From IMG/VR virus record IMGVR_UViG_3300046329_000127: DNA of 64,000 nt; one strand, written 5' to 3'. This DNA is from an uncultured virus (IMG/VR IMGVR_UViG_3300046329_000127) (taxonomy: Duplodnaviria; Heunggongvirae; Uroviricota; Caudoviricetes). Of this stretch, positions 1 through 64,000 are shown one piece after another. The notes under the pieces are model-generated. The model saw nothing but the letters and a program-made list of their open reading frames with translations, was not told the origin of the DNA and did not search any database. A program made the translations under genes and the position numbers. Position 1 is the stretch's first letter, and each line of letters starts with the position of its first letter.

Positions 1-116
1 GAGTATGGCTAAAAGGCGTAAAGCGAGAAGATAAAATCAAAAAAGCACCAGACTTTAATTAAAGTCTGGTGCTTTTTTGATTTTATCTTCTCGCTTTACG
101 CCTTTTAGCCATACTC
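1..116. repeat. Perfect 116-bp palindrome reaching the window edge (axis 58/59)
   Basis: 1-58 is the exact reverse complement of 59-116, including the last 34 nt of the nuclease CDS. Confidence 0.95.
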
Positions 117-616
117 TCTCGAAACTCCCAAGGTGTTTGAACGCACCATTTACGATTACTCCACCTTCCAACTTTTTTCTTTTTTGCGTCTGATTGGGCG
201 CGGTAATATTCTAGTTGCATCTCTTTTGAGATTTGCTTAACGTAGCGATCGTCAATGATCGCGTGACCAGCTTTTAACATCTCTAAATTTATGTTAGTGC
301 CACGATGATAGACCGTGCCAACATAGCGCCCATAGGATTGATTTGCAGTAAAGACAATATTTATTTTTGTACTAATTGGAAGCAAAGTATAAAGATATTT
401 TTTTGCTTCCTTACCACCTGCTTGACTTAATTCATTAGCATCGATTACATGATATCTGATGCTAATTTTTTTACCATTTTTGTCAGTGACAGTAGTTGTG
501 TCACCATCATGGTGTTTCACGACCGTGAACGGTTCACGGTCGTGACTTGATGCCCATGATAACAATGCGACAGAAGCCGCCGCTATGAAGGCTCCTATGA
601 TAATTTGATTACTCAT
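83..616 (-). CDS. Thermonuclease (SNase-like) with N-terminal signal/anchor
   Basis: HDGDT, IRYHVIDANE, YGRYVGTVY and NINLEMLKAGHA motifs; hydrophobic N-terminus. Confidence 0.85.
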   Translation of the reverse strand: MSNQIIIGAFIAAASVALLSWASSHDREPFTVVKHHDGDTTTVTDKNGKKISIRYHVIDANELSQAGGKEAKKYLYTLLPISTKINIVFTANQSYGRYVGTVYHRGTNINLEMLKAGHAIIDDRYVKQISKEMQLEYYRAQSDAKKKKVGRWSNRKWCVQTPWEFRESMAKRRKARR

Positions 617-2127
617 CTTTTATGGATAGGGGTAAACTGAAATTCGACAGGATCAGCCGAGCCGCGCTTTAGGTATCCGTGACCTTTACCGCGCAATCCT
701 TTTGTGATTGTTTCCACTGACAAGCCAAATTCATTTGCAGGGAAGCGAGCGCTTTCGGGTGATTGCAATTTAAGCAGTATTTTTGTCGCGACTTGACTGA
801 TTGTGTCAGGTGAAAAGTGATCAAGATTCTGCGAACCAAGGCACATCATTAATCCATATTTACGAAGCTCACAAGCATAAATATCAATGATTCCTTTTCG
901 ACTTGTAGTCTTGGACGTAAATTTATGAGCTTCGTCAATAAATACTGCAAAGCGATACCTTTCTGCATCAGTACAATTGACTGGGATATGACCTTTTGAA
1001 GTAAGCGCACAGCCAATTTTGCGTAGCAATGTATCAACAACAATGAACTGAATGTCTTCAGTTAATGCTGATACATCAACTCGATGTGATTGGCTCAGCA
1101 ATGAGTCAATATCAATGCGTGAGGGCTTTGAAAATACAGGATGGTTAAATACACTTTTGACAACACCAAGGGCGCTAGCAGCGTCTTTGTTTGCTTCCAT
1201 TAATGTAATAACATCCGCAAAAGTTGGCGGCGCAAAAAGCCATGTATTAACATCTTGATCGCTAATACCTTTCTCTTCGTAAGCTTCAAAAAGGAATTTT
1301 TCGATATTAAGTTTTTGCTTATGTCCAATGGCAGAATTAAAGGCACAAATTGACTCAATCAATTTTTGAACCTGTGGGAATACACCGCCATTTACTGAAT
1401 CGAGCGAGTCTAGCTCTAGCGGATTAATTCCGTACTGGCAAGAAGCTGTATGGCTAAGAGCTAAGGCTTTAGCTGAGTCGAGAGTAATGTCACCATGAAA
1501 GTCAATGATAAGGCTAGGAATGCCATAGGAGTGAACATCATGGGCGATCGCTTTGAGTGATTCTGTTTTGCCACTGCCAGACGCTCCAATCACTAATGCA
1601 AATCCATTTGTTTCTTGGTTGGGAATCCATCGCAACGGATTTTTTTTGTTGTCTTCGCCCAGCAAGATTTGTAATTGCTTACCAAGTTTTATTGTTGGCA
1701 CTTCAACAACTAAATCGGCGATCGCGCCATGTGGCACAACCTCTTGAAGTTTGCACCAAGTCAGATAATGTGGCGGTACATCAGCAGGATTTGTTTTGTA
1801 CCATAGCTTAATTAGCTCTTTGACAATCAATTCTTGATCGTCTTGAGTCATTCCTTTTAATGACTCATGCAAACTTTTGCTGTTACTTTTTTTCTTAGCG
1901 GCAAAGGCTTCTTCAATCTCTCGCGGTACTTCTAAAATCCAATAAAGAGGGAAAGCTTGTGGCTCTTCTTGGATTGACTTAAGCAAGGAATCATGCAATT
2001 TTTTTAGCGTTGCTTCATTTTTTGCGGCGGCGATCGCATCCCACCATTCCTGAGAAAATGCCCAAAAACAATTTTGATACAAAGCTTCTAACGCTGCTTT
2101 ATATTTTGGCTTAAACCAATTAATCAT
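613..2127 (-). CDS. HerA/FtsK/VirB4-like P-loop ATPase
   Basis: Walker A GASGSGKT, IIDFHGD, Walker B VFIDEAH, LRKYGL..SQ motif. Confidence 0.85.
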   Translation of the reverse strand: MINWFKPKYKAALEALYQNCFWAFSQEWWDAIAAAKNEATLKKLHDSLLKSIQEEPQAFPLYWILEVPREIEEAFAAKKKSNSKSLHESLKGMTQDDQELIVKELIKLWYKTNPADVPPHYLTWCKLQEVVPHGAIADLVVEVPTIKLGKQLQILLGEDNKKNPLRWIPNQETNGFALVIGASGSGKTESLKAIAHDVHSYGIPSLIIDFHGDITLDSAKALALSHTASCQYGINPLELDSLDSVNGGVFPQVQKLIESICAFNSAIGHKQKLNIEKFLFEAYEEKGISDQDVNTWLFAPPTFADVITLMEANKDAASALGVVKSVFNHPVFSKPSRIDIDSLLSQSHRVDVSALTEDIQFIVVDTLLRKIGCALTSKGHIPVNCTDAERYRFAVFIDEAHKFTSKTTSRKGIIDIYACELRKYGLMMCLGSQNLDHFSPDTISQVATKILLKLQSPESARFPANEFGLSVETITKGLRGKGHGYLKRGSADPVEFQFTPIHKR

Positions 2128-2486
2128 TTTGTTACCATCGCTTGAAAAATATTAAAGTAAAAAGTATGGGCGATCAATGCCAAAACAGCCCAATGATTCG
2201 TTTTGCTGAGTATTGTGTTATTGGCACTAAGGTTTTTGAATAAGCCAAATAACACAAACCCACACAACCCGAACATCCCAAAAGTTTTTATGGGTGCTCC
2301 AAAAATAAAAGACGCGGATAATGCAGAAAAACCTGCACTCATTAGCCAAAAGGGTATCCAGATTTTTTGAGCGAAAGAAACAATACTCATATTTGCTCCA
2401 CTTCTAACACTAAAACTAGAACTAGTGTTAGAAGTGTCAGGCGGTTTACTTGCCATGTTAATACCCTCTAACAACGGGTACATCAC
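2124..2486 (-). CDS. Membrane protein (about 3 TM segments)
   Basis: Hydrophobic stretches; overlaps ATPase start. Confidence 0.65.
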   Translation of the reverse strand: MMYPLLEGINMASKPPDTSNTSSSFSVRSGANMSIVSFAQKIWIPFWLMSAGFSALSASFIFGAPIKTFGMFGLCGFVLFGLFKNLSANNTILSKTNHWAVLALIAHTFYFNIFQAMVTK

Positions 2487-3000
2487 GCTGAGGACGCGAT
2501 GACTGAGTAGGAAGTGATGATATAAACAACGCGGCGATCGCTATCACAAAGCAACCTAAAATAAAAACGGCAGTGGGATCGCAAGCTGCAAACCAACCGC
2601 CTCCGCTACTTTTGCTACTAGCCGCGTGTACAGCACTTTGCTGGGCGCTATTAATGCCAGCCGTAAAGTTAGCATTAATAGCATTTTGATTAGCGTGGCG
2701 CTCGGTTGCCACTGCCTCTGCAATCATTACGCGGGTTTCAAGTGCCGCGATTTTTTGATCTTGCCCATCGAGTCTTGATGTGATTTGATGAATTTGAATG
2801 CCATAGCTTGACAGTTTGCTTTCGCATTCAAAGATACGGTAATCGCTGACTGCAAAATATTCTTTGCAAGTCGCTAGAATGTCTGAAGGTGGAGACACAG
2901 CCAACTCTTCTTTTACCCATTCTAAGTTGGCTGGGGTTTGCAATTGCGCGGGGATTACCTTTATAATCTCCGCTTCGATTACTGCAAAATTACTAGTCAT
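2458..3000 (-). CDS. Coiled-coil protein with C-terminal TM segment
   Basis: Heptad-like middle, hydrophobic C-terminus, coupled to neighbours. Confidence 0.65.
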   Translation of the reverse strand: MTSNFAVIEAEIIKVIPAQLQTPANLEWVKEELAVSPPSDILATCKEYFAVSDYRIFECESKLSSYGIQIHQITSRLDGQDQKIAALETRVMIAEAVATERHANQNAINANFTAGINSAQQSAVHAASSKSSGGGWFAACDPTAVFILGCFVIAIAALFISSLPTQSSRPQRDVPVVRGY

Positions 3001-3248
3001 TTTAAGCTTGCCTCGCAGTCTGCTACTGCATCGTTTAGTCTTTTTGGATTTAATGTTTTGGGGTCAACACTAAATCGGCATTTTTTAGCGCGTTGCAACA
3101 ACTCATCACGCGCTACGCTCTCTTTAGCACTGACTGATAGCGGCGTTAACCCAAACAACTCAGGATGTTTGTGGAATGCCTTTGTTGCGGGTAACAAGAC
3201 TAATGGCAATGCCAAACATCCTATTACCCATATTGCAATTTCTTTCAT
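2997..3248 (-). CDS. Small signal-anchored protein
   Basis: N-terminal hydrophobic helix; operon-like overlap. Confidence 0.6.
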   Translation of the reverse strand: MKEIAIWVIGCLALPLVLLPATKAFHKHPELFGLTPLSVSAKESVARDELLQRAKKCRFSVDPKTLNPKRLNDAVADCEASLK

Positions 3249-3250
3249 GG

Positions 3251-3397
3251 TTAATCACGACTGCAAATTGCAAAACAAAACATTGTGAAAGCACAAAATC
3301 CAATGGCGATCATAATCATCATTCCATCATCCATTTCGCCTTGCTTAATCGGCTGATTATCAATGAGTGAGGGGAGTCCAACCGATTCTTTACTCAT
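3251..3397 (-). CDS. 48-aa membrane peptide (not in ORF track)
   Basis: MSKESVGLPS...MMIMIAIGFCAFTMFCFAICSRD fills the gap in the operon. Confidence 0.5.
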   Translation of the reverse strand: MSKESVGLPSLIDNQPIKQGEMDDGMMIMIAIGFCAFTMFCFAICSRD

Positions 3398-3836
3398 CAT
3401 CACCATCCAGTTGATCTAGCCAATCACTGGCTTTTGGGTAAATCACGACTTCCGAACTTGCTAACTGCAAAGGAGTTTGCGTGGGACGCAAAATATTGGC
3501 AGTCTTCTTAGCAGCACGAAGACTTAAGTCTTGGTAATCAATCGACTCAAAGAAAGCAACATTATTCTGACTTGCTGCTAACCTCGCATTGAAATAAAGG
3601 GTTTTATCTTCAGCGTCTTGATCCGCGATCGCCTTTGCAATAATCGCTTGTCGGTTCGATTGCAAAGCCAGTTGTGCCTCTGAAATCGATGCATTTAGCC
3701 CATTGTCATGGGCTTTAGCTTTAGCCTTAGCTTTAGGCTTAGCAGCCTTAGCGTTGTCTACAATTTCTTGAGCGGTCGTCATCTCTTCACCTTGAACTTT
3801 AAATAAAGCAGAATTGCTTCTGCATGTAATTGACAA
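3390..3836 (-). CDS. Hypothetical protein (start probably about 3782, MTTAQ)
   Basis: Fits the operon; KAKA low-complexity stretch. Confidence 0.6.
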   Translation of the reverse strand: MSITCRSNSALFKVQGEEMTTAQEIVDNAKAAKPKAKAKAKAHDNGLNASISEAQLALQSNRQAIIAKAIADQDAEDKTLYFNARLAASQNNVAFFESIDYQDLSLRAAKKTANILRPTQTPLQLASSEVVIYPKASDWLDQLDGDDE

Positions 3837-4048
3837 AAATAGAACGCGTTACCAATCATGGCTTCAGGCTCTAAATCAAGGGCTTTGATCGCCCTTTGGA
3901 TAGTTCGAGTGCTTACGGCTTCCGTAGGACAGCACAGCTCGATAATTTTGCTAATTGACTTGACTGAGTACAAAGACAGATCGGGTAATTCGATACAACC
4001 TTTTACGTCTAGGTCAACCAGTTTTTCTTTTAAATTTGCTGATTTCAT
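3779..4048 (-). CDS. Small HTH-like DNA-binding protein
   Basis: VSTRTIQRAIKAL helix; first gene of the operon. Confidence 0.5.
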   Translation of the reverse strand: MKSANLKEKLVDLDVKGCIELPDLSLYSVKSISKIIELCCPTEAVSTRTIQRAIKALDLEPEAMIGNAFYFCQLHAEAILLYLKFKVKR

Positions 4049-4098
4049 GTCGCGACAATATCGTGACTTATTTTTTTTGTCGCGACAATATCGCGACT
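4048..4098. promoter_or_regulatory. Two direct repeats TGTCGCGACAATATCG(T/C)GACT, each with palindrome TGTCGCGACA; putative operators
   Basis: 4048-4068 and 4078-4098, between divergent genes. Confidence 0.6.
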
Positions 4099-4178
4099 AC
4101 AAATTAGCATACAATCTGTATGCGATAGTGTCAATACGTTTGTATGCTAATTTGTAGTCAGTTTTTTTAATAATTAGT

Positions 4179-4394
4179 ATGACAAAAGCAAGACCGCGCA
4201 CGATAAGGCTTGACAAAGATATTGACAAAGCTTTAGACGTTTATGTCGAAAAGTTAAAAAAGTTGGATAGCAGCGCAACTTATAACAGTGTGATAAATGA
4301 ATTTTGTAGCGATCGCCTGATTCTTGGTACGCCATCCATAATTGATCGTCTCCAAAGTTTGGAGGCGAAAATCGCAAAAATAGATGCCGCTTAA
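4179..4394 (+). CDS. Ribbon-helix-helix (CopG-like) regulator
   Basis: RPRTIRLDKDIDKAL pattern; C-terminal coiled coil. Confidence 0.6.
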   Translation: MTKARPRTIRLDKDIDKALDVYVEKLKKLDSSATYNSVINEFCSDRLILGTPSIIDRLQSLEAKIAKIDAA

Positions 4395-4512
4395 AATCTT
4401 GCTTTGCATCACAATCGCTGCCTTGTTGTGGGAGTGCAATGTCTGCCTACTCATAGCTTTGTCATTCATTTTAATTAAATACTTGACAACATTGTTATCA
4501 AGTACTTATTAA
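4384..4512 (+). CDS. 42-aa hydrophobic peptide, copy 1
   Basis: MPLKILLCITIAALLWECNV..., paralog of 4714-4842. Confidence 0.55.
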   Translation: MPLKILLCITIAALLWECNVCLLIALSFILIKYLTTLLSSTY

Positions 4513-4724
4513 TGGCTAATCCGTATATTGGTTTTAGGTGTCCGCAAGATGTTTATGACGCGCTAGAAAATTATCTAAAGGTAACAGGGAAAGAAAAAAC
4601 AGAATACATACTTGAGTTAATCCGCAATAATTTGAACATAAAAAAAGACCTCAACCTTGCAGAGAAAGTTGAGGATCTTGATCTGCGAGTTGCCAAAATA
4701 GAGAGGCGACTAGATGCTGGTTAA
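4512..4724 (+). CDS. Ribbon-helix-helix regulator, copy 2
   Basis: YIGFRCPQDVYDALENY pattern; C-terminal coiled coil. Confidence 0.65.
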   Translation: MANPYIGFRCPQDVYDALENYLKVTGKEKTEYILELIRNNLNIKKDLNLAEKVEDLDLRVAKIERRLDAG

Positions 4725-4842
4725 AATATTGCTTTGCATAGCGATCGCCGCTTTGCTATGGGAAGCAAATATATATTGGCTGTTGTTAGCAATGGTGATC
4801 GGCGGTGCTGAATTGTATTTGGTATTTGAGGATCATAGATAG
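4714..4842 (+). CDS. 42-aa hydrophobic peptide, copy 2
   Basis: MLVKILLCIAIAALLWEANI... Confidence 0.55.
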   Translation: MLVKILLCIAIAALLWEANIYWLLLAMVIGGAELYLVFEDHR

Positions 4843-5000
4843 CGATCGCCCCGCAAAGTGCTTAAAAGCAAACCTGATTTCAGGAGTAGCGATCGCCTAA
4901 ACCCTTGCAACACATAGAAAAAGCGCTTAAAAGCTAATCCCAGTTTCAATAATTGGTAATAAATGGCACAATAAGGGAAAAGCGATACAGGTGAGCTGTT

Positions 5001-6860
5001 TTGGTTAGATGGGGCGCATTATTAGAGTATGAAGCGATCGCGCAAGATCTCTTGCAGTCTCAAGAACTTGAGAATCTTGAGCATTGCCTATTCGATCCCG
5101 AAAAAGGATTTAAACCAACGGGAAGAGGGCAAAATCAATTCTTTTCATGGTTCCCACTGCAAGAAGAAAAGCCCGAAATGTTGCCCCCGCGCTGGTGCGC
5201 GGCAATCGGGGGGATTGGCTGCATTGCTGGCGAGACTGAAATCAATGGGATTCCAGTAAAATATCTAACGCGAGCGCCTATTAGGGTACAAACACTAATA
5301 GGCGACACTTGGGCTACCCCTGCCTTTGTTAAAGGGCAAGCAAATCTTTACCGTGTGACCCTACGATCAGGGAAATTGGTTTTAGCAACTAAAGAGCATA
5401 AGTTTTTAGGGAGGACGGGCTGGACTAAGCTTCAGGATTTGTCTACTGGTTCACCTACATATTGCAGCGATCGCGTAGACGGGAATTATTGGGATGTAAT
5501 TGAGGCGATTGAGTATGTTAGATATGATGATTTTTATGATCTTCATGTACCACAAGGAAACCATTATTTAGCTAATGGGATTTGGCATCACAATAGCGGG
5601 AAAACTCATAGTGGCGCAATTTGGACAATATTACAATCTTTTTGGTGCGCCGATGTCTGTCAAGGCTTAATAGTTTCCAACAGTTTTCAGCAGCTTTGGA
5701 AGTCAACCCTAGTCGGATTGTTTAAAGCTTGTATCGAATACAACATCCCTGTTGATCCGTGGTATGGCTCCATCGAGCTAACAGCAGTAAAGATCGCCAA
5801 TTCACAGAATAGATATTTTTATCTTGGGGAAGACCGTATGCTGTGGCACGTTTTAAGTATTTCGGCATACTTGGGTAAGTCACAAACAGGGCGGGGGGCA
5901 GAGTTTCAGAGAATATGGATTGATGAAGGAGCTTATTCGCCAGAATCAGCGTTTCAGGTGGTTGATGGTCGGATGCGAAGCTCAAACGGTGAGAAATGTC
6001 AGGGCATTATCACCACTTCACCCAATGGCTTTAATTGGCTGTATTACCGATTTGGAGATCCCGCAAGAACAGAGGAGATCAAAAACTTCTACTGGATGCT
6101 CAATTTCTTGAGTTTGGAGAATACTCACTTAGATGAGTCCTATGTCGCGGGTCTTAAAGCAAATTACACCGATGAGATGGCACAGCAGGAGCTTGAAGGG
6201 GCGTTCGTTGATGCTGCTAATGGCAAGATTTATAAGTACTTTAGTCGCAATAATCATACTTTAATTGGTGAGGATGCAGAGGCGATCGCCTATGATCGCA
6301 ACCTACCACTGCACATTGCATTCGACTTCAACGCCGCCCCATGTGTTGCAGTATTGGCACAGAAACGAGCGAACGAACTCCATGTATTCAAAGAGTTCTT
6401 TATGCTCGATGCTGACCTATGGGAGTTAATTGTCGATATTCGCGACTTTATCAAGGATGGCAAGCCTAATAATTTGGATATACATCTATACGGTGACGCT
6501 TCAGGCAGAGCCAAGAGCGCTGTTTCCAAGATGTCGGCATGGCAGATCATTTTTGATGAGTTGAAGCCATTGGGTATGAATATACATAAACATATTCCAG
6601 ACGCAAACCCACCAGTTCGCCATCGGACTCACGCAGTCAATCTAATCTTTAAGAATAATCGCTGTTTCCTTGCGATGGATGCTGTACCAGAATTGACTAA
6701 GGACTTGGAGCAGTTAAGTTGGGATCGGGACATGGGTATCGATAAATCTGATTCACTGCGATCGCACCTCTCTGATGCTTTCGGTTACATGGTTTACCAA
6801 ATGTTCGTTCCCAAGCAAGTCGCACATCACTCGCAGCGATCGCTACCAAGTATTATTTAG
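5001..6860 (+). CDS. terL: Terminase large subunit containing an intein
   Basis: Walker A GGIG/SGKT split by intein, IWIDEG, TTSPNG, AFDFN, YGDASG, SHLSDAFGY nuclease motifs. Confidence 0.92.
   Translation: MVRWGALLEYEAIAQDLLQSQELENLEHCLFDPEKGFKPTGRGQNQFFSWFPLQEEKPEMLPPRWCAAIGGIGCIAGETEINGIPVKYLTRAPIRVQTLIGDTWATPAFVKGQANLYRVTLRSGKLVLATKEHKFLGRTGWTKLQDLSTGSPTYCSDRVDGNYWDVIEAIEYVRYDDFYDLHVPQGNHYLANGIWHHNSGKTHSGAIWTILQSFWCADVCQGLIVSNSFQQLWKSTLVGLFKACIEYNIPVDPWYGSIELTAVKIANSQNRYFYLGEDRMLWHVLSISAYLGKSQTGRGAEFQRIWIDEGAYSPESAFQVVDGRMRSSNGEKCQGIITTSPNGFNWLYYRFGDPARTEEIKNFYWMLNFLSLENTHLDESYVAGLKANYTDEMAQQELEGAFVDAANGKIYKYFSRNNHTLIGEDAEAIAYDRNLPLHIAFDFNAAPCVAVLAQKRANELHVFKEFFMLDADLWELIVDIRDFIKDGKPNNLDIHLYGDASGRAKSAVSKMSAWQIIFDELKPLGMNIHKHIPDANPPVRHRTHAVNLIFKNNRCFLAMDAVPELTKDLEQLSWDRDMGIDKSDSLRSHLSDAFGYMVYQMFVPKQVAHHSQRSLPSII
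5220..5594 (+). mobile_element. Mini-intein (125 aa, no homing endonuclease)
   Basis: Starts with Cys (CIAGET), block B ATKEH, FYDLHV..HYLANGIWHHN followed by Ser+1. Confidence 0.9.
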
Positions 6861-7063
6861 GAAAGTAAAGGAGATCATTTTTTGGCATTATTTAAGTTGG
6901 AATTGCCCAATCAATGATCCTGATTAGCGATTTCACCTAATATGCCAAATCAACCACCGCGATCGCTACGTCAATCACCACAAAACAAATGCGTATTTTG
7001 CGGATGTCGATTACATCTGAAGCCGAGGGCGATCGCGGGTCGGGGTGCGAGTAAAATAAAACG

Positions 7064-7273
7064 ATGAGCGATGAACCGACAGTAGGCTTAGGCGGCGCTA
7101 ACTTCAATGCAGATCCCATTGGTGCGAGAGAGTTGCTATATCCGATCGCCGTGGTATTGAGAGGCGATCGCCTCTCTCAGTACGAAGCTTTGCAAAAGAA
7201 ATTAGGGCTATGCGATCGGGAGATACTGCTACGATTCCACCCATGTTTCATAAGTATTTTGAAGCAGCGATGA
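7064..7273 (+). CDS. Stand-alone paralog of the C-terminal domain of the ParB protein at 16817
   Basis: YPIAVVL...YEALQKKLGL...LLRFHPCF aligns with YPLNVSL...YEALKEKLKL...MLKYHPAF. Confidence 0.65.
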   Translation: MSDEPTVGLGGANFNADPIGARELLYPIAVVLRGDRLSQYEALQKKLGLCDREILLRFHPCFISILKQR

Positions 7274-7500
7274 CGATGACGATATGAAGAAGAAACGGAT
7301 GCGCGATCGCCTCAAAAAGATGAAAGGCAAAATCCCCACTGGCTCAATGACTGTCTCTGATGTCAAACCAAAAGCTATGAAAGATAACAGGTGATTTACT
7401 CTTACGGTGTACGGCGCGATCGGCACTATACAAGAAATTATCACTTACCGAAAATCGTAATTTGTGCAATAATCGTAGTAACAAAATTTTGGGTAAAACC

Positions 7501-8895
7501 ATGCTTGACTTCCTAAACGAAGTACTACTAATTGAGGACTTAGAGCCTGATTTTACCCAGATGGGTATTAGCGGCAAGTCTGGCGCGAAGATGAAAGCCC
7601 CTGACGGCGGCAAGGCATCAATGAAGGGTGATTTTAACGCACTGCATCCTAGATATCCAAAGGGACACCCACAGGGCGGGAAGTTCATGCCCAAAGGTTC
7701 TAAGGATCAGATTCAGGCTGTTGCCAAGAATAAAGGTGTTTCTACCGAACAAGCTGCTGCGATGGTTGGCGGTAAGGCTAACGCAAACAAAGGTAAGCTT
7801 GGCAAGTTCTCTGGCAGTGCGGGTGCTGTTGGTAAGGCTCAAAAGGTTCTCAAGGATAAAGATGCTACTCCTGAGCAACGGGCTAAGGCTAAGGCAAGCA
7901 TCAATAAAGCCGCGATGAAGATGCGCGGTGATACTCCTATGGCTTCTACTGGTAAGGCTGTCCCTACTCCTACTGGATCGATGACTAGCTCTAATAGGCT
8001 AACTGGAATGTCTCGGATGGAGGCACTGAGAGACACTAAGCTGGCTTCATACAAGGCTTCTGAAGCTGGCACGACTGGTAAAACTAGAGGCAAGATTATC
8101 AGCAACTTGGCTAAGTCGGAATCAGCGAGAACCAAGGCTACGCCCGATCAAGTCGAATCTCAACGCGAGAAGATGGCAGCTAAAGCCAACTACAAGCGAT
8201 CGCAGAAAGGGAAGGGCGGCGAGTTCAAGCCCAAAACACAGGTAGCTGAATCTCCCAAAGTTAGCTCCAGAGAGATGGCGGGTTTGACAGGCAGCGCAAA
8301 GGCTAAAGGTGTAACCAAAGGCATCAACCTCAACAAAATGAAGAAAGATGCTCAAGGGCGCAAAAACGCTGATATGTTTGACCTTTCTGCCCCGAAAGTA
8401 GAAGTCAAGAATCCCAAAGCATTTGAACTTTCCACCCCAGAAGGTAAGAAGAAGTTTAATTTAACCAAGATGACTAAACAAGAAATCTTGAACGAACTAA
8501 GACCTAATTCTGGTGCTGGTGGGGTAAGTAAGGTTAAGGGGCTTGGCTCTTACCTTCAAAGCGAAGCGGGTTCCACTGGTAAAACTAGATCAAAGGTTGT
8601 TAGTAATCTGTTTAAATCAGAAACGGCTCGGACTCAAAAGCCAAATCAAGATCAACGTGAGAAGATGATGGCTGAAGCTCGTTATAAACAGTCGCAGAAA
8701 GGGAATGGTGGCACTCTCAAGCCATCTAGGACTGTATCAACCTATGTCCCTACTAAGAAGGATAAACTTGACTTTGTTCGCGACAACGCACAAATCACTC
8801 GCAAAGCGAAAGCTAAGGGAGTAAACAAGAGCGTCAATAAAACCAGTAAGTTGAAGCTCGATAGAACCATGAAGATGTTTGACTTCAAGTTCTAA
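7501..8895 (+). CDS. Lys-rich basic protein with acidic leader, HPRYPKG motif and internal repeats
   Basis: ATG at 7501 (MLDFLNEVLLIEDLEPDFTQMG); K/G/A-rich; duplicated SEAG.TGKTR...QREKM block. Confidence 0.8.
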   Translation: MLDFLNEVLLIEDLEPDFTQMGISGKSGAKMKAPDGGKASMKGDFNALHPRYPKGHPQGGKFMPKGSKDQIQAVAKNKGVSTEQAAAMVGGKANANKGKLGKFSGSAGAVGKAQKVLKDKDATPEQRAKAKASINKAAMKMRGDTPMASTGKAVPTPTGSMTSSNRLTGMSRMEALRDTKLASYKASEAGTTGKTRGKIISNLAKSESARTKATPDQVESQREKMAAKANYKRSQKGKGGEFKPKTQVAESPKVSSREMAGLTGSAKAKGVTKGINLNKMKKDAQGRKNADMFDLSAPKVEVKNPKAFELSTPEGKKKFNLTKMTKQEILNELRPNSGAGGVSKVKGLGSYLQSEAGSTGKTRSKVVSNLFKSETARTQKPNQDQREKMMAEARYKQSQKGNGGTLKPSRTVSTYVPTKKDKLDFVRDNAQITRKAKAKGVNKSVNKTSKLKLDRTMKMFDFKF

Positions 8896-8957
8896 TCCTA
8901 GTTCCCGCTTACTAAAATCAGCAATAATAGGCTTAGTCCCGTTATTGCTGATTTTTT

Positions 8958-10181
8958 ATGTCCGAATCCCTCGCTGCTTACTATGGCGGCTTACTCAACT
9001 CACCCGTCCCCTTGGAATGTTCCTTAAATTGGTGTTCCACAGGTTGCCAATATTGCTATGCAAACCTTAACTCGCCTAAACGCACAGCAGACACTAAGCA
9101 GATCATGGGATTGCTATCTAGCTATCGCGATCGCGCAACACTCGCAGCAAAACTATTACAACAAGGCTACCCAGTGTTATGCAGTACCCATGTCGATTTC
9201 TTCGCGAAGTCCAATAAAGATATTGGCATCACGATCCTCGACATCATGCAAGATTTGGGCATTCCCTATATGTTGGCAACCAAGGGCGGCGATCGCTTTA
9301 TCGAGTTCATCCAACGCTCTAAGCCCTGTGTGATTTATTTCAGTGTGGCAACCCTTAGCGATCGCGTATCCCAGTCAGTAGAACCTAATGCACCATTGCC
9401 ATCGGAGAGACTGAGGATGATTGAGGCGGCGATCGCGTGTGGACATAAGGTAGTAGCAGGGATTAACCCATGTGTGCCTGATTGGATTGACGATCCTCTC
9501 GCATTGGCTACAGCGCTCAAAAATGCGGGTGTATGGGGTGTTATCTCGCAACCATTGCACTTGAATAACAACCAAATTAAGCAAATACCAGAACAAGGTC
9601 AAGCGGCTTTAGGTGAGAGGGTGATGAAACAAGCTAAGATGCGCGATCGCGATCCGATTGTGCGAGATTTTAATTTAAAGATGCGTGAAGTTTGCGGGGC
9701 GATCGGGCTTGAGTTATATCGCGTTGGACAAAATATTAGGAGCGACTTCTATCAGCCTTGGAAAGAAATTTACCCTAAGCTGTACCCAACTGGTCAGGAT
9801 TTTGTTAACCATTGCTATGACAGCGGGAAGCAGGAAGGTGATCTCATCACATGGTCAGAATGGCGCGATTTCTTTGTACCTAAGTTACCTAGTGGCGTTT
9901 TGCCATTATGGAATCATTTGGCGGCGACTCAGAATAAGGATTGGTGCGGCAAGCATATCGACAAGACTGGTCACTATATGACCTATGAGGCACTGTTAAA
10001 AATGGCATGGTGCGATCATGTCGTTGCGTTTAGTCCTGTCAATGAGACACCGTTTAGATGGTTAGGGAGTTTCGATGAGTCAGCACCGAGGGGATGGTGG
10101 AGGTTTGTCGATGACGATAATTTGCCTGTGATGGTGTTTCGACCTGAAGAAACCAGTAACGAGGTGTTTCAGGAGATTTAA
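8958..10181 (+). CDS. Radical SAM protein (SPL-like), paralog A
   Basis: CSTGCQYC (CxxxCxxC), ATKGG, EPNAPLPSERL. Confidence 0.9.
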   Translation: MSESLAAYYGGLLNSPVPLECSLNWCSTGCQYCYANLNSPKRTADTKQIMGLLSSYRDRATLAAKLLQQGYPVLCSTHVDFFAKSNKDIGITILDIMQDLGIPYMLATKGGDRFIEFIQRSKPCVIYFSVATLSDRVSQSVEPNAPLPSERLRMIEAAIACGHKVVAGINPCVPDWIDDPLALATALKNAGVWGVISQPLHLNNNQIKQIPEQGQAALGERVMKQAKMRDRDPIVRDFNLKMREVCGAIGLELYRVGQNIRSDFYQPWKEIYPKLYPTGQDFVNHCYDSGKQEGDLITWSEWRDFFVPKLPSGVLPLWNHLAATQNKDWCGKHIDKTGHYMTYEALLKMAWCDHVVAFSPVNETPFRWLGSFDESAPRGWWRFVDDDNLPVMVFRPEETSNEVFQEI

Positions 10182-10258
10182 AGGCGCTTGATATTTTTGA
10201 GGATCTTGGCTTCTTGTTCTGCTGTGAGGTTCATCTTTTTGGCGATCGGGGGGTGAGA

Positions 10259-11076
10259 TTACTCGCCTATCCACCTTTGGCGATCGCTGTCATTAACAAC
10301 CCGTTCTAGTTCTGCGATCCAATCGCGCCGTAATTGACGATTTTCTTGAATGGTTGCTACATCTTCAAAAGCGATATGAGGCAACTTATCAAGATAATGA
10401 TTGAGTCGACTGTAATCAGGTGCGCCTTTCTTAGTGAGAAAACCTAGACGCTTGCACAGATCCTTTTTGGTGACTGTAGAGCCATCATTCAGGATGTAGC
10501 CTGATTCATTGACAATGCGATCGCGGGTTTCAATTTTCTCGACTACTTCATAGCCAAGAATCTTTTGCTGTTGAAATTCTGGCAATGCTGTAGTTACCAA
10601 ATGACGAAACTGGACAAGCTGCAAATCTGTTTGAGATTTCTGAGATTCAATTTGTGCCTTTTGAGTCTCAATTTTCGCAAGTTCAATCTTGAGGTGCATC
10701 ATCTCAACTTCACTGGCAACCTGTGGAGCGAATTGTCTGGTTAGATCCCATTTTGCTTTTGCTTGGCGGTACAACTCACGGACAGCGCGACCTTGCCCAG
10801 TATGTGCCGCCATACAAAGATGCTCAAGACCCGCAACACTAATCTGTATAGCGGTTTTGGGTCTACCTTTAGTTTTTAGGGTGAACCCTATAAAGTCGAT
10901 ATCTCGTTCAAGAATGGACTCAACAAGGGAGAAAGCATCTTGCTTATACTTATGCCCGCAATATCCCAATGGTCATGCAAAGGCACTGGGAACTGTTCGC
11001 CATTGCGTTCAGCTTCTAGCCACTTATCGAGTAAATCGGTTACGTCTCTGTTGATTGGTACAATATTGTCGGACAT
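10259..11076 (-). pseudogene. Phage antirepressor-like gene split by a single-base frameshift near 10955
   Basis: QFPVPLHDHWDIAG joins HKYKQDAF...RDIDF...GRPK if one G is added to GCGGGC. Confidence 0.6.
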
Positions 11077-11235
11077 AGTTACTCTCTGTTAGTAATTGTG
11101 TTACGCGATCGCACCTAGTCAAAACTGCGATCGCTATCCCAATATTTTACCATTTTCCGTAAGCAGTAACCAAGAATAGACGAACGGCGTTAATAACGAT
11201 ATATTAAAAAGTAGTTCAAATATCAGCGTTAAGTC

Positions 11236-11871
11236 ATGGCAATTCAAAAGGTTACAAAAGCGGCGATCGCGTCAGTCGAGAAGCTACTCAAATCAATCCC
11301 CCCAGAGCAAATCATCAAAGAAAACCCAGAGTTACACCGTCCTTTGATGCACTTTCTATTCAAGGTCAATACTTGTGCCGCGATCGCCGATCTATTTACC
11401 AGTTGCGATCGCAAAATGTCGCGTCAGCACGTTCACCAAATACTGCAAGAGACACCGCACCTTGCGATAAAGACGGTACGCACCAAAAAAGCATCGCCAC
11501 GCCCTTTATCCCCAGAACAAGAGCTAGAAATTGTAAACCTATTCAAAGATGGTATGGCTCTCACTGCGATTAGAGAGCAGTGCCATACATCGGTTGATCG
11601 CGTGCATGAAGCCCTTGCTAAACATGGGTATAGTCTGCGCGATCGCCGTCAATCTCTGCGCAAGGTTCGGATAGGTGATCGCTTTGGTAATTGGAAAGTT
11701 GTCTCATACCACAGCCGTAACCAATGCTTGTGTCGTGATGTTCGCAATGGTGTCGAAAAGGCTGTGAGGGATCAGGCTTTGGTGCTTGGTACTTCTACTG
11801 GCTGCCGTGAGTTGGCGATCGTGGGGCGTGGTGCTTCGGATAGGAAGGCGATCGCGGATCTAAAGCGCTAA
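11236..11871 (+). CDS. HTH protein with C-terminal domain like the N-termini of HNH/AP2 endonucleases
   Basis: MSRQHVHQIL and TSVDRVHEAL helices; IGDRFGNWKVV..CLC..GTSTGC. Confidence 0.55.
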   Translation: MAIQKVTKAAIASVEKLLKSIPPEQIIKENPELHRPLMHFLFKVNTCAAIADLFTSCDRKMSRQHVHQILQETPHLAIKTVRTKKASPRPLSPEQELEIVNLFKDGMALTAIREQCHTSVDRVHEALAKHGYSLRDRRQSLRKVRIGDRFGNWKVVSYHSRNQCLCRDVRNGVEKAVRDQALVLGTSTGCRELAIVGRGASDRKAIADLKR

Positions 11872-11967
11872 CAGGCGATCGGGTTCTTAACCTACACTTA
11901 TACACTTTTAACCCCAAAAGTCCCTACACAAGCGGATTCTTGGGGTCAAATTCAATGTATTAAATAG

Positions 11968-11996
11968 TTGACAGATAATAATAATATTGATATATT
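11968..11996 (+). promoter_or_regulatory. Sigma70 consensus promoter (early type)
   Basis: TTGACA-17 nt-TATATT with extended -10 TG. Confidence 0.75.
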
Positions 11997-12033
11997 AAAG
12001 AAGTATTCAAGTTTTATTCAAAGGTTAAAGGTC

Positions 12034-13536
12034 ATGAACTTCAAAAAAGCATTCCTACTCGCATCAAAATACGTCTCATCGCGCCCAAGTCACCCCGTAC
12101 TAGCTTGCTTGGCAATCAAAGATAACACGATGATCGCCTATGACTTAAATACCGCGATCGCCATCCCACTAGACAACCCGATCGCTGACATCTGTGTACC
12201 AACTTCAGTCATCGCTAAATTGCTCAAAAAATCCAAGGGTGATCTAAATATCACAGTCAAGATTGACAAGCGCGATCGCCTATCTCTTGAAGTTCAGGAA
12301 GGAAGTAGCAGACACTCGGTAGACGCGCTACCAATCGAAGCATATCCCGAACTCCCCGATGTTGAAAGCAACAACAGCATTCGAGTTAAAGAGTCCACAC
12401 TAGCCAAAGTGTTCAAGGAACTTAAACCAACTGTTTGTAAGGATGGAACCAAGCGCATCTTGACGGGTATCAATATCAGGATCGCCAATGGTAAGGCGAT
12501 CGCCACTGCCACCAACGGACACGCCGCAACACAAAACAGCTTTGATGTGACGGGCGGCGAAGGATGGAATATCACGATCCCTGTCAAGTTCTTTGAGGTT
12601 TTGGATGTCAAAAGCGATCGCGAAGTTCAGATATACCATGACAGCCGCAACATCTGCATGGAGATCGGACATATTAAGATTTTCCAGAGATTGATTGAAG
12701 GGAATTACCCAAATATTCCTGACCTAATGAGACAAAGCTTTGCTGCTCTCAGTCATCATTTAAAGCGCGGGTTGCTGGACAATCTGGCGATCGCTAAAGC
12801 ATTCGGGGTCAACTATGTTGATCTTCACATCGTACACGACACCAAAACCAGATGTGACAGTGAGCTAATCGTAGCGATGGAGACAACGGACTCACTAACT
12901 CATACTTTTACCCTTCCCACACATACACCCGCTTGGCTTGCGTTTTCGGCGCAAATCATCGGTGAATTTAACAGGATCACAAAAGGTATACGGTTTACTC
13001 ATTCTTACGACAAGGGAGCGCGATCGCTAAAGGGTCTGGTTGCTGATTTAAAGTATGAGTTTGTCACTGGCTCTATGGATTACCGCTTACCTATCCAAGC
13101 GAGTGAGTCGCAGTCAGCTAAAGTCAATATCAAGTTACTTGAAGCTCAACTCAAGGCAATGCCAAAAAATCGCGAGGTGATGATTAGTCTGCGGAATGAG
13201 TCAACTTTTGCCCCTAACGCGATCGTGCTTTCATCACTGGGGACTAGCTTGGTTTCTGTCATCATGCCCGTACCAAATAGCGCCCCTAAGCCTTTGGTTG
13301 CTGTTTTATCGGATGAGGATGTGGCGGCGATCGCTAAGCTTGACGAGTTGATCGAGCTTGGCAATAACTACACGAAGGAGGCGGCGATCGCTAAAATTGA
13401 AGTCAAAAAACCTAAAAAAGCAAAAACTAAAGCCGTCACGAAAAGTGAGTCTACCGAGGTCTGCGTATCGATCAGGGCTGGAGATAGATATCGAAATAAT
13501 AGAAGGGACAACAAATACCATAGGTTCGCTGTCTAG
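12034..13536 (+). CDS. dnaN: DNA polymerase III beta clamp-like protein, extended
   Basis: SRPSHPVLA, RILTGI, ATATNGH, RLIEGNYPN; ATG at 12034. Confidence 0.8.
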   Translation: MNFKKAFLLASKYVSSRPSHPVLACLAIKDNTMIAYDLNTAIAIPLDNPIADICVPTSVIAKLLKKSKGDLNITVKIDKRDRLSLEVQEGSSRHSVDALPIEAYPELPDVESNNSIRVKESTLAKVFKELKPTVCKDGTKRILTGINIRIANGKAIATATNGHAATQNSFDVTGGEGWNITIPVKFFEVLDVKSDREVQIYHDSRNICMEIGHIKIFQRLIEGNYPNIPDLMRQSFAALSHHLKRGLLDNLAIAKAFGVNYVDLHIVHDTKTRCDSELIVAMETTDSLTHTFTLPTHTPAWLAFSAQIIGEFNRITKGIRFTHSYDKGARSLKGLVADLKYEFVTGSMDYRLPIQASESQSAKVNIKLLEAQLKAMPKNREVMISLRNESTFAPNAIVLSSLGTSLVSVIMPVPNSAPKPLVAVLSDEDVAAIAKLDELIELGNNYTKEAAIAKIEVKKPKKAKTKAVTKSESTEVCVSIRAGDRYRNNRRDNKYHRFAV

Positions 13537-13540
13537 TCTT

Positions 13541-13591
13541 TAACAAAAAAAAGAGGATCTACATTAATGTAGATCCTCTTTTTTTTGTTAA
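13541..13591. terminator. Bidirectional terminator (perfect palindrome with A/T tracts)
   Basis: AAAAAAAAGAGGATCTACATTAATGTAGATCCTCTTTTTTTT between convergent genes. Confidence 0.85.
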
Positions 13592-13594
13592 AGA

Positions 13595-14104
13595 CTAGAC
13601 AGCCTTTTGCTTCTTAGGGCGACCGCCTTTGTTTTTAGGTTTGACTGGACCAACTGCTTCGGAATAAATAGTTCGTCCAGCAAATGAAGGAACCTTGCTA
13701 GAGCGTTGACCTGCGCGATTACTAGCTTTACGAGAGCCAGTAGAAACACTACCTTGCTTGCCTCTTGTAGTGGATTTTGCTTTTTGAGGAGCAACTGGAC
13801 CGATCGCAGAACCGTAATTAGTTCTGCCGTTACCCGCAACTTGCCTTGTTGCAGCAGCAATACCAGAGCGTACTTGCTCTCTACCAGCGCGGGTCTTTAC
13901 GAATGTATTGAGAGCGCCAGCAGCCTGAGCAATTCCAGATCGAGTGGTGATCTGCTTTCGATTCTTGTCATAGAGCTTACCAGTGCTAATGCTTGAGTAA
14001 GCACCTTGAACATTAGCGGGTTTTTGAGTGTCACGACCGTTACCCATTTGGCAAGGTTCAAGATCGCTGAAATCGCGAAGATCAATTGGAGAAAGATTTA
14101 GCAT
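13595..14104 (-). CDS. Small Arg/Lys/Gly-rich protein with acidic leader
   Basis: MLNLSPIDLRDFSDLEPCQMG followed by a basic body. Confidence 0.75.
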   Translation of the reverse strand: MLNLSPIDLRDFSDLEPCQMGNGRDTQKPANVQGAYSSISTGKLYDKNRKQITTRSGIAQAAGALNTFVKTRAGREQVRSGIAAATRQVAGNGRTNYGSAIGPVAPQKAKSTTRGKQGSVSTGSRKASNRAGQRSSKVPSFAGRTIYSEAVGPVKPKNKGGRPKKQKAV

Positions 14105-14150
14105 GATTAGCACCAGATAATTAACGTCTTTTGCGAAGCGCTCATTATTC

Positions 14151-15473
14151 TCATAAATAACTTATCTGGCTTGCTTTTAATTTATCATACATCATTCTAT
14201 CCACTAATGGGGTAACAGATTCAAAAGGTAGTGAACTGTCAGGCTCAAGCCATTCTGCATAAGCGTAGCGATCGCTTATCGTTTGATCGGGTGTAAACAG
14301 CAAAATAGGCATACCATTATTGTCTAAAACCTCCTTGGCATTACCCTGTTCATCTATCACGACAGCGCGAGAGAAGCAGTTGACATTAGCTGATGATGAG
14401 CCAATCTCACGGATCTCCCATGTATATTGGAGTAGTGTTTCATAGCTCATGTGTTTCGGGATAATAGTATCCCAATCTTTCCAGAAATGAGCATACTGAG
14501 AAGCGCCCAAATGGTTTCTCAAAGGGAATACGCCTTGAGGGAATTTAGGTACAAAGAAATCGCGATACTCATTCCAATAGATAGGAGTCACGTGGGGGAT
14601 CTTGCCAGTATCCCAGCAGTAATTTACAAAGTCCTGTTTGATTGGATACGTCTTTTTGTAGACCTCTTGGAATGGCTTGAAATAGTCAGAGCGATCGCTT
14701 TGTCCAACGTCATAAATCTCTAGTCCACACTCTTGCGCCGCCTCGCGAGTCCTGAGATATATATCAATATTCTCCTGTGATTTATGAGCTTTTTTGGCAA
14801 CCGAGATCACAGATTCACCCAAAGAAGCTTTACCGCGTTCAGGCATATTAGCCATTTGCTGATTGCTCAGATGAATGGTTTGAATCCATACACCTTCAAC
14901 ACCGACCGATTTAAGCACCTTGCAAATCTTTAGTGGGTCGTCAATCCATTCGTTGACACAAGGGTTAATACCAACATTGATGCGATGTCCTTTCGCTCTA
15001 GCTGCCGCGATCATATCCAACCGCTTAGAGATTGGCGGCGCACCTTCTTCTGTTCTACGCGCAATGTCATCGTCAAGCGTGGCGATCGACCAATACATTG
15101 CCTGTGGTTTTAAAAACTTGAGTGCATCATAAAAGCGATCGCCACCTTTAGTTGCGATCGAGAAAGGAATATCAAGATCGGTCATAGCCTCCATGATCGG
15201 CATCGCAATTTCTTGATTAGATTTCGCGAAAAAATCTACATGGTTACTGCACTTGATCGGATACCCCTTTCTAAGCAAATGAGACGAAAAGCTAGTTCTA
15301 TCCTTGTACCCATTAAGCAGCCCCATGATTTGAGGGACGTTAGCTTTGCGAGTCGGAGAATTGAGGTTCGCAAAGCAGTAGTGACAACTATGGCTGCACC
15401 AGTTAAGCGCCATTTCCAAGGGTAAAACATCGTTTAAAAGCAAGCCCCAATATACCGATAGAGATTCAGTCAT
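14151..15473 (-). CDS. Radical SAM protein (SPL-like), paralog B
   Basis: CSHSCHYC, HVDFFAKSN, ATKGGDRF, GINPCV shared with paralog A; start MTESL aligns with MSESL. Confidence 0.9.
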   Translation of the reverse strand: MTESLSVYWGLLLNDVLPLEMALNWCSHSCHYCFANLNSPTRKANVPQIMGLLNGYKDRTSFSSHLLRKGYPIKCSNHVDFFAKSNQEIAMPIMEAMTDLDIPFSIATKGGDRFYDALKFLKPQAMYWSIATLDDDIARRTEEGAPPISKRLDMIAAARAKGHRINVGINPCVNEWIDDPLKICKVLKSVGVEGVWIQTIHLSNQQMANMPERGKASLGESVISVAKKAHKSQENIDIYLRTREAAQECGLEIYDVGQSDRSDYFKPFQEVYKKTYPIKQDFVNYCWDTGKIPHVTPIYWNEYRDFFVPKFPQGVFPLRNHLGASQYAHFWKDWDTIIPKHMSYETLLQYTWEIREIGSSSANVNCFSRAVVIDEQGNAKEVLDNNGMPILLFTPDQTISDRYAYAEWLEPDSSLPFESVTPLVDRMMYDKLKASQISYL

Positions 15474-15474
15474 T

Positions 15475-15996
15475 TTAGTTTTCCTCAAAAGATGCTACAG
15501 GGCGCTTATATAATTCTTCACATTGATAAATTTCACGGATATCGAGAACTTGCCACGCTTCGCCGACCGCAGATTTTGTAGTTGGCACTGGATCTTGACT
15601 AAATTTATTACCAGTAAATACGTAGGCAAATAAGCGATCGCCTATGATCTCCTTAGCTTGATTAAACCGAATAGAAATACCGTGCAATCCCTGATCTTGT
15701 ATCCATTGAGAATCATTTTGATATTCAAAGGACTGAACTAAATTGCCATAACCAACCAACAAATTAGACGCAAGATAAGCGTCTACTGCATCCGCATCGC
15801 AGCCTAGATTGATTAAGCCTTGGATCGCAGTTTCCTTTTGTTTCTCATCTTCCATTGAGCCAACGCAGAAAAATGCTATGCCACGATAATCAATATCGCC
15901 GTCAAAGACTAGGATGGCGCGATCGCTGATTGAGTTAGCGATCGCTATATCAGGGCGCAACGAAAAAATGTACGCCTTGTTTATATCTTTATTCAC
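15475..15996 (-). CDS. Hypothetical protein coupled to radical SAM B
   Basis: 173-aa ORF abutting the rSAM start. Confidence 0.7.
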   Translation of the reverse strand: MNKDINKAYIFSLRPDIAIANSISDRAILVFDGDIDYRGIAFFCVGSMEDEKQKETAIQGLINLGCDADAVDAYLASNLLVGYGNLVQSFEYQNDSQWIQDQGLHGISIRFNQAKEIIGDRLFAYVFTGNKFSQDPVPTTKSAVGEAWQVLDIREIYQCEELYKRPVASFEEN

Positions 15997-16178
15997 GCAG
16001 TTTACCTCTTGCGATTACCACGATCTTACCACTTATTGCGGGTTTCCGTAACTGGAAATTGGCAACGCCAAAATCAAGCGATAACGACAGGCGATCGCTA
16101 ATACTTACCATCTATCACTCGAAACCGCAAACGCCCCTACAAGCGAATTAAAGGCAATAAAAATAGTTCAGAAAATAG

Positions 16179-16207
16179 TTGACAAATAATATTAATCTTG
16201 ATATATT
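16179..16207 (+). promoter_or_regulatory. Sigma70 consensus promoter (repeat copy)
   Basis: TTGACA-17-TATATT, identical to 17873 and 18599. Confidence 0.8.
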
Positions 16208-16247
16208 AATAAAGTCAAAGGTTACTAAATAAAGGTTAAACAAAGTT

Positions 16248-16556
16248 ATGGAAACTACTTACTACGTTATGGGAAACAAAATGGTTTTTGTCGGCACTGG
16301 ACATGACGAAATAATCATCGGTGATTTTGGGGTTCATGATCCGATCGCGGTATCCCTAGAAGTAGCTCAAGCGATCGCTAGACTGTTGGGTGATGAATGG
16401 GATATCTACCCCAACAACACAAACAAGAGCGATCGCAACAGTCCCGATTATGATTCCCACTTTGATCCCGAATCGCGAGATTACGATTTCACGGTAGACA
16501 TGAGAGAGAAAGAGTACGCCGAATACTCTGCCGATGAAGAACTCAAGCCTCTATAA
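16248..16556 (+). CDS. Acidic hypothetical protein
   Basis: Follows the promoter; about 23 D/E in 102 aa. Confidence 0.7.
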   Translation: METTYYVMGNKMVFVGTGHDEIIIGDFGVHDPIAVSLEVAQAIARLLGDEWDIYPNNTNKSDRNSPDYDSHFDPESRDYDFTVDMREKEYAEYSADEELKPL

Positions 16557-16816
16557 CGAAGACGATGAAGCTGAATGCGAAGCTTCTGAACAGGGGATTG
16601 ACAAGGAATTGTTTATCAAAGTTTTTGAGCAATCAGTCAAGGTTATCCGTTAAGCGATCGCCTAATCAACCCATCCACTGCCAATAAAATCAGCAGCCAA
16701 CAACTCAAAAATAACACCCCACACGATCGCCTCGTTATCGTGTGGGGTTATCATTCGCTCTATTTTCTCCCTTGCGATCGCCACAACGTCAAAAGCCTCC
16801 AATGGCATAACAACAG

Positions 16817-17722
16817 TTAGCTTGACCCACTTGGTAGGGGATTGAACGCGGGGTGATACTTGAGCATCACTGATATGTCGTTCTTGAGTTTCAATTTCTC
16901 CTTCAGTGCCTCGTACTTTTTTGCTTGGTTAGCCCCCAAAGAAACATTTAGGGGATAAACAACCTGATTCGACTTTGGAGGCTCTGGATTGTGATTTACG
17001 CCGCCCGTCTCAACATCAGGTTCTTCATCAGGCTCAAAATCTTCGCTCGGATCTTCATCCTCATATTCGATTTCATCCTGCGCGATCGCCACATCACTAA
17101 ATTGAACACGCTCCATGACTTCAGTGGCGATCGCCTCGGCATTAGCAAACACAGGTGCATCGTCTTCTTGCTGCACGACCATCTTGGCTTTGAGTAAACC
17201 AAATTTTGAGAGAAAGCGATCGCGTTCACCTTCATCACCCCAACCCGCAGCCTCGGCATTGAGTTCATTCATGCGAGATAGCAACTTAGCAACCTTAGCC
17301 TCATCGTCCTTGCCCTTAGCTTGATTCAATGCCATGAGAGCGATCTTGTGATCCTTGTCGGATAAGTCAACCAGTTTGACGGGTATCTGTAACCAATATT
17401 TAGGGGCAAACCTCAGTCGAGCCGTGATAAATTCCTGTTCGGTTAATTGTTGTTTATGGGAGTCAACAAAGCGATCCCATTCATCTTCAAACCATTCCTT
17501 ATTTTTCTGCACCAGATACTCGCAAGCCATCACCCGACCATGACCACCAGCGAGTAATTTGTTTTGCTTGTTAAATGTTGGCAACTTTTGCCAATCATAA
17601 TGCAATAGCCTAATGGCAAGCGATGGGATATCCCCTTTGTGGATTCTGGGATTATCAGGATCTAAGGCTGTCATTAGATCGGCAAGCGATCGCTGCTCTA
17701 CATCTGGTTTTGGTTTCGCCAT
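16817..17722 (-). CDS. ParB/Srx N-terminal domain protein
   Basis: DPDNPRIH, LLAGGHGRVMA, IPVKLVDL; acidic linker. Confidence 0.8.
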   Translation of the reverse strand: MAKPKPDVEQRSLADLMTALDPDNPRIHKGDIPSLAIRLLHYDWQKLPTFNKQNKLLAGGHGRVMACEYLVQKNKEWFEDEWDRFVDSHKQQLTEQEFITARLRFAPKYWLQIPVKLVDLSDKDHKIALMALNQAKGKDDEAKVAKLLSRMNELNAEAAGWGDEGERDRFLSKFGLLKAKMVVQQEDDAPVFANAEAIATEVMERVQFSDVAIAQDEIEYEDEDPSEDFEPDEEPDVETGGVNHNPEPPKSNQVVYPLNVSLGANQAKKYEALKEKLKLKNDISVMLKYHPAFNPLPSGSS

Positions 17723-17789
17723 AGGTAATTACGGTATTTACTAGGATTGTACCATTTACACTTTCCGTAAGCGGTAACGGGATTTAATA

Positions 17790-17913
17790 GGCGATCGCAT
17801 ACCAATACCATCCAAGTATCTAAACAGTCCACACAAGCGGATTTAAGGGGTTAAAAATAGTTCAGAAAATAGTTGACAAATAATATTAATCTTGATATAT
17901 TAATAAAGTCAAA
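17790..17913 (+). repeat. 124-bp direct repeat carrying a promoter, copy 1
   Basis: One mismatch to 18516-18639. Confidence 0.9.
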
Positions 17914-17945
17914 GGTTAATAAATAAAGGTTGAAGGGATAGAGCA

Positions 17946-18509
17946 ATGTCGGTTAAATCACTCTCAGAAATGGATTCAGTATCATTATCTAACCTTGCTA
18001 CAAGACTGGCAGCAGGAAACCCATGCGAAGGTCGTCATGGCACGGTTACATCTGGCAAGCATAAAGGGCGTTCTGGTCGCGTCCTAAAGCAAATCAAAGA
18101 CGCTTATTCTAACGACAAATACAGCGCAAACAACATTCTTTCGGGCGTTATCAAAAGGAATGGCTATGTAAGCCTAGTCCGTTTTGATGATGGTACACAG
18201 GCTTGGATTAAATCGAATTACCTAGAAGTCGTACAACTCTATCAAGCAGTAAATAGCGATCGCTGTGAGACTCGTGGCGCAAAGATTGAGACGATCGCAA
18301 AGCTTTATGAAATGATGGCAATCGTGTTCCTGAGAGATATTGAAGCTGATGAAAATTACGGACTTTATCCAATGTCCCTAGAAGTCTATAATTTTGTCAA
18401 AATGTGGTTTCCAACCCGCCAAATCATTATCAACGGAATGCACTGCGGATCGGTCTTAGAATGTGCGATTAAGCCAGTGTCTAAGCCTAAACTCAAAGCT
18501 CATCATTAA
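17946..18509 (+). CDS. Hypothetical protein (KOW/SH3-like segment)
   Basis: VTSGKHKGRSGRV; follows the repeat promoter. Confidence 0.65.
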   Translation: MSVKSLSEMDSVSLSNLATRLAAGNPCEGRHGTVTSGKHKGRSGRVLKQIKDAYSNDKYSANNILSGVIKRNGYVSLVRFDDGTQAWIKSNYLEVVQLYQAVNSDRCETRGAKIETIAKLYEMMAIVFLRDIEADENYGLYPMSLEVYNFVKMWFPTRQIIINGMHCGSVLECAIKPVSKPKLKAHH

Positions 18510-18515
18510 TCTCAT

Positions 18516-18639
18516 GGCGATCGCATACCAATACCATCCAAGTGTCTAAACAGTCCACACAAGCGGATTTAAGGGGTTAAAAATAGTTCAGAAAATAGTT
18601 GACAAATAATATTAATCTTGATATATTAATAAAGTCAAA
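18516..18639 (+). repeat. 124-bp direct repeat carrying a promoter, copy 2
   Basis: Matches 17790-17913. Confidence 0.9.
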
Positions 18640-18656
18640 AATTAAGGTTAAAAGAA

Positions 18657-18896
18657 ATGAACGCTAAAGAGTTGTTTGACGCGATCGCGAAGATGGAAAG
18701 AGTCCTTTCGTTCAAAGAGGAGAATGGGATTCCCTTTGTAATGCTCCATAGCCAAGGATGGGGTAACGCTGTAATCAAGTTGGTTGGCTCAACTAACTTG
18801 ATGCTTACTGATTGCAACGGGACACGATGGTTAAAGACTTTGGGCGGAGTGAATGACACGCTAGAGCGATTCGGTTATACGGCGATCGTCGCCTAG
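18657..18896 (+). CDS. Hypothetical protein
   Basis: Follows the repeat promoter. Confidence 0.7.
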   Translation: MNAKELFDAIAKMERVLSFKEENGIPFVMLHSQGWGNAVIKLVGSTNLMLTDCNGTRWLKTLGGVNDTLERFGYTAIVA

Positions 18897-18961
18897 CGAT
18901 TTCCGTATAACCGAAAGAAAACGAACATAGAGATTTGGGTTACGAGCCATTAATCAACCCA

Positions 18962-19010
18962 ACACAAAGAAGCACCCGATCAACTGGCGATCGGGTGCTT
19001 CTTTGTGGCA
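18962..19010. terminator. Hairpin, identical copy at 19333-19381
   Basis: CACAAAGAAGCACCCGATC...GATCGGGTGCTTCTTTGTG. Confidence 0.75.
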
Positions 19011-19160
19011 CATGGCGATCGCGCAAATCAGCGCCGACAAGGCGATCGCAAGAGTTCTGGGTAAATAATTTTCCAATCTCCCGATCGCAATATCGCGCCG
19101 CAACCCACAGCCACAAGTGAGGGTTTTCAACACTCAACTATTCAAAGGATAATCAAGTTC

Positions 19161-19319
19161 ATGGAATTTAAAAACGGCGATCAAGTAAGAGTAGGGTCTA
19201 CATGGGGAACTTTTGTAAAGTATGATGACAAGCACCCACAAAGTTATTGCTTTGTAAAAGTTTGCGCTTCACAACCTTGGGGGAACTGCTGCAAAATCGA
19301 GAACGTATTTCCACGCTGA
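19161..19319 (+). CDS. 52-aa hypothetical protein (not in track)
   Basis: MEFKNGDQVRVGSTWGTFVKY...; AAGGA upstream, hairpin downstream. Confidence 0.55.
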   Translation: MEFKNGDQVRVGSTWGTFVKYDDKHPQSYCFVKVCASQPWGNCCKIENVFPR

Positions 19320-19382
19320 TAAAACTAAAACCACACAAAGAAGCACCCGATCAACTGGCGATCGGGTGCTTCTTTGTGGCAA

Positions 19383-20249
19383 CTAATCTTTCTTGGCAGC
19401 AAAGCTCAAATCATCAGGAAAAGCTTGCTGCAAACCTTTCCAATAAGCATCGGCATCCTTGTCGATCCCATTGTCCTGCTTCCAAGCTTTCCATTTTTTC
19501 CAGTCGCCCCAAGGCAATGCCAAATTTAAAATCTTTGGTACAAATACATCTTTAACTACAGGTTCATAATCATCGTCATCATCGCTATTTGAGACGGTAA
19601 CGGGTGATTCTCCCATGTACTCATCTTTATCCCTAACACTATAATCGATCGCATCAGGGCGCTCAAAATATTGCTTATCTTGAAATTCATTATCTTCCAT
19701 GTGCGCGATCGCCGACTCAGCATAATCCTTAACAGCAGCTTTAACCTTGGCACTGAAACCCGCGATCGCCCTTTCTTCATCATCAAGTCCATCAAGCAAC
19801 TTTTTAACCTTATCAGGATCATCAACCCCAAAAGCTTTCTCTGCATTCAAACCTAAGTTCATCGCAGCGTGGTCGTCATCGGTCAATGTCGTGGCAATGA
19901 TTGACACTTGATTCCAATATAGCGGCGAGTATCTTTCTGCATCTGCTTCACTGATCCCTCGTTGCTGCGCGAATTTCAGTTGTAATGCGAACCAATCAGG
20001 CGATCGCTCAGACAGCCATTTACTAGCAAGTACGCGACCGTGACCATCGACAATCTTGTTTAGCTTTTGGTTATAGGTGATATGCTCGCACCAGCCAAGA
20101 GCGAGTAGTCGCATGGCAAGATCTTCTAAGTCGATTTCAAGACTGTGTTGACGCGCATTGTCTTCATAGAATGCGTTGAGTAGATCTTCTAAGGGTAGAA
20201 AACCTGTTTGGACTTTTGATGATTTGGAGAGAGATGTTATTTCTGGCAT
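19383..20249 (-). CDS. ParB/Srx N-terminal domain protein, paralog 2
   Basis: EDNARQH, IVDGHGRVLA; similar along its length to 16817. Confidence 0.8.
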   Translation of the reverse strand: MPEITSLSKSSKVQTGFLPLEDLLNAFYEDNARQHSLEIDLEDLAMRLLALGWCEHITYNQKLNKIVDGHGRVLASKWLSERSPDWFALQLKFAQQRGISEADAERYSPLYWNQVSIIATTLTDDDHAAMNLGLNAEKAFGVDDPDKVKKLLDGLDDEERAIAGFSAKVKAAVKDYAESAIAHMEDNEFQDKQYFERPDAIDYSVRDKDEYMGESPVTVSNSDDDDDYEPVVKDVFVPKILNLALPWGDWKKWKAWKQDNGIDKDADAYWKGLQQAFPDDLSFAAKKD

Positions 20250-20296
20250 GGTTTTATTTTGGGTTTATCATTTGGAGAAAGTGGGAGCAACGATCG

Positions 20297-21085
20297 CTAA
20301 TCCATATCAATAACCTCAGTATTCACCGATCGCATAGCATTGTTAGCTCTAGCATCAGCAAGTATGCGATCGCATTCTGCAACGGGGAACCCAGAATCGA
20401 CTACGAGTTGTTTGAGCAAACCAACACCGAGTTGAGTCGTGCGTTCATCTTGCATTGATAAAACCTGTGTCAAAAAGTTTTTCATCAGAGACATTTGCGA
20501 ATCCATTTTAGAGATTTGTTCGGCTCTCTCAAGGAGTGCTGTCGCTTGGCTTACTAATGCTCCCCAACTCTTGTCATCGTATCCCATGAGCTTTAATCGT
20601 AGTTTCATCAAATACTCTTCATCGATCTGTCCCTCCTCACACATTAGGGTTGCCATCTCGATCACCTTGCGATCATTCAGAAACCATGCCTGTCGAGTGC
20701 CATTTTGCGCTGACGCATAGCTGTCAATTACAGAGGCGTAGAATGCTGAAACCATTTGGCTGATTAAGTCAACTGGACAATTTTGCCTAACTTGCTCATA
20801 AGTGACTTTTGTTTTGCCTACTAATCTTTCTCCAAGAAGATCGGCTTTTAATTTTCTGGCTCCATTGGTACGGGGCTGACTATTAGCAGCGATTGATGCT
20901 TCTCTAACCCTTTCCTTCCCCTCTGGGGTGGTCGCCCCTTTGTTGTTACCCTTGTGATATTTGCACCTCCCCTCTTTTGGGTGATCAGTACCAAAGCCTT
21001 TTATGTTGGTGCATGGTTCCCCGTTTTTTTTAGCTGCCCCGCAATGAATTTCGGGATTGTATTCGATTTTCTCGCCTTTCCTCAC
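20297..21085 (-). CDS. Putative terminase small subunit (HGGxSTG-like Zn motif)
   Basis: CGAAKKNGEPC...GRCKYHKG...GATTPEGK; upstream of ParB genes. Confidence 0.6.
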   Translation of the reverse strand: MRKGEKIEYNPEIHCGAAKKNGEPCTNIKGFGTDHPKEGRCKYHKGNNKGATTPEGKERVREASIAANSQPRTNGARKLKADLLGERLVGKTKVTYEQVRQNCPVDLISQMVSAFYASVIDSYASAQNGTRQAWFLNDRKVIEMATLMCEEGQIDEEYLMKLRLKLMGYDDKSWGALVSQATALLERAEQISKMDSQMSLMKNFLTQVLSMQDERTTQLGVGLLKQLVVDSGFPVAECDRILADARANNAMRSVNTEVIDMD

Positions 21086-21089
21086 TTAC

Positions 21090-21272
21090 AACACCTGCAA
21101 AACACCTGCGAAAGCTTTATATAAAGGTAATCTTAGCCTATTCTATCGCACCTGCAATACCTGCAACACCTCAAAAAGCCTTGATTCCTTGCTACCTGTT
21201 TCAAACAGCTAAGTCAAAATCCTTACTGTGTATAGGTTTTCGCAGGTGTTTTGCAGGTGTTTTGCAGGTGTT
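21090..21272. repeat. Cluster of ACCTGC-core repeats in inverted arrangement
   Basis: AACACCTGC(A/G)A at 21090 and 21101, cores at 21149 and 21158, three inverted copies at 21240-21272. Confidence 0.8.
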
Positions 21273-21438
21273 CATGTTACAATGCCCAAAAACCCACAAA
21301 CAAAAATAACCAGCTTCAAATTACTGAAACTGGTTATTTTTGAGTTATATTAGATTCACCGCTAATCAGCTTTGAGCTTCATACCCTCAAAGCTGACTTA
21401 CTCGAAAGGGCGCGGAGTCCAAGTGTAAACGCACTCGA

Positions 21439-22356
21439 ATGACAGAATTATACCATTTTCCCGTAAAAATATACACAGCGATCGCGCAAAGTTCTGCACC
21501 TTTTTCTGTAAAGGCTGTATGGCATACTGCGCGGTCTTTTGATGTAAATCTTGGCAAAGGTAAAGGGTATGTAACACTGAATATCATTCGTTTGGCAGAG
21601 GCATTGGACAGATCAATCGCCACAATTAAGAACATATTGCGCTTGGCTGTGAAGCTAGGCTTTTTTTATGCGATCCGATGGGATGGCGAAAATGTGCATA
21701 TTTCTTATGTGGGCATCGAAAAGCTTTGTTACCAACTAGGAATAACTCACCTTGGCTCAATATTTGAGGAGTGGAGTGATCAGCTTAGCCAAAAGCTAAG
21801 GGTATCAGTCACCCGACACACTTTAGCCGCCAAGCAAAGGCATTCTCGTTATTTGGCTGACAAAGAAATAAAGGAACAGGATTTAACATTAACGCGATCG
21901 CCCGAACAAATCTTTGATGATGCTGGCTCTGTTATACGCTTGGGGTCTAAAAGCATCGTTGAAAAGTGCGGACATTCGTTATATGTAAATTCATGCTTCC
22001 GAGCCTATGGCGCGTCTCAAAGGACTGTTGCCAATATTATCAAGCGCACCCCGCAAACTCTCCGCAAGCACCTGAAATCTATTAAAGGATTAGAGCCAGT
22101 GCGATCGCTGCAAATATTTCAGCATAGCAATGAAAATAATCCAGAGTTAGATAAATTCTTACAGTTGGAGACAGCTTTAGGTAGTTGCTATTACAGGAAG
22201 AAAAACGGGCGGAATTTTAAAGCCTTGACCAATTTGTACGATCTAGATGGCTACTATCTATTTTCTCAGAGTTGGCTCAGGAAAAGGATTTTAAAATATT
22301 CACGCAAAAAAAAGGAGCCGAATTTTTTTGCTTCCCTTGGGGTTGCTTCTCCTTAG
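21439..22356 (+). CDS. HTH DNA-binding protein (possible Rep or regulator)
   Basis: LAEALDRSIATIKNIL and SQRTVANIIKRTPQTLRKHL helices. Confidence 0.55.
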   Translation: MTELYHFPVKIYTAIAQSSAPFSVKAVWHTARSFDVNLGKGKGYVTLNIIRLAEALDRSIATIKNILRLAVKLGFFYAIRWDGENVHISYVGIEKLCYQLGITHLGSIFEEWSDQLSQKLRVSVTRHTLAAKQRHSRYLADKEIKEQDLTLTRSPEQIFDDAGSVIRLGSKSIVEKCGHSLYVNSCFRAYGASQRTVANIIKRTPQTLRKHLKSIKGLEPVRSLQIFQHSNENNPELDKFLQLETALGSCYYRKKNGRNFKALTNLYDLDGYYLFSQSWLRKRILKYSRKKKEPNFFASLGVASP

Positions 22357-22512
22357 CTTGGTTTTGTTTACTTCCCTGCTATGGGGCGTAATAGGAAACT
22401 ACTTTTTATCACTTACAAAAGATCGCCCAAACCGCGATCCCTTTGCCATGTTTACTCATTTACAGAAAGTGGTACAATTAGCTATAGAAGCAGATAACAG
22501 GAAACAAAACCC

Positions 22513-22806
22513 ATGAGAGAATCCCCACTAATAGGAAGACTTAGATTTAAGTCCAGTCGCATCGTTAAAGGACGTAAAGACTATGAGTGCTGTGAATGTA
22601 ACGCGATACTTGGTAAAGGCTCTCAGCATCAACATACTAAGGGTATGTGGGGTTTCTCAGAATTGGAGTATCGAACTTGCTTAGATTGTGTTGATCACTG
22701 GGACAACCTAAAAGCCAATCATCCCAACTTCGATTTCGCACCATTCATAGACGGGGACTTAGAAGAAGCGATCGCCTATCTCGACTCTCTACAAATGGCT
22801 TGTTAG
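22513..22806 (+). CDS. Zn-binding hypothetical phage protein
   Basis: CCEC and CLDC. Confidence 0.65.
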   Translation: MRESPLIGRLRFKSSRIVKGRKDYECCECNAILGKGSQHQHTKGMWGFSELEYRTCLDCVDHWDNLKANHPNFDFAPFIDGDLEEAIAYLDSLQMAC

Positions 22807-22838
22807 GCGATCGCATTTCCAACTACCGATAACAATCC

Positions 22839-23177
22839 ATGCCTAAATACCGCCCGCCGATCGCCACACCATCTGAACTCAAACTAATAAAAGCCCTAAT
22901 CAAACATGGCTTCAGAGTCCAGAGCAATGTCGAACTACACGGCTACTATCCAGATATTCACATCGTTGGCACGAATATACTTTTAGAGATCGATGGTAAA
23001 GTTCATTCACTTCCAGAGGTGCATGAGCGAGATAAACAACGATCTAAGCATCTTAGGAAGCATGGTTACAAAATCATGCGATTCACCAATTATCAGGTAA
23101 ACAAGGACTGCGAAAAGATTGTGGCAAAAGTGTGTGACGAGATATTGAAGCAGCAACAAAAGCGTAAAAAAATTTGA
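22839..23177 (+). CDS. DUF559/Vsr-like endonuclease
   Basis: TPSE, YYPD, LLEIDGKVH, DKQR, GYKIMRFTN. Confidence 0.85.
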   Translation: MPKYRPPIATPSELKLIKALIKHGFRVQSNVELHGYYPDIHIVGTNILLEIDGKVHSLPEVHERDKQRSKHLRKHGYKIMRFTNYQVNKDCEKIVAKVCDEILKQQQKRKKI

Positions 23178-23314
23178 TTGCTGTTTACCAATTACAGAAA
23201 CTAAAAAGGCGATCGCATGAACAGCGATCGCCTTTTTAGTTGCACCCTTTTTTCCCTTTCTTGCCCTTTTTCTCCATCATCTCCATCGAAGGAGACTCAA
23301 TCGGATCTTCAGGT

Positions 23315-23665
23315 TTAGGTCTTGTCAGTTTCGCCATTAACTTCGCTTTCATCTTTGGATTCATTTTCATGATAGTTAAAGCTTCTGATATTTTCCATCT
23401 CAATTATTGCAGTATATATCTTAGAATCGATCGCGATCGCCACAAAACCAACACTCAGCACAACCAACACAGGCTCGACATAGGGGCGCAAAATCAGCGC
23501 TAAAACCGCACATTCAACACTTTGGCAGTAAACACACCTAACCAGTTCAGACAAAGGCGTGGTGAGCAAAAAGTCGCGGATAAAGGCTGTTTTCTTGTAC
23601 TCGAATATGAGTTGCCTTAATCCGAGGGCGTAGAGTGCGACTAGAGCAAAATCAGGCAGTGACAT
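23315..23665 (-). CDS. DUF1360-like membrane protein
   Basis: ELVRCVYCQSV between hydrophobic helices. Confidence 0.55.
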   Translation of the reverse strand: MSLPDFALVALYALGLRQLIFEYKKTAFIRDFLLTTPLSELVRCVYCQSVECAVLALILRPYVEPVLVVLSVGFVAIAIDSKIYTAIIEMENIRSFNYHENESKDESEVNGETDKT

Positions 23666-24003
23666 AGTTTTCCGCGATCGCCTCAGTAAACACTGCCCAA
23701 TGGTCAAAGGTAATATTTCTTACCTTGCGAGTGTTGCCAGTAGTATCAACCCTTTGGATACTGATGTATGGCTTATCGGTTTCATAGGCGAGAATTACAA
23801 ACTCGCGATCGCTGATTTGAACGGGGTAAACAGCAGAGTTTTTGATGATTGAGATCTTGCTTGATAGATGCTCAAATTGTCGTAAGGTTAGGGGGATAGA
23901 GCCTTGGTAGTCGTCTTTGATTAGTACTGGCTGCGATCGGTCTTTTTCGTTGAATACGATGCTTGGACAGCATTGATTGTTGCAATATGCGATTATTTCC
24001 ATT
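23652..24003 (-). CDS. Hypothetical protein (start MEIIAY)
   Basis: Promoter motif at 24063-24085 argues for the internal ATG. Confidence 0.55.
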
Positions 24004-24109
24004 TTTTTAGTGGTAAGGGGTGGTGAGGCGATCGCCTTTTCAAAAACTGCGATCGCTACAACTATTTTACCATTTTCCGAAACTGACAATACAAGCCAAG
24101 CCACAGGTA

Positions 24110-24310
24110 TTACGATTTTAGCGGCTCCTTCAGTTCAGAACTTGACTCGCCATAGGTAAAGGGATACCAAAGCCCTTTAAACTGAGCTTCGCCTTGGTAT
24201 TCCTTCTTGCCTTTGTTGAATTGTAAATTTCTGATTTCACAGTCTTTAGGCAAATCCAACGTTTCCATAATATCCGCCTTGAGTGCCGAGATCGCCTGTT
24301 GAGTTTTCAA
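24110..24310 (-). CDS. Hypothetical protein
   Basis: ORF in operon context. Confidence 0.5.
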   Translation of the reverse strand: MKTQQAISALKADIMETLDLPKDCEIRNLQFNKGKKEYQGEAQFKGLWYPFTYGESSSELKEPLKS

Positions 24311-24890
24311 AATCTTTCCTCGTTGATTTTAAATATTTTTTAACCTTGCGGAGTTGGGTATTGGAGAACTTGCCAGCCGCCGCGCCACCAGCTAGTGATC
24401 CAGCCGTACCAGCCAACCCAGATTTGGCGATCAGATTTATCCCATCGCCAACAGCTTTCCTTGAAAGAACATTGATAAATTCTTTCTCCAACTGTAGCTG
24501 AAATTTTGGGCTTTTCAAGTCGGAAATAAACTTTGCACCAGCTTCTTTTGCGATCGCCATGAAGTTGTCTCCATTGCCAATATTTTGTTTGGCTTTGGCT
24601 TCTTGGACTCGGCTATGCAGCTTCTTTCCGATAGTGGCGATCGTTGCACCAACTGCTGCACCAACCGCATTGCCAACAACACCACCCGCAGCACCGCCGA
24701 TCGCCCCACCAACGCTTGACGCGGCTGTGGTCGCAAACCGTGATGCTAATTGCGATTTAATTGTTGCTTTATACTCTGGCGATCCTTTTGGCATAAACTT
24801 ACCTCCCATTGGATGCCCCTTTGGGTATCTGGGATGTAAATTCGCCACAAATCTACCGATTTTAGCCCTAGCTGTTCTTGATATATTCAT
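24246..24890 (-). CDS. Basic glycine-zipper protein with HPRYPKG motif
   Basis: LHPRYPKGHPMGGKFMPKGS then GGAIGGAAGG; ATG coupled to upstream stop. Confidence 0.7.
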   Translation of the reverse strand: MNISRTARAKIGRFVANLHPRYPKGHPMGGKFMPKGSPEYKATIKSQLASRFATTAASSVGGAIGGAAGGVVGNAVGAAVGATIATIGKKLHSRVQEAKAKQNIGNGDNFMAIAKEAGAKFISDLKSPKFQLQLEKEFINVLSRKAVGDGINLIAKSGLAGTAGSLAGGAAAGKFSNTQLRKVKKYLKSTRKDFENSTGDLGTQGGYYGNVGFA

Positions 24891-25267
24891 CAACCTAAAG
24901 GAGTCTGACAACTCCCCCCTCCTGCGCGAATCATGATACCCGTATAAGCATAGAGAGCTTTGTAGATAGCTTTCATATTGCGTTGCCACTGAAACGAATA
25001 ACCATCTTTTTCGATGGGACTCCGATCTAGATCAAAATTTGAGTACTCAGCTAAGATCGCTGATACCCTCGTACTGCTAATCACATTAGTATCTAGTTGC
25101 GCGATCGCCAATTCCAATCTTTGGCGAATCGAATTGTTACCGCCCGTAGGCAATGGGAATCCAGTGGGATAGCCTGTATTGTCACCAGCAATTACCACAT
25201 CCCCAACTGGCGGTACTTCGTAAATCTCGCGCAAGATTCCTTTTTCTTCATCTGTTAGCAGCGCCAT
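24890..25267 (-). CDS. Putative head-tail connector / virion protein
   Basis: Size, context, leader motif upstream. Confidence 0.45.
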   Translation of the reverse strand: MALLTDEEKGILREIYEVPPVGDVVIAGDNTGYPTGFPLPTGGNNSIRQRLELAIAQLDTNVISSTRVSAILAEYSNFDLDRSPIEKDGYSFQWQRNMKAIYKALYAYTGIMIRAGGGSCQTPLG

Positions 25268-25365
25268 ATTGAGATTTCTATATTTTTCTCCCCCACAAAA
25301 GGCACTCGCTGTAATACGACAAAACGATTCTACACTACTTTATTCCTTTTTTAATTAGCCTTATG

Positions 25366-25605
25366 CTACAAGCCCTTCAAATTAAAGCCAGTGTCACCAA
25401 TATTATTAACAGATTTCTCTAGCACAGATAGCCTAAAAGCATTAGACACATAATGAACTTGCGATGTGTCTTCTATGGCTCGTAACCTTGTCGCGATCGC
25501 ATTAATATCTTTGCGGGCATGATTCAGTAAAGCAAAAAATTTACCCGCTAAGTAAAAGATAATAGCAAACTCAACCAAAGACAAAATAGAAAGAACAATT
25601 ATCAT
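25366..25605 (-). CDS. Small membrane-anchored coiled-coil protein
   Basis: N-terminal TM segment. Confidence 0.55.
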   Translation of the reverse strand: MIIVLSILSLVEFAIIFYLAGKFFALLNHARKDINAIATRLRAIEDTSQVHYVSNAFRLSVLEKSVNNIGDTGFNLKGL

Positions 25606-26033
25606 AATTTTGCTTTTATTAGTTCTATTACTTTTTCCAAAGCCTGTGCCGTTTTTTGGTTTTCTTCATTGCATCTATCGATTAATCGCGATAATTCAAG
25701 GCGATCATTTCTTTGGTTTTCCATCATGTTAGCAACAAATATTTCTTGTTGCTTCATCATCGTAGTAGCAATATCTTGAGAGCGCTGGTTTTGAGATTCT
25801 TGTGCCTTTAACTCAATCTCAGATCGCCTGCCAATGTTTGCAATGTAGCTCTTAAAGCCATTGACTAGTAGCATCCCTAACGATAACGAAATCGATGCCA
25901 CTACTCCATAAGTCGCAATCGGATCGGTGGGCGGTACTGGTATTGGTGCGGGGTTTGGCTGCTGTATTGTTTGAGCGATCACCTCTTGTGTTGGTATTAT
26001 TTTTGGCAGTGGCGATCGCAAAAACAAAAACAT
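25602..26033 (-). CDS. Single-TM coiled-coil protein (possibly holin-like)
   Basis: One TM then coiled coil. Confidence 0.5.
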   Translation of the reverse strand: MFLFLRSPLPKIIPTQEVIAQTIQQPNPAPIPVPPTDPIATYGVVASISLSLGMLLVNGFKSYIANIGRRSEIELKAQESQNQRSQDIATTMMKQQEIFVANMMENQRNDRLELSRLIDRCNEENQKTAQALEKVIELIKAKL

Positions 26034-26043
26034 AAAAACACCC

Positions 26044-26466
26044 CTATACTAAACTCAATGCCAATGTAATTATCGCATCAGTATCAAGCCCTAGCTGGTC
26101 TTTGATAGCAATTACTAAAAGATGGTCTTCTTGGATTTCAGTGGCGTATTCCCACTCGATTTGTGCCGCTCTCTCTAAACTTTGGATAGCAGCTTCGATG
26201 TCATCCAATAAGTCTAGCTGTAATAATGCTAAGCGCAACCTACGATTATCAATTTGTCTGGGTGTAGGTGGTATGGGAACGGGGTCTGCTATAACTACAA
26301 TGTTATCCTTACCCGCTTCATAAACTGCCACTAATACTGATAGCGTTGGCTCTGTAATGCCTGTAAAATCAGGGGCGTTGTTAACCCAAGGTACAGGCGT
26401 AATACAAGGGCTTGCAGGGTCGTTTGATGCACTTTCGATAAAGATTGTTGTTGAGTTGCGGTTCAT
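26044..26466 (-). CDS. Phage fibre-associated / assembly protein
   Basis: RRLRLALLQLDLL...AQIEWEYA motif often seen next to tail fibres. Confidence 0.55.
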   Translation of the reverse strand: MNRNSTTIFIESASNDPASPCITPVPWVNNAPDFTGITEPTLSVLVAVYEAGKDNIVVIADPVPIPPTPRQIDNRRLRLALLQLDLLDDIEAAIQSLERAAQIEWEYATEIQEDHLLVIAIKDQLGLDTDAIITLALSLV

Positions 26467-27014
26467 AAAACCCTCCTACAGATTAAAGACACTGAAAAAC
26501 GGCGAAACCCGCCCGCCGCGCCAATTTTGTCAACGTACCAGTCGAAATGAGTTGCATTTAAGACTAAAACATTCACGGGAAAACTATAATAGTAATTACT
26601 AAGATCAAGGTCAGTAATAGACTTTGAAATACCCCAAAAAGGGCCTGTAGCGGTACTTACATGAAAAGTAAAAGTCCAATAATTTGTACTATCTTGAGGA
26701 CTGTTAGCGATCGCCCCACTAACGACTGCCGTTTCTATAAAAACATTAGGGTAAAAAGCCCCCTCCGCAAACTGATGTTGAGTGACATTCGGCGGGTTAA
26801 TAGGTGAACTACCTGTTTGCACATGTTGCTGATCAGACAGCCAATAAGTGCCATTCCAGAAGCCATCTACGCCAGTGCTAGGGTTATACCACTTATCACC
26901 CACGACAAGTGCAGAGCCATTGATTCGTGCTGTTGGTTTTGTGCTTGTATAGAAGTTGGCAACGCCGTTGATCAGAGTGCCGTTAGCTAATGGATTATTT
27001 AAGTTAATAATCAT
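26463..27014 (-). CDS. Putative virion fibre protein
   Basis: GDKWYNPSTG..FWNGTYW motif. Confidence 0.55.
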   Translation of the reverse strand: MIINLNNPLANGTLINGVANFYTSTKPTARINGSALVVGDKWYNPSTGVDGFWNGTYWLSDQQHVQTGSSPINPPNVTQHQFAEGAFYPNVFIETAVVSGAIANSPQDSTNYWTFTFHVSTATGPFWGISKSITDLDLSNYYYSFPVNVLVLNATHFDWYVDKIGAAGGFRRFSVSLICRRVL

Positions 27015-27751
27015 AGGCTCACTAGCTCCATATTTACTGAACCAAACACCCGCGCATTTGCGGTGTTATCAGTCTTTGCTGACATCTTCAAAGTTTGACC
27101 GACATCTAAGCGCAAACCTTCAGCTTTTATCTCTCCATTAGTTCCTGATGCTAACTTGGTAATACCTTCATAAAGATATTGCGAGATTGTCGCACCATTG
27201 AATGGGTCACGAGTCACCCTTGGAACAACCTCAATTGATTGCCCTTGCACTGATACACAAATAGTTTTTACGTTGATGTAAAAGCCAATAGGACAAGTAA
27301 TCCGTCCTGACCGTGAACGATTACCACCTGCTTCTATCTGTTCATAAATTGTGGTAGGTGTGCCAACTTTCCGTAAGTTGATACTACCGACAGAGACAAG
27401 GTTAGTACCGCCTGTAAGGGCATACATTGAGATAATCGCATTAGCAGTTATGCCAGTCAAAGGAACTGCGGTAGTGCCATTCATGGTTACTGTCGTACGG
27501 GTTAGTACGTTGCTTGCGTTTAGGTAAACGACAGACACTGTTTGAGTGCCAATACCCGCCACACCATCGCTAGCTGATGTACTGATAACCTCTAAAGCAT
27601 CTGCCGTGGTTACTTGGAAAAACACCGTTTGTGTGGTTAAACATTCGCTGCAATCATGCCAGTCATTTGTATTTTGGAACGTAGCATTCCGTTCAAAAGG
27701 AACGCTCCAATGCGTTGTTTCACGGGTTGGGGTGTAATTATTAATATCCAT
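27011..27751 (-). CDS. Putative virion structural protein
   Basis: T/G/V-rich beta composition; VISTSASD...GTQTV. Confidence 0.6.
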   Translation of the reverse strand: MDINNYTPTRETTHWSVPFERNATFQNTNDWHDCSECLTTQTVFFQVTTADALEVISTSASDGVAGIGTQTVSVVYLNASNVLTRTTVTMNGTTAVPLTGITANAIISMYALTGGTNLVSVGSINLRKVGTPTTIYEQIEAGGNRSRSGRITCPIGFYINVKTICVSVQGQSIEVVPRVTRDPFNGATISQYLYEGITKLASGTNGEIKAEGLRLDVGQTLKMSAKTDNTANARVFGSVNMELVSL

Positions 27752-28638
27752 TATGTCACCTCAGTAATTCTTGCAAAGCCGTTGGCAGTAGTCCAAACGC
27801 CTCTGATTTCACCGCTATAGTCCGAACCTTTTAAAGTAACCACGGTGGGTACTCCATTAAGCGCGGGTGCTAAAGCCATTGAAAAATTGCTAGTGCTAGC
27901 AGCGCTTGCGTTGAGGACGATATATAAAATCGAGCTTGAGGCATTGGCAATAATCGCAGTTTGACGATTATTATTTGCGGCTAGCAATGTCACTGAAGAT
28001 GCACTACTAGCCACGTTTGTGATGGTAGAAAGCGCCGCGTAAGATTGATTGACAGATAAGGACAAGCTCGGCGGCTCGATGCCAACAGCGTTCGTGATTG
28101 CTGTTACTTCAACCAATCCATTACCGCCGTCTAGCCCCGCGCTTAATCTGACAATCGCGTTAATTGTTGCGCCCGTGCCACCCGCTTCAGACACAAACAG
28201 CAATCGCACAAACTGAAAGCTACCTTCAAATATGAAGCCATAAGTGCCACTGATAGTTAGAGTTGTGTCTGCGCCCGCAATACTAGCATTTAGCCAGTTA
28301 CTACCATCGTTAGATACTTCCGCTCTAACAGTGACTGATGTACTACCATTTAGCGCCACGGTATAGGCAATTGAAAATTGGCTATACCCAGCCATTGAAC
28401 GCGATGCCGTGGCTGTATTCGCCGCAGTTAGCTGTGCTTCAGTGAATTGCACTTGTGGCAAAGATATTGCTACTAAGTTATCACTAGCGATCGCCACACG
28501 CTGGGTAGTTGCAGTTGTCACACCCGCGCCATATTCGACTGCGGTATTTGCGGCTGCTGATGTTCTTAGTCCGCCACTAACAGGGTCAAAAACAGAATCA
28601 AATATTTCACGCAATCGCGCAATATTTAAACCCGACAT
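27751..28638 (-). CDS. Putative virion structural protein
   Basis: A/T/S-rich; LLAANNNRQTAIIAN. Confidence 0.6.
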   Translation of the reverse strand: MSGLNIARLREIFDSVFDPVSGGLRTSAAANTAVEYGAGVTTATTQRVAIASDNLVAISLPQVQFTEAQLTAANTATASRSMAGYSQFSIAYTVALNGSTSVTVRAEVSNDGSNWLNASIAGADTTLTISGTYGFIFEGSFQFVRLLFVSEAGGTGATINAIVRLSAGLDGGNGLVEVTAITNAVGIEPPSLSLSVNQSYAALSTITNVASSASSVTLLAANNNRQTAIIANASSSILYIVLNASAASTSNFSMALAPALNGVPTVVTLKGSDYSGEIRGVWTTANGFARITEVT

Positions 28639-28641
28639 AGC

Positions 28642-28992
28642 CTAACCCTCCATTGATGCGGAATCGCTAGAAATAGTGATTTGACCTCGTAAATCAAGCC
28701 AGTTAATATCAGGGATTTTGTTGATAAGATCAGGCAGGTCTTTGTATGGTCTAGCTGCAATGATTTTTTTTGCGATCGCCACACCAATTAGAGGGAGGGC
28801 TTGCAATTCCTTGATCGAAGCAGTATTGATATCCGTTGAACCTGTTAGCTCAGTCAAAGCTGCCAGTGGTGAGGCGATCGCGCTTTCTGGTTGATTTGGA
28901 GGAGCAGTAGAATAGCCTTGTCGCAAGTAATCGGCAATATAAGAGCCAAAAGCCTGTACGGACTGTCCATCGATAGAGTATAAAATTGACAT
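28642..28992 (-). CDS. Helix-hairpin-helix (ComEA-like) protein
   Basis: DINTASIKELQALPLIGVAIAKKIIAARPY. Confidence 0.8.
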   Translation of the reverse strand: MSILYSIDGQSVQAFGSYIADYLRQGYSTAPPNQPESAIASPLAALTELTGSTDINTASIKELQALPLIGVAIAKKIIAARPYKDLPDLINKIPDINWLDLRGQITISSDSASMEG

Positions 28993-29057
28993 TGTTTTTA
29001 CCAAGAAATTACTAAAAAGGATAGCAAACGCATTTGTGTTTGCTATCCTCATGAACT

Positions 29058-30386
29058 TTATGCAGTAAGCATCAAGCAACCTTTCTTGTGGTCGGAGAAC
29101 TTAGCACCTAAGAGGCTGTGGTAAGAAAGGATCTGGCTAAGAGTCTTGTTGTCGTAAGCGCCCTTGATTACCGAGATAGCAATCTTGGTAACAGGATCAA
29201 TTTGAGTAGCGCCAACAGCACCCGAATTAGCTTGGGGTAGTGCAATTTCGCGAGAAGAAAGCAATAAACCTTCTTTGTGAGATGCAACGTTAACCGAGCC
29301 GATCGCAGGGATACGAAGTTTATCACCAGCGACAAAATCAGCAGCAGTCAACAGAACACCAGCAGGAGTATAAGGAACACCAGTAATGATCGGAGCAGTT
29401 GTGCCAGCGTTGGCGATCCGTAGGATTACCATGTGCGCCTTGGGTACGTTGCCAGTGGTGCGGATTTGTGCGATTTGACCAACTGCAACGCCACCCGCGC
29501 CGATATACAATGCTGTGCCAGCAGTAAGAGTGACGTTGATCGCTCCTAAAGGAGTAGCGGCAGATTTAGCACTGTCAAAGAATGAAGTGGTGTCTTGAGC
29601 GATGGATGCAACAGGCAATTCAGCCTGAGAACTTGCTGCGGTGTCCATGTCAGATACCGCGATTTGACCATTGACGGTATTGCAAGCACCAGCGCTAAAG
29701 CCATACACAGGCGTAAAAGTATTGTTAGCCAAGCCATCAATAATAAGATCGCCAGATCCTCTAGATGCAGCCGCAAAACCAGTAACACGAACTGAATCAC
29801 CTAAGAATGCGTTCTTAGCAACCGATGACATGACGATGTAGCGATCGCTTGCGGGAACGCTTGCGGTGTCAAAAACTTGTCCAGCGTTGCGAACAACTTG
29901 GTTATCAAAGGATGTGAAAGTACCAGTAGCGTCAACGTTTGCGACTACTTGCACAGGAGCGTTGGCAAAATACTGAACAGCGCCAGAAGTAGCGGCGACA
30001 GTACGGAATTTACCGTACATATAAGCATCGTTGGGAACTGCAATGCCCTTAGCAACTTGAGCGCCAATTTCTACGATATATTTGGCGACTGCCGCAGGCG
30101 CATCATGGCTATAGATTGGGAAACCTTCAGTCCATAGACGTTCGAGGGTTACGGTATCCGTTGCGTAGCTACCTTCGGTGTAAGTAAAACCACCAGCGCG
30201 AGGATCGAAATCTTGTGCTAATTTTTGACGGGCGATACGAATTGTGACTTGCTCACCCCGTTCAAATGTACCGTTTTCATAATCGGTTGTGGCGATCAAA
30301 GGGAAGATCGACATCAAATTGAGAGTAGTTAATGCTTTAGCGGCGATGCTTTGTTGGAGCAGAGCGCTTGTGATTGAAGTGGGCAT
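29058..30386 (-). CDS. Major capsid protein (P22 coat-like)
   Basis: RGEQVTIR, VPASDRYIVM, YGF motifs; terminator hairpin after the stop. Confidence 0.75.
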   Translation of the reverse strand: MPTSITSALLQQSIAAKALTTLNLMSIFPLIATTDYENGTFERGEQVTIRIARQKLAQDFDPRAGGFTYTEGSYATDTVTLERLWTEGFPIYSHDAPAAVAKYIVEIGAQVAKGIAVPNDAYMYGKFRTVAATSGAVQYFANAPVQVVANVDATGTFTSFDNQVVRNAGQVFDTASVPASDRYIVMSSVAKNAFLGDSVRVTGFAAASRGSGDLIIDGLANNTFTPVYGFSAGACNTVNGQIAVSDMDTAASSQAELPVASIAQDTTSFFDSAKSAATPLGAINVTLTAGTALYIGAGGVAVGQIAQIRTTGNVPKAHMVILRIANAGTTAPIITGVPYTPAGVLLTAADFVAGDKLRIPAIGSVNVASHKEGLLLSSREIALPQANSGAVGATQIDPVTKIAISVIKGAYDNKTLSQILSYHSLLGAKFSDHKKGCLMLTA

Positions 30387-30409
30387 TGGAGAGCCAATTA
30401 GTCTTTTTA

Positions 30410-30462
30410 TTCCCCACTAAAGGCGCTCTCAAATTAATAAAGCAGCTTGAGACGCACTGCTT
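30410..30462 (-). ncRNA. Putative structured 5'-leader RNA (pseudoknot + GUGCCUUUNGUGGGG); other copies at 25290, 32061, 32147, 47246
   Basis: Five copies 22-27 nt before virion gene starts, with covarying stems. Confidence 0.6.
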
Positions 30463-30580
30463 AACTAAATATAGCAAATTTTTAATCATTTTCCGTAATT
30501 AAAAATAAAAACAGGTGCTTTTTAGTTACGGAAATCGGCAAAACCTTGTAGGATATAGATACAGACCTACTTATAAGTGT

Positions 30581-31432
30581 ATGGCAACCGAAGAAAACAC
30601 AGAAATCTTGACTGAAACAAGACTAGTTGAAATCATGGGTGGATTTGCAGAGAGAATCCAAAAATCTACCAATGACCAGATCAACGGAGTTTTGAAGTCT
30701 AAAATCAATCCCGTAGCTGATAGCCTTGCCGACATCTCTAAGCAGCTTAGTAGTTTCCAAGAGCTATCTAGTCAGGTGGAAGCCACAAAAGTCCAAATGT
30801 CGGAAATCTTTACCGCATTGCAAGCTCCTGACGATGACCCACCTCAACCCACACCGCAGGCGATCGATATTGAAGCGATTACCGCTAAAATTACAGCCGA
30901 AATTAAAGAGTCCACATCTAAAGAGTATTTAGATCGCATCCAAAAACTTGAATCAGGTATTCAAGAAGAAAGACAGGAAAAGGAAAAAATCAGACAGCAA
31001 CAAATTGAGGGCGATCGCAATAACACGCTTTTAGCATCACTCAAGAAAATCGCTCCTGACTTAAATCTATTCCCAGATCATGAAGATGTGGTCATGAGTA
31101 AATTAGCAAAAGACGGCGTGTTGACCGTTTCTGAAGACGGGACATCTTGGATGGCAAAAACCAAGCGTCAAGACCCTTTTACCAAACAAGTAGAAGAAGT
31201 TGTCGTTGCCGCTTCTCCTGATATCCTGAAATCGATCATCAGCGAAAGCTATTCTTATTACCAGCAGCCCCGTGCTGGCGCTGGGGTTAATGCTGCTCCT
31301 ACTCAGTCGTATAATGCCTCAAACAGGAAGATTACTGATAATACATCAGCAGCAGATATCCAAAAGGGCTTTGCCAGTAACGACCAAGGCATGATTGATG
31401 AAATCGCCGCGATGATCGCCAGTGGGATGTAG
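30581..31432 (+). CDS. Capsid scaffolding protein
   Basis: Acidic coiled coil, PRAGAGV tail, divergent from capsid. Confidence 0.65.
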   Translation: MATEENTEILTETRLVEIMGGFAERIQKSTNDQINGVLKSKINPVADSLADISKQLSSFQELSSQVEATKVQMSEIFTALQAPDDDPPQPTPQAIDIEAITAKITAEIKESTSKEYLDRIQKLESGIQEERQEKEKIRQQQIEGDRNNTLLASLKKIAPDLNLFPDHEDVVMSKLAKDGVLTVSEDGTSWMAKTKRQDPFTKQVEEVVVAASPDILKSIISESYSYYQQPRAGAGVNAAPTQSYNASNRKITDNTSAADIQKGFASNDQGMIDEIAAMIASGM

Positions 31433-31441
31433 TTAATCCAC

Positions 31442-31491
31442 AACAAAAAAGGAGCGATCGCCTATCAATAGGCGATCGCTCCTTTTTTGTT
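31442..31491. terminator. Bidirectional terminator
   Basis: AAAAAAGGAGCGATCGCCTAT/ATAGGCGATCGCTCCTTTTTT. Confidence 0.85.
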
Positions 31492-31493
31492 AA

Positions 31494-31646
31494 TTATTTA
31501 GACTTAGCGGGTTTGACAATTTCGAGTGAGTCGAGCAAGTCATAGGCGATCGCATCGGCAGGATGTAATAAAATCAATTCACCCTCAACCACAGGACGAA
31601 AGCCTTGAAGCTTAAAGGGTTTCAATACCTTGTATTGCTGCTTCAT
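31494..31646 (-). CDS. 50-aa protein (not in track)
   Basis: MKQQYKVLKPF...; TAATG coupling to the upstream gene. Confidence 0.6.
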   Translation of the reverse strand: MKQQYKVLKPFKLQGFRPVVEGELILLHPADAIAYDLLDSLEIVKPAKSK

Positions 31647-32035
31647 TAGCTATTTGCCCTCGCATCACCAGCCAAGGTATAGAAAGCATCAAGATTCAGT
31701 GTCGAGCTAGTACCAACGACTTTTGGTGTGCCTCCTGCGGCAATCGTGAATGGGGCGGTTGTGGCAGTCGTAAGGTTGGTATCAACATATGTTGACGCTG
31801 CTAAAGTTGAATAATCTAACTCGGAGACTTCAAGCGTCAGGCTTCCGCCAGCGTAGCCCGATGGGGTAAGTAAAAAGCGCTTTTCTAAACGGAGTTGAGC
31901 GTTTACAGTTGCATAAACATCAAAGACAAAGCGGCTGTTCGCAGTGTCGTCATAGAGTTTCCCAGTTTGGATAACAGATTCTATTAAGGTTGTGGCAAGC
32001 TTGGGGCGTGTCCAGTTAGCGGATGATAAAGGCAT
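31646..32035 (-). CDS. Putative virion (decoration) protein
   Basis: T/A-rich; same leader as the capsid gene. Confidence 0.6.
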   Translation of the reverse strand: MPLSSANWTRPKLATTLIESVIQTGKLYDDTANSRFVFDVYATVNAQLRLEKRFLLTPSGYAGGSLTLEVSELDYSTLAASTYVDTNLTTATTAPFTIAAGGTPKVVGTSSTLNLDAFYTLAGDARANS

Positions 32036-32224
32036 TTAGAGATACCAGTTTAGTTCTTAGTTCCCCACAAAAGGCACTCCCAAATTAATAAAGCAGTTTG
32101 AGACGTACTGCTTCATTAAATATACCAAATTTTTGCTATATTTAAAGGAGCGATGTGTCTCAGATCGCTTTGTTTCTCTGAGAGTGCCTTTAGTGGGGAA
32201 TTTTAGAATCACTAGGCATTTCTG

Positions 32225-33016
32225 ATGGCTGAGAATTACGCAAATAGAATTTGGAAGCCCCAAATTTCAGGCTTTTCGGTTTTTTACAACAACACTTTAA
32301 GAGTATTAGATACTCCCAAAAGTGCAGAATTAGATTTTGGCTTTAAAGAATTGGTTCGTAGTTCGACATCTTCTCAAGGTGTTGAGGTTGATGTATCTCG
32401 CGAAATTCAAGCAGAAAAGCCTAAGTTCACTGTTGAAATGGGTGGTTTGACTGAAGAAGTATGGGAAATTGTATGCGGTCGCCTATGGCAAGAATCCGCA
32501 TCTGTCGCTACATTCTACGGTCGCAACCGTGATGCGCTCAATACAGTAGCGTGGTCTGCTGACTTGGCTGGCTTTGAGGGCTACGGGATTGTTGCTGACG
32601 CTGTTGGCTATGCTGCCATTTTTAAGGGCGGGCGATCAATCGCATTGACTCAGCAATCCTTTGGCACTTTCAACCCTGCCAATGCTTTGACCTTTGCGGT
32701 TGGCGTAAACGGTGCGATGTTGTTCAGTACTGATACACTTGAGTATCAAAAGTCTTGGAAGGTTCCTCAGACTTTAAGCAATGTGCGTACCATGAGTTCG
32801 ACTAGAGTTGCAAACGTTGGGGTGATCTTAAATATCATCGATGCTTCGTTGTATGTTTATCGTTTTTCGGCTCCAAATTGTCAGCCGATTTTAGACGGAT
32901 CTCAGGTGAACTTTTCTTCAGAAACAACTAAGATTTCTATGGCAGTTCAGTTTGACGGAAGTAGCTGTCGTCCCCTAGACTTTGTGGCTACTGGCTTACG
33001 AGTTAGCCCTTGTTAA
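32225..33016 (+). CDS. Putative major tail tube protein
   Basis: 263 aa, beta-rich, leader motif upstream, terminator downstream. Confidence 0.55.
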   Translation: MAENYANRIWKPQISGFSVFYNNTLRVLDTPKSAELDFGFKELVRSSTSSQGVEVDVSREIQAEKPKFTVEMGGLTEEVWEIVCGRLWQESASVATFYGRNRDALNTVAWSADLAGFEGYGIVADAVGYAAIFKGGRSIALTQQSFGTFNPANALTFAVGVNGAMLFSTDTLEYQKSWKVPQTLSNVRTMSSTRVANVGVILNIIDASLYVYRFSAPNCQPILDGSQVNFSSETTKISMAVQFDGSSCRPLDFVATGLRVSPC

Positions 33017-33029
33017 TTTCGGGCTAGTT

Positions 33030-33076
33030 AGAACAATAAAAAAGCAGTCAAAAATTGACTGCTTTTTTATTGTTCT
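33030..33076. terminator. Terminator hairpin
   Basis: ATAAAAAAGCAGTCAA/TTGACTGCTTTTTTAT. Confidence 0.8.
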
Positions 33077-33180
33077 CCAGTTTCTAAAAATGGTAAAATA
33101 CGCTCGTAGCATTAGTTTAAGCAATCGCTGTTAATTGTTAAGGAATATTAAGAAACGGGATCGCAAACACTGAAAACCTA

Positions 33181-33747
33181 ATGCTGATTGAATATCTAAA
33201 CAACAATCAAGAAACCTACAAAATCGCGATCGCCGCCGAAGCATCAGCCCTTGACCACGAACTCGTCATGCAGCTATGGCTAAAACTGCAAACTATCGAG
33301 ATTGCTAATCACAGGGCTAAAATTTTGGTGCAGGCGATCGCCAACCTATTACCGCGCCGCGATATCCAAGCTAAAGGATTTAGCATTGAGGGATTGACCG
33401 ATGAGCAAATCGCAGCATTATTTTATGGTGAAGACTGCGAGTTTATCAAATCGCATACTCCCAAATTAGAGCCAAAGCAAAGCAAGGTAGGCTCTGCTCC
33501 CATACCTTCAACGGGTAATGCGACATCTGACTTATTGGCACAGCTTACAAGGCAATTTGAGGGACGGATCACTGAGGCTTATTTTCTGGCAGGGCATTTT
33601 AGTTTCAATGCCCTTGATGCTTTCCAACGGACTTATGCTGAAGTGTGCCGAGATCCTGAAGAAAGAAATCGCGAGTATATTTTGGAGTCCTATAATAAAC
33701 AGGTAGAGAGTGATCCAATGTTTAAAATGATGGCTTTAGGAATGTAA
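33181..33747 (+). CDS. Hypothetical protein (possible tail assembly chaperone)
   Basis: Follows the tail tube candidate. Confidence 0.55.
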   Translation: MLIEYLNNNQETYKIAIAAEASALDHELVMQLWLKLQTIEIANHRAKILVQAIANLLPRRDIQAKGFSIEGLTDEQIAALFYGEDCEFIKSHTPKLEPKQSKVGSAPIPSTGNATSDLLAQLTRQFEGRITEAYFLAGHFSFNALDAFQRTYAEVCRDPEERNREYILESYNKQVESDPMFKMMALGM

Positions 33748-33749
33748 TT

Positions 33750-34007
33750 ATGACTTACGCAGAACGTCAGACAATGAATAATTTGACCGCTAATCAACAG
33801 TTTTACAATACTCGCACCACCATCAATTTTGCGGATATGGCGGCTTCTGGTGCTGTTGGCACTGTCGTGGCGATCGATGGTCTAACAGGAAGGGCGATCG
33901 CTAGTATTGCCGATGGTATGGCGCGATATACCGATATCAGTGGCAGCAATCAGCAAGGGGTGACGAATCCTGCGTTTAGTGGCAAGTTTAGCGATGGAAA
34001 GCAGTAG
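33750..34007 (+). CDS. Hypothetical virion-associated protein
   Basis: ORF context. Confidence 0.55.
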   Translation: MTYAERQTMNNLTANQQFYNTRTTINFADMAASGAVGTVVAIDGLTGRAIASIADGMARYTDISGSNQQGVTNPAFSGKFSDGKQ

Positions 34008-34583
34008 TTAAGCGATAAACGCCGAAGCGTCAATAATAAACTCTCGAAAGTTTTCGGGGATGCCAACGTAGTCTAATGTTCCTGTCTCTGGGTTGTCGGT
34101 AGCAGGAACGATATTAATATTTATCTTTCCCTCAGTTTCGGTTAATAGTGATTTAGGCTTTATCACAACATAAACGGTGTCAGATACTAAGTTTATGCTA
34201 TAGACAAAATCTCGGTTTATGTCTTGAAAAAAGCTTGTAGTTGCAGAACCGTCATAAAAATAATCTTCGTAAATGTGATTGGTAACGTCATCAAACTTAC
34301 TAAACAAAGCTGTCTCGGTATTAAGCCCGATCGCTCTAGGGTTATCGTAAGAGGTATCTATTGATGATGACAATGCTTGTCGCGATCGGTAAAGGCTTGA
34401 CGGTAGTAGCTCTACATCAAATTTAGTTATTATTGGCGGTGTACCTATAATGGGCGGATCATTGTCAGGTTCGAGAGCCGTAAAAAGCCCTGTTAATGCT
34501 AGCGTTCTGATCGGTAATAGCTTAGCGCCACCTAAGCAGTCAATACTGAACGTTCTGCGATTGCCATTTATTCTGATATTCAT
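34008..34583 (-). CDS. Hypothetical tail-region protein
   Basis: ATGA overlap with the upstream gene. Confidence 0.6.
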   Translation of the reverse strand: MNIRINGNRRTFSIDCLGGAKLLPIRTLALTGLFTALEPDNDPPIIGTPPIITKFDVELLPSSLYRSRQALSSSIDTSYDNPRAIGLNTETALFSKFDDVTNHIYEDYFYDGSATTSFFQDINRDFVYSINLVSDTVYVVIKPKSLLTETEGKININIVPATDNPETGTLDYVGIPENFREFIIDASAFIA

Positions 34584-36505
34584 ACTGAAAACCACTTTGT
34601 ATTGACGCGTTTACGCCATTTAATATTTGCTGTATAGTCGGCAAGATCATAGGGTAATGTGCCTGCCTCTGTTTCAAGACCGTCTGGATAGACGTAAAAA
34701 TAGTCGCTACCAGAATCGTCCACAAAATGTCCGATTTCTATGCCGTAGGTATATGTGAAAGGTACGCCAGCAATCTCGCATTCCAGTTCTATAGGAGAAG
34801 ACGCGAAGTCAGGAAAAATCTTGGAGTAATTTATATTTAACTTGCCACTGGAAAAGCGAGTTTGTGCAAACCAATTTTGAGGTTCTAAACCCAAAGCGGT
34901 AATCGCGTCAGATCTTTCTCCAAAAGTAGTAGTATTAATCGCCAAAGGTTCAGCTTGATTTATTAGCCGATTAAAAGGGGCTGAAATCCGAAGGGCAGAT
35001 TCAGATGATAATATTTCATTTATTTTTGCCGCTAATGTAATGACCTTAGATGGTAATGAAGCAAATTCATCTGTCAGCAGTATTTGAGGCAATACAAGAG
35101 GGACGCTACCAGTATCAGCAACAATTTTCTCTAAAATCATCAATAATCTTTCTGCGGAGGATCTGTTTGACCAAATACCACCAAGAGTATTCTCCACATT
35201 TTCTATCTTTACCCTTAAAGAATTAATAAGGCTTACCAAACCAGTGTCAGCTACAGCTTTAGATAAATATATTTGCCGCCGTTGGGAGCCTGAGTAAAGA
35301 GGTTCTTTAGGCGTTAAAGGTAAAATCTTTTTTGATAGTTTGGAATTTAGTCGATCAATCTCATTTTCTATGATTTCTATGGCTGAGTCCCATCTAACAG
35401 CGAATCTCTTGAATACCGAAGAGTTAAAAGTCAGTTGAAAAGAGAGATAGCAATAGCCACCTCCAGATGGAGGATCTAAATTTGGATGATCAACAAAAGA
35501 GCCTTCGGTAATCTCAATTCCAAAACTATTTTTGTCACCCGAAAAATCAGATACAGGTCTATGTGCTTTGATGGTATTTGTTGTTGTAGCCCCACCTCCC
35601 GCCCCTTGCCCGTCAGGAAACTGCAAACTTTCTGAACTCTTTCCAAGTAACTCGCCGCTAGCGCCACCCAAATAATAGGCAAGCCCCGATCTGTCCACTA
35701 CACTTGAATTGCTACCCGTAGATATTGTTGCGCTTGAGAAAGGTTCACCACCGCGCCCATTACCCGAATATATAAACATGAACATATAATCAAAATCAAC
35801 AGATAATCGCTTCTCAACTTGCAACGTATTAAAATAACCATGTTGATGCGCTGTATATGAATCGTAGGCATTAAACCCATTTGGGACTTCATACTCAACT
35901 TCGGTCAGGCTACCGCCAACAACTGAGCAAAATTTAAACAGATCGGGATTGGTTTCAAGTGGCGAATCAAAAAATTTATCAACTTCCAACACAAAGTTAA
36001 CAATATAGTCATCAAGCTCTGCACCAATTTTATTAATAGTTGGAGATTGCCAAAATTTGTAGCCAGCTTCTAGCTCATAAATCTCTTTTGGTTCATCTCT
36101 GTCGCCGCCAACATAAAGCTTAGTCACCACCTTGTCGTCATCATCAACCGTGACATCTTTCTGGAACAAGAAAATAATATTGCTAGCTACTTCCTCTTCT
36201 CCCTGACGAACAATCGCACCACGTTTAAGGCTCTTATGACCTAACGCGATCGCATTGCTATGAGGACTAGCCAATACACGAACAAACCCATCGCTAGGCG
36301 GCGCGGCATTAAAAGTTTTATCGCCATTGCTAGTTACACCACCATCATTTCGAGCGATGCGATAGCGCCCAGTTTGACCATCGGGCGCTAGTATTTGCAT
36401 CTTCTCCTGACCTTTTGCAAGGCGATCGCGCTGAGTTAAAGCATCAAAATATTGCTGTTCGGACAGCGCTTTGATTAGTTGCGATCGCTCTTGGTAAGAA
36501 GTCAT
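34580..36505 (-). CDS. Putative tail / receptor-binding protein
   Basis: Long ORF in the tail operon; start MTSYQER. Confidence 0.6.
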   Translation of the reverse strand: MTSYQERSQLIKALSEQQYFDALTQRDRLAKGQEKMQILAPDGQTGRYRIARNDGGVTSNGDKTFNAAPPSDGFVRVLASPHSNAIALGHKSLKRGAIVRQGEEEVASNIIFLFQKDVTVDDDDKVVTKLYVGGDRDEPKEIYELEAGYKFWQSPTINKIGAELDDYIVNFVLEVDKFFDSPLETNPDLFKFCSVVGGSLTEVEYEVPNGFNAYDSYTAHQHGYFNTLQVEKRLSVDFDYMFMFIYSGNGRGGEPFSSATISTGSNSSVVDRSGLAYYLGGASGELLGKSSESLQFPDGQGAGGGATTTNTIKAHRPVSDFSGDKNSFGIEITEGSFVDHPNLDPPSGGGYCYLSFQLTFNSSVFKRFAVRWDSAIEIIENEIDRLNSKLSKKILPLTPKEPLYSGSQRRQIYLSKAVADTGLVSLINSLRVKIENVENTLGGIWSNRSSAERLLMILEKIVADTGSVPLVLPQILLTDEFASLPSKVITLAAKINEILSSESALRISAPFNRLINQAEPLAINTTTFGERSDAITALGLEPQNWFAQTRFSSGKLNINYSKIFPDFASSPIELECEIAGVPFTYTYGIEIGHFVDDSGSDYFYVYPDGLETEAGTLPYDLADYTANIKWRKRVNTKWFSV

Positions 36506-36509
36506 AATT

Positions 36510-37199
36510 TTACGCAGGAATAGCCCTCGATACACCAGCCGTCAACGCATCAGCCTGACCCGCAATAATGACAACTTGAGACGATGCAACACCTAATATT
36601 GCGGGAGTACCAGTCGTATTCCCGATCGCGCTAGAGCCGCCCCGAATCAGTAAAAATTTATCAAAACTTAGATCTCCAACACCAGTCATATTGTTTAGGG
36701 CAATAGTTTTAGTGATGGCGATCGCGGTCGAGCCAACCACAGGGGCATTACTAAAGACAACGGTTGGGCGAACCCCTAAGCCTTGATAATCAGTAAGTTC
36801 TTTACGCTTATAGAGCGCAACTGTACCAAGCTTGCTATCAAGAGTTAGATCGGTAATCGAAAACGTACCAGTGCCAAGGGTAGTAATATCAATCGCCGCC
36901 CCGTCAATTGTTGTCGAAAGTTTGAATGTATCTGTCGCGACATCACGAACATAATAGGTCGTGCCAGTAACTAGGGGGGCAGGTAAAGTTCCCCCACCAC
37001 TAACAGCGACTTGCACAGGTGTATTCAGGATGTAGTCATGTGCTGTTGCGGTAATTGTTGTATCGTTAGTGTCTGCGGTGAACGCAAACACCGATCGCGT
37101 GTCGTTGAGTAGCAGCACAAAAAAAGAATCCTCAAAATAGGAGGCATTAAGAGTGGCTAGAATTTCTATATTTGTGGGATATCCTAATAGGTCTGCCAT
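36510..37199 (-). CDS. Tail protein with AH..GT.V..GTLPAPL..TTYYV domain
   Basis: Domain shared with 37205. Confidence 0.65.
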   Translation of the reverse strand: MADLLGYPTNIEILATLNASYFEDSFFVLLLNDTRSVFAFTADTNDTTITATAHDYILNTPVQVAVSGGGTLPAPLVTGTTYYVRDVATDTFKLSTTIDGAAIDITTLGTGTFSITDLTLDSKLGTVALYKRKELTDYQGLGVRPTVVFSNAPVVGSTAIAITKTIALNNMTGVGDLSFDKFLLIRGGSSAIGNTTGTPAILGVASSQVVIIAGQADALTAGVSRAIPA

Positions 37200-37204
37200 A
37201 TTTT

Positions 37205-38110
37205 TTATTGAGGGGTAATTGAAACGAAAAGAATTGCCAGACGTTGACCACTAGTTATCGTAAGCGATGGAATGGTAGGAGTACCAGTATTAATCTGCAC
37301 ACCAGCAAAAGTAGTTACCCTTTGAAACTGCGCTCCTGCGGTCGTGATATTGACTACTGCGCGGTTTAGGTAAACCTTGAAATTAGCGGTAACTAAAGTG
37401 CTATTTGCGACATCGCCAACTTCGTATTCTGTTCCCGCAACTAATGGCGAGGGTAAAGCAGCAGCCCCTTCAGTAAACTTAACTCTGTCTCCATTGGCAA
37501 AGTTGGTATATGGAGCCGTGATTATGTCAGTACCAGTATCAACGGTGAAATTAACTGGCTGTAGTCCTACATTGGTTGTATAAACTACGGTTCCACCAGA
37601 AGTTGTGTAAGTCGCTTCGGCGGCTGTACCTGTGGCGTCTGCTGAGCCAATGAATGGACTTGCGCCGTTGTTTGATGTGATTACACCTGTGCTGGACACA
37701 TTGTAGGCTTGCCCCTGTACGGTGTGAGTCCCTGTACCTGTAGTCGTGATGTCTAGCGCCGTTCCGTTCGGGGTTGCGGATACTTTGTAAGTATTCGTTG
37801 TGATATCACAGGCATAATAGGTCGTATTTGGCACTAGCGGCGCGGGTAATGTGCCAGTCGTCGTAAATTTTAATGGAGTGCCAAGGCTAAAGCCGTGAGC
37901 CGTGAGCGTGAAAATATCTGTGCCAGCGTCAACGGTGACAGTGGCGGCGGCGGGTGTTGCGCCAAGCGTGAATGTGGCTAATAATGTTGCTAAGCCTGTT
38001 GCTAAGCCTGTTGTGTAGATTTTGATATTAGCTAGGCTGCCTAGTTGCGAGATATAAGTATCAGCTACAGCTAGTTTTGTCGTGGTTGACGCGAGTGTTG
38101 TCTGGGTCAT
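37205..38110 (-). CDS. Tail protein with two copies of the same domain
   Basis: TVDAGTDIFT...LPAPLVPNTTYY and TVDTGTDIIT...LPSPLVAGTEY. Confidence 0.7.
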   Translation of the reverse strand: MTQTTLASTTTKLAVADTYISQLGSLANIKIYTTGLATGLATLLATFTLGATPAAATVTVDAGTDIFTLTAHGFSLGTPLKFTTTGTLPAPLVPNTTYYACDITTNTYKVSATPNGTALDITTTGTGTHTVQGQAYNVSSTGVITSNNGASPFIGSADATGTAAEATYTTSGGTVVYTTNVGLQPVNFTVDTGTDIITAPYTNFANGDRVKFTEGAAALPSPLVAGTEYEVGDVANSTLVTANFKVYLNRAVVNITTAGAQFQRVTTFAGVQINTGTPTIPSLTITSGQRLAILFVSITPQ

Positions 38111-38120
38111 TTTTTTACTC

Positions 38121-38636
38121 CTAAGATAAAATGGATACGCTATCTTGGATGGGGGTAGAGATATAAACCCGATCATTAGATGGGCAATAAGCTGCATCAC
38201 GACAATAGGTGAAGACTGGAACGGTGGCAATGACTGTATTGCTTATCGGATTAATTATAGACACATTGTTACTGGAAGCATTGCAAACGTAGATTCTGTC
38301 ATTGTATGGAGAATAAACGGGTGTTAGTGGATTTGTTCCAACTCTGATTGTACTAACTACGGTATTAGTCGCTGGATTAACAGCCGATACAGCATTGTCA
38401 CCCGTGTTTACGATATAAATTCGATCATTGGATGGGCAATAGATAGCATCGATAGGACTCGACCCATCCGTGATTGTGGCGACAATAGTATTAGTCGCTG
38501 GATTAAACACAGAAATAGTGTGGGCAGCATAGTGTGGAATATAAATTCGATCATTTGAAGGGCAGTACTCCAGTGACTCAAAAAATTCTCCAATCGTAAT
38601 TGTGCTGCCAACTGTATTGGTTGCTGGATCAATTAT
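38121..38636 (-). pseudogene. YVTN-type beta-propeller repeats detached from the upstream tail gene by a frameshift
   Basis: YCPSNDRIY...NPATNTVV repeats; frame open up to a TCTA duplication. Confidence 0.7.
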
Positions 38637-41352
38637 AGATAGAAATATTGCTGTTTAAAGCAATCGAGTATAAAGACAAGTTACTAACAGCAAGCTTAAG
38701 ATCGATAATCGGAGTCTCCAACCTGATAACATTGATAACTAGATCACTGATAATAACAGGGGAAATTGCAAACCTATACTCAGTAAGATCGTCATAGGTT
38801 GCATCAATTGGCAATGGAAGTCCATTGAATCCAGTAAAGGAATAGACCTCATTCAATTCTACAACAAAGCTATAAGTATTACTGGCAATACTTGTAGGCA
38901 CGATCGCTATCACAATAATATCAAAAGTCGTGCTATCAGTTGCGCCAAGATTATCGGTAACTGTGATAGTGGCAGTAGTTGTCCCCGCACTAGCGATCGC
39001 ACCCCTTAAAATATTGCCAATAATCGACAATCCTAAAGGCAAACTAACAGAGCTAAACACATAGGGAGTAGCGCCGCCAGCCGCCGATAAGCTAATAGAT
39101 GTAGGAACACCCGCAATGAGGTTTTGATGGGGTATATCGCCAATATTTAGCGTACTGGTTAGCAATAAGGGAAAGGGTAAAGGCGGCGTTTGTATTTCTG
39201 GGATCGAGCCTGTTTTGTTGCCGATACCATCCTCGACAAATTGCCATGAATCACCTTCACGGTTTAGTGACACCCCAAAGCGATCGCGGATATAAGCACC
39301 GTTAGCGGCATACACACCTTGAAATGGCTTGTAATTTAGTACAGTGCCATAGCCACAGGCTAATTCACGGCTATAGTGTCGTTGCCATTTTAAGCGTCCA
39401 ATCCTTGCGGCATAGGCTTCGAGTTCACCTTTGGTCGTGAGAGTGTCAGCATTTACAAACTCGTTGTCGTTTACGAATGGCGATATTCCCGCGTAATTAG
39501 TGACTGCACTGCCTAACAATGGTTTTTGAATAACAGGGTAAGGCGCTGGGCGATAAGTGATTTCTGGAATAGAGTTGACAACGGTTTCAGTAGTTTGCAC
39601 ACCAAATAAATACCCCGCCGATGTTTTTGATTGCCCTTTATTTTGGGAGACTTCTTTGCGCTCAATCCATCGCCCTTGACACTCTTTGGTATATACGGTA
39701 TAGGTGCGCTCCAAGGTTACTAAACGCGAAGAAAGTTGACCTAATTTAGTTTGTGGCGGGGCAAAATAGACCTGATCTTTGACTTCATCAATAGAGCTAA
39801 TTTCATAAAGTTTTTGCCCCGCCGCTACGATAATGTCATCTCGGAATATCTCGCGATACCTATATTTTGTCGTTATTCTTTCGGTGATGTAGCGAGTGTT
39901 TAGATTGCTGGGATTATAGCTAAACCAATCACTCAGGGAAGCGTATTGCAAAGCAGTAGGGAACTTAGCCCAAGGTTCGCTGCGAGAGATTACCCTGCTT
40001 ATAATCTTTGATGCGTTCTGCGCTTCAAATGGTACATCTTCATAGGTTGTGATATCAGTCTCTTCAAGGAGATATCGCCATATTTGCCAATCCCAATCAA
40101 ATGAGAAACCATTTTTTTTATACTTCAGCCACCAGTCATAATAATATCCGCCACCACCATTAAGCTTAGTAACTGTATACCCCTTTGCTTGAGGGATCTG
40201 AACGCTAACCCTGCCAAATTGATCGACCTGACCGCCAAACAGAATCAATGCAGGGTTGCCAGCGATTCGCTTAGTGTATCTATAAACGTGCGGAGCTTTG
40301 TCAATTGATGACGCAAGAGTGCGATCTATTGCCCCGTAAAGGCGTAGTCTTCCGTTGATGTAGGTTCCGACAATATTGCCTTTTTGGTAAGCATAGCTTA
40401 CAAATTTATTATCTACATAAACTGGATACCTCAAACCTTTGATTAATTCTTGTTCTGGCGCGATCGCGCCAGCCTGATCGGAAGCGATAAAATTATGCTC
40501 AATCCTAGAAGAAACTTTGTTATATCGCCTTGAAGTATAAGCCCCATTCAGTAAAATCGCCACATCACTATTAGCAAATGTATAAGTGACTTTTGGATAT
40601 TTGTCTTGGCAAACATCAACGTCTTCATGGGTTGCTGACACCGTGATTTTTGCTTTTACAGGGTCTAGCCCTTGCTGCCTTGTGAAATTTAATAGTTCCT
40701 TTCGCGATTTTTGCCACACAATATTTTGCGCGGTCTGTGGGTATTCTGCCCATTTAATTACTTCTTGATCGCTCCACATCCAATAACCACGCTCACCCGC
40801 CATCTTTTGAGCTTCTTTGACGTACGATCCTTTAATACTGCGAGGCACTTTATATATCCCACCAATGCCATAGGGCGGCGTTTGCACAGTGACTGATCGC
40901 CCCATGAGGGATGATTGCTTCTGAATCAGCTTTACGGCTAAGTTATTCCAAGGGTTGTTTTGCCCTGTTTTAAATTCTGGTGCATCGGCGCTGGGTTGAT
41001 AGCTGTCAAGTATGCCAATAATATCGGTGATTTCGATTTCGGCTTGTCCATTATCCTGATTGAATCGATACCCATTAGGCTTGATTCTGAAGCGCTGCCA
41101 TAGGGTGCTTTCAAAGTAAACATCAATCGGTTGTAAGCCTGAGAGCCATCGCGAAGGATTTACTTCGTCATCAAAGAATGATCTCGCAAACCCTGATCGC
41201 ACTGGATACATTTCAATAGTGCCTGTCCAGATCAAGGGTGTTGACGGTTCGGCTAATGGGTGGCGAAACGAAAACCCTACTACAGCATCGGTAATATCAT
41301 CAGAGCCTAACATTATCTGAAATGGCGGTACTTTGAGACTATATCTGGTCAT
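38629..41352 (-). CDS. Tail/baseplate hub protein with Ig-like domain
   Basis: Downstream of tape measure; GGATPYVFS..LPLGLSI..TITVTD. Confidence 0.7.
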   Translation of the reverse strand: MTRYSLKVPPFQIMLGSDDITDAVVGFSFRHPLAEPSTPLIWTGTIEMYPVRSGFARSFFDDEVNPSRWLSGLQPIDVYFESTLWQRFRIKPNGYRFNQDNGQAEIEITDIIGILDSYQPSADAPEFKTGQNNPWNNLAVKLIQKQSSLMGRSVTVQTPPYGIGGIYKVPRSIKGSYVKEAQKMAGERGYWMWSDQEVIKWAEYPQTAQNIVWQKSRKELLNFTRQQGLDPVKAKITVSATHEDVDVCQDKYPKVTYTFANSDVAILLNGAYTSRRYNKVSSRIEHNFIASDQAGAIAPEQELIKGLRYPVYVDNKFVSYAYQKGNIVGTYINGRLRLYGAIDRTLASSIDKAPHVYRYTKRIAGNPALILFGGQVDQFGRVSVQIPQAKGYTVTKLNGGGGYYYDWWLKYKKNGFSFDWDWQIWRYLLEETDITTYEDVPFEAQNASKIISRVISRSEPWAKFPTALQYASLSDWFSYNPSNLNTRYITERITTKYRYREIFRDDIIVAAGQKLYEISSIDEVKDQVYFAPPQTKLGQLSSRLVTLERTYTVYTKECQGRWIERKEVSQNKGQSKTSAGYLFGVQTTETVVNSIPEITYRPAPYPVIQKPLLGSAVTNYAGISPFVNDNEFVNADTLTTKGELEAYAARIGRLKWQRHYSRELACGYGTVLNYKPFQGVYAANGAYIRDRFGVSLNREGDSWQFVEDGIGNKTGSIPEIQTPPLPFPLLLTSTLNIGDIPHQNLIAGVPTSISLSAAGGATPYVFSSVSLPLGLSIIGNILRGAIASAGTTTATITVTDNLGATDSTTFDIIVIAIVPTSIASNTYSFVVELNEVYSFTGFNGLPLPIDATYDDLTEYRFAISPVIISDLVINVIRLETPIIDLKLAVSNLSLYSIALNSNISIYN

Positions 41353-41841
41353 CTATGTAGCCTCGATAAATTTCAAGCCTTTAAGCAGCCAAAGATCACC
41401 GCCTTGGAAAATTATAAATTGAGGTGCTTCGATCTTGAGGTAAGTATTGAAAGCATAAAACCCTAGCGTTGCACCACTCAAGGAAATTATTGAGTCAGGC
41501 ACTAAGGTTCGCGGATGAAACGATGCTTCTGTACTGTCTAAGTACTCATTTTCATCTTGGAGCCAAAATATTCTTGATGAGTCTTGCTTGTACGCCGCCA
41601 AGTATCTGCCTATCAAAGCTTTGTCAGCACTGGTTATTAGTGCGGCTGGTTCCCAGTTGTATGTTGATTTAAAGTTGAGATTACCTTTGTCAGACACGCC
41701 GCCCGTTGCATTCCTTTCCCCAGCGTTAGGATAATCGGCTGGTTCTCTGTTGCATAGCCTTTCTCCACTAGGAACTTTATCCAAAACTAAATTTGGAAAG
41801 CCTGATGTGCCAATCGTTATTCTTCTTAGGGTGCAAGTCAT
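41353..41841 (-). CDS. Putative distal tail protein
   Basis: Between tape measure and hub. Confidence 0.5.
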   Translation of the reverse strand: MTCTLRRITIGTSGFPNLVLDKVPSGERLCNREPADYPNAGERNATGGVSDKGNLNFKSTYNWEPAALITSADKALIGRYLAAYKQDSSRIFWLQDENEYLDSTEASFHPRTLVPDSIISLSGATLGFYAFNTYLKIEAPQFIIFQGGDLWLLKGLKFIEAT

Positions 41842-42242
41842 GAGGCGATCGCGCTGTTTATCTGTCGATATATTACCACTTTTTTAAATTGGTAATGCGA
41901 TCACACCATATCCCCGCAATCAAGAATATGGTGTGATCGCGGATTGGTTACTGTCCTAGAAGCGTCTGCCAGTTTTTAGCATTGCGTAGATAGGCGATCA
42001 CCTCTTCAAACTTGCGATCGGCTACAACTATTTTACCATTTTCCGAAACTGGGAACCTAATAAAAAAGCGCATCGGGGGACGCGCTGTCAAATCAATTAA
42101 TCATATTGATGCAAGTACACCATTTACTAAAACTGGCAATGAGAGCTAAAATAAACTCACAAAACCCGCCAAGCCTATCAACGATGCTGAAACTGTGCGG
42201 GTTCCTTTTTTCTGCCACCCTCATCAATGAGGACACCTAAAC

Positions 42243-45200
42243 CTAAACCCGCAACAACTGACTGGCAACTCGATAGGCGGTCAGATCGGGGCGCGGATCA
42301 TTCGAGAAATTGTTAATCACATTTGGCTTTGTAATGCGATCGCTAAGCTGACTCAACAAAGTATTTTGCAATTTCAATTCTGCCAATAATTCAGTGTTAT
42401 TGATTCTTAAAACTCCACTAATCGCGCCAAAGTTGATATTAGGTAATTGCCCAGAATCAAACACGCCTAACGATCCAAGTTGCTTAGTCTCAGAGGCGTT
42501 GTGAACCCATGTTGGAGCGTCAAATTCGACTGTGCGCTCACCATTCGGCAAAAGCGATGTTTCGAGTGTTTGCAGATTCGTGATCGCCTCTTGCCCACGT
42601 TCGTTAACTGTGACGGGGATATCCGCAGGAGCTAGCCCACCAGTGAAGTATCCCAGTCCTACACTGTCATCTCTTTGAGCTTGCTGTGTTTGCAATTGGC
42701 TTGGGCGTTTCTTATCATTTGCCTTGTTAATCCGTTCCAGCCACGCCTTAGCGACCTCCCCTTCAGGATTACCGATAAACTCTTTAGCTGTTTCTTCGGA
42801 GATAGTTGGATCGATCGCCCGTAGATTAGCAAATTGTTGTTCAGCTTTTTTGTTTACATCCGATCTCAAAGCGTCTGCTTCCTTCCCTTTTCCACTAGCA
42901 ATTGAGTCTAGCTGTTGATCGGTGTAACTGCCGTCCACGTTCTTAGCGATCGCTCTTGTCTTTGCGCGATCAGAAAGAATTTGATTGTTTTGAGATTCGG
43001 CGCTAGCAAGATCTTGTTTGGCTGTACCTAATTGTTTAATATTCTGCCCTTGCTCGGATTGTTTCACCGCCTGTTGTTGGGCTTGTTGTTGAGCGATCGC
43101 CTCAGCTTGCTCCTCACGCGATTTAAAGATCGGGTTTTCACTCAACTCCTTAGCCTGTGCAATAACCTCTTGCAATCCGTTCTTGGTTGCCTTGAGTGAA
43201 TTTGGCAATGATGCAAAATTATCAGCTACTTGCTGACTGGTTCCCTCAAAAGCAACAGCGCCATCGGCAACAGCAGCTAAATCTTGACTGCGTTCATCAA
43301 GGACTTTTTGGACATTTTCAGGGCTTTTTGCGTCAGCTAATTTTTTACGAGCAGATTTTTCGTTGGCGATCGCGGGAGTTCCGACTACACCAGCCTTGAT
43401 CGCCTCAGAAGATTGCAAACCAACCAAGCCCGAATCTGCTCCTGCGATTTTATTCTTGAATTGCGCTCCTTCCTGCTCTTGGTTAAATGTACTGCGTTCT
43501 GCTTCCTGTGTTACTGACAATGTTTGACGTTGTAAATCGCCAATTTGCTTATTGCCTTTGACTTGCTCATCGGTAAGCGCGACTAACTCCAAGGCACTAG
43601 CGATCGCGTCTTTGTCGCCCGAAGCCTTAGCCTTGATTAATGCAATCTTTGCCTCAACCTGTAATTGGCGATCGCGGATTTGTGATTGCTGAATCTGGAT
43701 CTCAAGCTCACGCTTGGCATTAGCTTGATCCTGCTCAAATTTCCTTGCTTTTAGTTCAAGGACTTTTTGCTCTTGATCATAAATCTGGCGGGCGATACCT
43801 AATTCATTTGTGCCAGCACTAATACCAAGTTGGGCGAGTCGTTCGCGAGTGAGTCGTTCCTTTTCTTTATTGATCGCCCCTTCCTTAGAGGCTTTCCGTT
43901 GCTCCGCCGCCGCGTCTTCTTCAGCAAATACCGCTTCCTGTTTCTTCTTGGCTTCTTCGTCAAGCCCTTTAAGTATTTCTTTTCTGTTCGTATCCCTTTG
44001 CTTCTGTTCGTCAGCACTGGCTTTATCGCGACTAGCTTTGAGGATGTCAGCCGCTTCTTTCAATGCCGACAGTTGGTTTTCTGCACCCCTCAACTGTGCA
44101 TCGGCGATCGCACTTTGTAATTTCACCTGTGCGCCCAACAATGAATTTTGAGATTCTAAAAGCTTAGTTACGCGATCGTTGGTAGTTTTCTCAATCTCAA
44201 GGATATTGATTTTTTGCTCGTAAATAATTTTGTTACGGGCAATCAAGTTGTCGGTTGCATCAAGATTTAATTTGGCAATGTCCGACTCTTGACTGCCAAT
44301 CTTTAAAATTAACTCCTCTTTTTCTTTCTGGCTACCAACAAAATTAGCCAAATTAGTTTTGTCAAACTCAAGGACACGGCGCTTGTCTGCGATCTCGCTC
44401 TCGATGGTCTGCTTTTTAATGAGAAGAGACTGCTCTTGAAGTTGATTCTCATTTTCAAAGCCGCCAAGTTTTAAGGCTTGGATATCTGCCTGTGTCGCTA
44501 GTTCGGCTTTCTTGCGTAGATCGGCATTGGCACTGAGTTCGCGATCAAGTCCACCGCGAAGCGCGGCGACTTGTTCCTTAACAAAATCAAGTTCACTCTT
44601 GGTAAGATCGGCGATCGCTTTTTTGCGTTGGGTTATCAAATCCCTCTCAAGCTCTGAACCCTTGACAACGAATTTAAGCTTTTCGTTAATCCCATCAATT
44701 TCAACTTGCTTCTCGCCTGCTTTGAGTTCACCAAGCTTATTGATTCCATCAATTTCACTGAGTAAGCCGCGCTCAATAGTTAGCTGTGTTTCAGACTGAA
44801 ACGCTTGGATAAGTGCAGTCTGCTTTTGGGTTTCAGTGCCAACGATATCGGTTGCCGCCTTAGCCGCCGCCACGCGATCTTCTTTGAGTAGAAACTCGCC
44901 TTGACTGAGAGCTTTTAATCGTTCTAGCCCTGATTCTTTACTGCGAATACCTAACTCAATTTCTTGCTGAAGTACTCCCACAAAGGTTTTTGCTTGTGTA
45001 ACCGCAAGTTGTGTACCTTTTTTAAACTCAGTATAGTAATTATCTGAAACAACATTAAACTGTTGCTTCAGAGTACCTTGATTTATTGCTTTCTGACCTA
45101 AGATCGCTGTTTCGTCAAGAGTATTTGTAACATCTTGCTGGAATTGTTTTAGTCGAGCGATTTCTTCTTTTGCTTCGGCTTCATTGAGCTTGAAAAGCCC

Positions 45201-47225
45201 AAAAGTTTTATTGTTATCAACAGCATCTTGTAAGTCTTTGATCTGACTGGGAATATCCTTTGCGGTATCAGCCAGCAATTTCTTGTAACCTTCAAGCTGT
45301 TTTCTGCCTTCATCTGTAATAGTGCCAGCCTTTTGTTGGTCTTGAAGCTCCTTTAGTCTTTTAGTGAAATTGGCTACATTCCTTCCAACGCCGTCAACAG
45401 TGTTCTTCCAAGCTTCAACCGTATTTTTGGACGCATCCATCGCCGCGTTATACGCAAAGACCCCACCTGTCAGCAAACCGATCGCAACTGCTAGACCACC
45501 AGCAACAACGACTGCTGTTAGTGCGGCTGCAATGAATCCCCCAAACCCTTTAACAGCAGCCGTAATTAATGCGACAACAAGCTTTCCAATGCTCGTTATC
45601 GTGGCAGGGATTGAAACCGTAACGAAAGTTGTTAGGGCTTTAATGGCGGCTGGAATCGCTGTTGACGAAAATAGTAGGAATGATTTTGTCGCGGTAGGAA
45701 TAGTAACAGTCGCGAAAGTTGTTAGCGCTGTGATGGCTACTGGAATTGCGGACAACGCTAAAACCAAAACACCTGTAATGGCGGCTGGAATCACTGTTGC
45801 AAATGAAATTAGCGATGTGACCGCAGTTGTTCCAGCCGCGAGCGCAAACTTTATGATCGCAATAGTTGCCGATGGGATAGCTGCAATGAATGAAGTTATC
45901 CCAGTGAAGATCGCACTGACCAAAGCCAAATTAAAGGCTTGAATGGAAGCAATGGTAGTACCTATTGTTGTGGCGATCGCAGTTAAAGCCACCTTAAATA
46001 CAGCTAAAGCCCCTCCCGCAGTAGTTGAGGCGGCTGCAAACTGGACTTGTAATACAGATATCAGCGCTTGGATACTGGCGACTAACCCTTGGGCGATCGG
46101 TCCTACAAAACCTAGCCGACCAGCGAAAACAGCGATCGCTACTGAAGCTCCATTAACTGCGATCGCCACTAATCCAACAGAAATTACAAACTTTCCAATC
46201 CCAGTATTAGCTAATTCTAGTATCGGAACAATTGTTGCATTTAAAATTGTGGCGATCGCCGACAATGCCCCTAGCACCACATTCAAGGCAACAGATAGCA
46301 GTGGTACAGATGTTTGAGCGATCGCGCCAATGGCAGTAAATAAGCCCTGAATCGTGGGAATAAACTGAGATAGGACAGTGCCGACTTGTGAGGCGATCGC
46401 GACAAGTCCTGTGGTTAGATTGGAGATAAATGATTCGATCCGTGGCTGTGCAGCTAATAAGCTGTAGTAGATTTTAGTTAGCTGTGCAACGACTGGCGGT
46501 AATACGACCTTCCCAAAGCTTTCTTGCAGTCTTTGGAATACTTCAAGGATATTAGAAGATACGCCGCCAAAAGTTTTAGCCACCAAGCTCTGCGCGGCGG
46601 CTAGAGCTTCTGTCTTTTTTAGTAGGAACTCAACCAAAGTCCCTTTAGCTTTTTCTTGCTGGATCTGAGTATTGTTGATTGCAAGAGTTTTAGCCAAGGC
46701 GCTGTTTTGATCAATAGTCCCCTGCAAGATACTGGTTATTTCTTGCCGAGAGCCAGCCAAAGGTATTGATAATGCCGAAAACGAACTTCCGAAAGCTTTC
46801 GTTAATTTCGCGGCATCATCTAGGCTTGCGCCAATGTTCCCAACTTCACCTGAGATGATCTGAAATACACCAATGAGGTCGTCAGATGTGACGTTAGCAA
46901 GCTCAAGACTGTCTTTCCTTACTTGCGCGATCGCCTTATTAACCGATGGCGCTAATTTATTAATCCTCTCCAAAGGATCGGCAATACTTGTGCCAAACGA
47001 CTGAATATCATTTGTCGCAGATAGAGCGCCCCGAATACTAATTAACTGCTGCTCTAATTGGATCGAGCTACCCACTAGGCTCTGAAACGTACCGTTGGCG
47101 ATCGCGCCGAATGACTGAATCCCAAACTTTAGGTTGTTCAACGCAAATAAATTACGCTGAAACCCCTTTAGGAGTTCATCTAAACCATCTGCGGAAATCT
47201 CTAAATCAAGTCTGCGAGATGCCAT
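42243..47225 (-). CDS. Tail tape measure protein
   Basis: 1660 aa; hydrophobic Ala-rich segment, long coiled coil, C-terminal GYFTGG..VNERGQE. Confidence 0.9.
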   Translation of the reverse strand: MASRRLDLEISADGLDELLKGFQRNLFALNNLKFGIQSFGAIANGTFQSLVGSSIQLEQQLISIRGALSATNDIQSFGTSIADPLERINKLAPSVNKAIAQVRKDSLELANVTSDDLIGVFQIISGEVGNIGASLDDAAKLTKAFGSSFSALSIPLAGSRQEITSILQGTIDQNSALAKTLAINNTQIQQEKAKGTLVEFLLKKTEALAAAQSLVAKTFGGVSSNILEVFQRLQESFGKVVLPPVVAQLTKIYYSLLAAQPRIESFISNLTTGLVAIASQVGTVLSQFIPTIQGLFTAIGAIAQTSVPLLSVALNVVLGALSAIATILNATIVPILELANTGIGKFVISVGLVAIAVNGASVAIAVFAGRLGFVGPIAQGLVASIQALISVLQVQFAAASTTAGGALAVFKVALTAIATTIGTTIASIQAFNLALVSAIFTGITSFIAAIPSATIAIIKFALAAGTTAVTSLISFATVIPAAITGVLVLALSAIPVAITALTTFATVTIPTATKSFLLFSSTAIPAAIKALTTFVTVSIPATITSIGKLVVALITAAVKGFGGFIAAALTAVVVAGGLAVAIGLLTGGVFAYNAAMDASKNTVEAWKNTVDGVGRNVANFTKRLKELQDQQKAGTITDEGRKQLEGYKKLLADTAKDIPSQIKDLQDAVDNNKTFGLFKLNEAEAKEEIARLKQFQQDVTNTLDETAILGQKAINQGTLKQQFNVVSDNYYTEFKKGTQLAVTQAKTFVGVLQQEIELGIRSKESGLERLKALSQGEFLLKEDRVAAAKAATDIVGTETQKQTALIQAFQSETQLTIERGLLSEIDGINKLGELKAGEKQVEIDGINEKLKFVVKGSELERDLITQRKKAIADLTKSELDFVKEQVAALRGGLDRELSANADLRKKAELATQADIQALKLGGFENENQLQEQSLLIKKQTIESEIADKRRVLEFDKTNLANFVGSQKEKEELILKIGSQESDIAKLNLDATDNLIARNKIIYEQKINILEIEKTTNDRVTKLLESQNSLLGAQVKLQSAIADAQLRGAENQLSALKEAADILKASRDKASADEQKQRDTNRKEILKGLDEEAKKKQEAVFAEEDAAAEQRKASKEGAINKEKERLTRERLAQLGISAGTNELGIARQIYDQEQKVLELKARKFEQDQANAKRELEIQIQQSQIRDRQLQVEAKIALIKAKASGDKDAIASALELVALTDEQVKGNKQIGDLQRQTLSVTQEAERSTFNQEQEGAQFKNKIAGADSGLVGLQSSEAIKAGVVGTPAIANEKSARKKLADAKSPENVQKVLDERSQDLAAVADGAVAFEGTSQQVADNFASLPNSLKATKNGLQEVIAQAKELSENPIFKSREEQAEAIAQQQAQQQAVKQSEQGQNIKQLGTAKQDLASAESQNNQILSDRAKTRAIAKNVDGSYTDQQLDSIASGKGKEADALRSDVNKKAEQQFANLRAIDPTISEETAKEFIGNPEGEVAKAWLERINKANDKKRPSQLQTQQAQRDDSVGLGYFTGGLAPADIPVTVNERGQEAITNLQTLETSLLPNGERTVEFDAPTWVHNASETKQLGSLGVFDSGQLPNINFGAISGVLRINNTELLAELKLQNTLLSQLSDRITKPNVINNFSNDPRPDLTAYRVASQLLRV

Positions 47226-47286
47226 TGGGAAATACTAAGCTTAATTTCCCCACGAAAGGCACTCGCATCACTGCGACAGCCTTATT

Positions 47287-47499
47287 TTACGCTAAAATCA
47301 AGGCAAAATCAGGATGAATGCCGTCTATCGGAATCGCGATAGACCTCGAAAGCGTTTCCAGATAAGAGTTTGTGGACTTGAGATTATTCCAGTGTCCAAA
47401 TTGTTTACCACTGGCTTGCGCCATGTCAGTTAGTGAAACATAGTGATCGCTGCGAATACGAATACTGCGATCATTCCAATTCTTGATAAGATTAGACAT
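47287..47499 (-). pseudogene. Truncated KilA-N domain gene
   Basis: IRIRSDHYVSLTDMAQASGKQFGHW; ends after 70 aa. Confidence 0.7.
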
Positions 47500-47667
47500 T
47501 GTGTACCTGTGATTAAAACTTAGGTGTACTTGGCTCGGATACGGGAAATATCGCGGAGCCTTTTTTATTGTTTTTACATCCCCATTATTAGTAAACGATT
47601 TACCGTAAATGGAAACAAACTCGCATAAAATTTTAGTAGCGAGTTAAAGGGCGATCGATTGGAAACC

Positions 47668-47910
47668 CTAGCCGTTTATAACAACGCCAAAGTCAGTGTC
47701 CAGAGCAGCCTCTATTTTTTTTAATGTCTCGAACGGCAAGCTATTAAACTTTTCGCCTTCAATTCGATACCAATTAGCTGTAGTCATGCCAGCTAGCGCC
47801 GCTAATTGAGTTAAAGATCGCTTATCACTGGATCTCGCTTTTTTAATGCGATCGCCCAAATTAGGTACTTCAACTTCAATAGTCCTTACTACCTTTATTG
47901 CTGTATTCAT
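47668..47910 (-). CDS. XRE-family HTH regulator
   Basis: SLTQLAALAGMTTANWYRIE...ETLKKIEAAL. Confidence 0.85.
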   Translation of the reverse strand: MNTAIKVVRTIEVEVPNLGDRIKKARSSDKRSLTQLAALAGMTTANWYRIEGEKFNSLPFETLKKIEAALDTDFGVVING

Positions 47911-48094
47911 AGGTTTCCTCAAATACTTTAACCTGATTTATATCCTAGTTTATCGCTTGCTACTTGTCAAACACAATTTATTACTTGACAAGTGTCGCGT
48001 AATAAATTACTATTTAGAAATAAGGAAAGGCGATCGCACCCTAAGTCCGCAAAACCAAGAGCGATCGCCACTGCCACCAACGGACACTCAACGT

Positions 48095-48448
48095 ATGACA
48101 CAAGCATTACAAATCATCGGCAGTTACGACAACCGCACCCGCACAGGCACGATCGCCTCACCTGAGGCTCACGCAATGGTAAAAGCATCAGCGCCCCGCA
48201 AGGCGCTGATTAAGCGTGGTATGGATGAGTGCTTGGCGATCGCCAACGGGCTTATCCAAGCTCAAATCTACGAAAACGGAGGCAGATATTACGTCAGCAC
48301 GCCTGAACTGCCAACGCGGATCTTCATCTGCAAAGCATTGAAGAGGGATAAAACACCTCTTTACAACACATTGGTAGACATTCAGCGTCAGACAATCCAA
48401 GCGATATCTGACGCTGAACTCTCGGCATTGACTTCTGAATGTTTCTAA
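48095..48448 (+). CDS. Hypothetical protein (start MTQALQ)
   Basis: Downstream of a TTGACA-17-TACTAT promoter at about 47985. Confidence 0.6.
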   Translation: MTQALQIIGSYDNRTRTGTIASPEAHAMVKASAPRKALIKRGMDECLAIANGLIQAQIYENGGRYYVSTPELPTRIFICKALKRDKTPLYNTLVDIQRQTIQAISDAELSALTSECF

Positions 48449-48468
48449 GATGCACCTATTAAAAAATC

Positions 48469-48714
48469 ATGAAAACCCAAACCCGCCCCGCAAACTACTA
48501 CGCGTCAGGGATCTCAATTCCTGACTATGTAGAAAAAGCAATTTTAAGCCTATCCCTAGGCGAAAAGCTACGATTCGCTCAAGACCTTATCACTGCCATG
48601 AGAGGCGATGATTCGGTATTCTTAGCAAATACCAATGAAGCTCTATGGCTTCAGTCGCAACCATTCGACAGCTTGTTATCCGTCCTTAAATGGGTCACTT
48701 CCGAGCTTTTGTAA
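48469..48714 (+). CDS. Hypothetical protein
   Basis: ORF context. Confidence 0.6.
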   Translation: MKTQTRPANYYASGISIPDYVEKAILSLSLGEKLRFAQDLITAMRGDDSVFLANTNEALWLQSQPFDSLLSVLKWVTSELL

Positions 48715-48842
48715 TCATTCCCTGATCGCCTAACTCTATCAACTAGGCGATCGCCTCAACATTTCCCACCCGCAGTGGCGAATCAAAAGTAAAAAACAAA
48801 GCAAAATACGTCCCTATTGCCGCTTAAGGCAGGATCTCAACC

Positions 48843-49373
48843 ATGTTTCCAAATAACTACACTCCCCCCGAATCTAGCTCTGAAGCTACTGGCAAATACA
48901 CCAGAATCAAAGAAAACGAAGCTGTGAAGCTTCGGATTTTGAGTGATTGCTTGACTGGCTACGTCTACTGGACTAACGATAACATGCCAGTTCGTTCTCA
49001 AGTTCAATTCTCGGCTACACCAAACATCCGAGAAGGCGACAAGTGTAAACATTTTTGGGTTTTTAAAGTGTGGAATTACACGACAAAACAGATTGAAGTC
49101 TGGGAGATTTCCCAGGCTACTATCCGGGACGCACTTTGGGCTTACTGGAAAGATGATGAATATGGGGATTTACGCAAATTCCCTATCAAAGTTACCCGCA
49201 CTGGTAAGGCTTTGGAAACCAAGTATCAGGTTATCGCGGGGCAAATCAAGCCCCTAGACGAGGAAATTGCAGTCGCAAGCGCCAACACTTGCGTGAATCT
49301 CCACGCGCTTTATGAGGGCGCAAACCCATTTGAAGCAGATAGTAACGCAAACCACGCTGACGTTGATTTTTAA
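48843..49373 (+). CDS. gp32-like phage single-stranded DNA-binding protein
   Basis: VKLRIL, VWNY...WEISQ, IKVTRTGKALETKY, acidic tail DVDF. Confidence 0.6.
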   Translation: MFPNNYTPPESSSEATGKYTRIKENEAVKLRILSDCLTGYVYWTNDNMPVRSQVQFSATPNIREGDKCKHFWVFKVWNYTTKQIEVWEISQATIRDALWAYWKDDEYGDLRKFPIKVTRTGKALETKYQVIAGQIKPLDEEIAVASANTCVNLHALYEGANPFEADSNANHADVDF

Positions 49374-49384
49374 CTCTTTTGCTC

Positions 49385-49439
49385 GTTAACCACAATAAAA
49401 AGCCGATTGCATTGCAATCGGCTTTTTATTGTGGTTAAC
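49385..49439. terminator. Bidirectional terminator
   Basis: Long near-perfect inverted repeat between convergent genes. Confidence 0.85.
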
Positions 49440-49443
49440 ACTA

Positions 49444-49896
49444 CTATTCGCCTTCAGCGATATTCGATTCAGCGATCGCCGCCAATGGTAATTCAACTTG
49501 TCTAGCGATCTCCTCTTGTCCAATACGCCCAGAGATTTGTTCTTGATTAGGAGCGATCGCCGACATTTGAGTGGCAGCGCTATTAAGTTCCCCCACAAGT
49601 TCGGCGATCAATCCCATGATCCAGCCAGTATCAAGCTGCTTTGCCAGTTTGAGGATCACCGCTTCTTTTTTGCGTTCAGTTGAGATATCAATTTCTGGCT
49701 CAAATTCGCCCTCGTCTAAAAGGATGGAGACGATCGTCTTGCGTCTCTCCAAATCGGAGAATACCTCCAAAAGCTTGTCTGCTGTTAATTCTGAATCTAC
49801 CAAGCCAGTCACTTTGATAATCTTAGTGAATCCAGCCGAGCCGCCATAAATGCTGTAAGTTTGGTCGCGAGTTTCTAGTGCTAAGGCGATTGCCAT
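49444..49896 (-). CDS. Hypothetical protein
   Basis: Acidic 150-aa ORF. Confidence 0.6.
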   Translation of the reverse strand: MAIALALETRDQTYSIYGGSAGFTKIIKVTGLVDSELTADKLLEVFSDLERRKTIVSILLDEGEFEPEIDISTERKKEAVILKLAKQLDTGWIMGLIAELVGELNSAATQMSAIAPNQEQISGRIGQEEIARQVELPLAAIAESNIAEGE

Positions 49897-49953
49897 GTTT
49901 CCAATTCCTGAAAGTGGTATATAGTAACAATTGTACTGTTTTTCGACTTATTT

Positions 49954-50229
49954 ATGAACAAAGCTGAATTTATTGACGCGATCGCGAAACAAACCCAACA
50001 AAGCAAAAAAGACATCAACCTGACTATCTCCGCAGCCCTTGACGTAATCCAAGACGTAGTTACCAAGGGTGAAAAGGTTGTTTTAGTCGGGTTCGGTACA
50101 TTCGAGGTACGCGAACGGCAAGCGCGAGAAGGGCGCAACCCTCGAACGGGTGAAAGAATGGAAATACCTGCCACCAAAGTCCCTGCTTTTAGCGCTGGTA
50201 AACAATTCAAGGAAAAAGTTGCGCCCTAA
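49954..50229 (+). CDS. hup: HU histone-like DNA-binding protein
   Basis: MNKAEFID...LVGFGTFEVRERQAREGRNPRTG...PAFSAGK. Confidence 0.95.
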   Translation: MNKAEFIDAIAKQTQQSKKDINLTISAALDVIQDVVTKGEKVVLVGFGTFEVRERQAREGRNPRTGERMEIPATKVPAFSAGKQFKEKVAP

Positions 50230-50341
50230 CCAATTTCCTGATACTGTAATTTGAAGTAAGCGATCGCGCCTTGATCGACTTTCATTGTTTGCTCTGATAA
50301 GCCACAAAAAAAGCGCCCAGTAATGAGCGCTTTTTTTGTGG

Positions 50342-50845
50342 CTATAAATAATATTTCATACTGAAGCTGACAATCACCTCAGCGTACCAATAGCTTGTTA
50401 CTATCTCTGGCGAGTTTGGAGATGCGATCGCCCTTAATGCCTGTGCAATTTTCTCATCTTGTTTGACCTGTGGCGTGGCTCGAAGCTCTGATAAGCCAGA
50501 CATACTTACACCGCACTTGACACCCCAGTCGTTGATTCTGGCTAATAGCTTCGCCCCAAGTTCCGAGGCAATGATTGAGGCGTCCTCTATTTGCTGATTC
50601 TGGACTAGGAAAGCCCTGCCCAAATAGAAAGTCTGATCCACGCTATCTTCATGCCCGTAGTCCTGTGATATTGCAGCGCCCCGTAAACCAATCTTCTCGG
50701 AATAGGTTAACAATCCTGTGTTTTGATCCCGAATTGCAGTGCTTGGAAAGTTGAAGGGGACTGTGGGATAGCCTTGATAGGTTTCAAGTAACCCCGATGA
50801 TTCGAGGTTTGCTTTTAGGCTGTTGATTGCTTCTCTTAGTGACAT
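50342..50845 (-). CDS. Putative tail terminator / completion protein
   Basis: Size and C-terminal beta strand pattern. Confidence 0.4.
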   Translation of the reverse strand: MSLREAINSLKANLESSGLLETYQGYPTVPFNFPSTAIRDQNTGLLTYSEKIGLRGAAISQDYGHEDSVDQTFYLGRAFLVQNQQIEDASIIASELGAKLLARINDWGVKCGVSMSGLSELRATPQVKQDEKIAQALRAIASPNSPEIVTSYWYAEVIVSFSMKYYL

Positions 50846-51011
50846 AGCGATCGCACTGGTAAATATGTTTATTTTAGATGAGATCGCTATGTGTGGTTAG
50901 CGGATATATCTCACCGCTTTCTTCATAGCAAGTTCGATATTGAATTGATCGACCATCACATAGCCACTATTTTACCACTTGCCGTAACTGATAATTAGTG
51001 CTAGAATAGAC

Positions 51012-51908
51012 TTGCTGAGTAGATTTTGCGCTTTGAATGTAGTTAACAATATAAAGGGTTGGGAAATAGGGGCGATCGCCCCTAATAGTATTGTCAATGC
51101 TGATTGTTTGGAAGCGATGAAGCTTATCCCAAACAAAAGTATTGATGCGATAATCGCAGATCTACCCTATGGGGTAACTTCTTGTGCTTGGGATGTAGTT
51201 ATACCTTTCGAGCCTCTATGGGAACAATATAAACGAATAATTAAAACTAATGGTGCGATCTGTCTATTTGGTTCGCAACCTTTTACCAGTGCGCTTGTGA
51301 TGAGTAATCCGCGCTGGTTTAAATGTGAATGGATTTGGGAAAAAGGGCAAGGGACTAGATTCTATGACGCAAAAAAAAGACCTTTAAATAATCATGAGAA
51401 TATATTAGTATTTTGCGAGCGAAGTCCAAGATATTATCCGCAAATGGTTAAGGTGGCAAAGTTATTAAAAGATAAAACCCCAAATAAAAGTAATCTAGAA
51501 TACACAAGCATCTATTCATCAAATTCTAATTATAGAAATAAACAATTATGGAAAGAAACTGGTTATCGATATCCTAAAACTGTTTTACATATGCCGAAAC
51601 ACAATGGATGTTTGTTTGGAGTAAATACATCTGATGCATTCAAACATCCATCCAAAAAGCCAGTACCACTTATCGAATACCTAATAAAAACATATTCCCT
51701 CGAAGGTGAGCTAATCCTAGACAACACCGCAGGCAGTGGCACATTAGCGATCGCCGCCATCAACACAAACCGCCGCTATATCTGCATCGAAAAGGATGAG
51801 CATTATTTTGAAGTGATGCGTAACAAGATCGAGAATCACGACCCGTTAGCACCGATCAAAACCAAGAAACCTAAAGCAGTGCCAAAAGGACAATTAGCAT
51901 TGTTCTAG
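51012..51908 (+). CDS. N6-A/N4-C DNA methyltransferase (beta order)
   Basis: DLPY, HPSKKP, ILDNTAGSGT. Confidence 0.9.
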   Translation: MLSRFCALNVVNNIKGWEIGAIAPNSIVNADCLEAMKLIPNKSIDAIIADLPYGVTSCAWDVVIPFEPLWEQYKRIIKTNGAICLFGSQPFTSALVMSNPRWFKCEWIWEKGQGTRFYDAKKRPLNNHENILVFCERSPRYYPQMVKVAKLLKDKTPNKSNLEYTSIYSSNSNYRNKQLWKETGYRYPKTVLHMPKHNGCLFGVNTSDAFKHPSKKPVPLIEYLIKTYSLEGELILDNTAGSGTLAIAAINTNRRYICIEKDEHYFEVMRNKIENHDPLAPIKTKKPKAVPKGQLALF

Positions 51909-52336
51909 CTACTCCAAATTTTCTCAGCCTGATCGCCGATCGCCCCTAACAACTCCTCAATAGCCTCATCCGAAACGTGAAGATAGCCATCGGGGAACGG
52001 CGACTTTTTGGCGACAATTTCTTGCTGCTCAACAGCATAGTCTAGATCTGAATAGCGAATCACTTCACCATTTTTGATCTCAACATTTCGCAGCCAATCA
52101 TCCTGCAACTTACCAGTATCGCGCCCAAAGTTTAAGCCTTGGACAGCAGGGGTTTTGCGTCCCCATCGACCGCGCAAAGTTGCATTGGTAAACTCAGTCT
52201 CGGTCGAAATGGTTTCCTGAGTCTGCTCCATGTCGGTATTGAGAATATCGAGGCGATCGCGTAGCACACCATCACCCCACTCGCTTTCTGAGAGTGTTTG
52301 CAATACTTTTAAGAGTGATCCGATATCGTTGGACAT
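51905..52336 (-). CDS. Putative neck protein (HK97 gp10-like)
   Basis: RDTGKLQDDW..DLDYAVEQ. Confidence 0.5.
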   Translation of the reverse strand: MSNDIGSLLKVLQTLSESEWGDGVLRDRLDILNTDMEQTQETISTETEFTNATLRGRWGRKTPAVQGLNFGRDTGKLQDDWLRNVEIKNGEVIRYSDLDYAVEQQEIVAKKSPFPDGYLHVSDEAIEELLGAIGDQAEKIWSS

Positions 52337-52637
52337 TATTTTTAGGGGCGATCGCTACAACCATTTTACCATTTACAGAAAATAAAAAATAAATTCTTAA
52401 GAGTGAGTGCTAGAGTCAATTGCATAATATGCTTAGGTAAGTGTTACCAATTACTGCAAGTGACAATTTTACCCATTCAAATACCAGAATGTGAGCCTAG
52501 CCAATGGCGATCGCTTGAAAAGCAATTAATAGCGATCGCCCATTCACTCGCAAGCCGTCACGCGAAAAGATTGCTGAGTTCTACGGTCAGTATGGGATTG
52601 AGTATAAGTTTGATCATGACGCGATGGATAATCAGAA

Positions 52638-53288
52638 ATGGAGGGTCAAGCTATGACACTGGTTGATTGGCAGATACAGCATCTTTGCGGCGATCGCGGT
52701 TATAAGCCTCAATGGTGGAATTTAAAAGCGCTGGCTTATAAGCACCTGATTCCATGCCCTAAAATTCCGATGATTATGCCTTACGCTCGACATCAAGTTA
52801 ACGCAGCTAGCTATGATTTAAGGCTAGGTGACAAGCTAAAAATCGCTAAAGTCGTTGATTATAGAATCCATTCTTTTTTAATTAACGGCGATCACCATGA
52901 GATGAAAGTCCCAAAAAAACCTACTGAATGGATTGATATTGATCTGTCCAATGGTTTTGAATATTGGATGCAAGATGACGATTTTATTCTTAGTGAAACA
53001 GAGCCGATCTTTCATATCCCTAGAAATGTATCTGCACAATTTGTGCTTAAATCTAGTCGCGGTCGCGAAGGGTATGAACACGCATTAGCAGGGTATATTG
53101 ATCCCGCTTGGCATAGCAGTAAACTTACTGTAGAGCTTCATAAAATCAATCCTAATCCTGTCATTTTGCATAAAGGATTATTGATTGGTCAAGTGATCTT
53201 TACTCGTACCGATGCACAGCCTATCCATGCTTACGACAAGCGCGGTCGGTACAATAATGATAATGGGGTTAGGGAGAGTAAAGGATAA
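52638..53288 (+). CDS. dcd: dCTP deaminase
   Basis: NAASYDLRLG, LKSSRGREG, AGYIDPAW, LTVEL. Confidence 0.88.
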   Translation: MEGQAMTLVDWQIQHLCGDRGYKPQWWNLKALAYKHLIPCPKIPMIMPYARHQVNAASYDLRLGDKLKIAKVVDYRIHSFLINGDHHEMKVPKKPTEWIDIDLSNGFEYWMQDDDFILSETEPIFHIPRNVSAQFVLKSSRGREGYEHALAGYIDPAWHSSKLTVELHKINPNPVILHKGLLIGQVIFTRTDAQPIHAYDKRGRYNNDNGVRESKG

Positions 53289-53884
53289 TGAGTAACCTCG
53301 GACTTTGCGGCGCACATCGCACTGGTAAAACCACACTCGCGATCGCTTTATCGGAATCATTAAATATACCTTTTGTTTCAATCGACACGACCGATATATT
53401 TAAGCGGTTCCACATTAATCCATCTAAGCCTATGGACATCCGCACTCGCATGATGGTACAAGAAAAAATACTTGAATATGCTTGTGAGACTTGGTTTGAG
53501 ATGGATACGCCTTTCATTTGCGATCGCGCTCCCATTGATATGATGGCTTATACTTTGTCAGAAGTTGGCGGCGCAACCTTAGATGAACAATTGGAAGTGC
53601 AACTCAAGAATTATCTCAAGCGATGTCGCACTGCTACAATCAAATATTTTGAGCATTTATTCTTAATCCCACCTGCAATTCCTATTATTTTTGAAGAGGG
53701 CAAAGCATCGCTAAGTGAGGGATATATAAGCCATATTCACTTGCTTTGTACTGGCTTATTTTATGAGTCCGATGTTGATGGATTTAGGATAAAAAAAGAA
53801 TGTATCGATCTATTTGAAAGAGTGCAAAAAATATCGCGATATTTGTATGCAGTTGGTTTTATTAATGAGTTAAAAAATGATTGA
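53288..53884 (+). CDS. AAA_28 / nucleotide kinase-like P-loop protein
   Basis: GAHRTGKTT, ICDRAPID. Confidence 0.75.
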   Translation: MSNLGLCGAHRTGKTTLAIALSESLNIPFVSIDTTDIFKRFHINPSKPMDIRTRMMVQEKILEYACETWFEMDTPFICDRAPIDMMAYTLSEVGGATLDEQLEVQLKNYLKRCRTATIKYFEHLFLIPPAIPIIFEEGKASLSEGYISHIHLLCTGLFYESDVDGFRIKKECIDLFERVQKISRYLYAVGFINELKND

Positions 53885-54171
53885 TGATTAACACTGAATC
53901 TTGCTGTCACGGCTTATTTTGTCGATATTCTTATGTCTGTGAAAGATACTTGAGTACAGACGATTCACAGCCATTTATTGACCCGCCTATCGTAAACAAA
54001 AATGGATATTGCAATCAACTAATTGGTCATAAAATCGATCCTCAAAATGAAGTGAAAAATATTCACTTTCGAGATATGTACCAAGAAGGATTGTTTCATA
54101 TGTGGCGACTAAGTTGGTCGAAAGAAGATCAAAAAAACTACGGAAAATTAACTAGGAATAATCATGTTTAA
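53881..54171 (+). CDS. Cys-rich hypothetical protein
   Basis: Coupled overlaps on both sides. Confidence 0.55.
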   Translation: MMINTESCCHGLFCRYSYVCERYLSTDDSQPFIDPPIVNKNGYCNQLIGHKIDPQNEVKNIHFRDMYQEGLFHMWRLSWSKEDQKNYGKLTRNNHV

Positions 54172-54967
54172 ACCGTCCGCTAAAATTATTGCTGATTCCA
54201 TTAATGAATCAGGCGATCGCTTGACTACTTTCGTGCTGACTTACCATCGCATGATTCATTCAGAATTTATGACTCATCGGATGCTGTCAAAAAACAGTTC
54301 TAGCAGCCGTGCCATACCTGTCGAAAAGATGATCGCTAAATTAATTGCTGATGATGTTTATCCACTGTATTGGGGCAAAAACCAGAAAGGGATGGTCGCC
54401 ACAAAAGAAGTAGATGAGGTGACAGAACAAAAAGCAATGAAAATATGGGATTATGCCAGAGAAGATGCGATTGGACACGCAAGCTATTTAGCTTTTATTG
54501 GCATCCATAAACAAGTCGTTAACCGCCTTTTAGAGCCATTCTCGACTATCACTGTGATTTGTTCAGGAACTGAATATCAAAACTTTTTTGATCAACGTTG
54601 TCATCCTGATGCACAACCAGAAATCAGAGCTTTAGCTGATGCAATGCGTGTGGAATATGATGCAAGCGAACCTAATTTATTGAAAGAAGGGCAATGGCAT
54701 ATACCATTTATTTCGCAAGATATGGGAGAAAGACCCGCTAACTTCCAGGATTTAATCAAAGTTGCAGTCGGATGTTGCGCCCGTGTATCCTATCTCAATC
54801 ATGATGGAGTTCGCAACATTGCAGATGATATCAAGTTGCACGATCGCCTATTAACCTCACGCCCCGCGCATCTGTCGCCATTTGAACATTGTGCGGTTGC
54901 TGCTAAAGGTAAGTTTGCTAATTTTACGGGTTGGCAAAGCTATCGTTGGCAAGTTGAAAACGCTTAA
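54164..54967 (+). CDS. thyX: FAD-dependent thymidylate synthase
   Basis: RMIHSEFMTHRMLSKNSSSSRAIP, RCHPDAQPEIR, HLSPFEH. Confidence 0.85.
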   Translation: MFKPSAKIIADSINESGDRLTTFVLTYHRMIHSEFMTHRMLSKNSSSSRAIPVEKMIAKLIADDVYPLYWGKNQKGMVATKEVDEVTEQKAMKIWDYAREDAIGHASYLAFIGIHKQVVNRLLEPFSTITVICSGTEYQNFFDQRCHPDAQPEIRALADAMRVEYDASEPNLLKEGQWHIPFISQDMGERPANFQDLIKVAVGCCARVSYLNHDGVRNIADDIKLHDRLLTSRPAHLSPFEHCAVAAKGKFANFTGWQSYRWQVENA

Positions 54968-55074
54968 TTTTGACACTCTCAGCGCTGAAGCGACTGAGAT
55001 TTTAGAGTAATTAATTGGTCAACACGCTTTAAAAGCGTGTTTTTTTTGTGCGAAAAACAATTTTCATTAAATGA

Positions 55075-55103
55075 TTGACAAATAATTAAATGATTGATAT
55101 AGT
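55075..55103 (+). promoter_or_regulatory. Sigma70 consensus promoter (early type)
   Basis: TTGACA-17-TATAGT with extended TG; spacer similar to 16179. Confidence 0.75.
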
Positions 55104-55139
55104 AATTACAGGGAACAAATTTTAAATCCACCTCAAAGG

Positions 55140-56009
55140 GTGGGCAACATCATGATTAACAATAATACAGCGACCAAAAACCCTATGAAGAGAGCCTCTC
55201 TCTTCAACTCGGCTTTAACCAACTGGAAAGTATCAGGCGATGGACAGCCCGATACGTGGCGCAGATACCACGATGAGACAGGGGAAGATCCCCTAGTGGT
55301 ATTTGCTACAATCCCATCAATGGGATTTGCAGAGGCGGTGAGCCTTCCCTTTGATCGTCCCTATAGCGCGATCGGGACTTACCGATTCGCAGGTGACAAA
55401 ACTTATAACACCACCGAGGCGAGGTGGGATGAAACCTTGCAAGATATCGTCCCGCTACCTTTCGCGGAGTTGAGTCACGCCGATCAACAAAGATATTCCC
55501 TTTGGGCTGTATGGCATGAGAAAGCCATACACAATGGCTATTACTGGCTCCCTTATGGCGGCGGTAATAACCGCCGAGGATTGAGCCATCGCTCTAACCA
55601 GCCCTATACTGTTTGGGCAATGTGGATTCGTCCCGAAAACTGCCCTCAGCTTGATTGCCTCTGGTCTGGCAGTCAAGCGCCAAAATGGGTAGACGAACCC
55701 GAATACGGGAAAGATTGGAACCTTCGCGCCGATGGCGAAGTTCAACAAATCGAGGAGGGGATTAAAGCTTATCCCCGTATTGATTTGTTGGCAGATTGGA
55801 CAACAAAAACCATAATCTGCTCATGGGATTGGCTGTGTCCTGACAGCGACGATCCTATTCAAGGGGTCAAAGTTCATAGGGGATACAAAATGTTCCCTTA
55901 TGACTCATCTGGGTCTGGGAAAGCGCAAAAGCGGATGTGGGATTGTGTCTCCTACTTCCGCAAGCTCAAAGGCAAAGACCTTGAGTTTGATGGCTCTAAA
56001 TTCCCTTAA
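55140..56009 (+). CDS. Trp-rich hypothetical protein
   Basis: Long ORF right after a strong promoter; start uncertain. Confidence 0.75.
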   Translation: MGNIMINNNTATKNPMKRASLFNSALTNWKVSGDGQPDTWRRYHDETGEDPLVVFATIPSMGFAEAVSLPFDRPYSAIGTYRFAGDKTYNTTEARWDETLQDIVPLPFAELSHADQQRYSLWAVWHEKAIHNGYYWLPYGGGNNRRGLSHRSNQPYTVWAMWIRPENCPQLDCLWSGSQAPKWVDEPEYGKDWNLRADGEVQQIEEGIKAYPRIDLLADWTTKTIICSWDWLCPDSDDPIQGVKVHRGYKMFPYDSSGSGKAQKRMWDCVSYFRKLKGKDLEFDGSKFP

Positions 56010-56127
56010 AACCGCGATCGCTAGGTAAGCCACACGGCAAAGCCTACACCCATGTGCAAGTCTGGGCGATCGCATTCCACATACTTTTTTTTGCTGAGTG
56101 TGGCAGCAATCCAATTAGGACAAAAAA

Positions 56128-56460
56128 ATGCTTTATTTAATGAATGCGCTTCCAAACGCGATCCTCATCCCCGAAGCAGGGGAGGTTCGTCAGATCATCG
56201 GACTTTCTAAGTCTGAAGCGATCTCGCTTTGGGTTTCTGCGACTGATCGCACATCGGCGGTTAGCCACGCAAGCACCGCCGATGTGCTTTGCAAAAGAGG
56301 GCTTGAGTGCGGTTTTAACCGTATTCAAGTCGCACCTACCAATGGCGACACGCTGCTAGTAGCGGCGTTCACTCCTAACCGCCGTTTAGCAGAGGGTAAG
56401 TTTTTCACCGAGGCTGAGATCCTCGAATTTCCAATCAAATTCTGCACAGTGCAGTTTTGA
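56128..56460 (+). CDS. DUF1874 / AcrIII-1-like ring nuclease
   Basis: MLYLMNA, SAVSHASTA, NRIQV..GD.LLV, RRLAEGK match the STIV B116/YddF pattern. Confidence 0.8.
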   Translation: MLYLMNALPNAILIPEAGEVRQIIGLSKSEAISLWVSATDRTSAVSHASTADVLCKRGLECGFNRIQVAPTNGDTLLVAAFTPNRRLAEGKFFTEAEILEFPIKFCTVQF

Positions 56461-56575
56461 TTGAACCCTCTTGACTCCACAGAGGTGAAAGAAAAGGAGT
56501 CGTCTTTGCATCTGCAAAGCGTTCAGGTAAGCAATACAGCTAGACCTGAGTTATCGCGCTTGGAGGCGCAATGTT

Positions 56576-56740
56576 ATGTACTATGTGCTAACCAGTAACA
56601 CAAGCTGGGTAAACGCCCCAGTTTGTGTCTTTGCAGGTGGCTTTGCCACCCATGAGGAGGCTGTTGAACATACAAAGTTCAATGGGTATCGCTGCTCAGA
56701 TCTTCTTTCTGAAGCCGAAGCCGAAGCTTTAGCTAAATGA
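56576..56740 (+). CDS. 54-aa hypothetical protein (not in track)
   Basis: GGAGG upstream; ATGA overlap with the next gene. Confidence 0.6.
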   Translation: MYYVLTSNTSWVNAPVCVFAGGFATHEEAVEHTKFNGYRCSDLLSEAEAEALAK

Positions 56741-57222
56741 GAGGCATCCTTTGGGCAGTACTGCAATCACCCCTTTCAGTACTGCCCGTTTTTGATTGGG
56801 GTAAACCACATCACATAACCTTGTTTTATGATGTGGAAAAAACTCAATATCAGGACTTAATTGATATTGAGTTTGAAGCAACAGCGATCGCGCATCTTTG
56901 TAATAAAGATATTCAAGCGATCGCTTTTTTGATGCCCGACGGTATCCCTCATAAACCTAATCCACATCTCACGATTAGCTATCGCGAGGGGATAAAACCA
57001 GTAAAAAGCAATGAGTTAATGGTCATCAATAGCGATCGCGTGATTACGCTATTCTCCCAAAAACTCAATTTTAAGATTGAGTTTTTTGAGTTTCCAGAAT
57101 GCCAACACCACTGGCGCAAAAATGGAACAAAAAACGGCTTGCAAAAATATTCTTGCAAGCTTTGCGGAAAGTCAAAAACTGAAGGTGATCGCCCTATAGG
57201 TCGTCAAGCAAAGCTACAATAA
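56737..57222 (+). CDS. 2H phosphoesterase with C-terminal Zn ribbon
   Basis: HHITLF and PHLTIS (two HxT), GIKPVKSNEL; CQH..KNG...YSCKLCG. Confidence 0.75.
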   Translation: MRGILWAVLQSPLSVLPVFDWGKPHHITLFYDVEKTQYQDLIDIEFEATAIAHLCNKDIQAIAFLMPDGIPHKPNPHLTISYREGIKPVKSNELMVINSDRVITLFSQKLNFKIEFFEFPECQHHWRKNGTKNGLQKYSCKLCGKSKTEGDRPIGRQAKLQ

Positions 57223-57347
57223 GTAAATACACACTTGAATAGGCTCGGAAAGCCTTTCTTGCTGCTGTTTTAACCAAAGTCAAATTTTCAAAGCCGCCTT
57301 TTTAGTGTCAAAAATTCGCGCTAAAATAAAGAGGAAAGTATAAATCC

Positions 57348-57764
57348 ATGCGTAAAACAATTAATCAAAAACTTCGCAGAGTTGGCGATCTCCTAGCAAA
57401 GATAGATCGCAGATTAGGCTACTTAGTGCCGCGATTCTATTGGCGGCGATCAGGCGTGGATAGTTTGCTACAGCCCTTTGAATGGCAAGAGATCCCATCA
57501 TGGAATGTGAGTAACAATGGTTTTGGTGCGACCGATGGCGGCGATCAGGTATTTATTGGTGAACAGAAAGAGCGATCGTTCTCCGTGAAGGTAAATAAGG
57601 ATTGGTTTGAGACGCATCGGGGGAATGAGCTTAGGTATGAATACGGTTTTAGGTTTGCTGATGATGACGAGTTAAAGCCATGTTCGTTCTTGAATCATTC
57701 TGCCAATGACGCTGATACGTTTAGTGTCATCAGTTTTCAGGAAGTTCGTTTGGGTGGGATTTAA
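57348..57764 (+). CDS. Hypothetical protein (possible head closure)
   Basis: ORF only. Confidence 0.55.
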   Translation: MRKTINQKLRRVGDLLAKIDRRLGYLVPRFYWRRSGVDSLLQPFEWQEIPSWNVSNNGFGATDGGDQVFIGEQKERSFSVKVNKDWFETHRGNELRYEYGFRFADDDELKPCSFLNHSANDADTFSVISFQEVRLGGI

Positions 57765-57971
57765 TGTTGAAGCCAAATGTTGATTGGGCAAATATTCCCG
57801 CGATCGCCGAACCATCTGCACTAGAGCTATTGGCGGCGATCGCGCCTTAGTCCATCGCTAAAAGCGCAGCCATTTATTTGGCTGCGCTTTTTTATTGCCA
57901 TTTTCATTTTTGGTAATTGACAAATGGATATAAGTTCGCTTATACTTTCTTATATTGAGTTCAATACATTT

Positions 57972-58130
57972 ATGGCACAAGTTCAATTGATTGTAGAAGT
58001 GGATGAAGAGTTCAAGGAAACACTTAAAACTCTTGCCAAGAAAGAGGATCGCACTCTCAAGGCTTTTGTTACTCGCGCTCTCAAAGATGCTGCGATCGCT
58101 AGGGCTGAAGAGATGGAGCGCGTAGCATGA
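57972..58130 (+). CDS. Ribbon-helix-helix (Arc-like) regulator
   Basis: LIVEVDEEFKETLKTLAKKEDRTLKAFVTRAL. Confidence 0.75.
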   Translation: MAQVQLIVEVDEEFKETLKTLAKKEDRTLKAFVTRALKDAAIARAEEMERVA

Positions 58131-58227
58131 GTGAATACCAACTTGTTCGCTGGGAAATCGAAAAATCTCAAAGCTACAACGCGAAGCTTCACGCGCAAAA
58201 TTTAGAGCTTACACAGAGGTTGGGGCT

Positions 58228-59325
58228 GTGAGCAAATTCAAGTCAAGCGATCGCATCCGTAGAGCGAAACATGAAAAGAATTACACGGTGATCTTAAACG
58301 CAACCATCCAAGATAGCCGCCTATCTTGGAAAGCTAGAGGGTTACACCATTACATTTTAAGCTTGCCTGATGACTGGGACATCTGCATAGCTCACCTGTC
58401 CGAACAGTCCCTAAATGATGGCATCGCGATCGTAAAGTCAGCGCTAAAAGAGCTAGAAACTTTTGGGTATTTATCAAAAGTTAGACTAAAAGATGAGCGT
58501 GGCAGGTTTTTAAAATGCGTTTGGGACATATACGAGACTCCACAAGTCGATTTTCAACTTATGGATAAAACTAGCGCTAATAGAGCGTCTCAAGAATCAC
58601 CACAAGTCGATTTTCCACAAGTGGACAAACCACAAGTGGACAAACCACAAGTGGACAAACCACAAGTGGACAAACCACAAGTGGGAAATCAATCACTAAT
58701 AAGTAATAAAGAAACAAGTACTGAAGAAGAAAACACAAGAGGGGAAAATGTATATGCGCCGATCGCTGAAATCTTGATCGAACCGATTCAACCAGTGCAA
58801 CAAACTTTAATTGCTGACATGGCAGAAGAAAAAGAGACTCCAATCCCCCCTACCCCCCTTGCCTCTTTACCGCCCGAAAATAGCGAACTGGCGATCGCTG
58901 AAACCGTAAAACCAAAAAGGCGAACAGTAGAGTCAGACGATCTAGAAGCCTATCTTCCTTTCTTGCTTGTTTGGAATCAGACAGCCCCTAGCCATTGGGA
59001 TAGATACGAAAGACTAACCGTTGAGATGGTTGATGAATTAAAGAAATTCACTAAAGGAAAGAAAGCGGGAACCCTAGAGATTTTTGAAGAAGGGTTGTTA
59101 GAGGTGGCGAGAGATCCGTTTCTAGGCTCTACGAAGTGTGAGGGTTGGCGGTTCTGCTCTTACTTCACCAACAATAAGCCCAGAAAATATTCTGGATATT
59201 ACAGGGAAAAACAAGCCCGATCGCAACAGTTCCAAACCCAAAACAACAGCGATCGCCCCATGACGCAATCCGACATCCGCAAAGCTGAAACCTACTTGAA
59301 ATACAAGCAGGCATTAACAGCATGA
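58228..59325 (+). CDS. Phage replication initiator (HTH, lambda O-like organisation)
   Basis: NYTVILN..IQDSRLSWKARGL..ILSLPDDW; internal repeats. Confidence 0.8.
   Translation: MSKFKSSDRIRRAKHEKNYTVILNATIQDSRLSWKARGLHHYILSLPDDWDICIAHLSEQSLNDGIAIVKSALKELETFGYLSKVRLKDERGRFLKCVWDIYETPQVDFQLMDKTSANRASQESPQVDFPQVDKPQVDKPQVDKPQVDKPQVGNQSLISNKETSTEEENTRGENVYAPIAEILIEPIQPVQQTLIADMAEEKETPIPPTPLASLPPENSELAIAETVKPKRRTVESDDLEAYLPFLLVWNQTAPSHWDRYERLTVEMVDELKKFTKGKKAGTLEIFEEGLLEVARDPFLGSTKCEGWRFCSYFTNNKPRKYSGYYREKQARSQQFQTQNNSDRPMTQSDIRKAETYLKYKQALTA
58540..58689 (+). repeat. 15-bp tandem repeats CCACAAGTGGACAAA (putative origin iterons)
   Basis: Units at 58600, 58615, 58630, 58645, 58660, 58675 plus 58540; TTTTCCACA at 58611. 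Confidence 0.85.
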
Positions 59326-60080
59326 TTAATCAAGACGTTTACCTAGAGGTGATTACGGAGCTATCAGAGCATTTCAAAAAAGAGTTGTCTCCCATGTTTG
59401 TAAAAGCTCTTTACAAAAAACTCTCAGAGCAACTTGATACCGATGAGTTCTTGGATGCAACCGAAAAAGCAATCACTGGCAGATTTTTCCCTGATGCCGA
59501 TCAACTAATCGACTCAGTACTTGGCACAGTCGAAGAACGCGCCGAACGTGAATGGCAAGACATAGACACAGCCTTCTCAGTAGTGGGCTTAAAAGCACTG
59601 AACGCGATCGGCGGATGGTGGTACATCAAGCACCAATGCACACAACCCGCGATCGCCCGTAAGGACTTCATTGAGTCATACACCCGTCATGCCAAGGGTG
59701 CGAGTCGTGAGGAATTTGAATTACCTGATATTGGATGGTATTTAGAACCCGCCAAGGACGATCGCAAATGGAGCTATCTACCAGTTGGGACTAAGCGAAA
59801 CAAGCAAACGCAACAAGTTGAGACCAGATGGGACAAGGTTTATCTTGATGAGGCTTTCGCGCCTGACGAGATCGAACAAGTGGACAGCAACGTATGGATA
59901 TTTGAATATCTTGACAGGTATGCAAGAAGGCATTTGAGGTTAGCGGATGGCATTCATACCAGAGCTAATACCGATGTCCCTTATGTTTGGAATCACTATG
60001 CCCATCCAAGTATTGAGTGGCTTGATAGCCGCGCAAGGCTGTATCTCAAGAATTTAGAGGGAACCGATAATGAGTTTTGA
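59322..60080 (+). CDS. Putative helicase loader / replication accessory protein
   Basis: Between initiator and helicase; RFFP..L motif. Confidence 0.5.
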   Translation: MINQDVYLEVITELSEHFKKELSPMFVKALYKKLSEQLDTDEFLDATEKAITGRFFPDADQLIDSVLGTVEERAEREWQDIDTAFSVVGLKALNAIGGWWYIKHQCTQPAIARKDFIESYTRHAKGASREEFELPDIGWYLEPAKDDRKWSYLPVGTKRNKQTQQVETRWDKVYLDEAFAPDEIEQVDSNVWIFEYLDRYARRHLRLADGIHTRANTDVPYVWNHYAHPSIEWLDSRARLYLKNLEGTDNEF

Positions 60081-62574
60081 TTTATTTAAGGGTAGCTGCC
60101 CCGTATGCAATGGCGAACACAAAAGTTGCAGGCAAGTTGGAAAAACCATACTTTGCCGATCCGAATTGCCAGCACCGATTGGATACAAGATTATTGGCAA
60201 AGATAGCAATGAATTATTTACAAGATATGCCCCTGCTTTTGACTGTCCGATTTGCGGCGGAAGCCATGATACTTGTTGGCAAAGTGGCGATCTGATTCAT
60301 TGCCAATCTCACAACTCACCGCCCCAAGGCTACAAACAGGTCAAAGATGACGTAAAGGGTTTTGCCATGTATGCCCTAATTAGCAGCAGCAAAAGCTCTA
60401 ATCGCAGTGACAAAGAGCCAGTATTAACAATTCAGCAACGTGACGCAAAGATTCGATCCTGTGACAACAAGTTAAGCGATCGCCAAATCGCCGACCTAAC
60501 CAGACGGGGGCTAACCACAGAGCAAATCAACTACGCAGTTAGTAAGCATTGGTTATTTGCCCTTGATAATGGCTATGGCATATCAGCGATCGATGCAACC
60601 ACAGGAATGTTTTGCGGCGCACAGAAAGCCAATGACGATCGCGGGACTGCTAAGTACACATGGGGCGTATTTTCGGGAGACAACAAACTCAACGAAACCA
60701 GAGAAAACCCTTTGTTTCTATGGGTACACCCTAAATTCGATCATTCCAAGCCTTACGAGATTAAGTACACCGAGGGAGCCTTAAAGAGCCTGATCCGTAG
60801 CTTCTTTGAGTGGAAAACAAACCGCAACATAATTGTCATTGGTGCGGCGGCTGGCATATTTGGTAAGAACGGACTTGATCGCATCTTCCAGAAATACCCC
60901 AAGGCGATCGCCCATACACTCCTTTGCGATGCCAACACACAGGATGAGAAAAAGCTAAACATCCTGACCGCTTACAAGAATTTGGCGGTACACGTTCCCA
61001 AAGTGTTATTTGCAGACTGGGGACAATGGCAGGATAAAACCAAGGGTGATTGTGATGAAACCTTGGGTACTGATGCTTTCGATAAGTACGAACTGCGATC
61101 GCCTAGTGACTGGCTAGACTTCTTCCGAGGCAGTGGACTTTTAGACCTTGCCAGCGATCCTACTGATGACATTGACCCCGAATCTTTTGTAATTGGCTCA
61201 CTTTTACTAGCGCCAAGGCAAATTACAGTCGTTACGGGTATCATTGCAACCCCTGAAGCATTTCAAGACCCTCTATGTCGCGAAATTTGCACAGCACTTT
61301 ACGGACTAACCCAAAAGAATCAGCCAATTGATGTCCTGAGTGTCCACAAAGTCCTTACTGATAAAAGCTTAAGCGACAAAATCAGCCAAAAGTATCTAGT
61401 TTCACTCAAAGATCGGGCTAACCAGTTTGGTGATGTCGATATCGAGTATCAGGCTCAAATTATTGGTGATCGCTACACCTTGAGGTTAGGCGAACAGCTT
61501 GGTAATGATGTTGCGAGATTGTATGCGAGTGGTGGTGATGTTAAACAGGCGATCGCGGAATCTCAAAAGAAATTAGCTGAGTTCGCCAACAAAAGCACAA
61601 CGTCTGAGGGATTCGTTAATGCTGGCGAAATTCTCAGAAAACAGATTGACAAAATAGAGCAGGAAAAAGCGGAACAGGAAAAGCTAGAGCAGAAGTATTT
61701 AAGCACTGGTATTCCAGAGGTTGACGAGAAACTAGAAATGGAACGTGGCTCTATGGTGGGCGTGGTTGCTGTCTCTAGTCACGGTAAAACCACATGGGCT
61801 TTTTATGTCGCTCAACATCTTGCAGTGGCTTTAAAGGAAACGGTTTTAATCTGTTCCCTTGAAGTTGGTAAAAGTCGCGCCGCCACTAAGTTCGCTCAGA
61901 TGGAAACAGGCTTTACCAATCGCATGATTAAGCAAAATACTTTCTTTGTGTCACAGGAGAACACTTTTGAGGCAGTCGTCCAAGCCTATGAGGGCGGACG
62001 GATTTACATCTACGATTCCAGTCCAGTAGTTGAGGATATCTGTAATGAAATCAAGGCTTTTGTCGCCCAAAATGGCACTGTTGGAGCCGTGTTTATTGAC
62101 TACTTGCAACTACTCTCACCACTAAAGCAAACCAATGATCCGCGCCGCGATCTTGACCACTGCCTTGTTACTCTGGACAATTTGCGGAAGGAACTCAAGA
62201 TCACCATGTTCCTGCTATTACAACCGACTGGGGCTGTCGAAGCTAGGCAAGATAAGCGCCCCAAACTTGCAGACAGCAAGGAAACCAGTATGACTCGCCA
62301 AATTGTCGATATTGGGCTTTATCTCTATCGGGACGATCGCTACAACCCACAGTCAAGCGACCGAGGCTTGATCGAGATTGGCTGCGAAAAGAACCGCGAT
62401 TACGAAGCGGGATGGGTAGTTAAGCCAACTTTTGACGGCGCTAGAAGTCGGATCGGTAATTCTTTTGTCTCAATCCTTGACCAGCAGAAAGCGGATTATG
62501 TGCCGCCACAGCAATTATCAACAGTTCCAGTTCCAGAATACGATCCAAACCTAGATGAATGGGAAACAATTTAA
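60070..62574 (+). CDS. Primase-helicase fusion (two Zn fingers, Toprim, DnaB-like helicase)
   Basis: CPVC/CPIC repeats, YTEGALKS, AVSSHGKTT, SLE, VFIDYLQLL, KRPKLAD, EKNR. Confidence 0.88.
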   Translation: MSFDLFKGSCPVCNGEHKSCRQVGKTILCRSELPAPIGYKIIGKDSNELFTRYAPAFDCPICGGSHDTCWQSGDLIHCQSHNSPPQGYKQVKDDVKGFAMYALISSSKSSNRSDKEPVLTIQQRDAKIRSCDNKLSDRQIADLTRRGLTTEQINYAVSKHWLFALDNGYGISAIDATTGMFCGAQKANDDRGTAKYTWGVFSGDNKLNETRENPLFLWVHPKFDHSKPYEIKYTEGALKSLIRSFFEWKTNRNIIVIGAAAGIFGKNGLDRIFQKYPKAIAHTLLCDANTQDEKKLNILTAYKNLAVHVPKVLFADWGQWQDKTKGDCDETLGTDAFDKYELRSPSDWLDFFRGSGLLDLASDPTDDIDPESFVIGSLLLAPRQITVVTGIIATPEAFQDPLCREICTALYGLTQKNQPIDVLSVHKVLTDKSLSDKISQKYLVSLKDRANQFGDVDIEYQAQIIGDRYTLRLGEQLGNDVARLYASGGDVKQAIAESQKKLAEFANKSTTSEGFVNAGEILRKQIDKIEQEKAEQEKLEQKYLSTGIPEVDEKLEMERGSMVGVVAVSSHGKTTWAFYVAQHLAVALKETVLICSLEVGKSRAATKFAQMETGFTNRMIKQNTFFVSQENTFEAVVQAYEGGRIYIYDSSPVVEDICNEIKAFVAQNGTVGAVFIDYLQLLSPLKQTNDPRRDLDHCLVTLDNLRKELKITMFLLLQPTGAVEARQDKRPKLADSKETSMTRQIVDIGLYLYRDDRYNPQSSDRGLIEIGCEKNRDYEAGWVVKPTFDGARSRIGNSFVSILDQQKADYVPPQQLSTVPVPEYDPNLDEWETI

Positions 62575-62575
62575 A

Positions 62576-63082
62576 ATGCCTGACACACTAATCCACAAGC
62601 CAACCAACACGCTATTTCTTAGCACCAAAAAGAACAAAGCTGGCGATCGCTATGCCACTCAATCTATGGCAATATTCCCCGTTGCTGAGTGCGAAGAATG
62701 GAAAGAAAACTTTCCCATGCTGGCGATCTCCATGCCGCCAGAAATCAATCAAGTAGTGGCACATGGCAATCATGTTTTTACTGTACTGAATCGATCTCGT
62801 GACAAGGAAACCCAAAAAGCAAGACTATGGCACGAATGGGATGCAAACACTCGTACAGGGCAATGGTATTGGATGGAAGAGTGTTCACTGGTAAGCGATA
62901 GACTTATTGAGGGATGGGTAGAGGCGATCGCCCTAGAGCGTGTTCTACATAAAGAAGACTCTCCCGAATACCGAGCGATGATCGCCAATGTTCCCGAACC
63001 AATTCGTGATCTTTGTATAGTGCGATCGTTTAACAAGATTCTCGCCAAAATGCCAATAGGTAAAGAAGGTGAGTGGTTTTAG
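62576..63082 (+). CDS. Hypothetical protein
   Basis: ORF after the helicase. Confidence 0.6.
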   Translation: MPDTLIHKPTNTLFLSTKKNKAGDRYATQSMAIFPVAECEEWKENFPMLAISMPPEINQVVAHGNHVFTVLNRSRDKETQKARLWHEWDANTRTGQWYWMEECSLVSDRLIEGWVEAIALERVLHKEDSPEYRAMIANVPEPIRDLCIVRSFNKILAKMPIGKEGEWF

Positions 63083-63139
63083 GTGCAATTTTTTATCTCA
63101 CAAATTACCACTTTTAGTAAGTGGTAATTTGATCTTAAT

Positions 63140-63319
63140 ATGACATCAGTTAAAGCCAATAAAAAACACATGGCAATAAAACAAAGATGGTGGCGACCGA
63201 GGCTGCCTGACTCAATGGTTGACCCCATTATCAAAAAGCTGACAGCTAAATGGGAACTAAAAACCGAGTCAGAATTGATAACAAAGCTTCTGCTTGATGC
63301 AGACAAAAAGGTGAAGTGA
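63140..63319 (+). CDS. 59-aa RHH-like protein (not in track)
   Basis: WWRPRLPDSMVD...TESELITKLL. Confidence 0.45.
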   Translation: MTSVKANKKHMAIKQRWWRPRLPDSMVDPIIKKLTAKWELKTESELITKLLLDADKKVK

Positions 63320-63478
63320 TGCAAGTCAACGTAACCGCCGAACACATCAAGCAAGCCACGACATTCCCATATACCTCACCCGTTTCAAGGCGGAAGTACT
63401 TGCCTGTCTTGATGCAGAACAAGAAGCTAGACACAGGCTTAAATTACTGGTTACAGCACATCATTTTGAGAGGATTTC

Positions 63479-63619
63479 ATGTCTTTAAATAAAGTACATC
63501 TAGTCGGTAGAGCAGGACGCGAACCTGAAGTCAAATATTTTGATTCTGGAAAGATGGTTTGTAACTTCGCGATCGCCGTCAATTGCACTAAAATAGAAAC
63601 AGATTGGTTTGATTTCTAG
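63479..63619 (+). pseudogene. ssb: Truncated cyanobacterial-type SSB (46 aa)
   Basis: MSLNKVHLVGRAGREPEVKYFDSGKMVCNFAIAVN...TDWF then stop. Confidence 0.8.
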
Positions 63620-63621
63620 TT

Positions 63622-63843
63622 ATGAAATTAGAATCTCTCAGTCATCCCAACGACGATCGTCAATTAGTCAGCGATGCTTGTTTTTATGTTGGATGGCAAT
63701 TACGATCGCCTAACTCATGGGAATACTTCAATGTTTTTACAGGCGATCGCAATGTAGTCACAATCCCTGAATTAATTCAGGCTATCAATGCTAAACGCGA
63801 TCGGCTAAATCCTAAAGTCGTATCAATCAACAAATTCCCTTAA
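63622..63843 (+). CDS. Hypothetical protein
   Basis: ORF context. Confidence 0.55.
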   Translation: MKLESLSHPNDDRQLVSDACFYVGWQLRSPNSWEYFNVFTGDRNVVTIPELIQAINAKRDRLNPKVVSINKFP

Positions 63844-63858
63844 AACCGCAGATAAATT

Positions 63859-64000
63859 ATGCTCCATTTTGTAATCCCTCAACATTCATTTTCGATCGCG
63901 CTTGATGAAGTCAAAAACGCAGTAGCTTCACGCCCAACGCATCCAATCCTAGCCAATGTCAGGTTAGATGCTGATGCTAAAACCCAAACACTGACCTTAA
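63859..64000 (+). CDS. dnaN: Second beta-clamp gene, 5' end (runs off window)
   Basis: AVASRPTHPILANVRLDAD...QTLTL. Confidence 0.8.
   Translation, partial: MLHFVIPQHSFSIALDEVKNAVASRPTHPILANVRLDADAKTQTLTL

Follow-up and report, generated by a model that had tools for sequence, protein, structure and literature searches.

The control of late genes in tailed phages is mostly ascribed to transcription, namely to sigma factors, activators or antiterminators. The locus considered here raises the question of what a 17-base motif, standing on both strands ahead of the first gene of several operons, does for the genes behind it, i.e., whether it is a site read in DNA or part of a leader read in RNA. 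The window, that is the whole 64,000-nt stretch of DNA analysed, belongs to a novel freshwater cyanophage whose lineage lacks relatives in the phage reference collection, where the capsid had no match by blastn or tblastn and the terminase matched only at ≤26% identity. A preliminary description of this DNA had seen in the motif a structured 5' leader with a covarying H-type pseudoknot, acting as a cis-regulatory RNA.

Motif copies and the genes behind them

The motif, GAGYGCCTTTNGTGGGG, was found again 22–27 nt upstream of five starts on both strands with 0 mismatches, just as first described, save that one copy begins at 25291 and not at 25290 (Table 1). Each copy lies ahead of an operon-first gene, the 32182 copy being divergent from the 32063 copy. 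No further site with 1–2 mismatches exists in the window, where 0.05 occurrences are expected by chance and none of 100 shuffles reached five; with up to 5 substitutions allowed, the next-best sites had 3 mismatches and none preceded a gene start. The exact motif also gave 14 single matches on 14 contigs in IMG/VR, none of them multi-copy, which were taken as chance.

Respective to the genes themselves, 29058–30386(-) was announced as the capsid gene and this was borne out by its modelled fold (pLDDT 79; Foldseek match to P22 gp5, E 5e-14), which confirms it as an HK97/P22-fold major capsid gene. The 125-aa gene 24890–25267 is kept beside the capsid gene in relatives. The 1660-aa ORF 42243–47225 had 0 family matches and is similar to 1321–1419-aa ORFs of relatives, so that its earlier label of tape measure keeps size, position and this similarity as its grounds and is best given as putative.

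Table 1. Motif copies and leader features in the window, grouped by the gene that follows.
Gene	Feature	Position	Strand	Remark
24890-25267 (125 aa)	motif copy GAGTGCCTTTTGTGGGG	25291-25307	-	23 nt before ATG
24890-25267	leader	25258-25332	-	ATG 25267
24890-25267	-10-like TAGAAT	25332-25327	-	
24890-25267	GTCG..CGA stem	25320-25306	-	
24890-25267	TCTC	25274-25271	-	
24890-25267	GGCGCTGC	25265-25258	-	
29058-30386 (major capsid)	motif copy GAGCGCCTTTAGTGGGG	30412-30428	-	25 nt before ATG
29058-30386	leader	30384-30476	-	spans TGCTATATT to ATG 30386
29058-30386	TGCTATATT	30476-30468	-	
29058-30386	S1	30462-30456 with 30446-30440	-	
29058-30386	S2	30452-30447 with 30432-30427	-	
29058-30386	partner tract GGCTCTCC	30395-30388	-	
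31646-32035 (129 aa)	motif copy	32063-32079	-	27 nt before ATG
31646-32035	leader	32033-32127	-	spans TGGTATATT to ATG 32035
31646-32035	TGGTATATT	32127-32119	-	
31646-32035	S1	32113-32107 with 32097-32091	-	
31646-32035	S2	32103-32098 with 32083-32078	-	
31646-32035	partner tract	32046-32038	-	
32225-33016 (263 aa)	motif copy	32182-32198	+	26 nt before ATG
32225-33016	leader	32134-32227	+	spans TGCTATATT to ATG 32225
32225-33016	TGCTATATT	32134-32142	+	
32225-33016	S1	32148-32154 with 32164-32170	+	
32225-33016	S2	32158-32163 with 32178-32183	+	
32225-33016	partner tract GGCATTTCT	32215-32223	+	
42243-47225 (1660 aa)	motif copy	47248-47264	-	22 nt before ATG
42243-47225	leader	47214-47289	-	ATG 47225
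42243-47225	-10-like TAAAAT	47289-47284	-	overlaps stop of KilA-N ORF
42243-47225	hairpin UCGCA-GUGA-UGCGA	47276-47263	-	
42243-47225	ATTTCCC	47233-47227	-	
42243-47225	GGCATCTCGC	47223-47214	-	

A hairpin shared with relatives

Relatives were found with a capsid alignment as query; a single capsid protein searched against IMG/VR gave no match, and among 401 genomes of the phylum the sole match of the capsid family was the centre genome. Capsid homologs at 66–89% identity are also present in ENA and Logan runs. These relatives are cyanobacterial phages and integrase-bearing prophages with their own multi-copy versions of the element before capsid, portal and other genes, and the capsids behind these versions are only about 35–45% identical. 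The prophage contig G002:C86 carries three exact 22-mers, found 0 times elsewhere in 7.2 Mb, plus one variant; the provirus G003 has three copies, before the capsid, the portal (phrog_145, E 1e-20) and a 290-aa gene, and single capsid-leader copies were found in G001, L029, L037, L041 and L046.

The core common to the relatives is a short hairpin, H1, of the form G-CC..GG with covarying A-U/U-A/G-C pairs, which had not been spotted in the preliminary description. Of the 43 cells of alignment A5 (10 sequences), 38 pair, and three of five pairs are changed on both sides, pair 6-27 being GC three times, AU twice and UA twice; loops measure 3–18 nt and none of 500 shuffles reached the observed score. 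H1 of the window itself has only 3 pairs, which weighs against reading the leader as an RNA switch. RNAalifold, applied to nine capsid leaders aligned with MAFFT, returned only the 3 basal H1 pairs and no covariation term because the parts of variable length were misaligned, and a loose pattern with 3 mismatches did no better on the relatives than its reversed-pattern control. Four DNA runs gave partial cover of a 2-kb stretch and one divergent 176-nt metagenome contig (run X10), which differs at two bases of the motif and in the tract downstream, keeps a G-run/C-run pairing and gains one over the AUG.

The pseudoknot as an accessory

Crossing helices with loops long enough for an H-type pseudoknot (S1 of 7 bp, S2 of 6 bp; loop 1 of 3 nt, loop 2 of 0 nt, loop 3 of 9–11 nt) occur in three of the five window copies and in the relative L032. 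In the alignment of these four (A3), 51 of 52 cells pair, the last being non-standard ("other"); G-U cells are present and A-C cells absent, which is the signature of the sense strand. Slid registers pair only 28–54%, and 13 of 500 shuffles equal the observed helices. Pairs changed on both sides number three and all belong to the 32182 copy; the paralogs are non-independent samples. The helices, the 3-nt loop 1 and the compensatory pairs first reported are all there, but the covariation comes from one paralog only, and with three copies out of five concerned the conserved core lies elsewhere and the pseudoknot is an accessory.

The element matched no known RNA family. Over the whole window, Rfam 15 gave a sole match, abiF RNA at 42165–42202(+), away from the motif; with E up to 10 on 30350–32260, only sub-threshold hairpin-type (miRNA-like) matches came up, on the divergent palindromic region, and at the motif no family reached its gathering threshold, which upholds the initial view that no known family is involved. 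A riboswitch was considered and rejected, given the two copies lacking the pseudoknot and the lack of an Rfam match.

Predicted pairing with the start region

In the predicted structures, the G-run of H1 has an alternative partner, a pyrimidine tract right next to the start codon (H2), and in 15 of 17 copies the best G-run/start-region duplex ends at -3 to +8 of the AUG. The short hairpin adjoins a predicted helix sequestering the start codon, a layout like that of Com/mom in phage Mu. With the downstream part shuffled by dinucleotides as reference, the mean MFE z over 18 copies was -1.31, with no excess folding in five of them (z -0.04 to +0.32), which include the window copies 30428 and 32079. 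In the window, the predicted duplex of the motif with its own start region has -14.2 kcal/mol vs. -9.4 kcal/mol for 37 other genes (p 0.002; 5' half alone p 0.0005, G-run alone p 0.018), though the highest complementarity to the motif is that of a gene without it, 48843.

Shine-Dalgarno pairing is weak in the cyanobacterial group, and an SD-like sequence precedes 15 of these 37 other genes vs. none of the five motif genes. That GUGGGG could itself serve as a Shine-Dalgarno sequence was rejected, the pairing being weak by eye and 22–27 nt away from the AUG; neither is an upstream ORF, suggested by GGGAUG in relatives, a general reading because the window motif has no AUG.

DNA site or RNA leader

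A sigma-70-type -10-like hexamer lies upstream of all five copies, namely TATATT with TGn (three times), TAGAAT and TAAAAT; the extended -10 boxes reported before the three pseudoknot copies (TGCTATATT or TGGTATATT) and the GNRA-type hairpin UCGCA-GUGA-UGCGA before the 47248 copy are both present in the sequence. Considering also two further sigma-70-type promoter families in this phage, the host RNA polymerase is likely the transcriber. Predicted from these hexamers, transcription would start about 7 nt after each, i.e., 13 nt (25291, 47248) or about 32 nt (30412, 32063, 32182) upstream of the motif, which would then be carried in the mRNA; among the 24 runs listed, no RNA run contained the sequence.

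Should transcription instead start at or near the G-run, leaders would be 26–31 nt long and the motif would be a DNA-level site, i.e., a phage-specific late promoter or transcription-factor site. T7-type promoters are exact repeats of about 20 nt serving genes on either strand, in which an AT-rich stretch is followed by GGG, and the TA(G) then GGG of the motif resembles their -1/+1 junction. A sequence exact within a genome and different between genomes is the pattern expected of promoters co-evolving with a phage polymerase or factor, and a DNA site recognised by a phage protein would explain such genome-specific conservation just as well; the copies always stand ahead of first operon genes, and one of those of G003 directly follows a terminator-like hairpin. 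Yet covarying hairpins and upstream -10 hexamers are not known as features of T7-type promoters, H1 stems covary around loops of 3–18 nt that a dimeric DNA site would not allow, and the register in which bases 5' of the G-run pair with start regions varies. That the relatives are integrase-bearing prophages also speaks against such a site. The single-subunit RNA polymerase of T7-type systems was not detected in the window or the relatives: PF00940 had 0 matches in G001, G003 and the whole 7.2-Mb G002, in a weak search whose control also gave no match, and RNA polymerase, sigma and Q families were not found in 46 large ORFs (44 of relatives, two of the window), in 84 smaller ORFs of the G002 prophage or in the window ORFs scanned, about 10.6 kb of the source contig lying outside the window. 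On balance, a DNA-level site is rather unlikely.

An element acting in RNA on something other than translation, either a nut/put-like antitermination site or an element for RNA stability or processing (a hairpin at the 5' end that shields from RNase E/J, an RNase III-type site), is to be considered as well, and we judge it likewise rather unlikely. The nut sites (boxA/boxB) of lambdoid phages and put of HK022 are multi-copy, phage-specific leader hairpins just downstream of promoters; likewise, the motif follows closely on the predicted transcription starts of long operons, its hairpins are genome-specific like boxB, 5'-terminal hairpins exist in all copies, and terminator-like hairpins occur inside or after units at 26519–26499(-) and 42086–42067(-). 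However, nut and put RNAs act on transcription elongation, for which pairing with the start-codon region is not needed, and neither antitermination nor stability calls for a coupling at 22–27 nt from the start codon or for complementarity to the start region. Besides, a weak KOW match (E 4.5e-4) was the only sign of an N-, Q- or NusG-like protein, and typical RNase III sites call for longer, more regular helices.

Finally, a recently duplicated promoter-leader cassette with a functionless 17-mer would agree with the 89% identity over 74 nt of the 30412 and 32063 copies but is highly improbable, the motif being intact where paralog flanks have fallen to 76% or 72% identity or cannot be aligned and its versions persisting before capsid genes whose products share only 35–43% identity. 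Taken together, covariation, G-U without A-C in S1/S2 and start-region complementarity favour a cis-acting element at the RNA level, which partly supports the cis-regulatory RNA first proposed, with H1 instead of the pseudoknot as its core.

Proposed mechanism

The reading put forward, for and against which we find the scales about level, is that the motif forms the conserved core of a 5' leader RNA acting in cis, heading each virion-gene unit and switching the accessibility of translation starts. In an open form, the upstream helix (S2 or the GNRA hairpin) would hold the first bases of the motif and a mini-hairpin CCU[UUNGU]GGG, the counterpart of H1 in relatives, would form. In a closed form, the 5' half GAGYGCC and the G-run would pair with the GGC..pyrimidine tract abutting or including the start codon (H2/A in relatives), which would block ribosome entry on genes having no Shine-Dalgarno sequence. 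That each phage keeps its exact version in all its own copies suggests a phage-encoded factor reading the motif; the leader is thus probably read by a candidate phage factor, which would set the balance between the two forms and most likely open the starts late, as Com does on mom mRNA. We infer both this factor, with its nature, and which form is "on".

As for the identity of this factor, searches with Pfam, PHROGs and NCBIfam in the ORFs of the window and relatives turned up no family of RNA-binding proteins, sigma factors, RNA polymerases or antiterminators. The G002 prophage encodes a homolog (E 3e-8) of a CxxC..CxxC protein at 22513–22806(+), with none found in G001 or G003, and a conserved 138-aa protein had no match in the ESM Atlas. 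Besides 22513–22806, the conserved small proteins of the phage that are candidates include those of 57348–57764 and 49954–50229 (HU).

Translational control is known from other phages. In T4, gene 32 and RegA operators allow one protein to control one or many mRNAs by way of an H-type pseudoknot at the 5' end or of a site conserved in the start region, and the leaders described here would be alike in this respect. The T4 proteins are repressors of early or replication genes with A/U-rich operators at the start codon, whereas here a G-rich block lies 22–27 nt upstream. Closer in layout is mom of phage Mu, where a short hairpin stands beside a "translation inhibition structure" with the start codon in its stem, and binding of the hairpin by the phage protein Com exposes the start signals (PMC6483171); H1 beside H2/A is the same arrangement. 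Mu has one target, whereas here there are three to five per genome, before virion genes, and no Com-like zinc finger was detected with Pfam in the 26 of 43 small ORFs scanned. Half of the Com SELEX motif, GAG(N)2CC, matches GAGYGCC, likely by chance since it specifies five bases and is the weakly bound half.

Significance

No description of this element was found in the literature, although for one capsid family in IMG/VR five candidate RNAs lying upstream of it have been reported and may overlap G001 or G003 (PMC10690425). If the reading holds, the leader would be a new RNA family, kept across phages whose capsids have diverged this far, and a handle for spotting virion operons in unannotated cyanophage genomes. 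Judging from sequence, the leader RNA may time the synthesis of virion proteins and would, as the preliminary description had it, coordinate virion genes across both strands. More tentatively, this clade might time virion production mainly by translation, through a leader switch on every virion operon that co-evolves with a putative RNA-binding protein opening self-occluded, SD-less starts. The late switch of the regulon would then be made of RNA instead of promoters, and would allow regulon-wide translational control to be tested in a group where Shine-Dalgarno pairing is weak.

Phage Identity and Virion Genes

The window comes from a new tailed cyanophage. The HIP1 octamer GCGATCGC occurs often in it, its sequence is present in freshwater metagenome runs, and its genes include a terminase bearing an intein signature, DnaB, a pol III beta clamp, ThyX and a dCTP deaminase. 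Against the phage reference set, neither the capsid gene region nor its protein gave a match (blastn, tblastn), and the terminase matches were all at or below 26% identity. The predicted fold of ORF 29058-30386(-) is that of an HK97/P22-type major capsid protein (pLDDT 79; P22 gp5, E 5e-14). For the 1660-aa ORF, called a tape measure in the preliminary description, family searches gave no match, so this label relies on how long the ORF is, where it lies and how it resembles the longest ORFs in relatives.

In the large terminase, 5001-6860(+), residues 163-198 match an intein-splicing domain (E 1e-8, slightly under the Pfam cut-off), and the Terminase_6N domain follows. The first stretch of the window (1-116) is a perfect, spacerless 58+58-nt inverted repeat, which may stem from fold-back during assembly or represent a hairpin end. 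Within ORF 58228-59325, immediately upstream of the DnaB-like gene, 5-6 tandem 15-nt repeats (ACCACAAGTGGACAA; 58539-58699) are iteron-like and thus a possible replication origin. Two radical-SAM paralogs on opposite strands, 8958-10181(+) and 14151-15488(-), have DNA arms 72-76% complementary and are both 44-51% identical to one gene of the related phage G001; alongside ThyX and the dCTP deaminase, they are suggestive of nucleotide or DNA modification.

An Exact Five-Copy Motif and Its Predicted Pseudoknot

The motif GAGYGCCTTTNGTGGGG has five matches in 64 kb, all with 0 mismatches, for a chance expectation of 0.05, and five copies were reached in 0/100 shuffles. No window site has one or two mismatches, and the extra sites found when up to five substitutions were allowed all have at least three, none of them lying before a gene. 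The gap to the ATG is 23 nt (start 25267(-)), 25 nt (30386(-)), 27 nt (32035(-)), 26 nt (32225(+)) and 22 nt (47225(-)), and the exact pattern scan thus bears out the initial claim of five copies placed 22-27 nt before starts.

The stems proposed earlier were all found in the window sequence. When the three pseudoknot-type copies were aligned with one relative, helices S1 and S2 paired in 51/52 cells, slid registers pairing in just 28-54%, and 13/500 shuffles equalled the observed result. Loops of 3, 0 and 9-11 nt are compatible with an H-type pseudoknot. The pairing and geometry of the proposed covarying pseudoknot hold, and the three pairs altered on both sides all come from the 32182 copy.

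Versions in Relatives and the Shared Core

The capsid protein has 33 homologs, whose loci were retrieved from genomes, IMG/VR and metagenomes. The sole close relative with an upstream region, L032 (83% capsid identity), retains the -10 box, S1 and S2, with two changes in the motif, and distant relatives (35-43% capsid identity) bear their own versions. Prophage contig G002:C86, which encodes an integrase, carries three exact 22-mer copies, absent from the rest of the 7.2-Mb genome, plus one variant copy; provirus G003 has three, before the capsid gene, the portal gene (phrog_145) and a 290-aa gene, and five loci (G001, L029, L037, L041, L046) have a single copy each, ahead of the capsid gene. 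Such a leader is missing from a group with about 46% capsid identity, in which the capsid gene directly follows the upstream gene. At least seven proteins of relatives (loci L093, L094, L099, L101; G003, G002:C86) start with a Rho_N/HeH-like domain, including two motif-led genes (G003 13378-14250, G002 56003-56938).

Common to all versions is G-CC...GG followed by AUG(Y), in place of which the window has GAA. Pairing of the CC with the GG closes a short hairpin, H1, whose loop spans 3-18 nt. In a 10-sequence alignment, 38/43 cells of H1 pair and 3/5 pairs are altered on both sides, a score reached by 0/500 shuffles; the fourth pair occurs as three G-C, two A-U and two U-A, and since one U-A case is the variant copy within G002, that change arose between paralogs of one genome. 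H1 reaches 7 bp in L029, while the window has a three-pair mini-version, CCU[UUNGU]GGG, with the variable N of the motif in the loop. The G-run of H1 and the bases following it are able to pair with a pyrimidine tract beside the start codon (H2), e.g., GGGAUGUCC/GGACAUCCC in G001 and GGGAUGCU/AGCAUCCC in G002; because the G-run is common to both, H1 and H2 are mutually exclusive.

Predicted Pairing with Start Regions

In 15/17 copies (L029 left out), the best duplex between G-run and start region ends within -3 to +8 of the AUG. When 18 copies were folded from motif to +12, with dinucleotide shuffles of the downstream part as the reference, the mean z was -1.31, with p <= 0.05 in 5/18 and no excess in another 5/18 (z -0.04 to +0.32), including window copies 30428 and 32079 (30412-30428 and 32063-32079, minus strand). 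The motif pairs with its own five start regions at a mean of -14.2 kcal/mol, against -9.4 (sd 2.9) for 37 other ATG-initiated window genes (Mann-Whitney p 0.002); with the start region of the non-motif gene 48843 it gives -19.1. Own start regions are also the more complementary ones for GAGUGCC against -20..+10 (p 0.0005) and for GUGGGGAAU against -14..+1 (p 0.018). In MFE folds of the three pseudoknot copies and L032, the 5' half of the motif is joined to a GGC..pyrimidine tract right before the AUG; in copies 25291 and 47248, this half pairs with AUG-GC and the next codons. An SD-like sequence in -20..-4 is present in 0/5 motif genes versus 15/37 others. In a divergent 176-nt contig of metagenome run X10 (one contig, depth 3), motif positions 30421 and 30419 are changed, GG at 30394-30395 is deleted, the tract has become a C-run and 30383 is changed; the G-run thus still has a partner, GCC now lying opposite AUG-GC.

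Predicted Transcription Signals

Every window copy (5/5) has a -10-like hexamer upstream, namely TATATT with TGn before three, as first described for the pseudoknot copies, and TAGAAT and TAAAAT before the other two, which share the frame TAGYGTARAAT-N7-GTCG. A simple promoter scanner accepted 2/5 of these hexamers, with a -35. Transcripts starting 7 nt past the -10 would carry S1 or the GNRA hairpin at their extreme 5' end, and the motif would then fall at about +33 or +14. In both leader types, the upstream helix occupies the first GA of the motif and would therefore compete with long-range pairing of GAG(A) and the start region. Window ORFs matched no RNA polymerase, sigma factor or antiterminator family, so the host enzyme probably transcribes the phage.

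Two further repeat families of the window resemble ordinary sigma-70 promoters (see table). The near-consensus TTGACA-17-TATATT, whose five copies each lie inside a 57-130-nt repeat before a plus-strand gene, is probably an early class. The second family, seen in at least seven copies 24-190 nt before genes (TTTCGGAAAATGGTAAAAT / TTTCGGAAAATGGTAAAATAGT in the direction of the gene), combines an extended -10 (TGGTAAAAT) with a conserved upstream box, and is possibly a middle class; a degenerate copy sits directly upstream of the capsid -10 box. A perfect 24-bp palindrome with HIP1 between convergent genes (31442-31491) is bidirectional-terminator-like, and two palindromic repeats of 49 nt, identical to each other and also terminator-like, are found 371 nt apart (18962-19010, 19333-19381).

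Promoter-like repeat families and putative reader candidates in the window
Feature	Coordinates	Strand	Remarks
TTGACA-17-TATATT copies	11943-11999, 16154-16210, 17848-17904, 18574-18630, 55050-55106	+	
Second repeat family, minus-acting	11141-11162, 24061-24082, 30477-30498, 42027-42048, 50966-50987, 52360-52381	-	
Second repeat family, plus copy	33078-33100	+	
CxxC..CxxC protein, putative reader candidate	22513-22806	+	G002 homolog, E 3e-8
138-aa protein, putative reader candidate	57348-57764		common to window, G001, G002, G003
HU/IHF-family protein, putative reader candidate	49954-50229	+	PF00216, E 1e-33

Interpretation

Sense-strand G-U pairs, covariation with variable loops, partners of varying register near the AUG and an upstream -10 together argue for a transcribed, folded element, and a sequence that is exact within each genome and specific to it suggests that the phage encodes the reader. 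A small hairpin next to a helix that sequesters the start is also how Mu Com/mom is arranged (PMC6483171). On these grounds, we favour, at about an even chance, a leader RNA switch that would gate translation of the SD-less virion genes. Among reader candidates, the CxxC..CxxC protein has no homolog found in G001 or G003; the HU gene is 63-68% identical to genes of G001 and G003, the default ORF call having preferred an overlapping opposite-strand ORF.

A DNA-level late promoter or activator site, which would account for the genome-specific exactness and the TA-GGG junction, appears rather unlikely: it explains neither H1 covariation nor the pairing found for bases 5' of the G-run, and a polymerase or sigma gene was found neither in relatives, where the control of the PF00940 search also gave no match, nor within the window, the source contig extending about 10.6 kb outside the searched stretch. 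An RNA-level role in antitermination, stability or processing, with which terminator-like hairpins at 26519-26499(-) and 42086-42067(-) agree, is an unlikely reading as well. Neutral duplication is highly improbable, since the motif is conserved both between phages and between copies whose flanks have diverged.

No Rfam 15 family matches the motif, in line with its initial description as unfamiliar, and no account of the element was found in the literature. The sole gathering-score match in the window is an abiF RNA at 42165-42202(+) (39.6 bits vs 37, E 0.001), located in the gap that follows the 1660-aa ORF, on the other strand from the virion genes and beside two tandem 46-aa ORFs (41948-42233(-)). 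A 2023 survey lists five unnamed candidates upstream of an IMG/VR capsid family (PMC10690425), which may overlap with G001 or G003. We rate the motif as a probably new RNA family whose general kind, the translational operator or switch, is known; it is unusual in being regulon-wide across virion operons.
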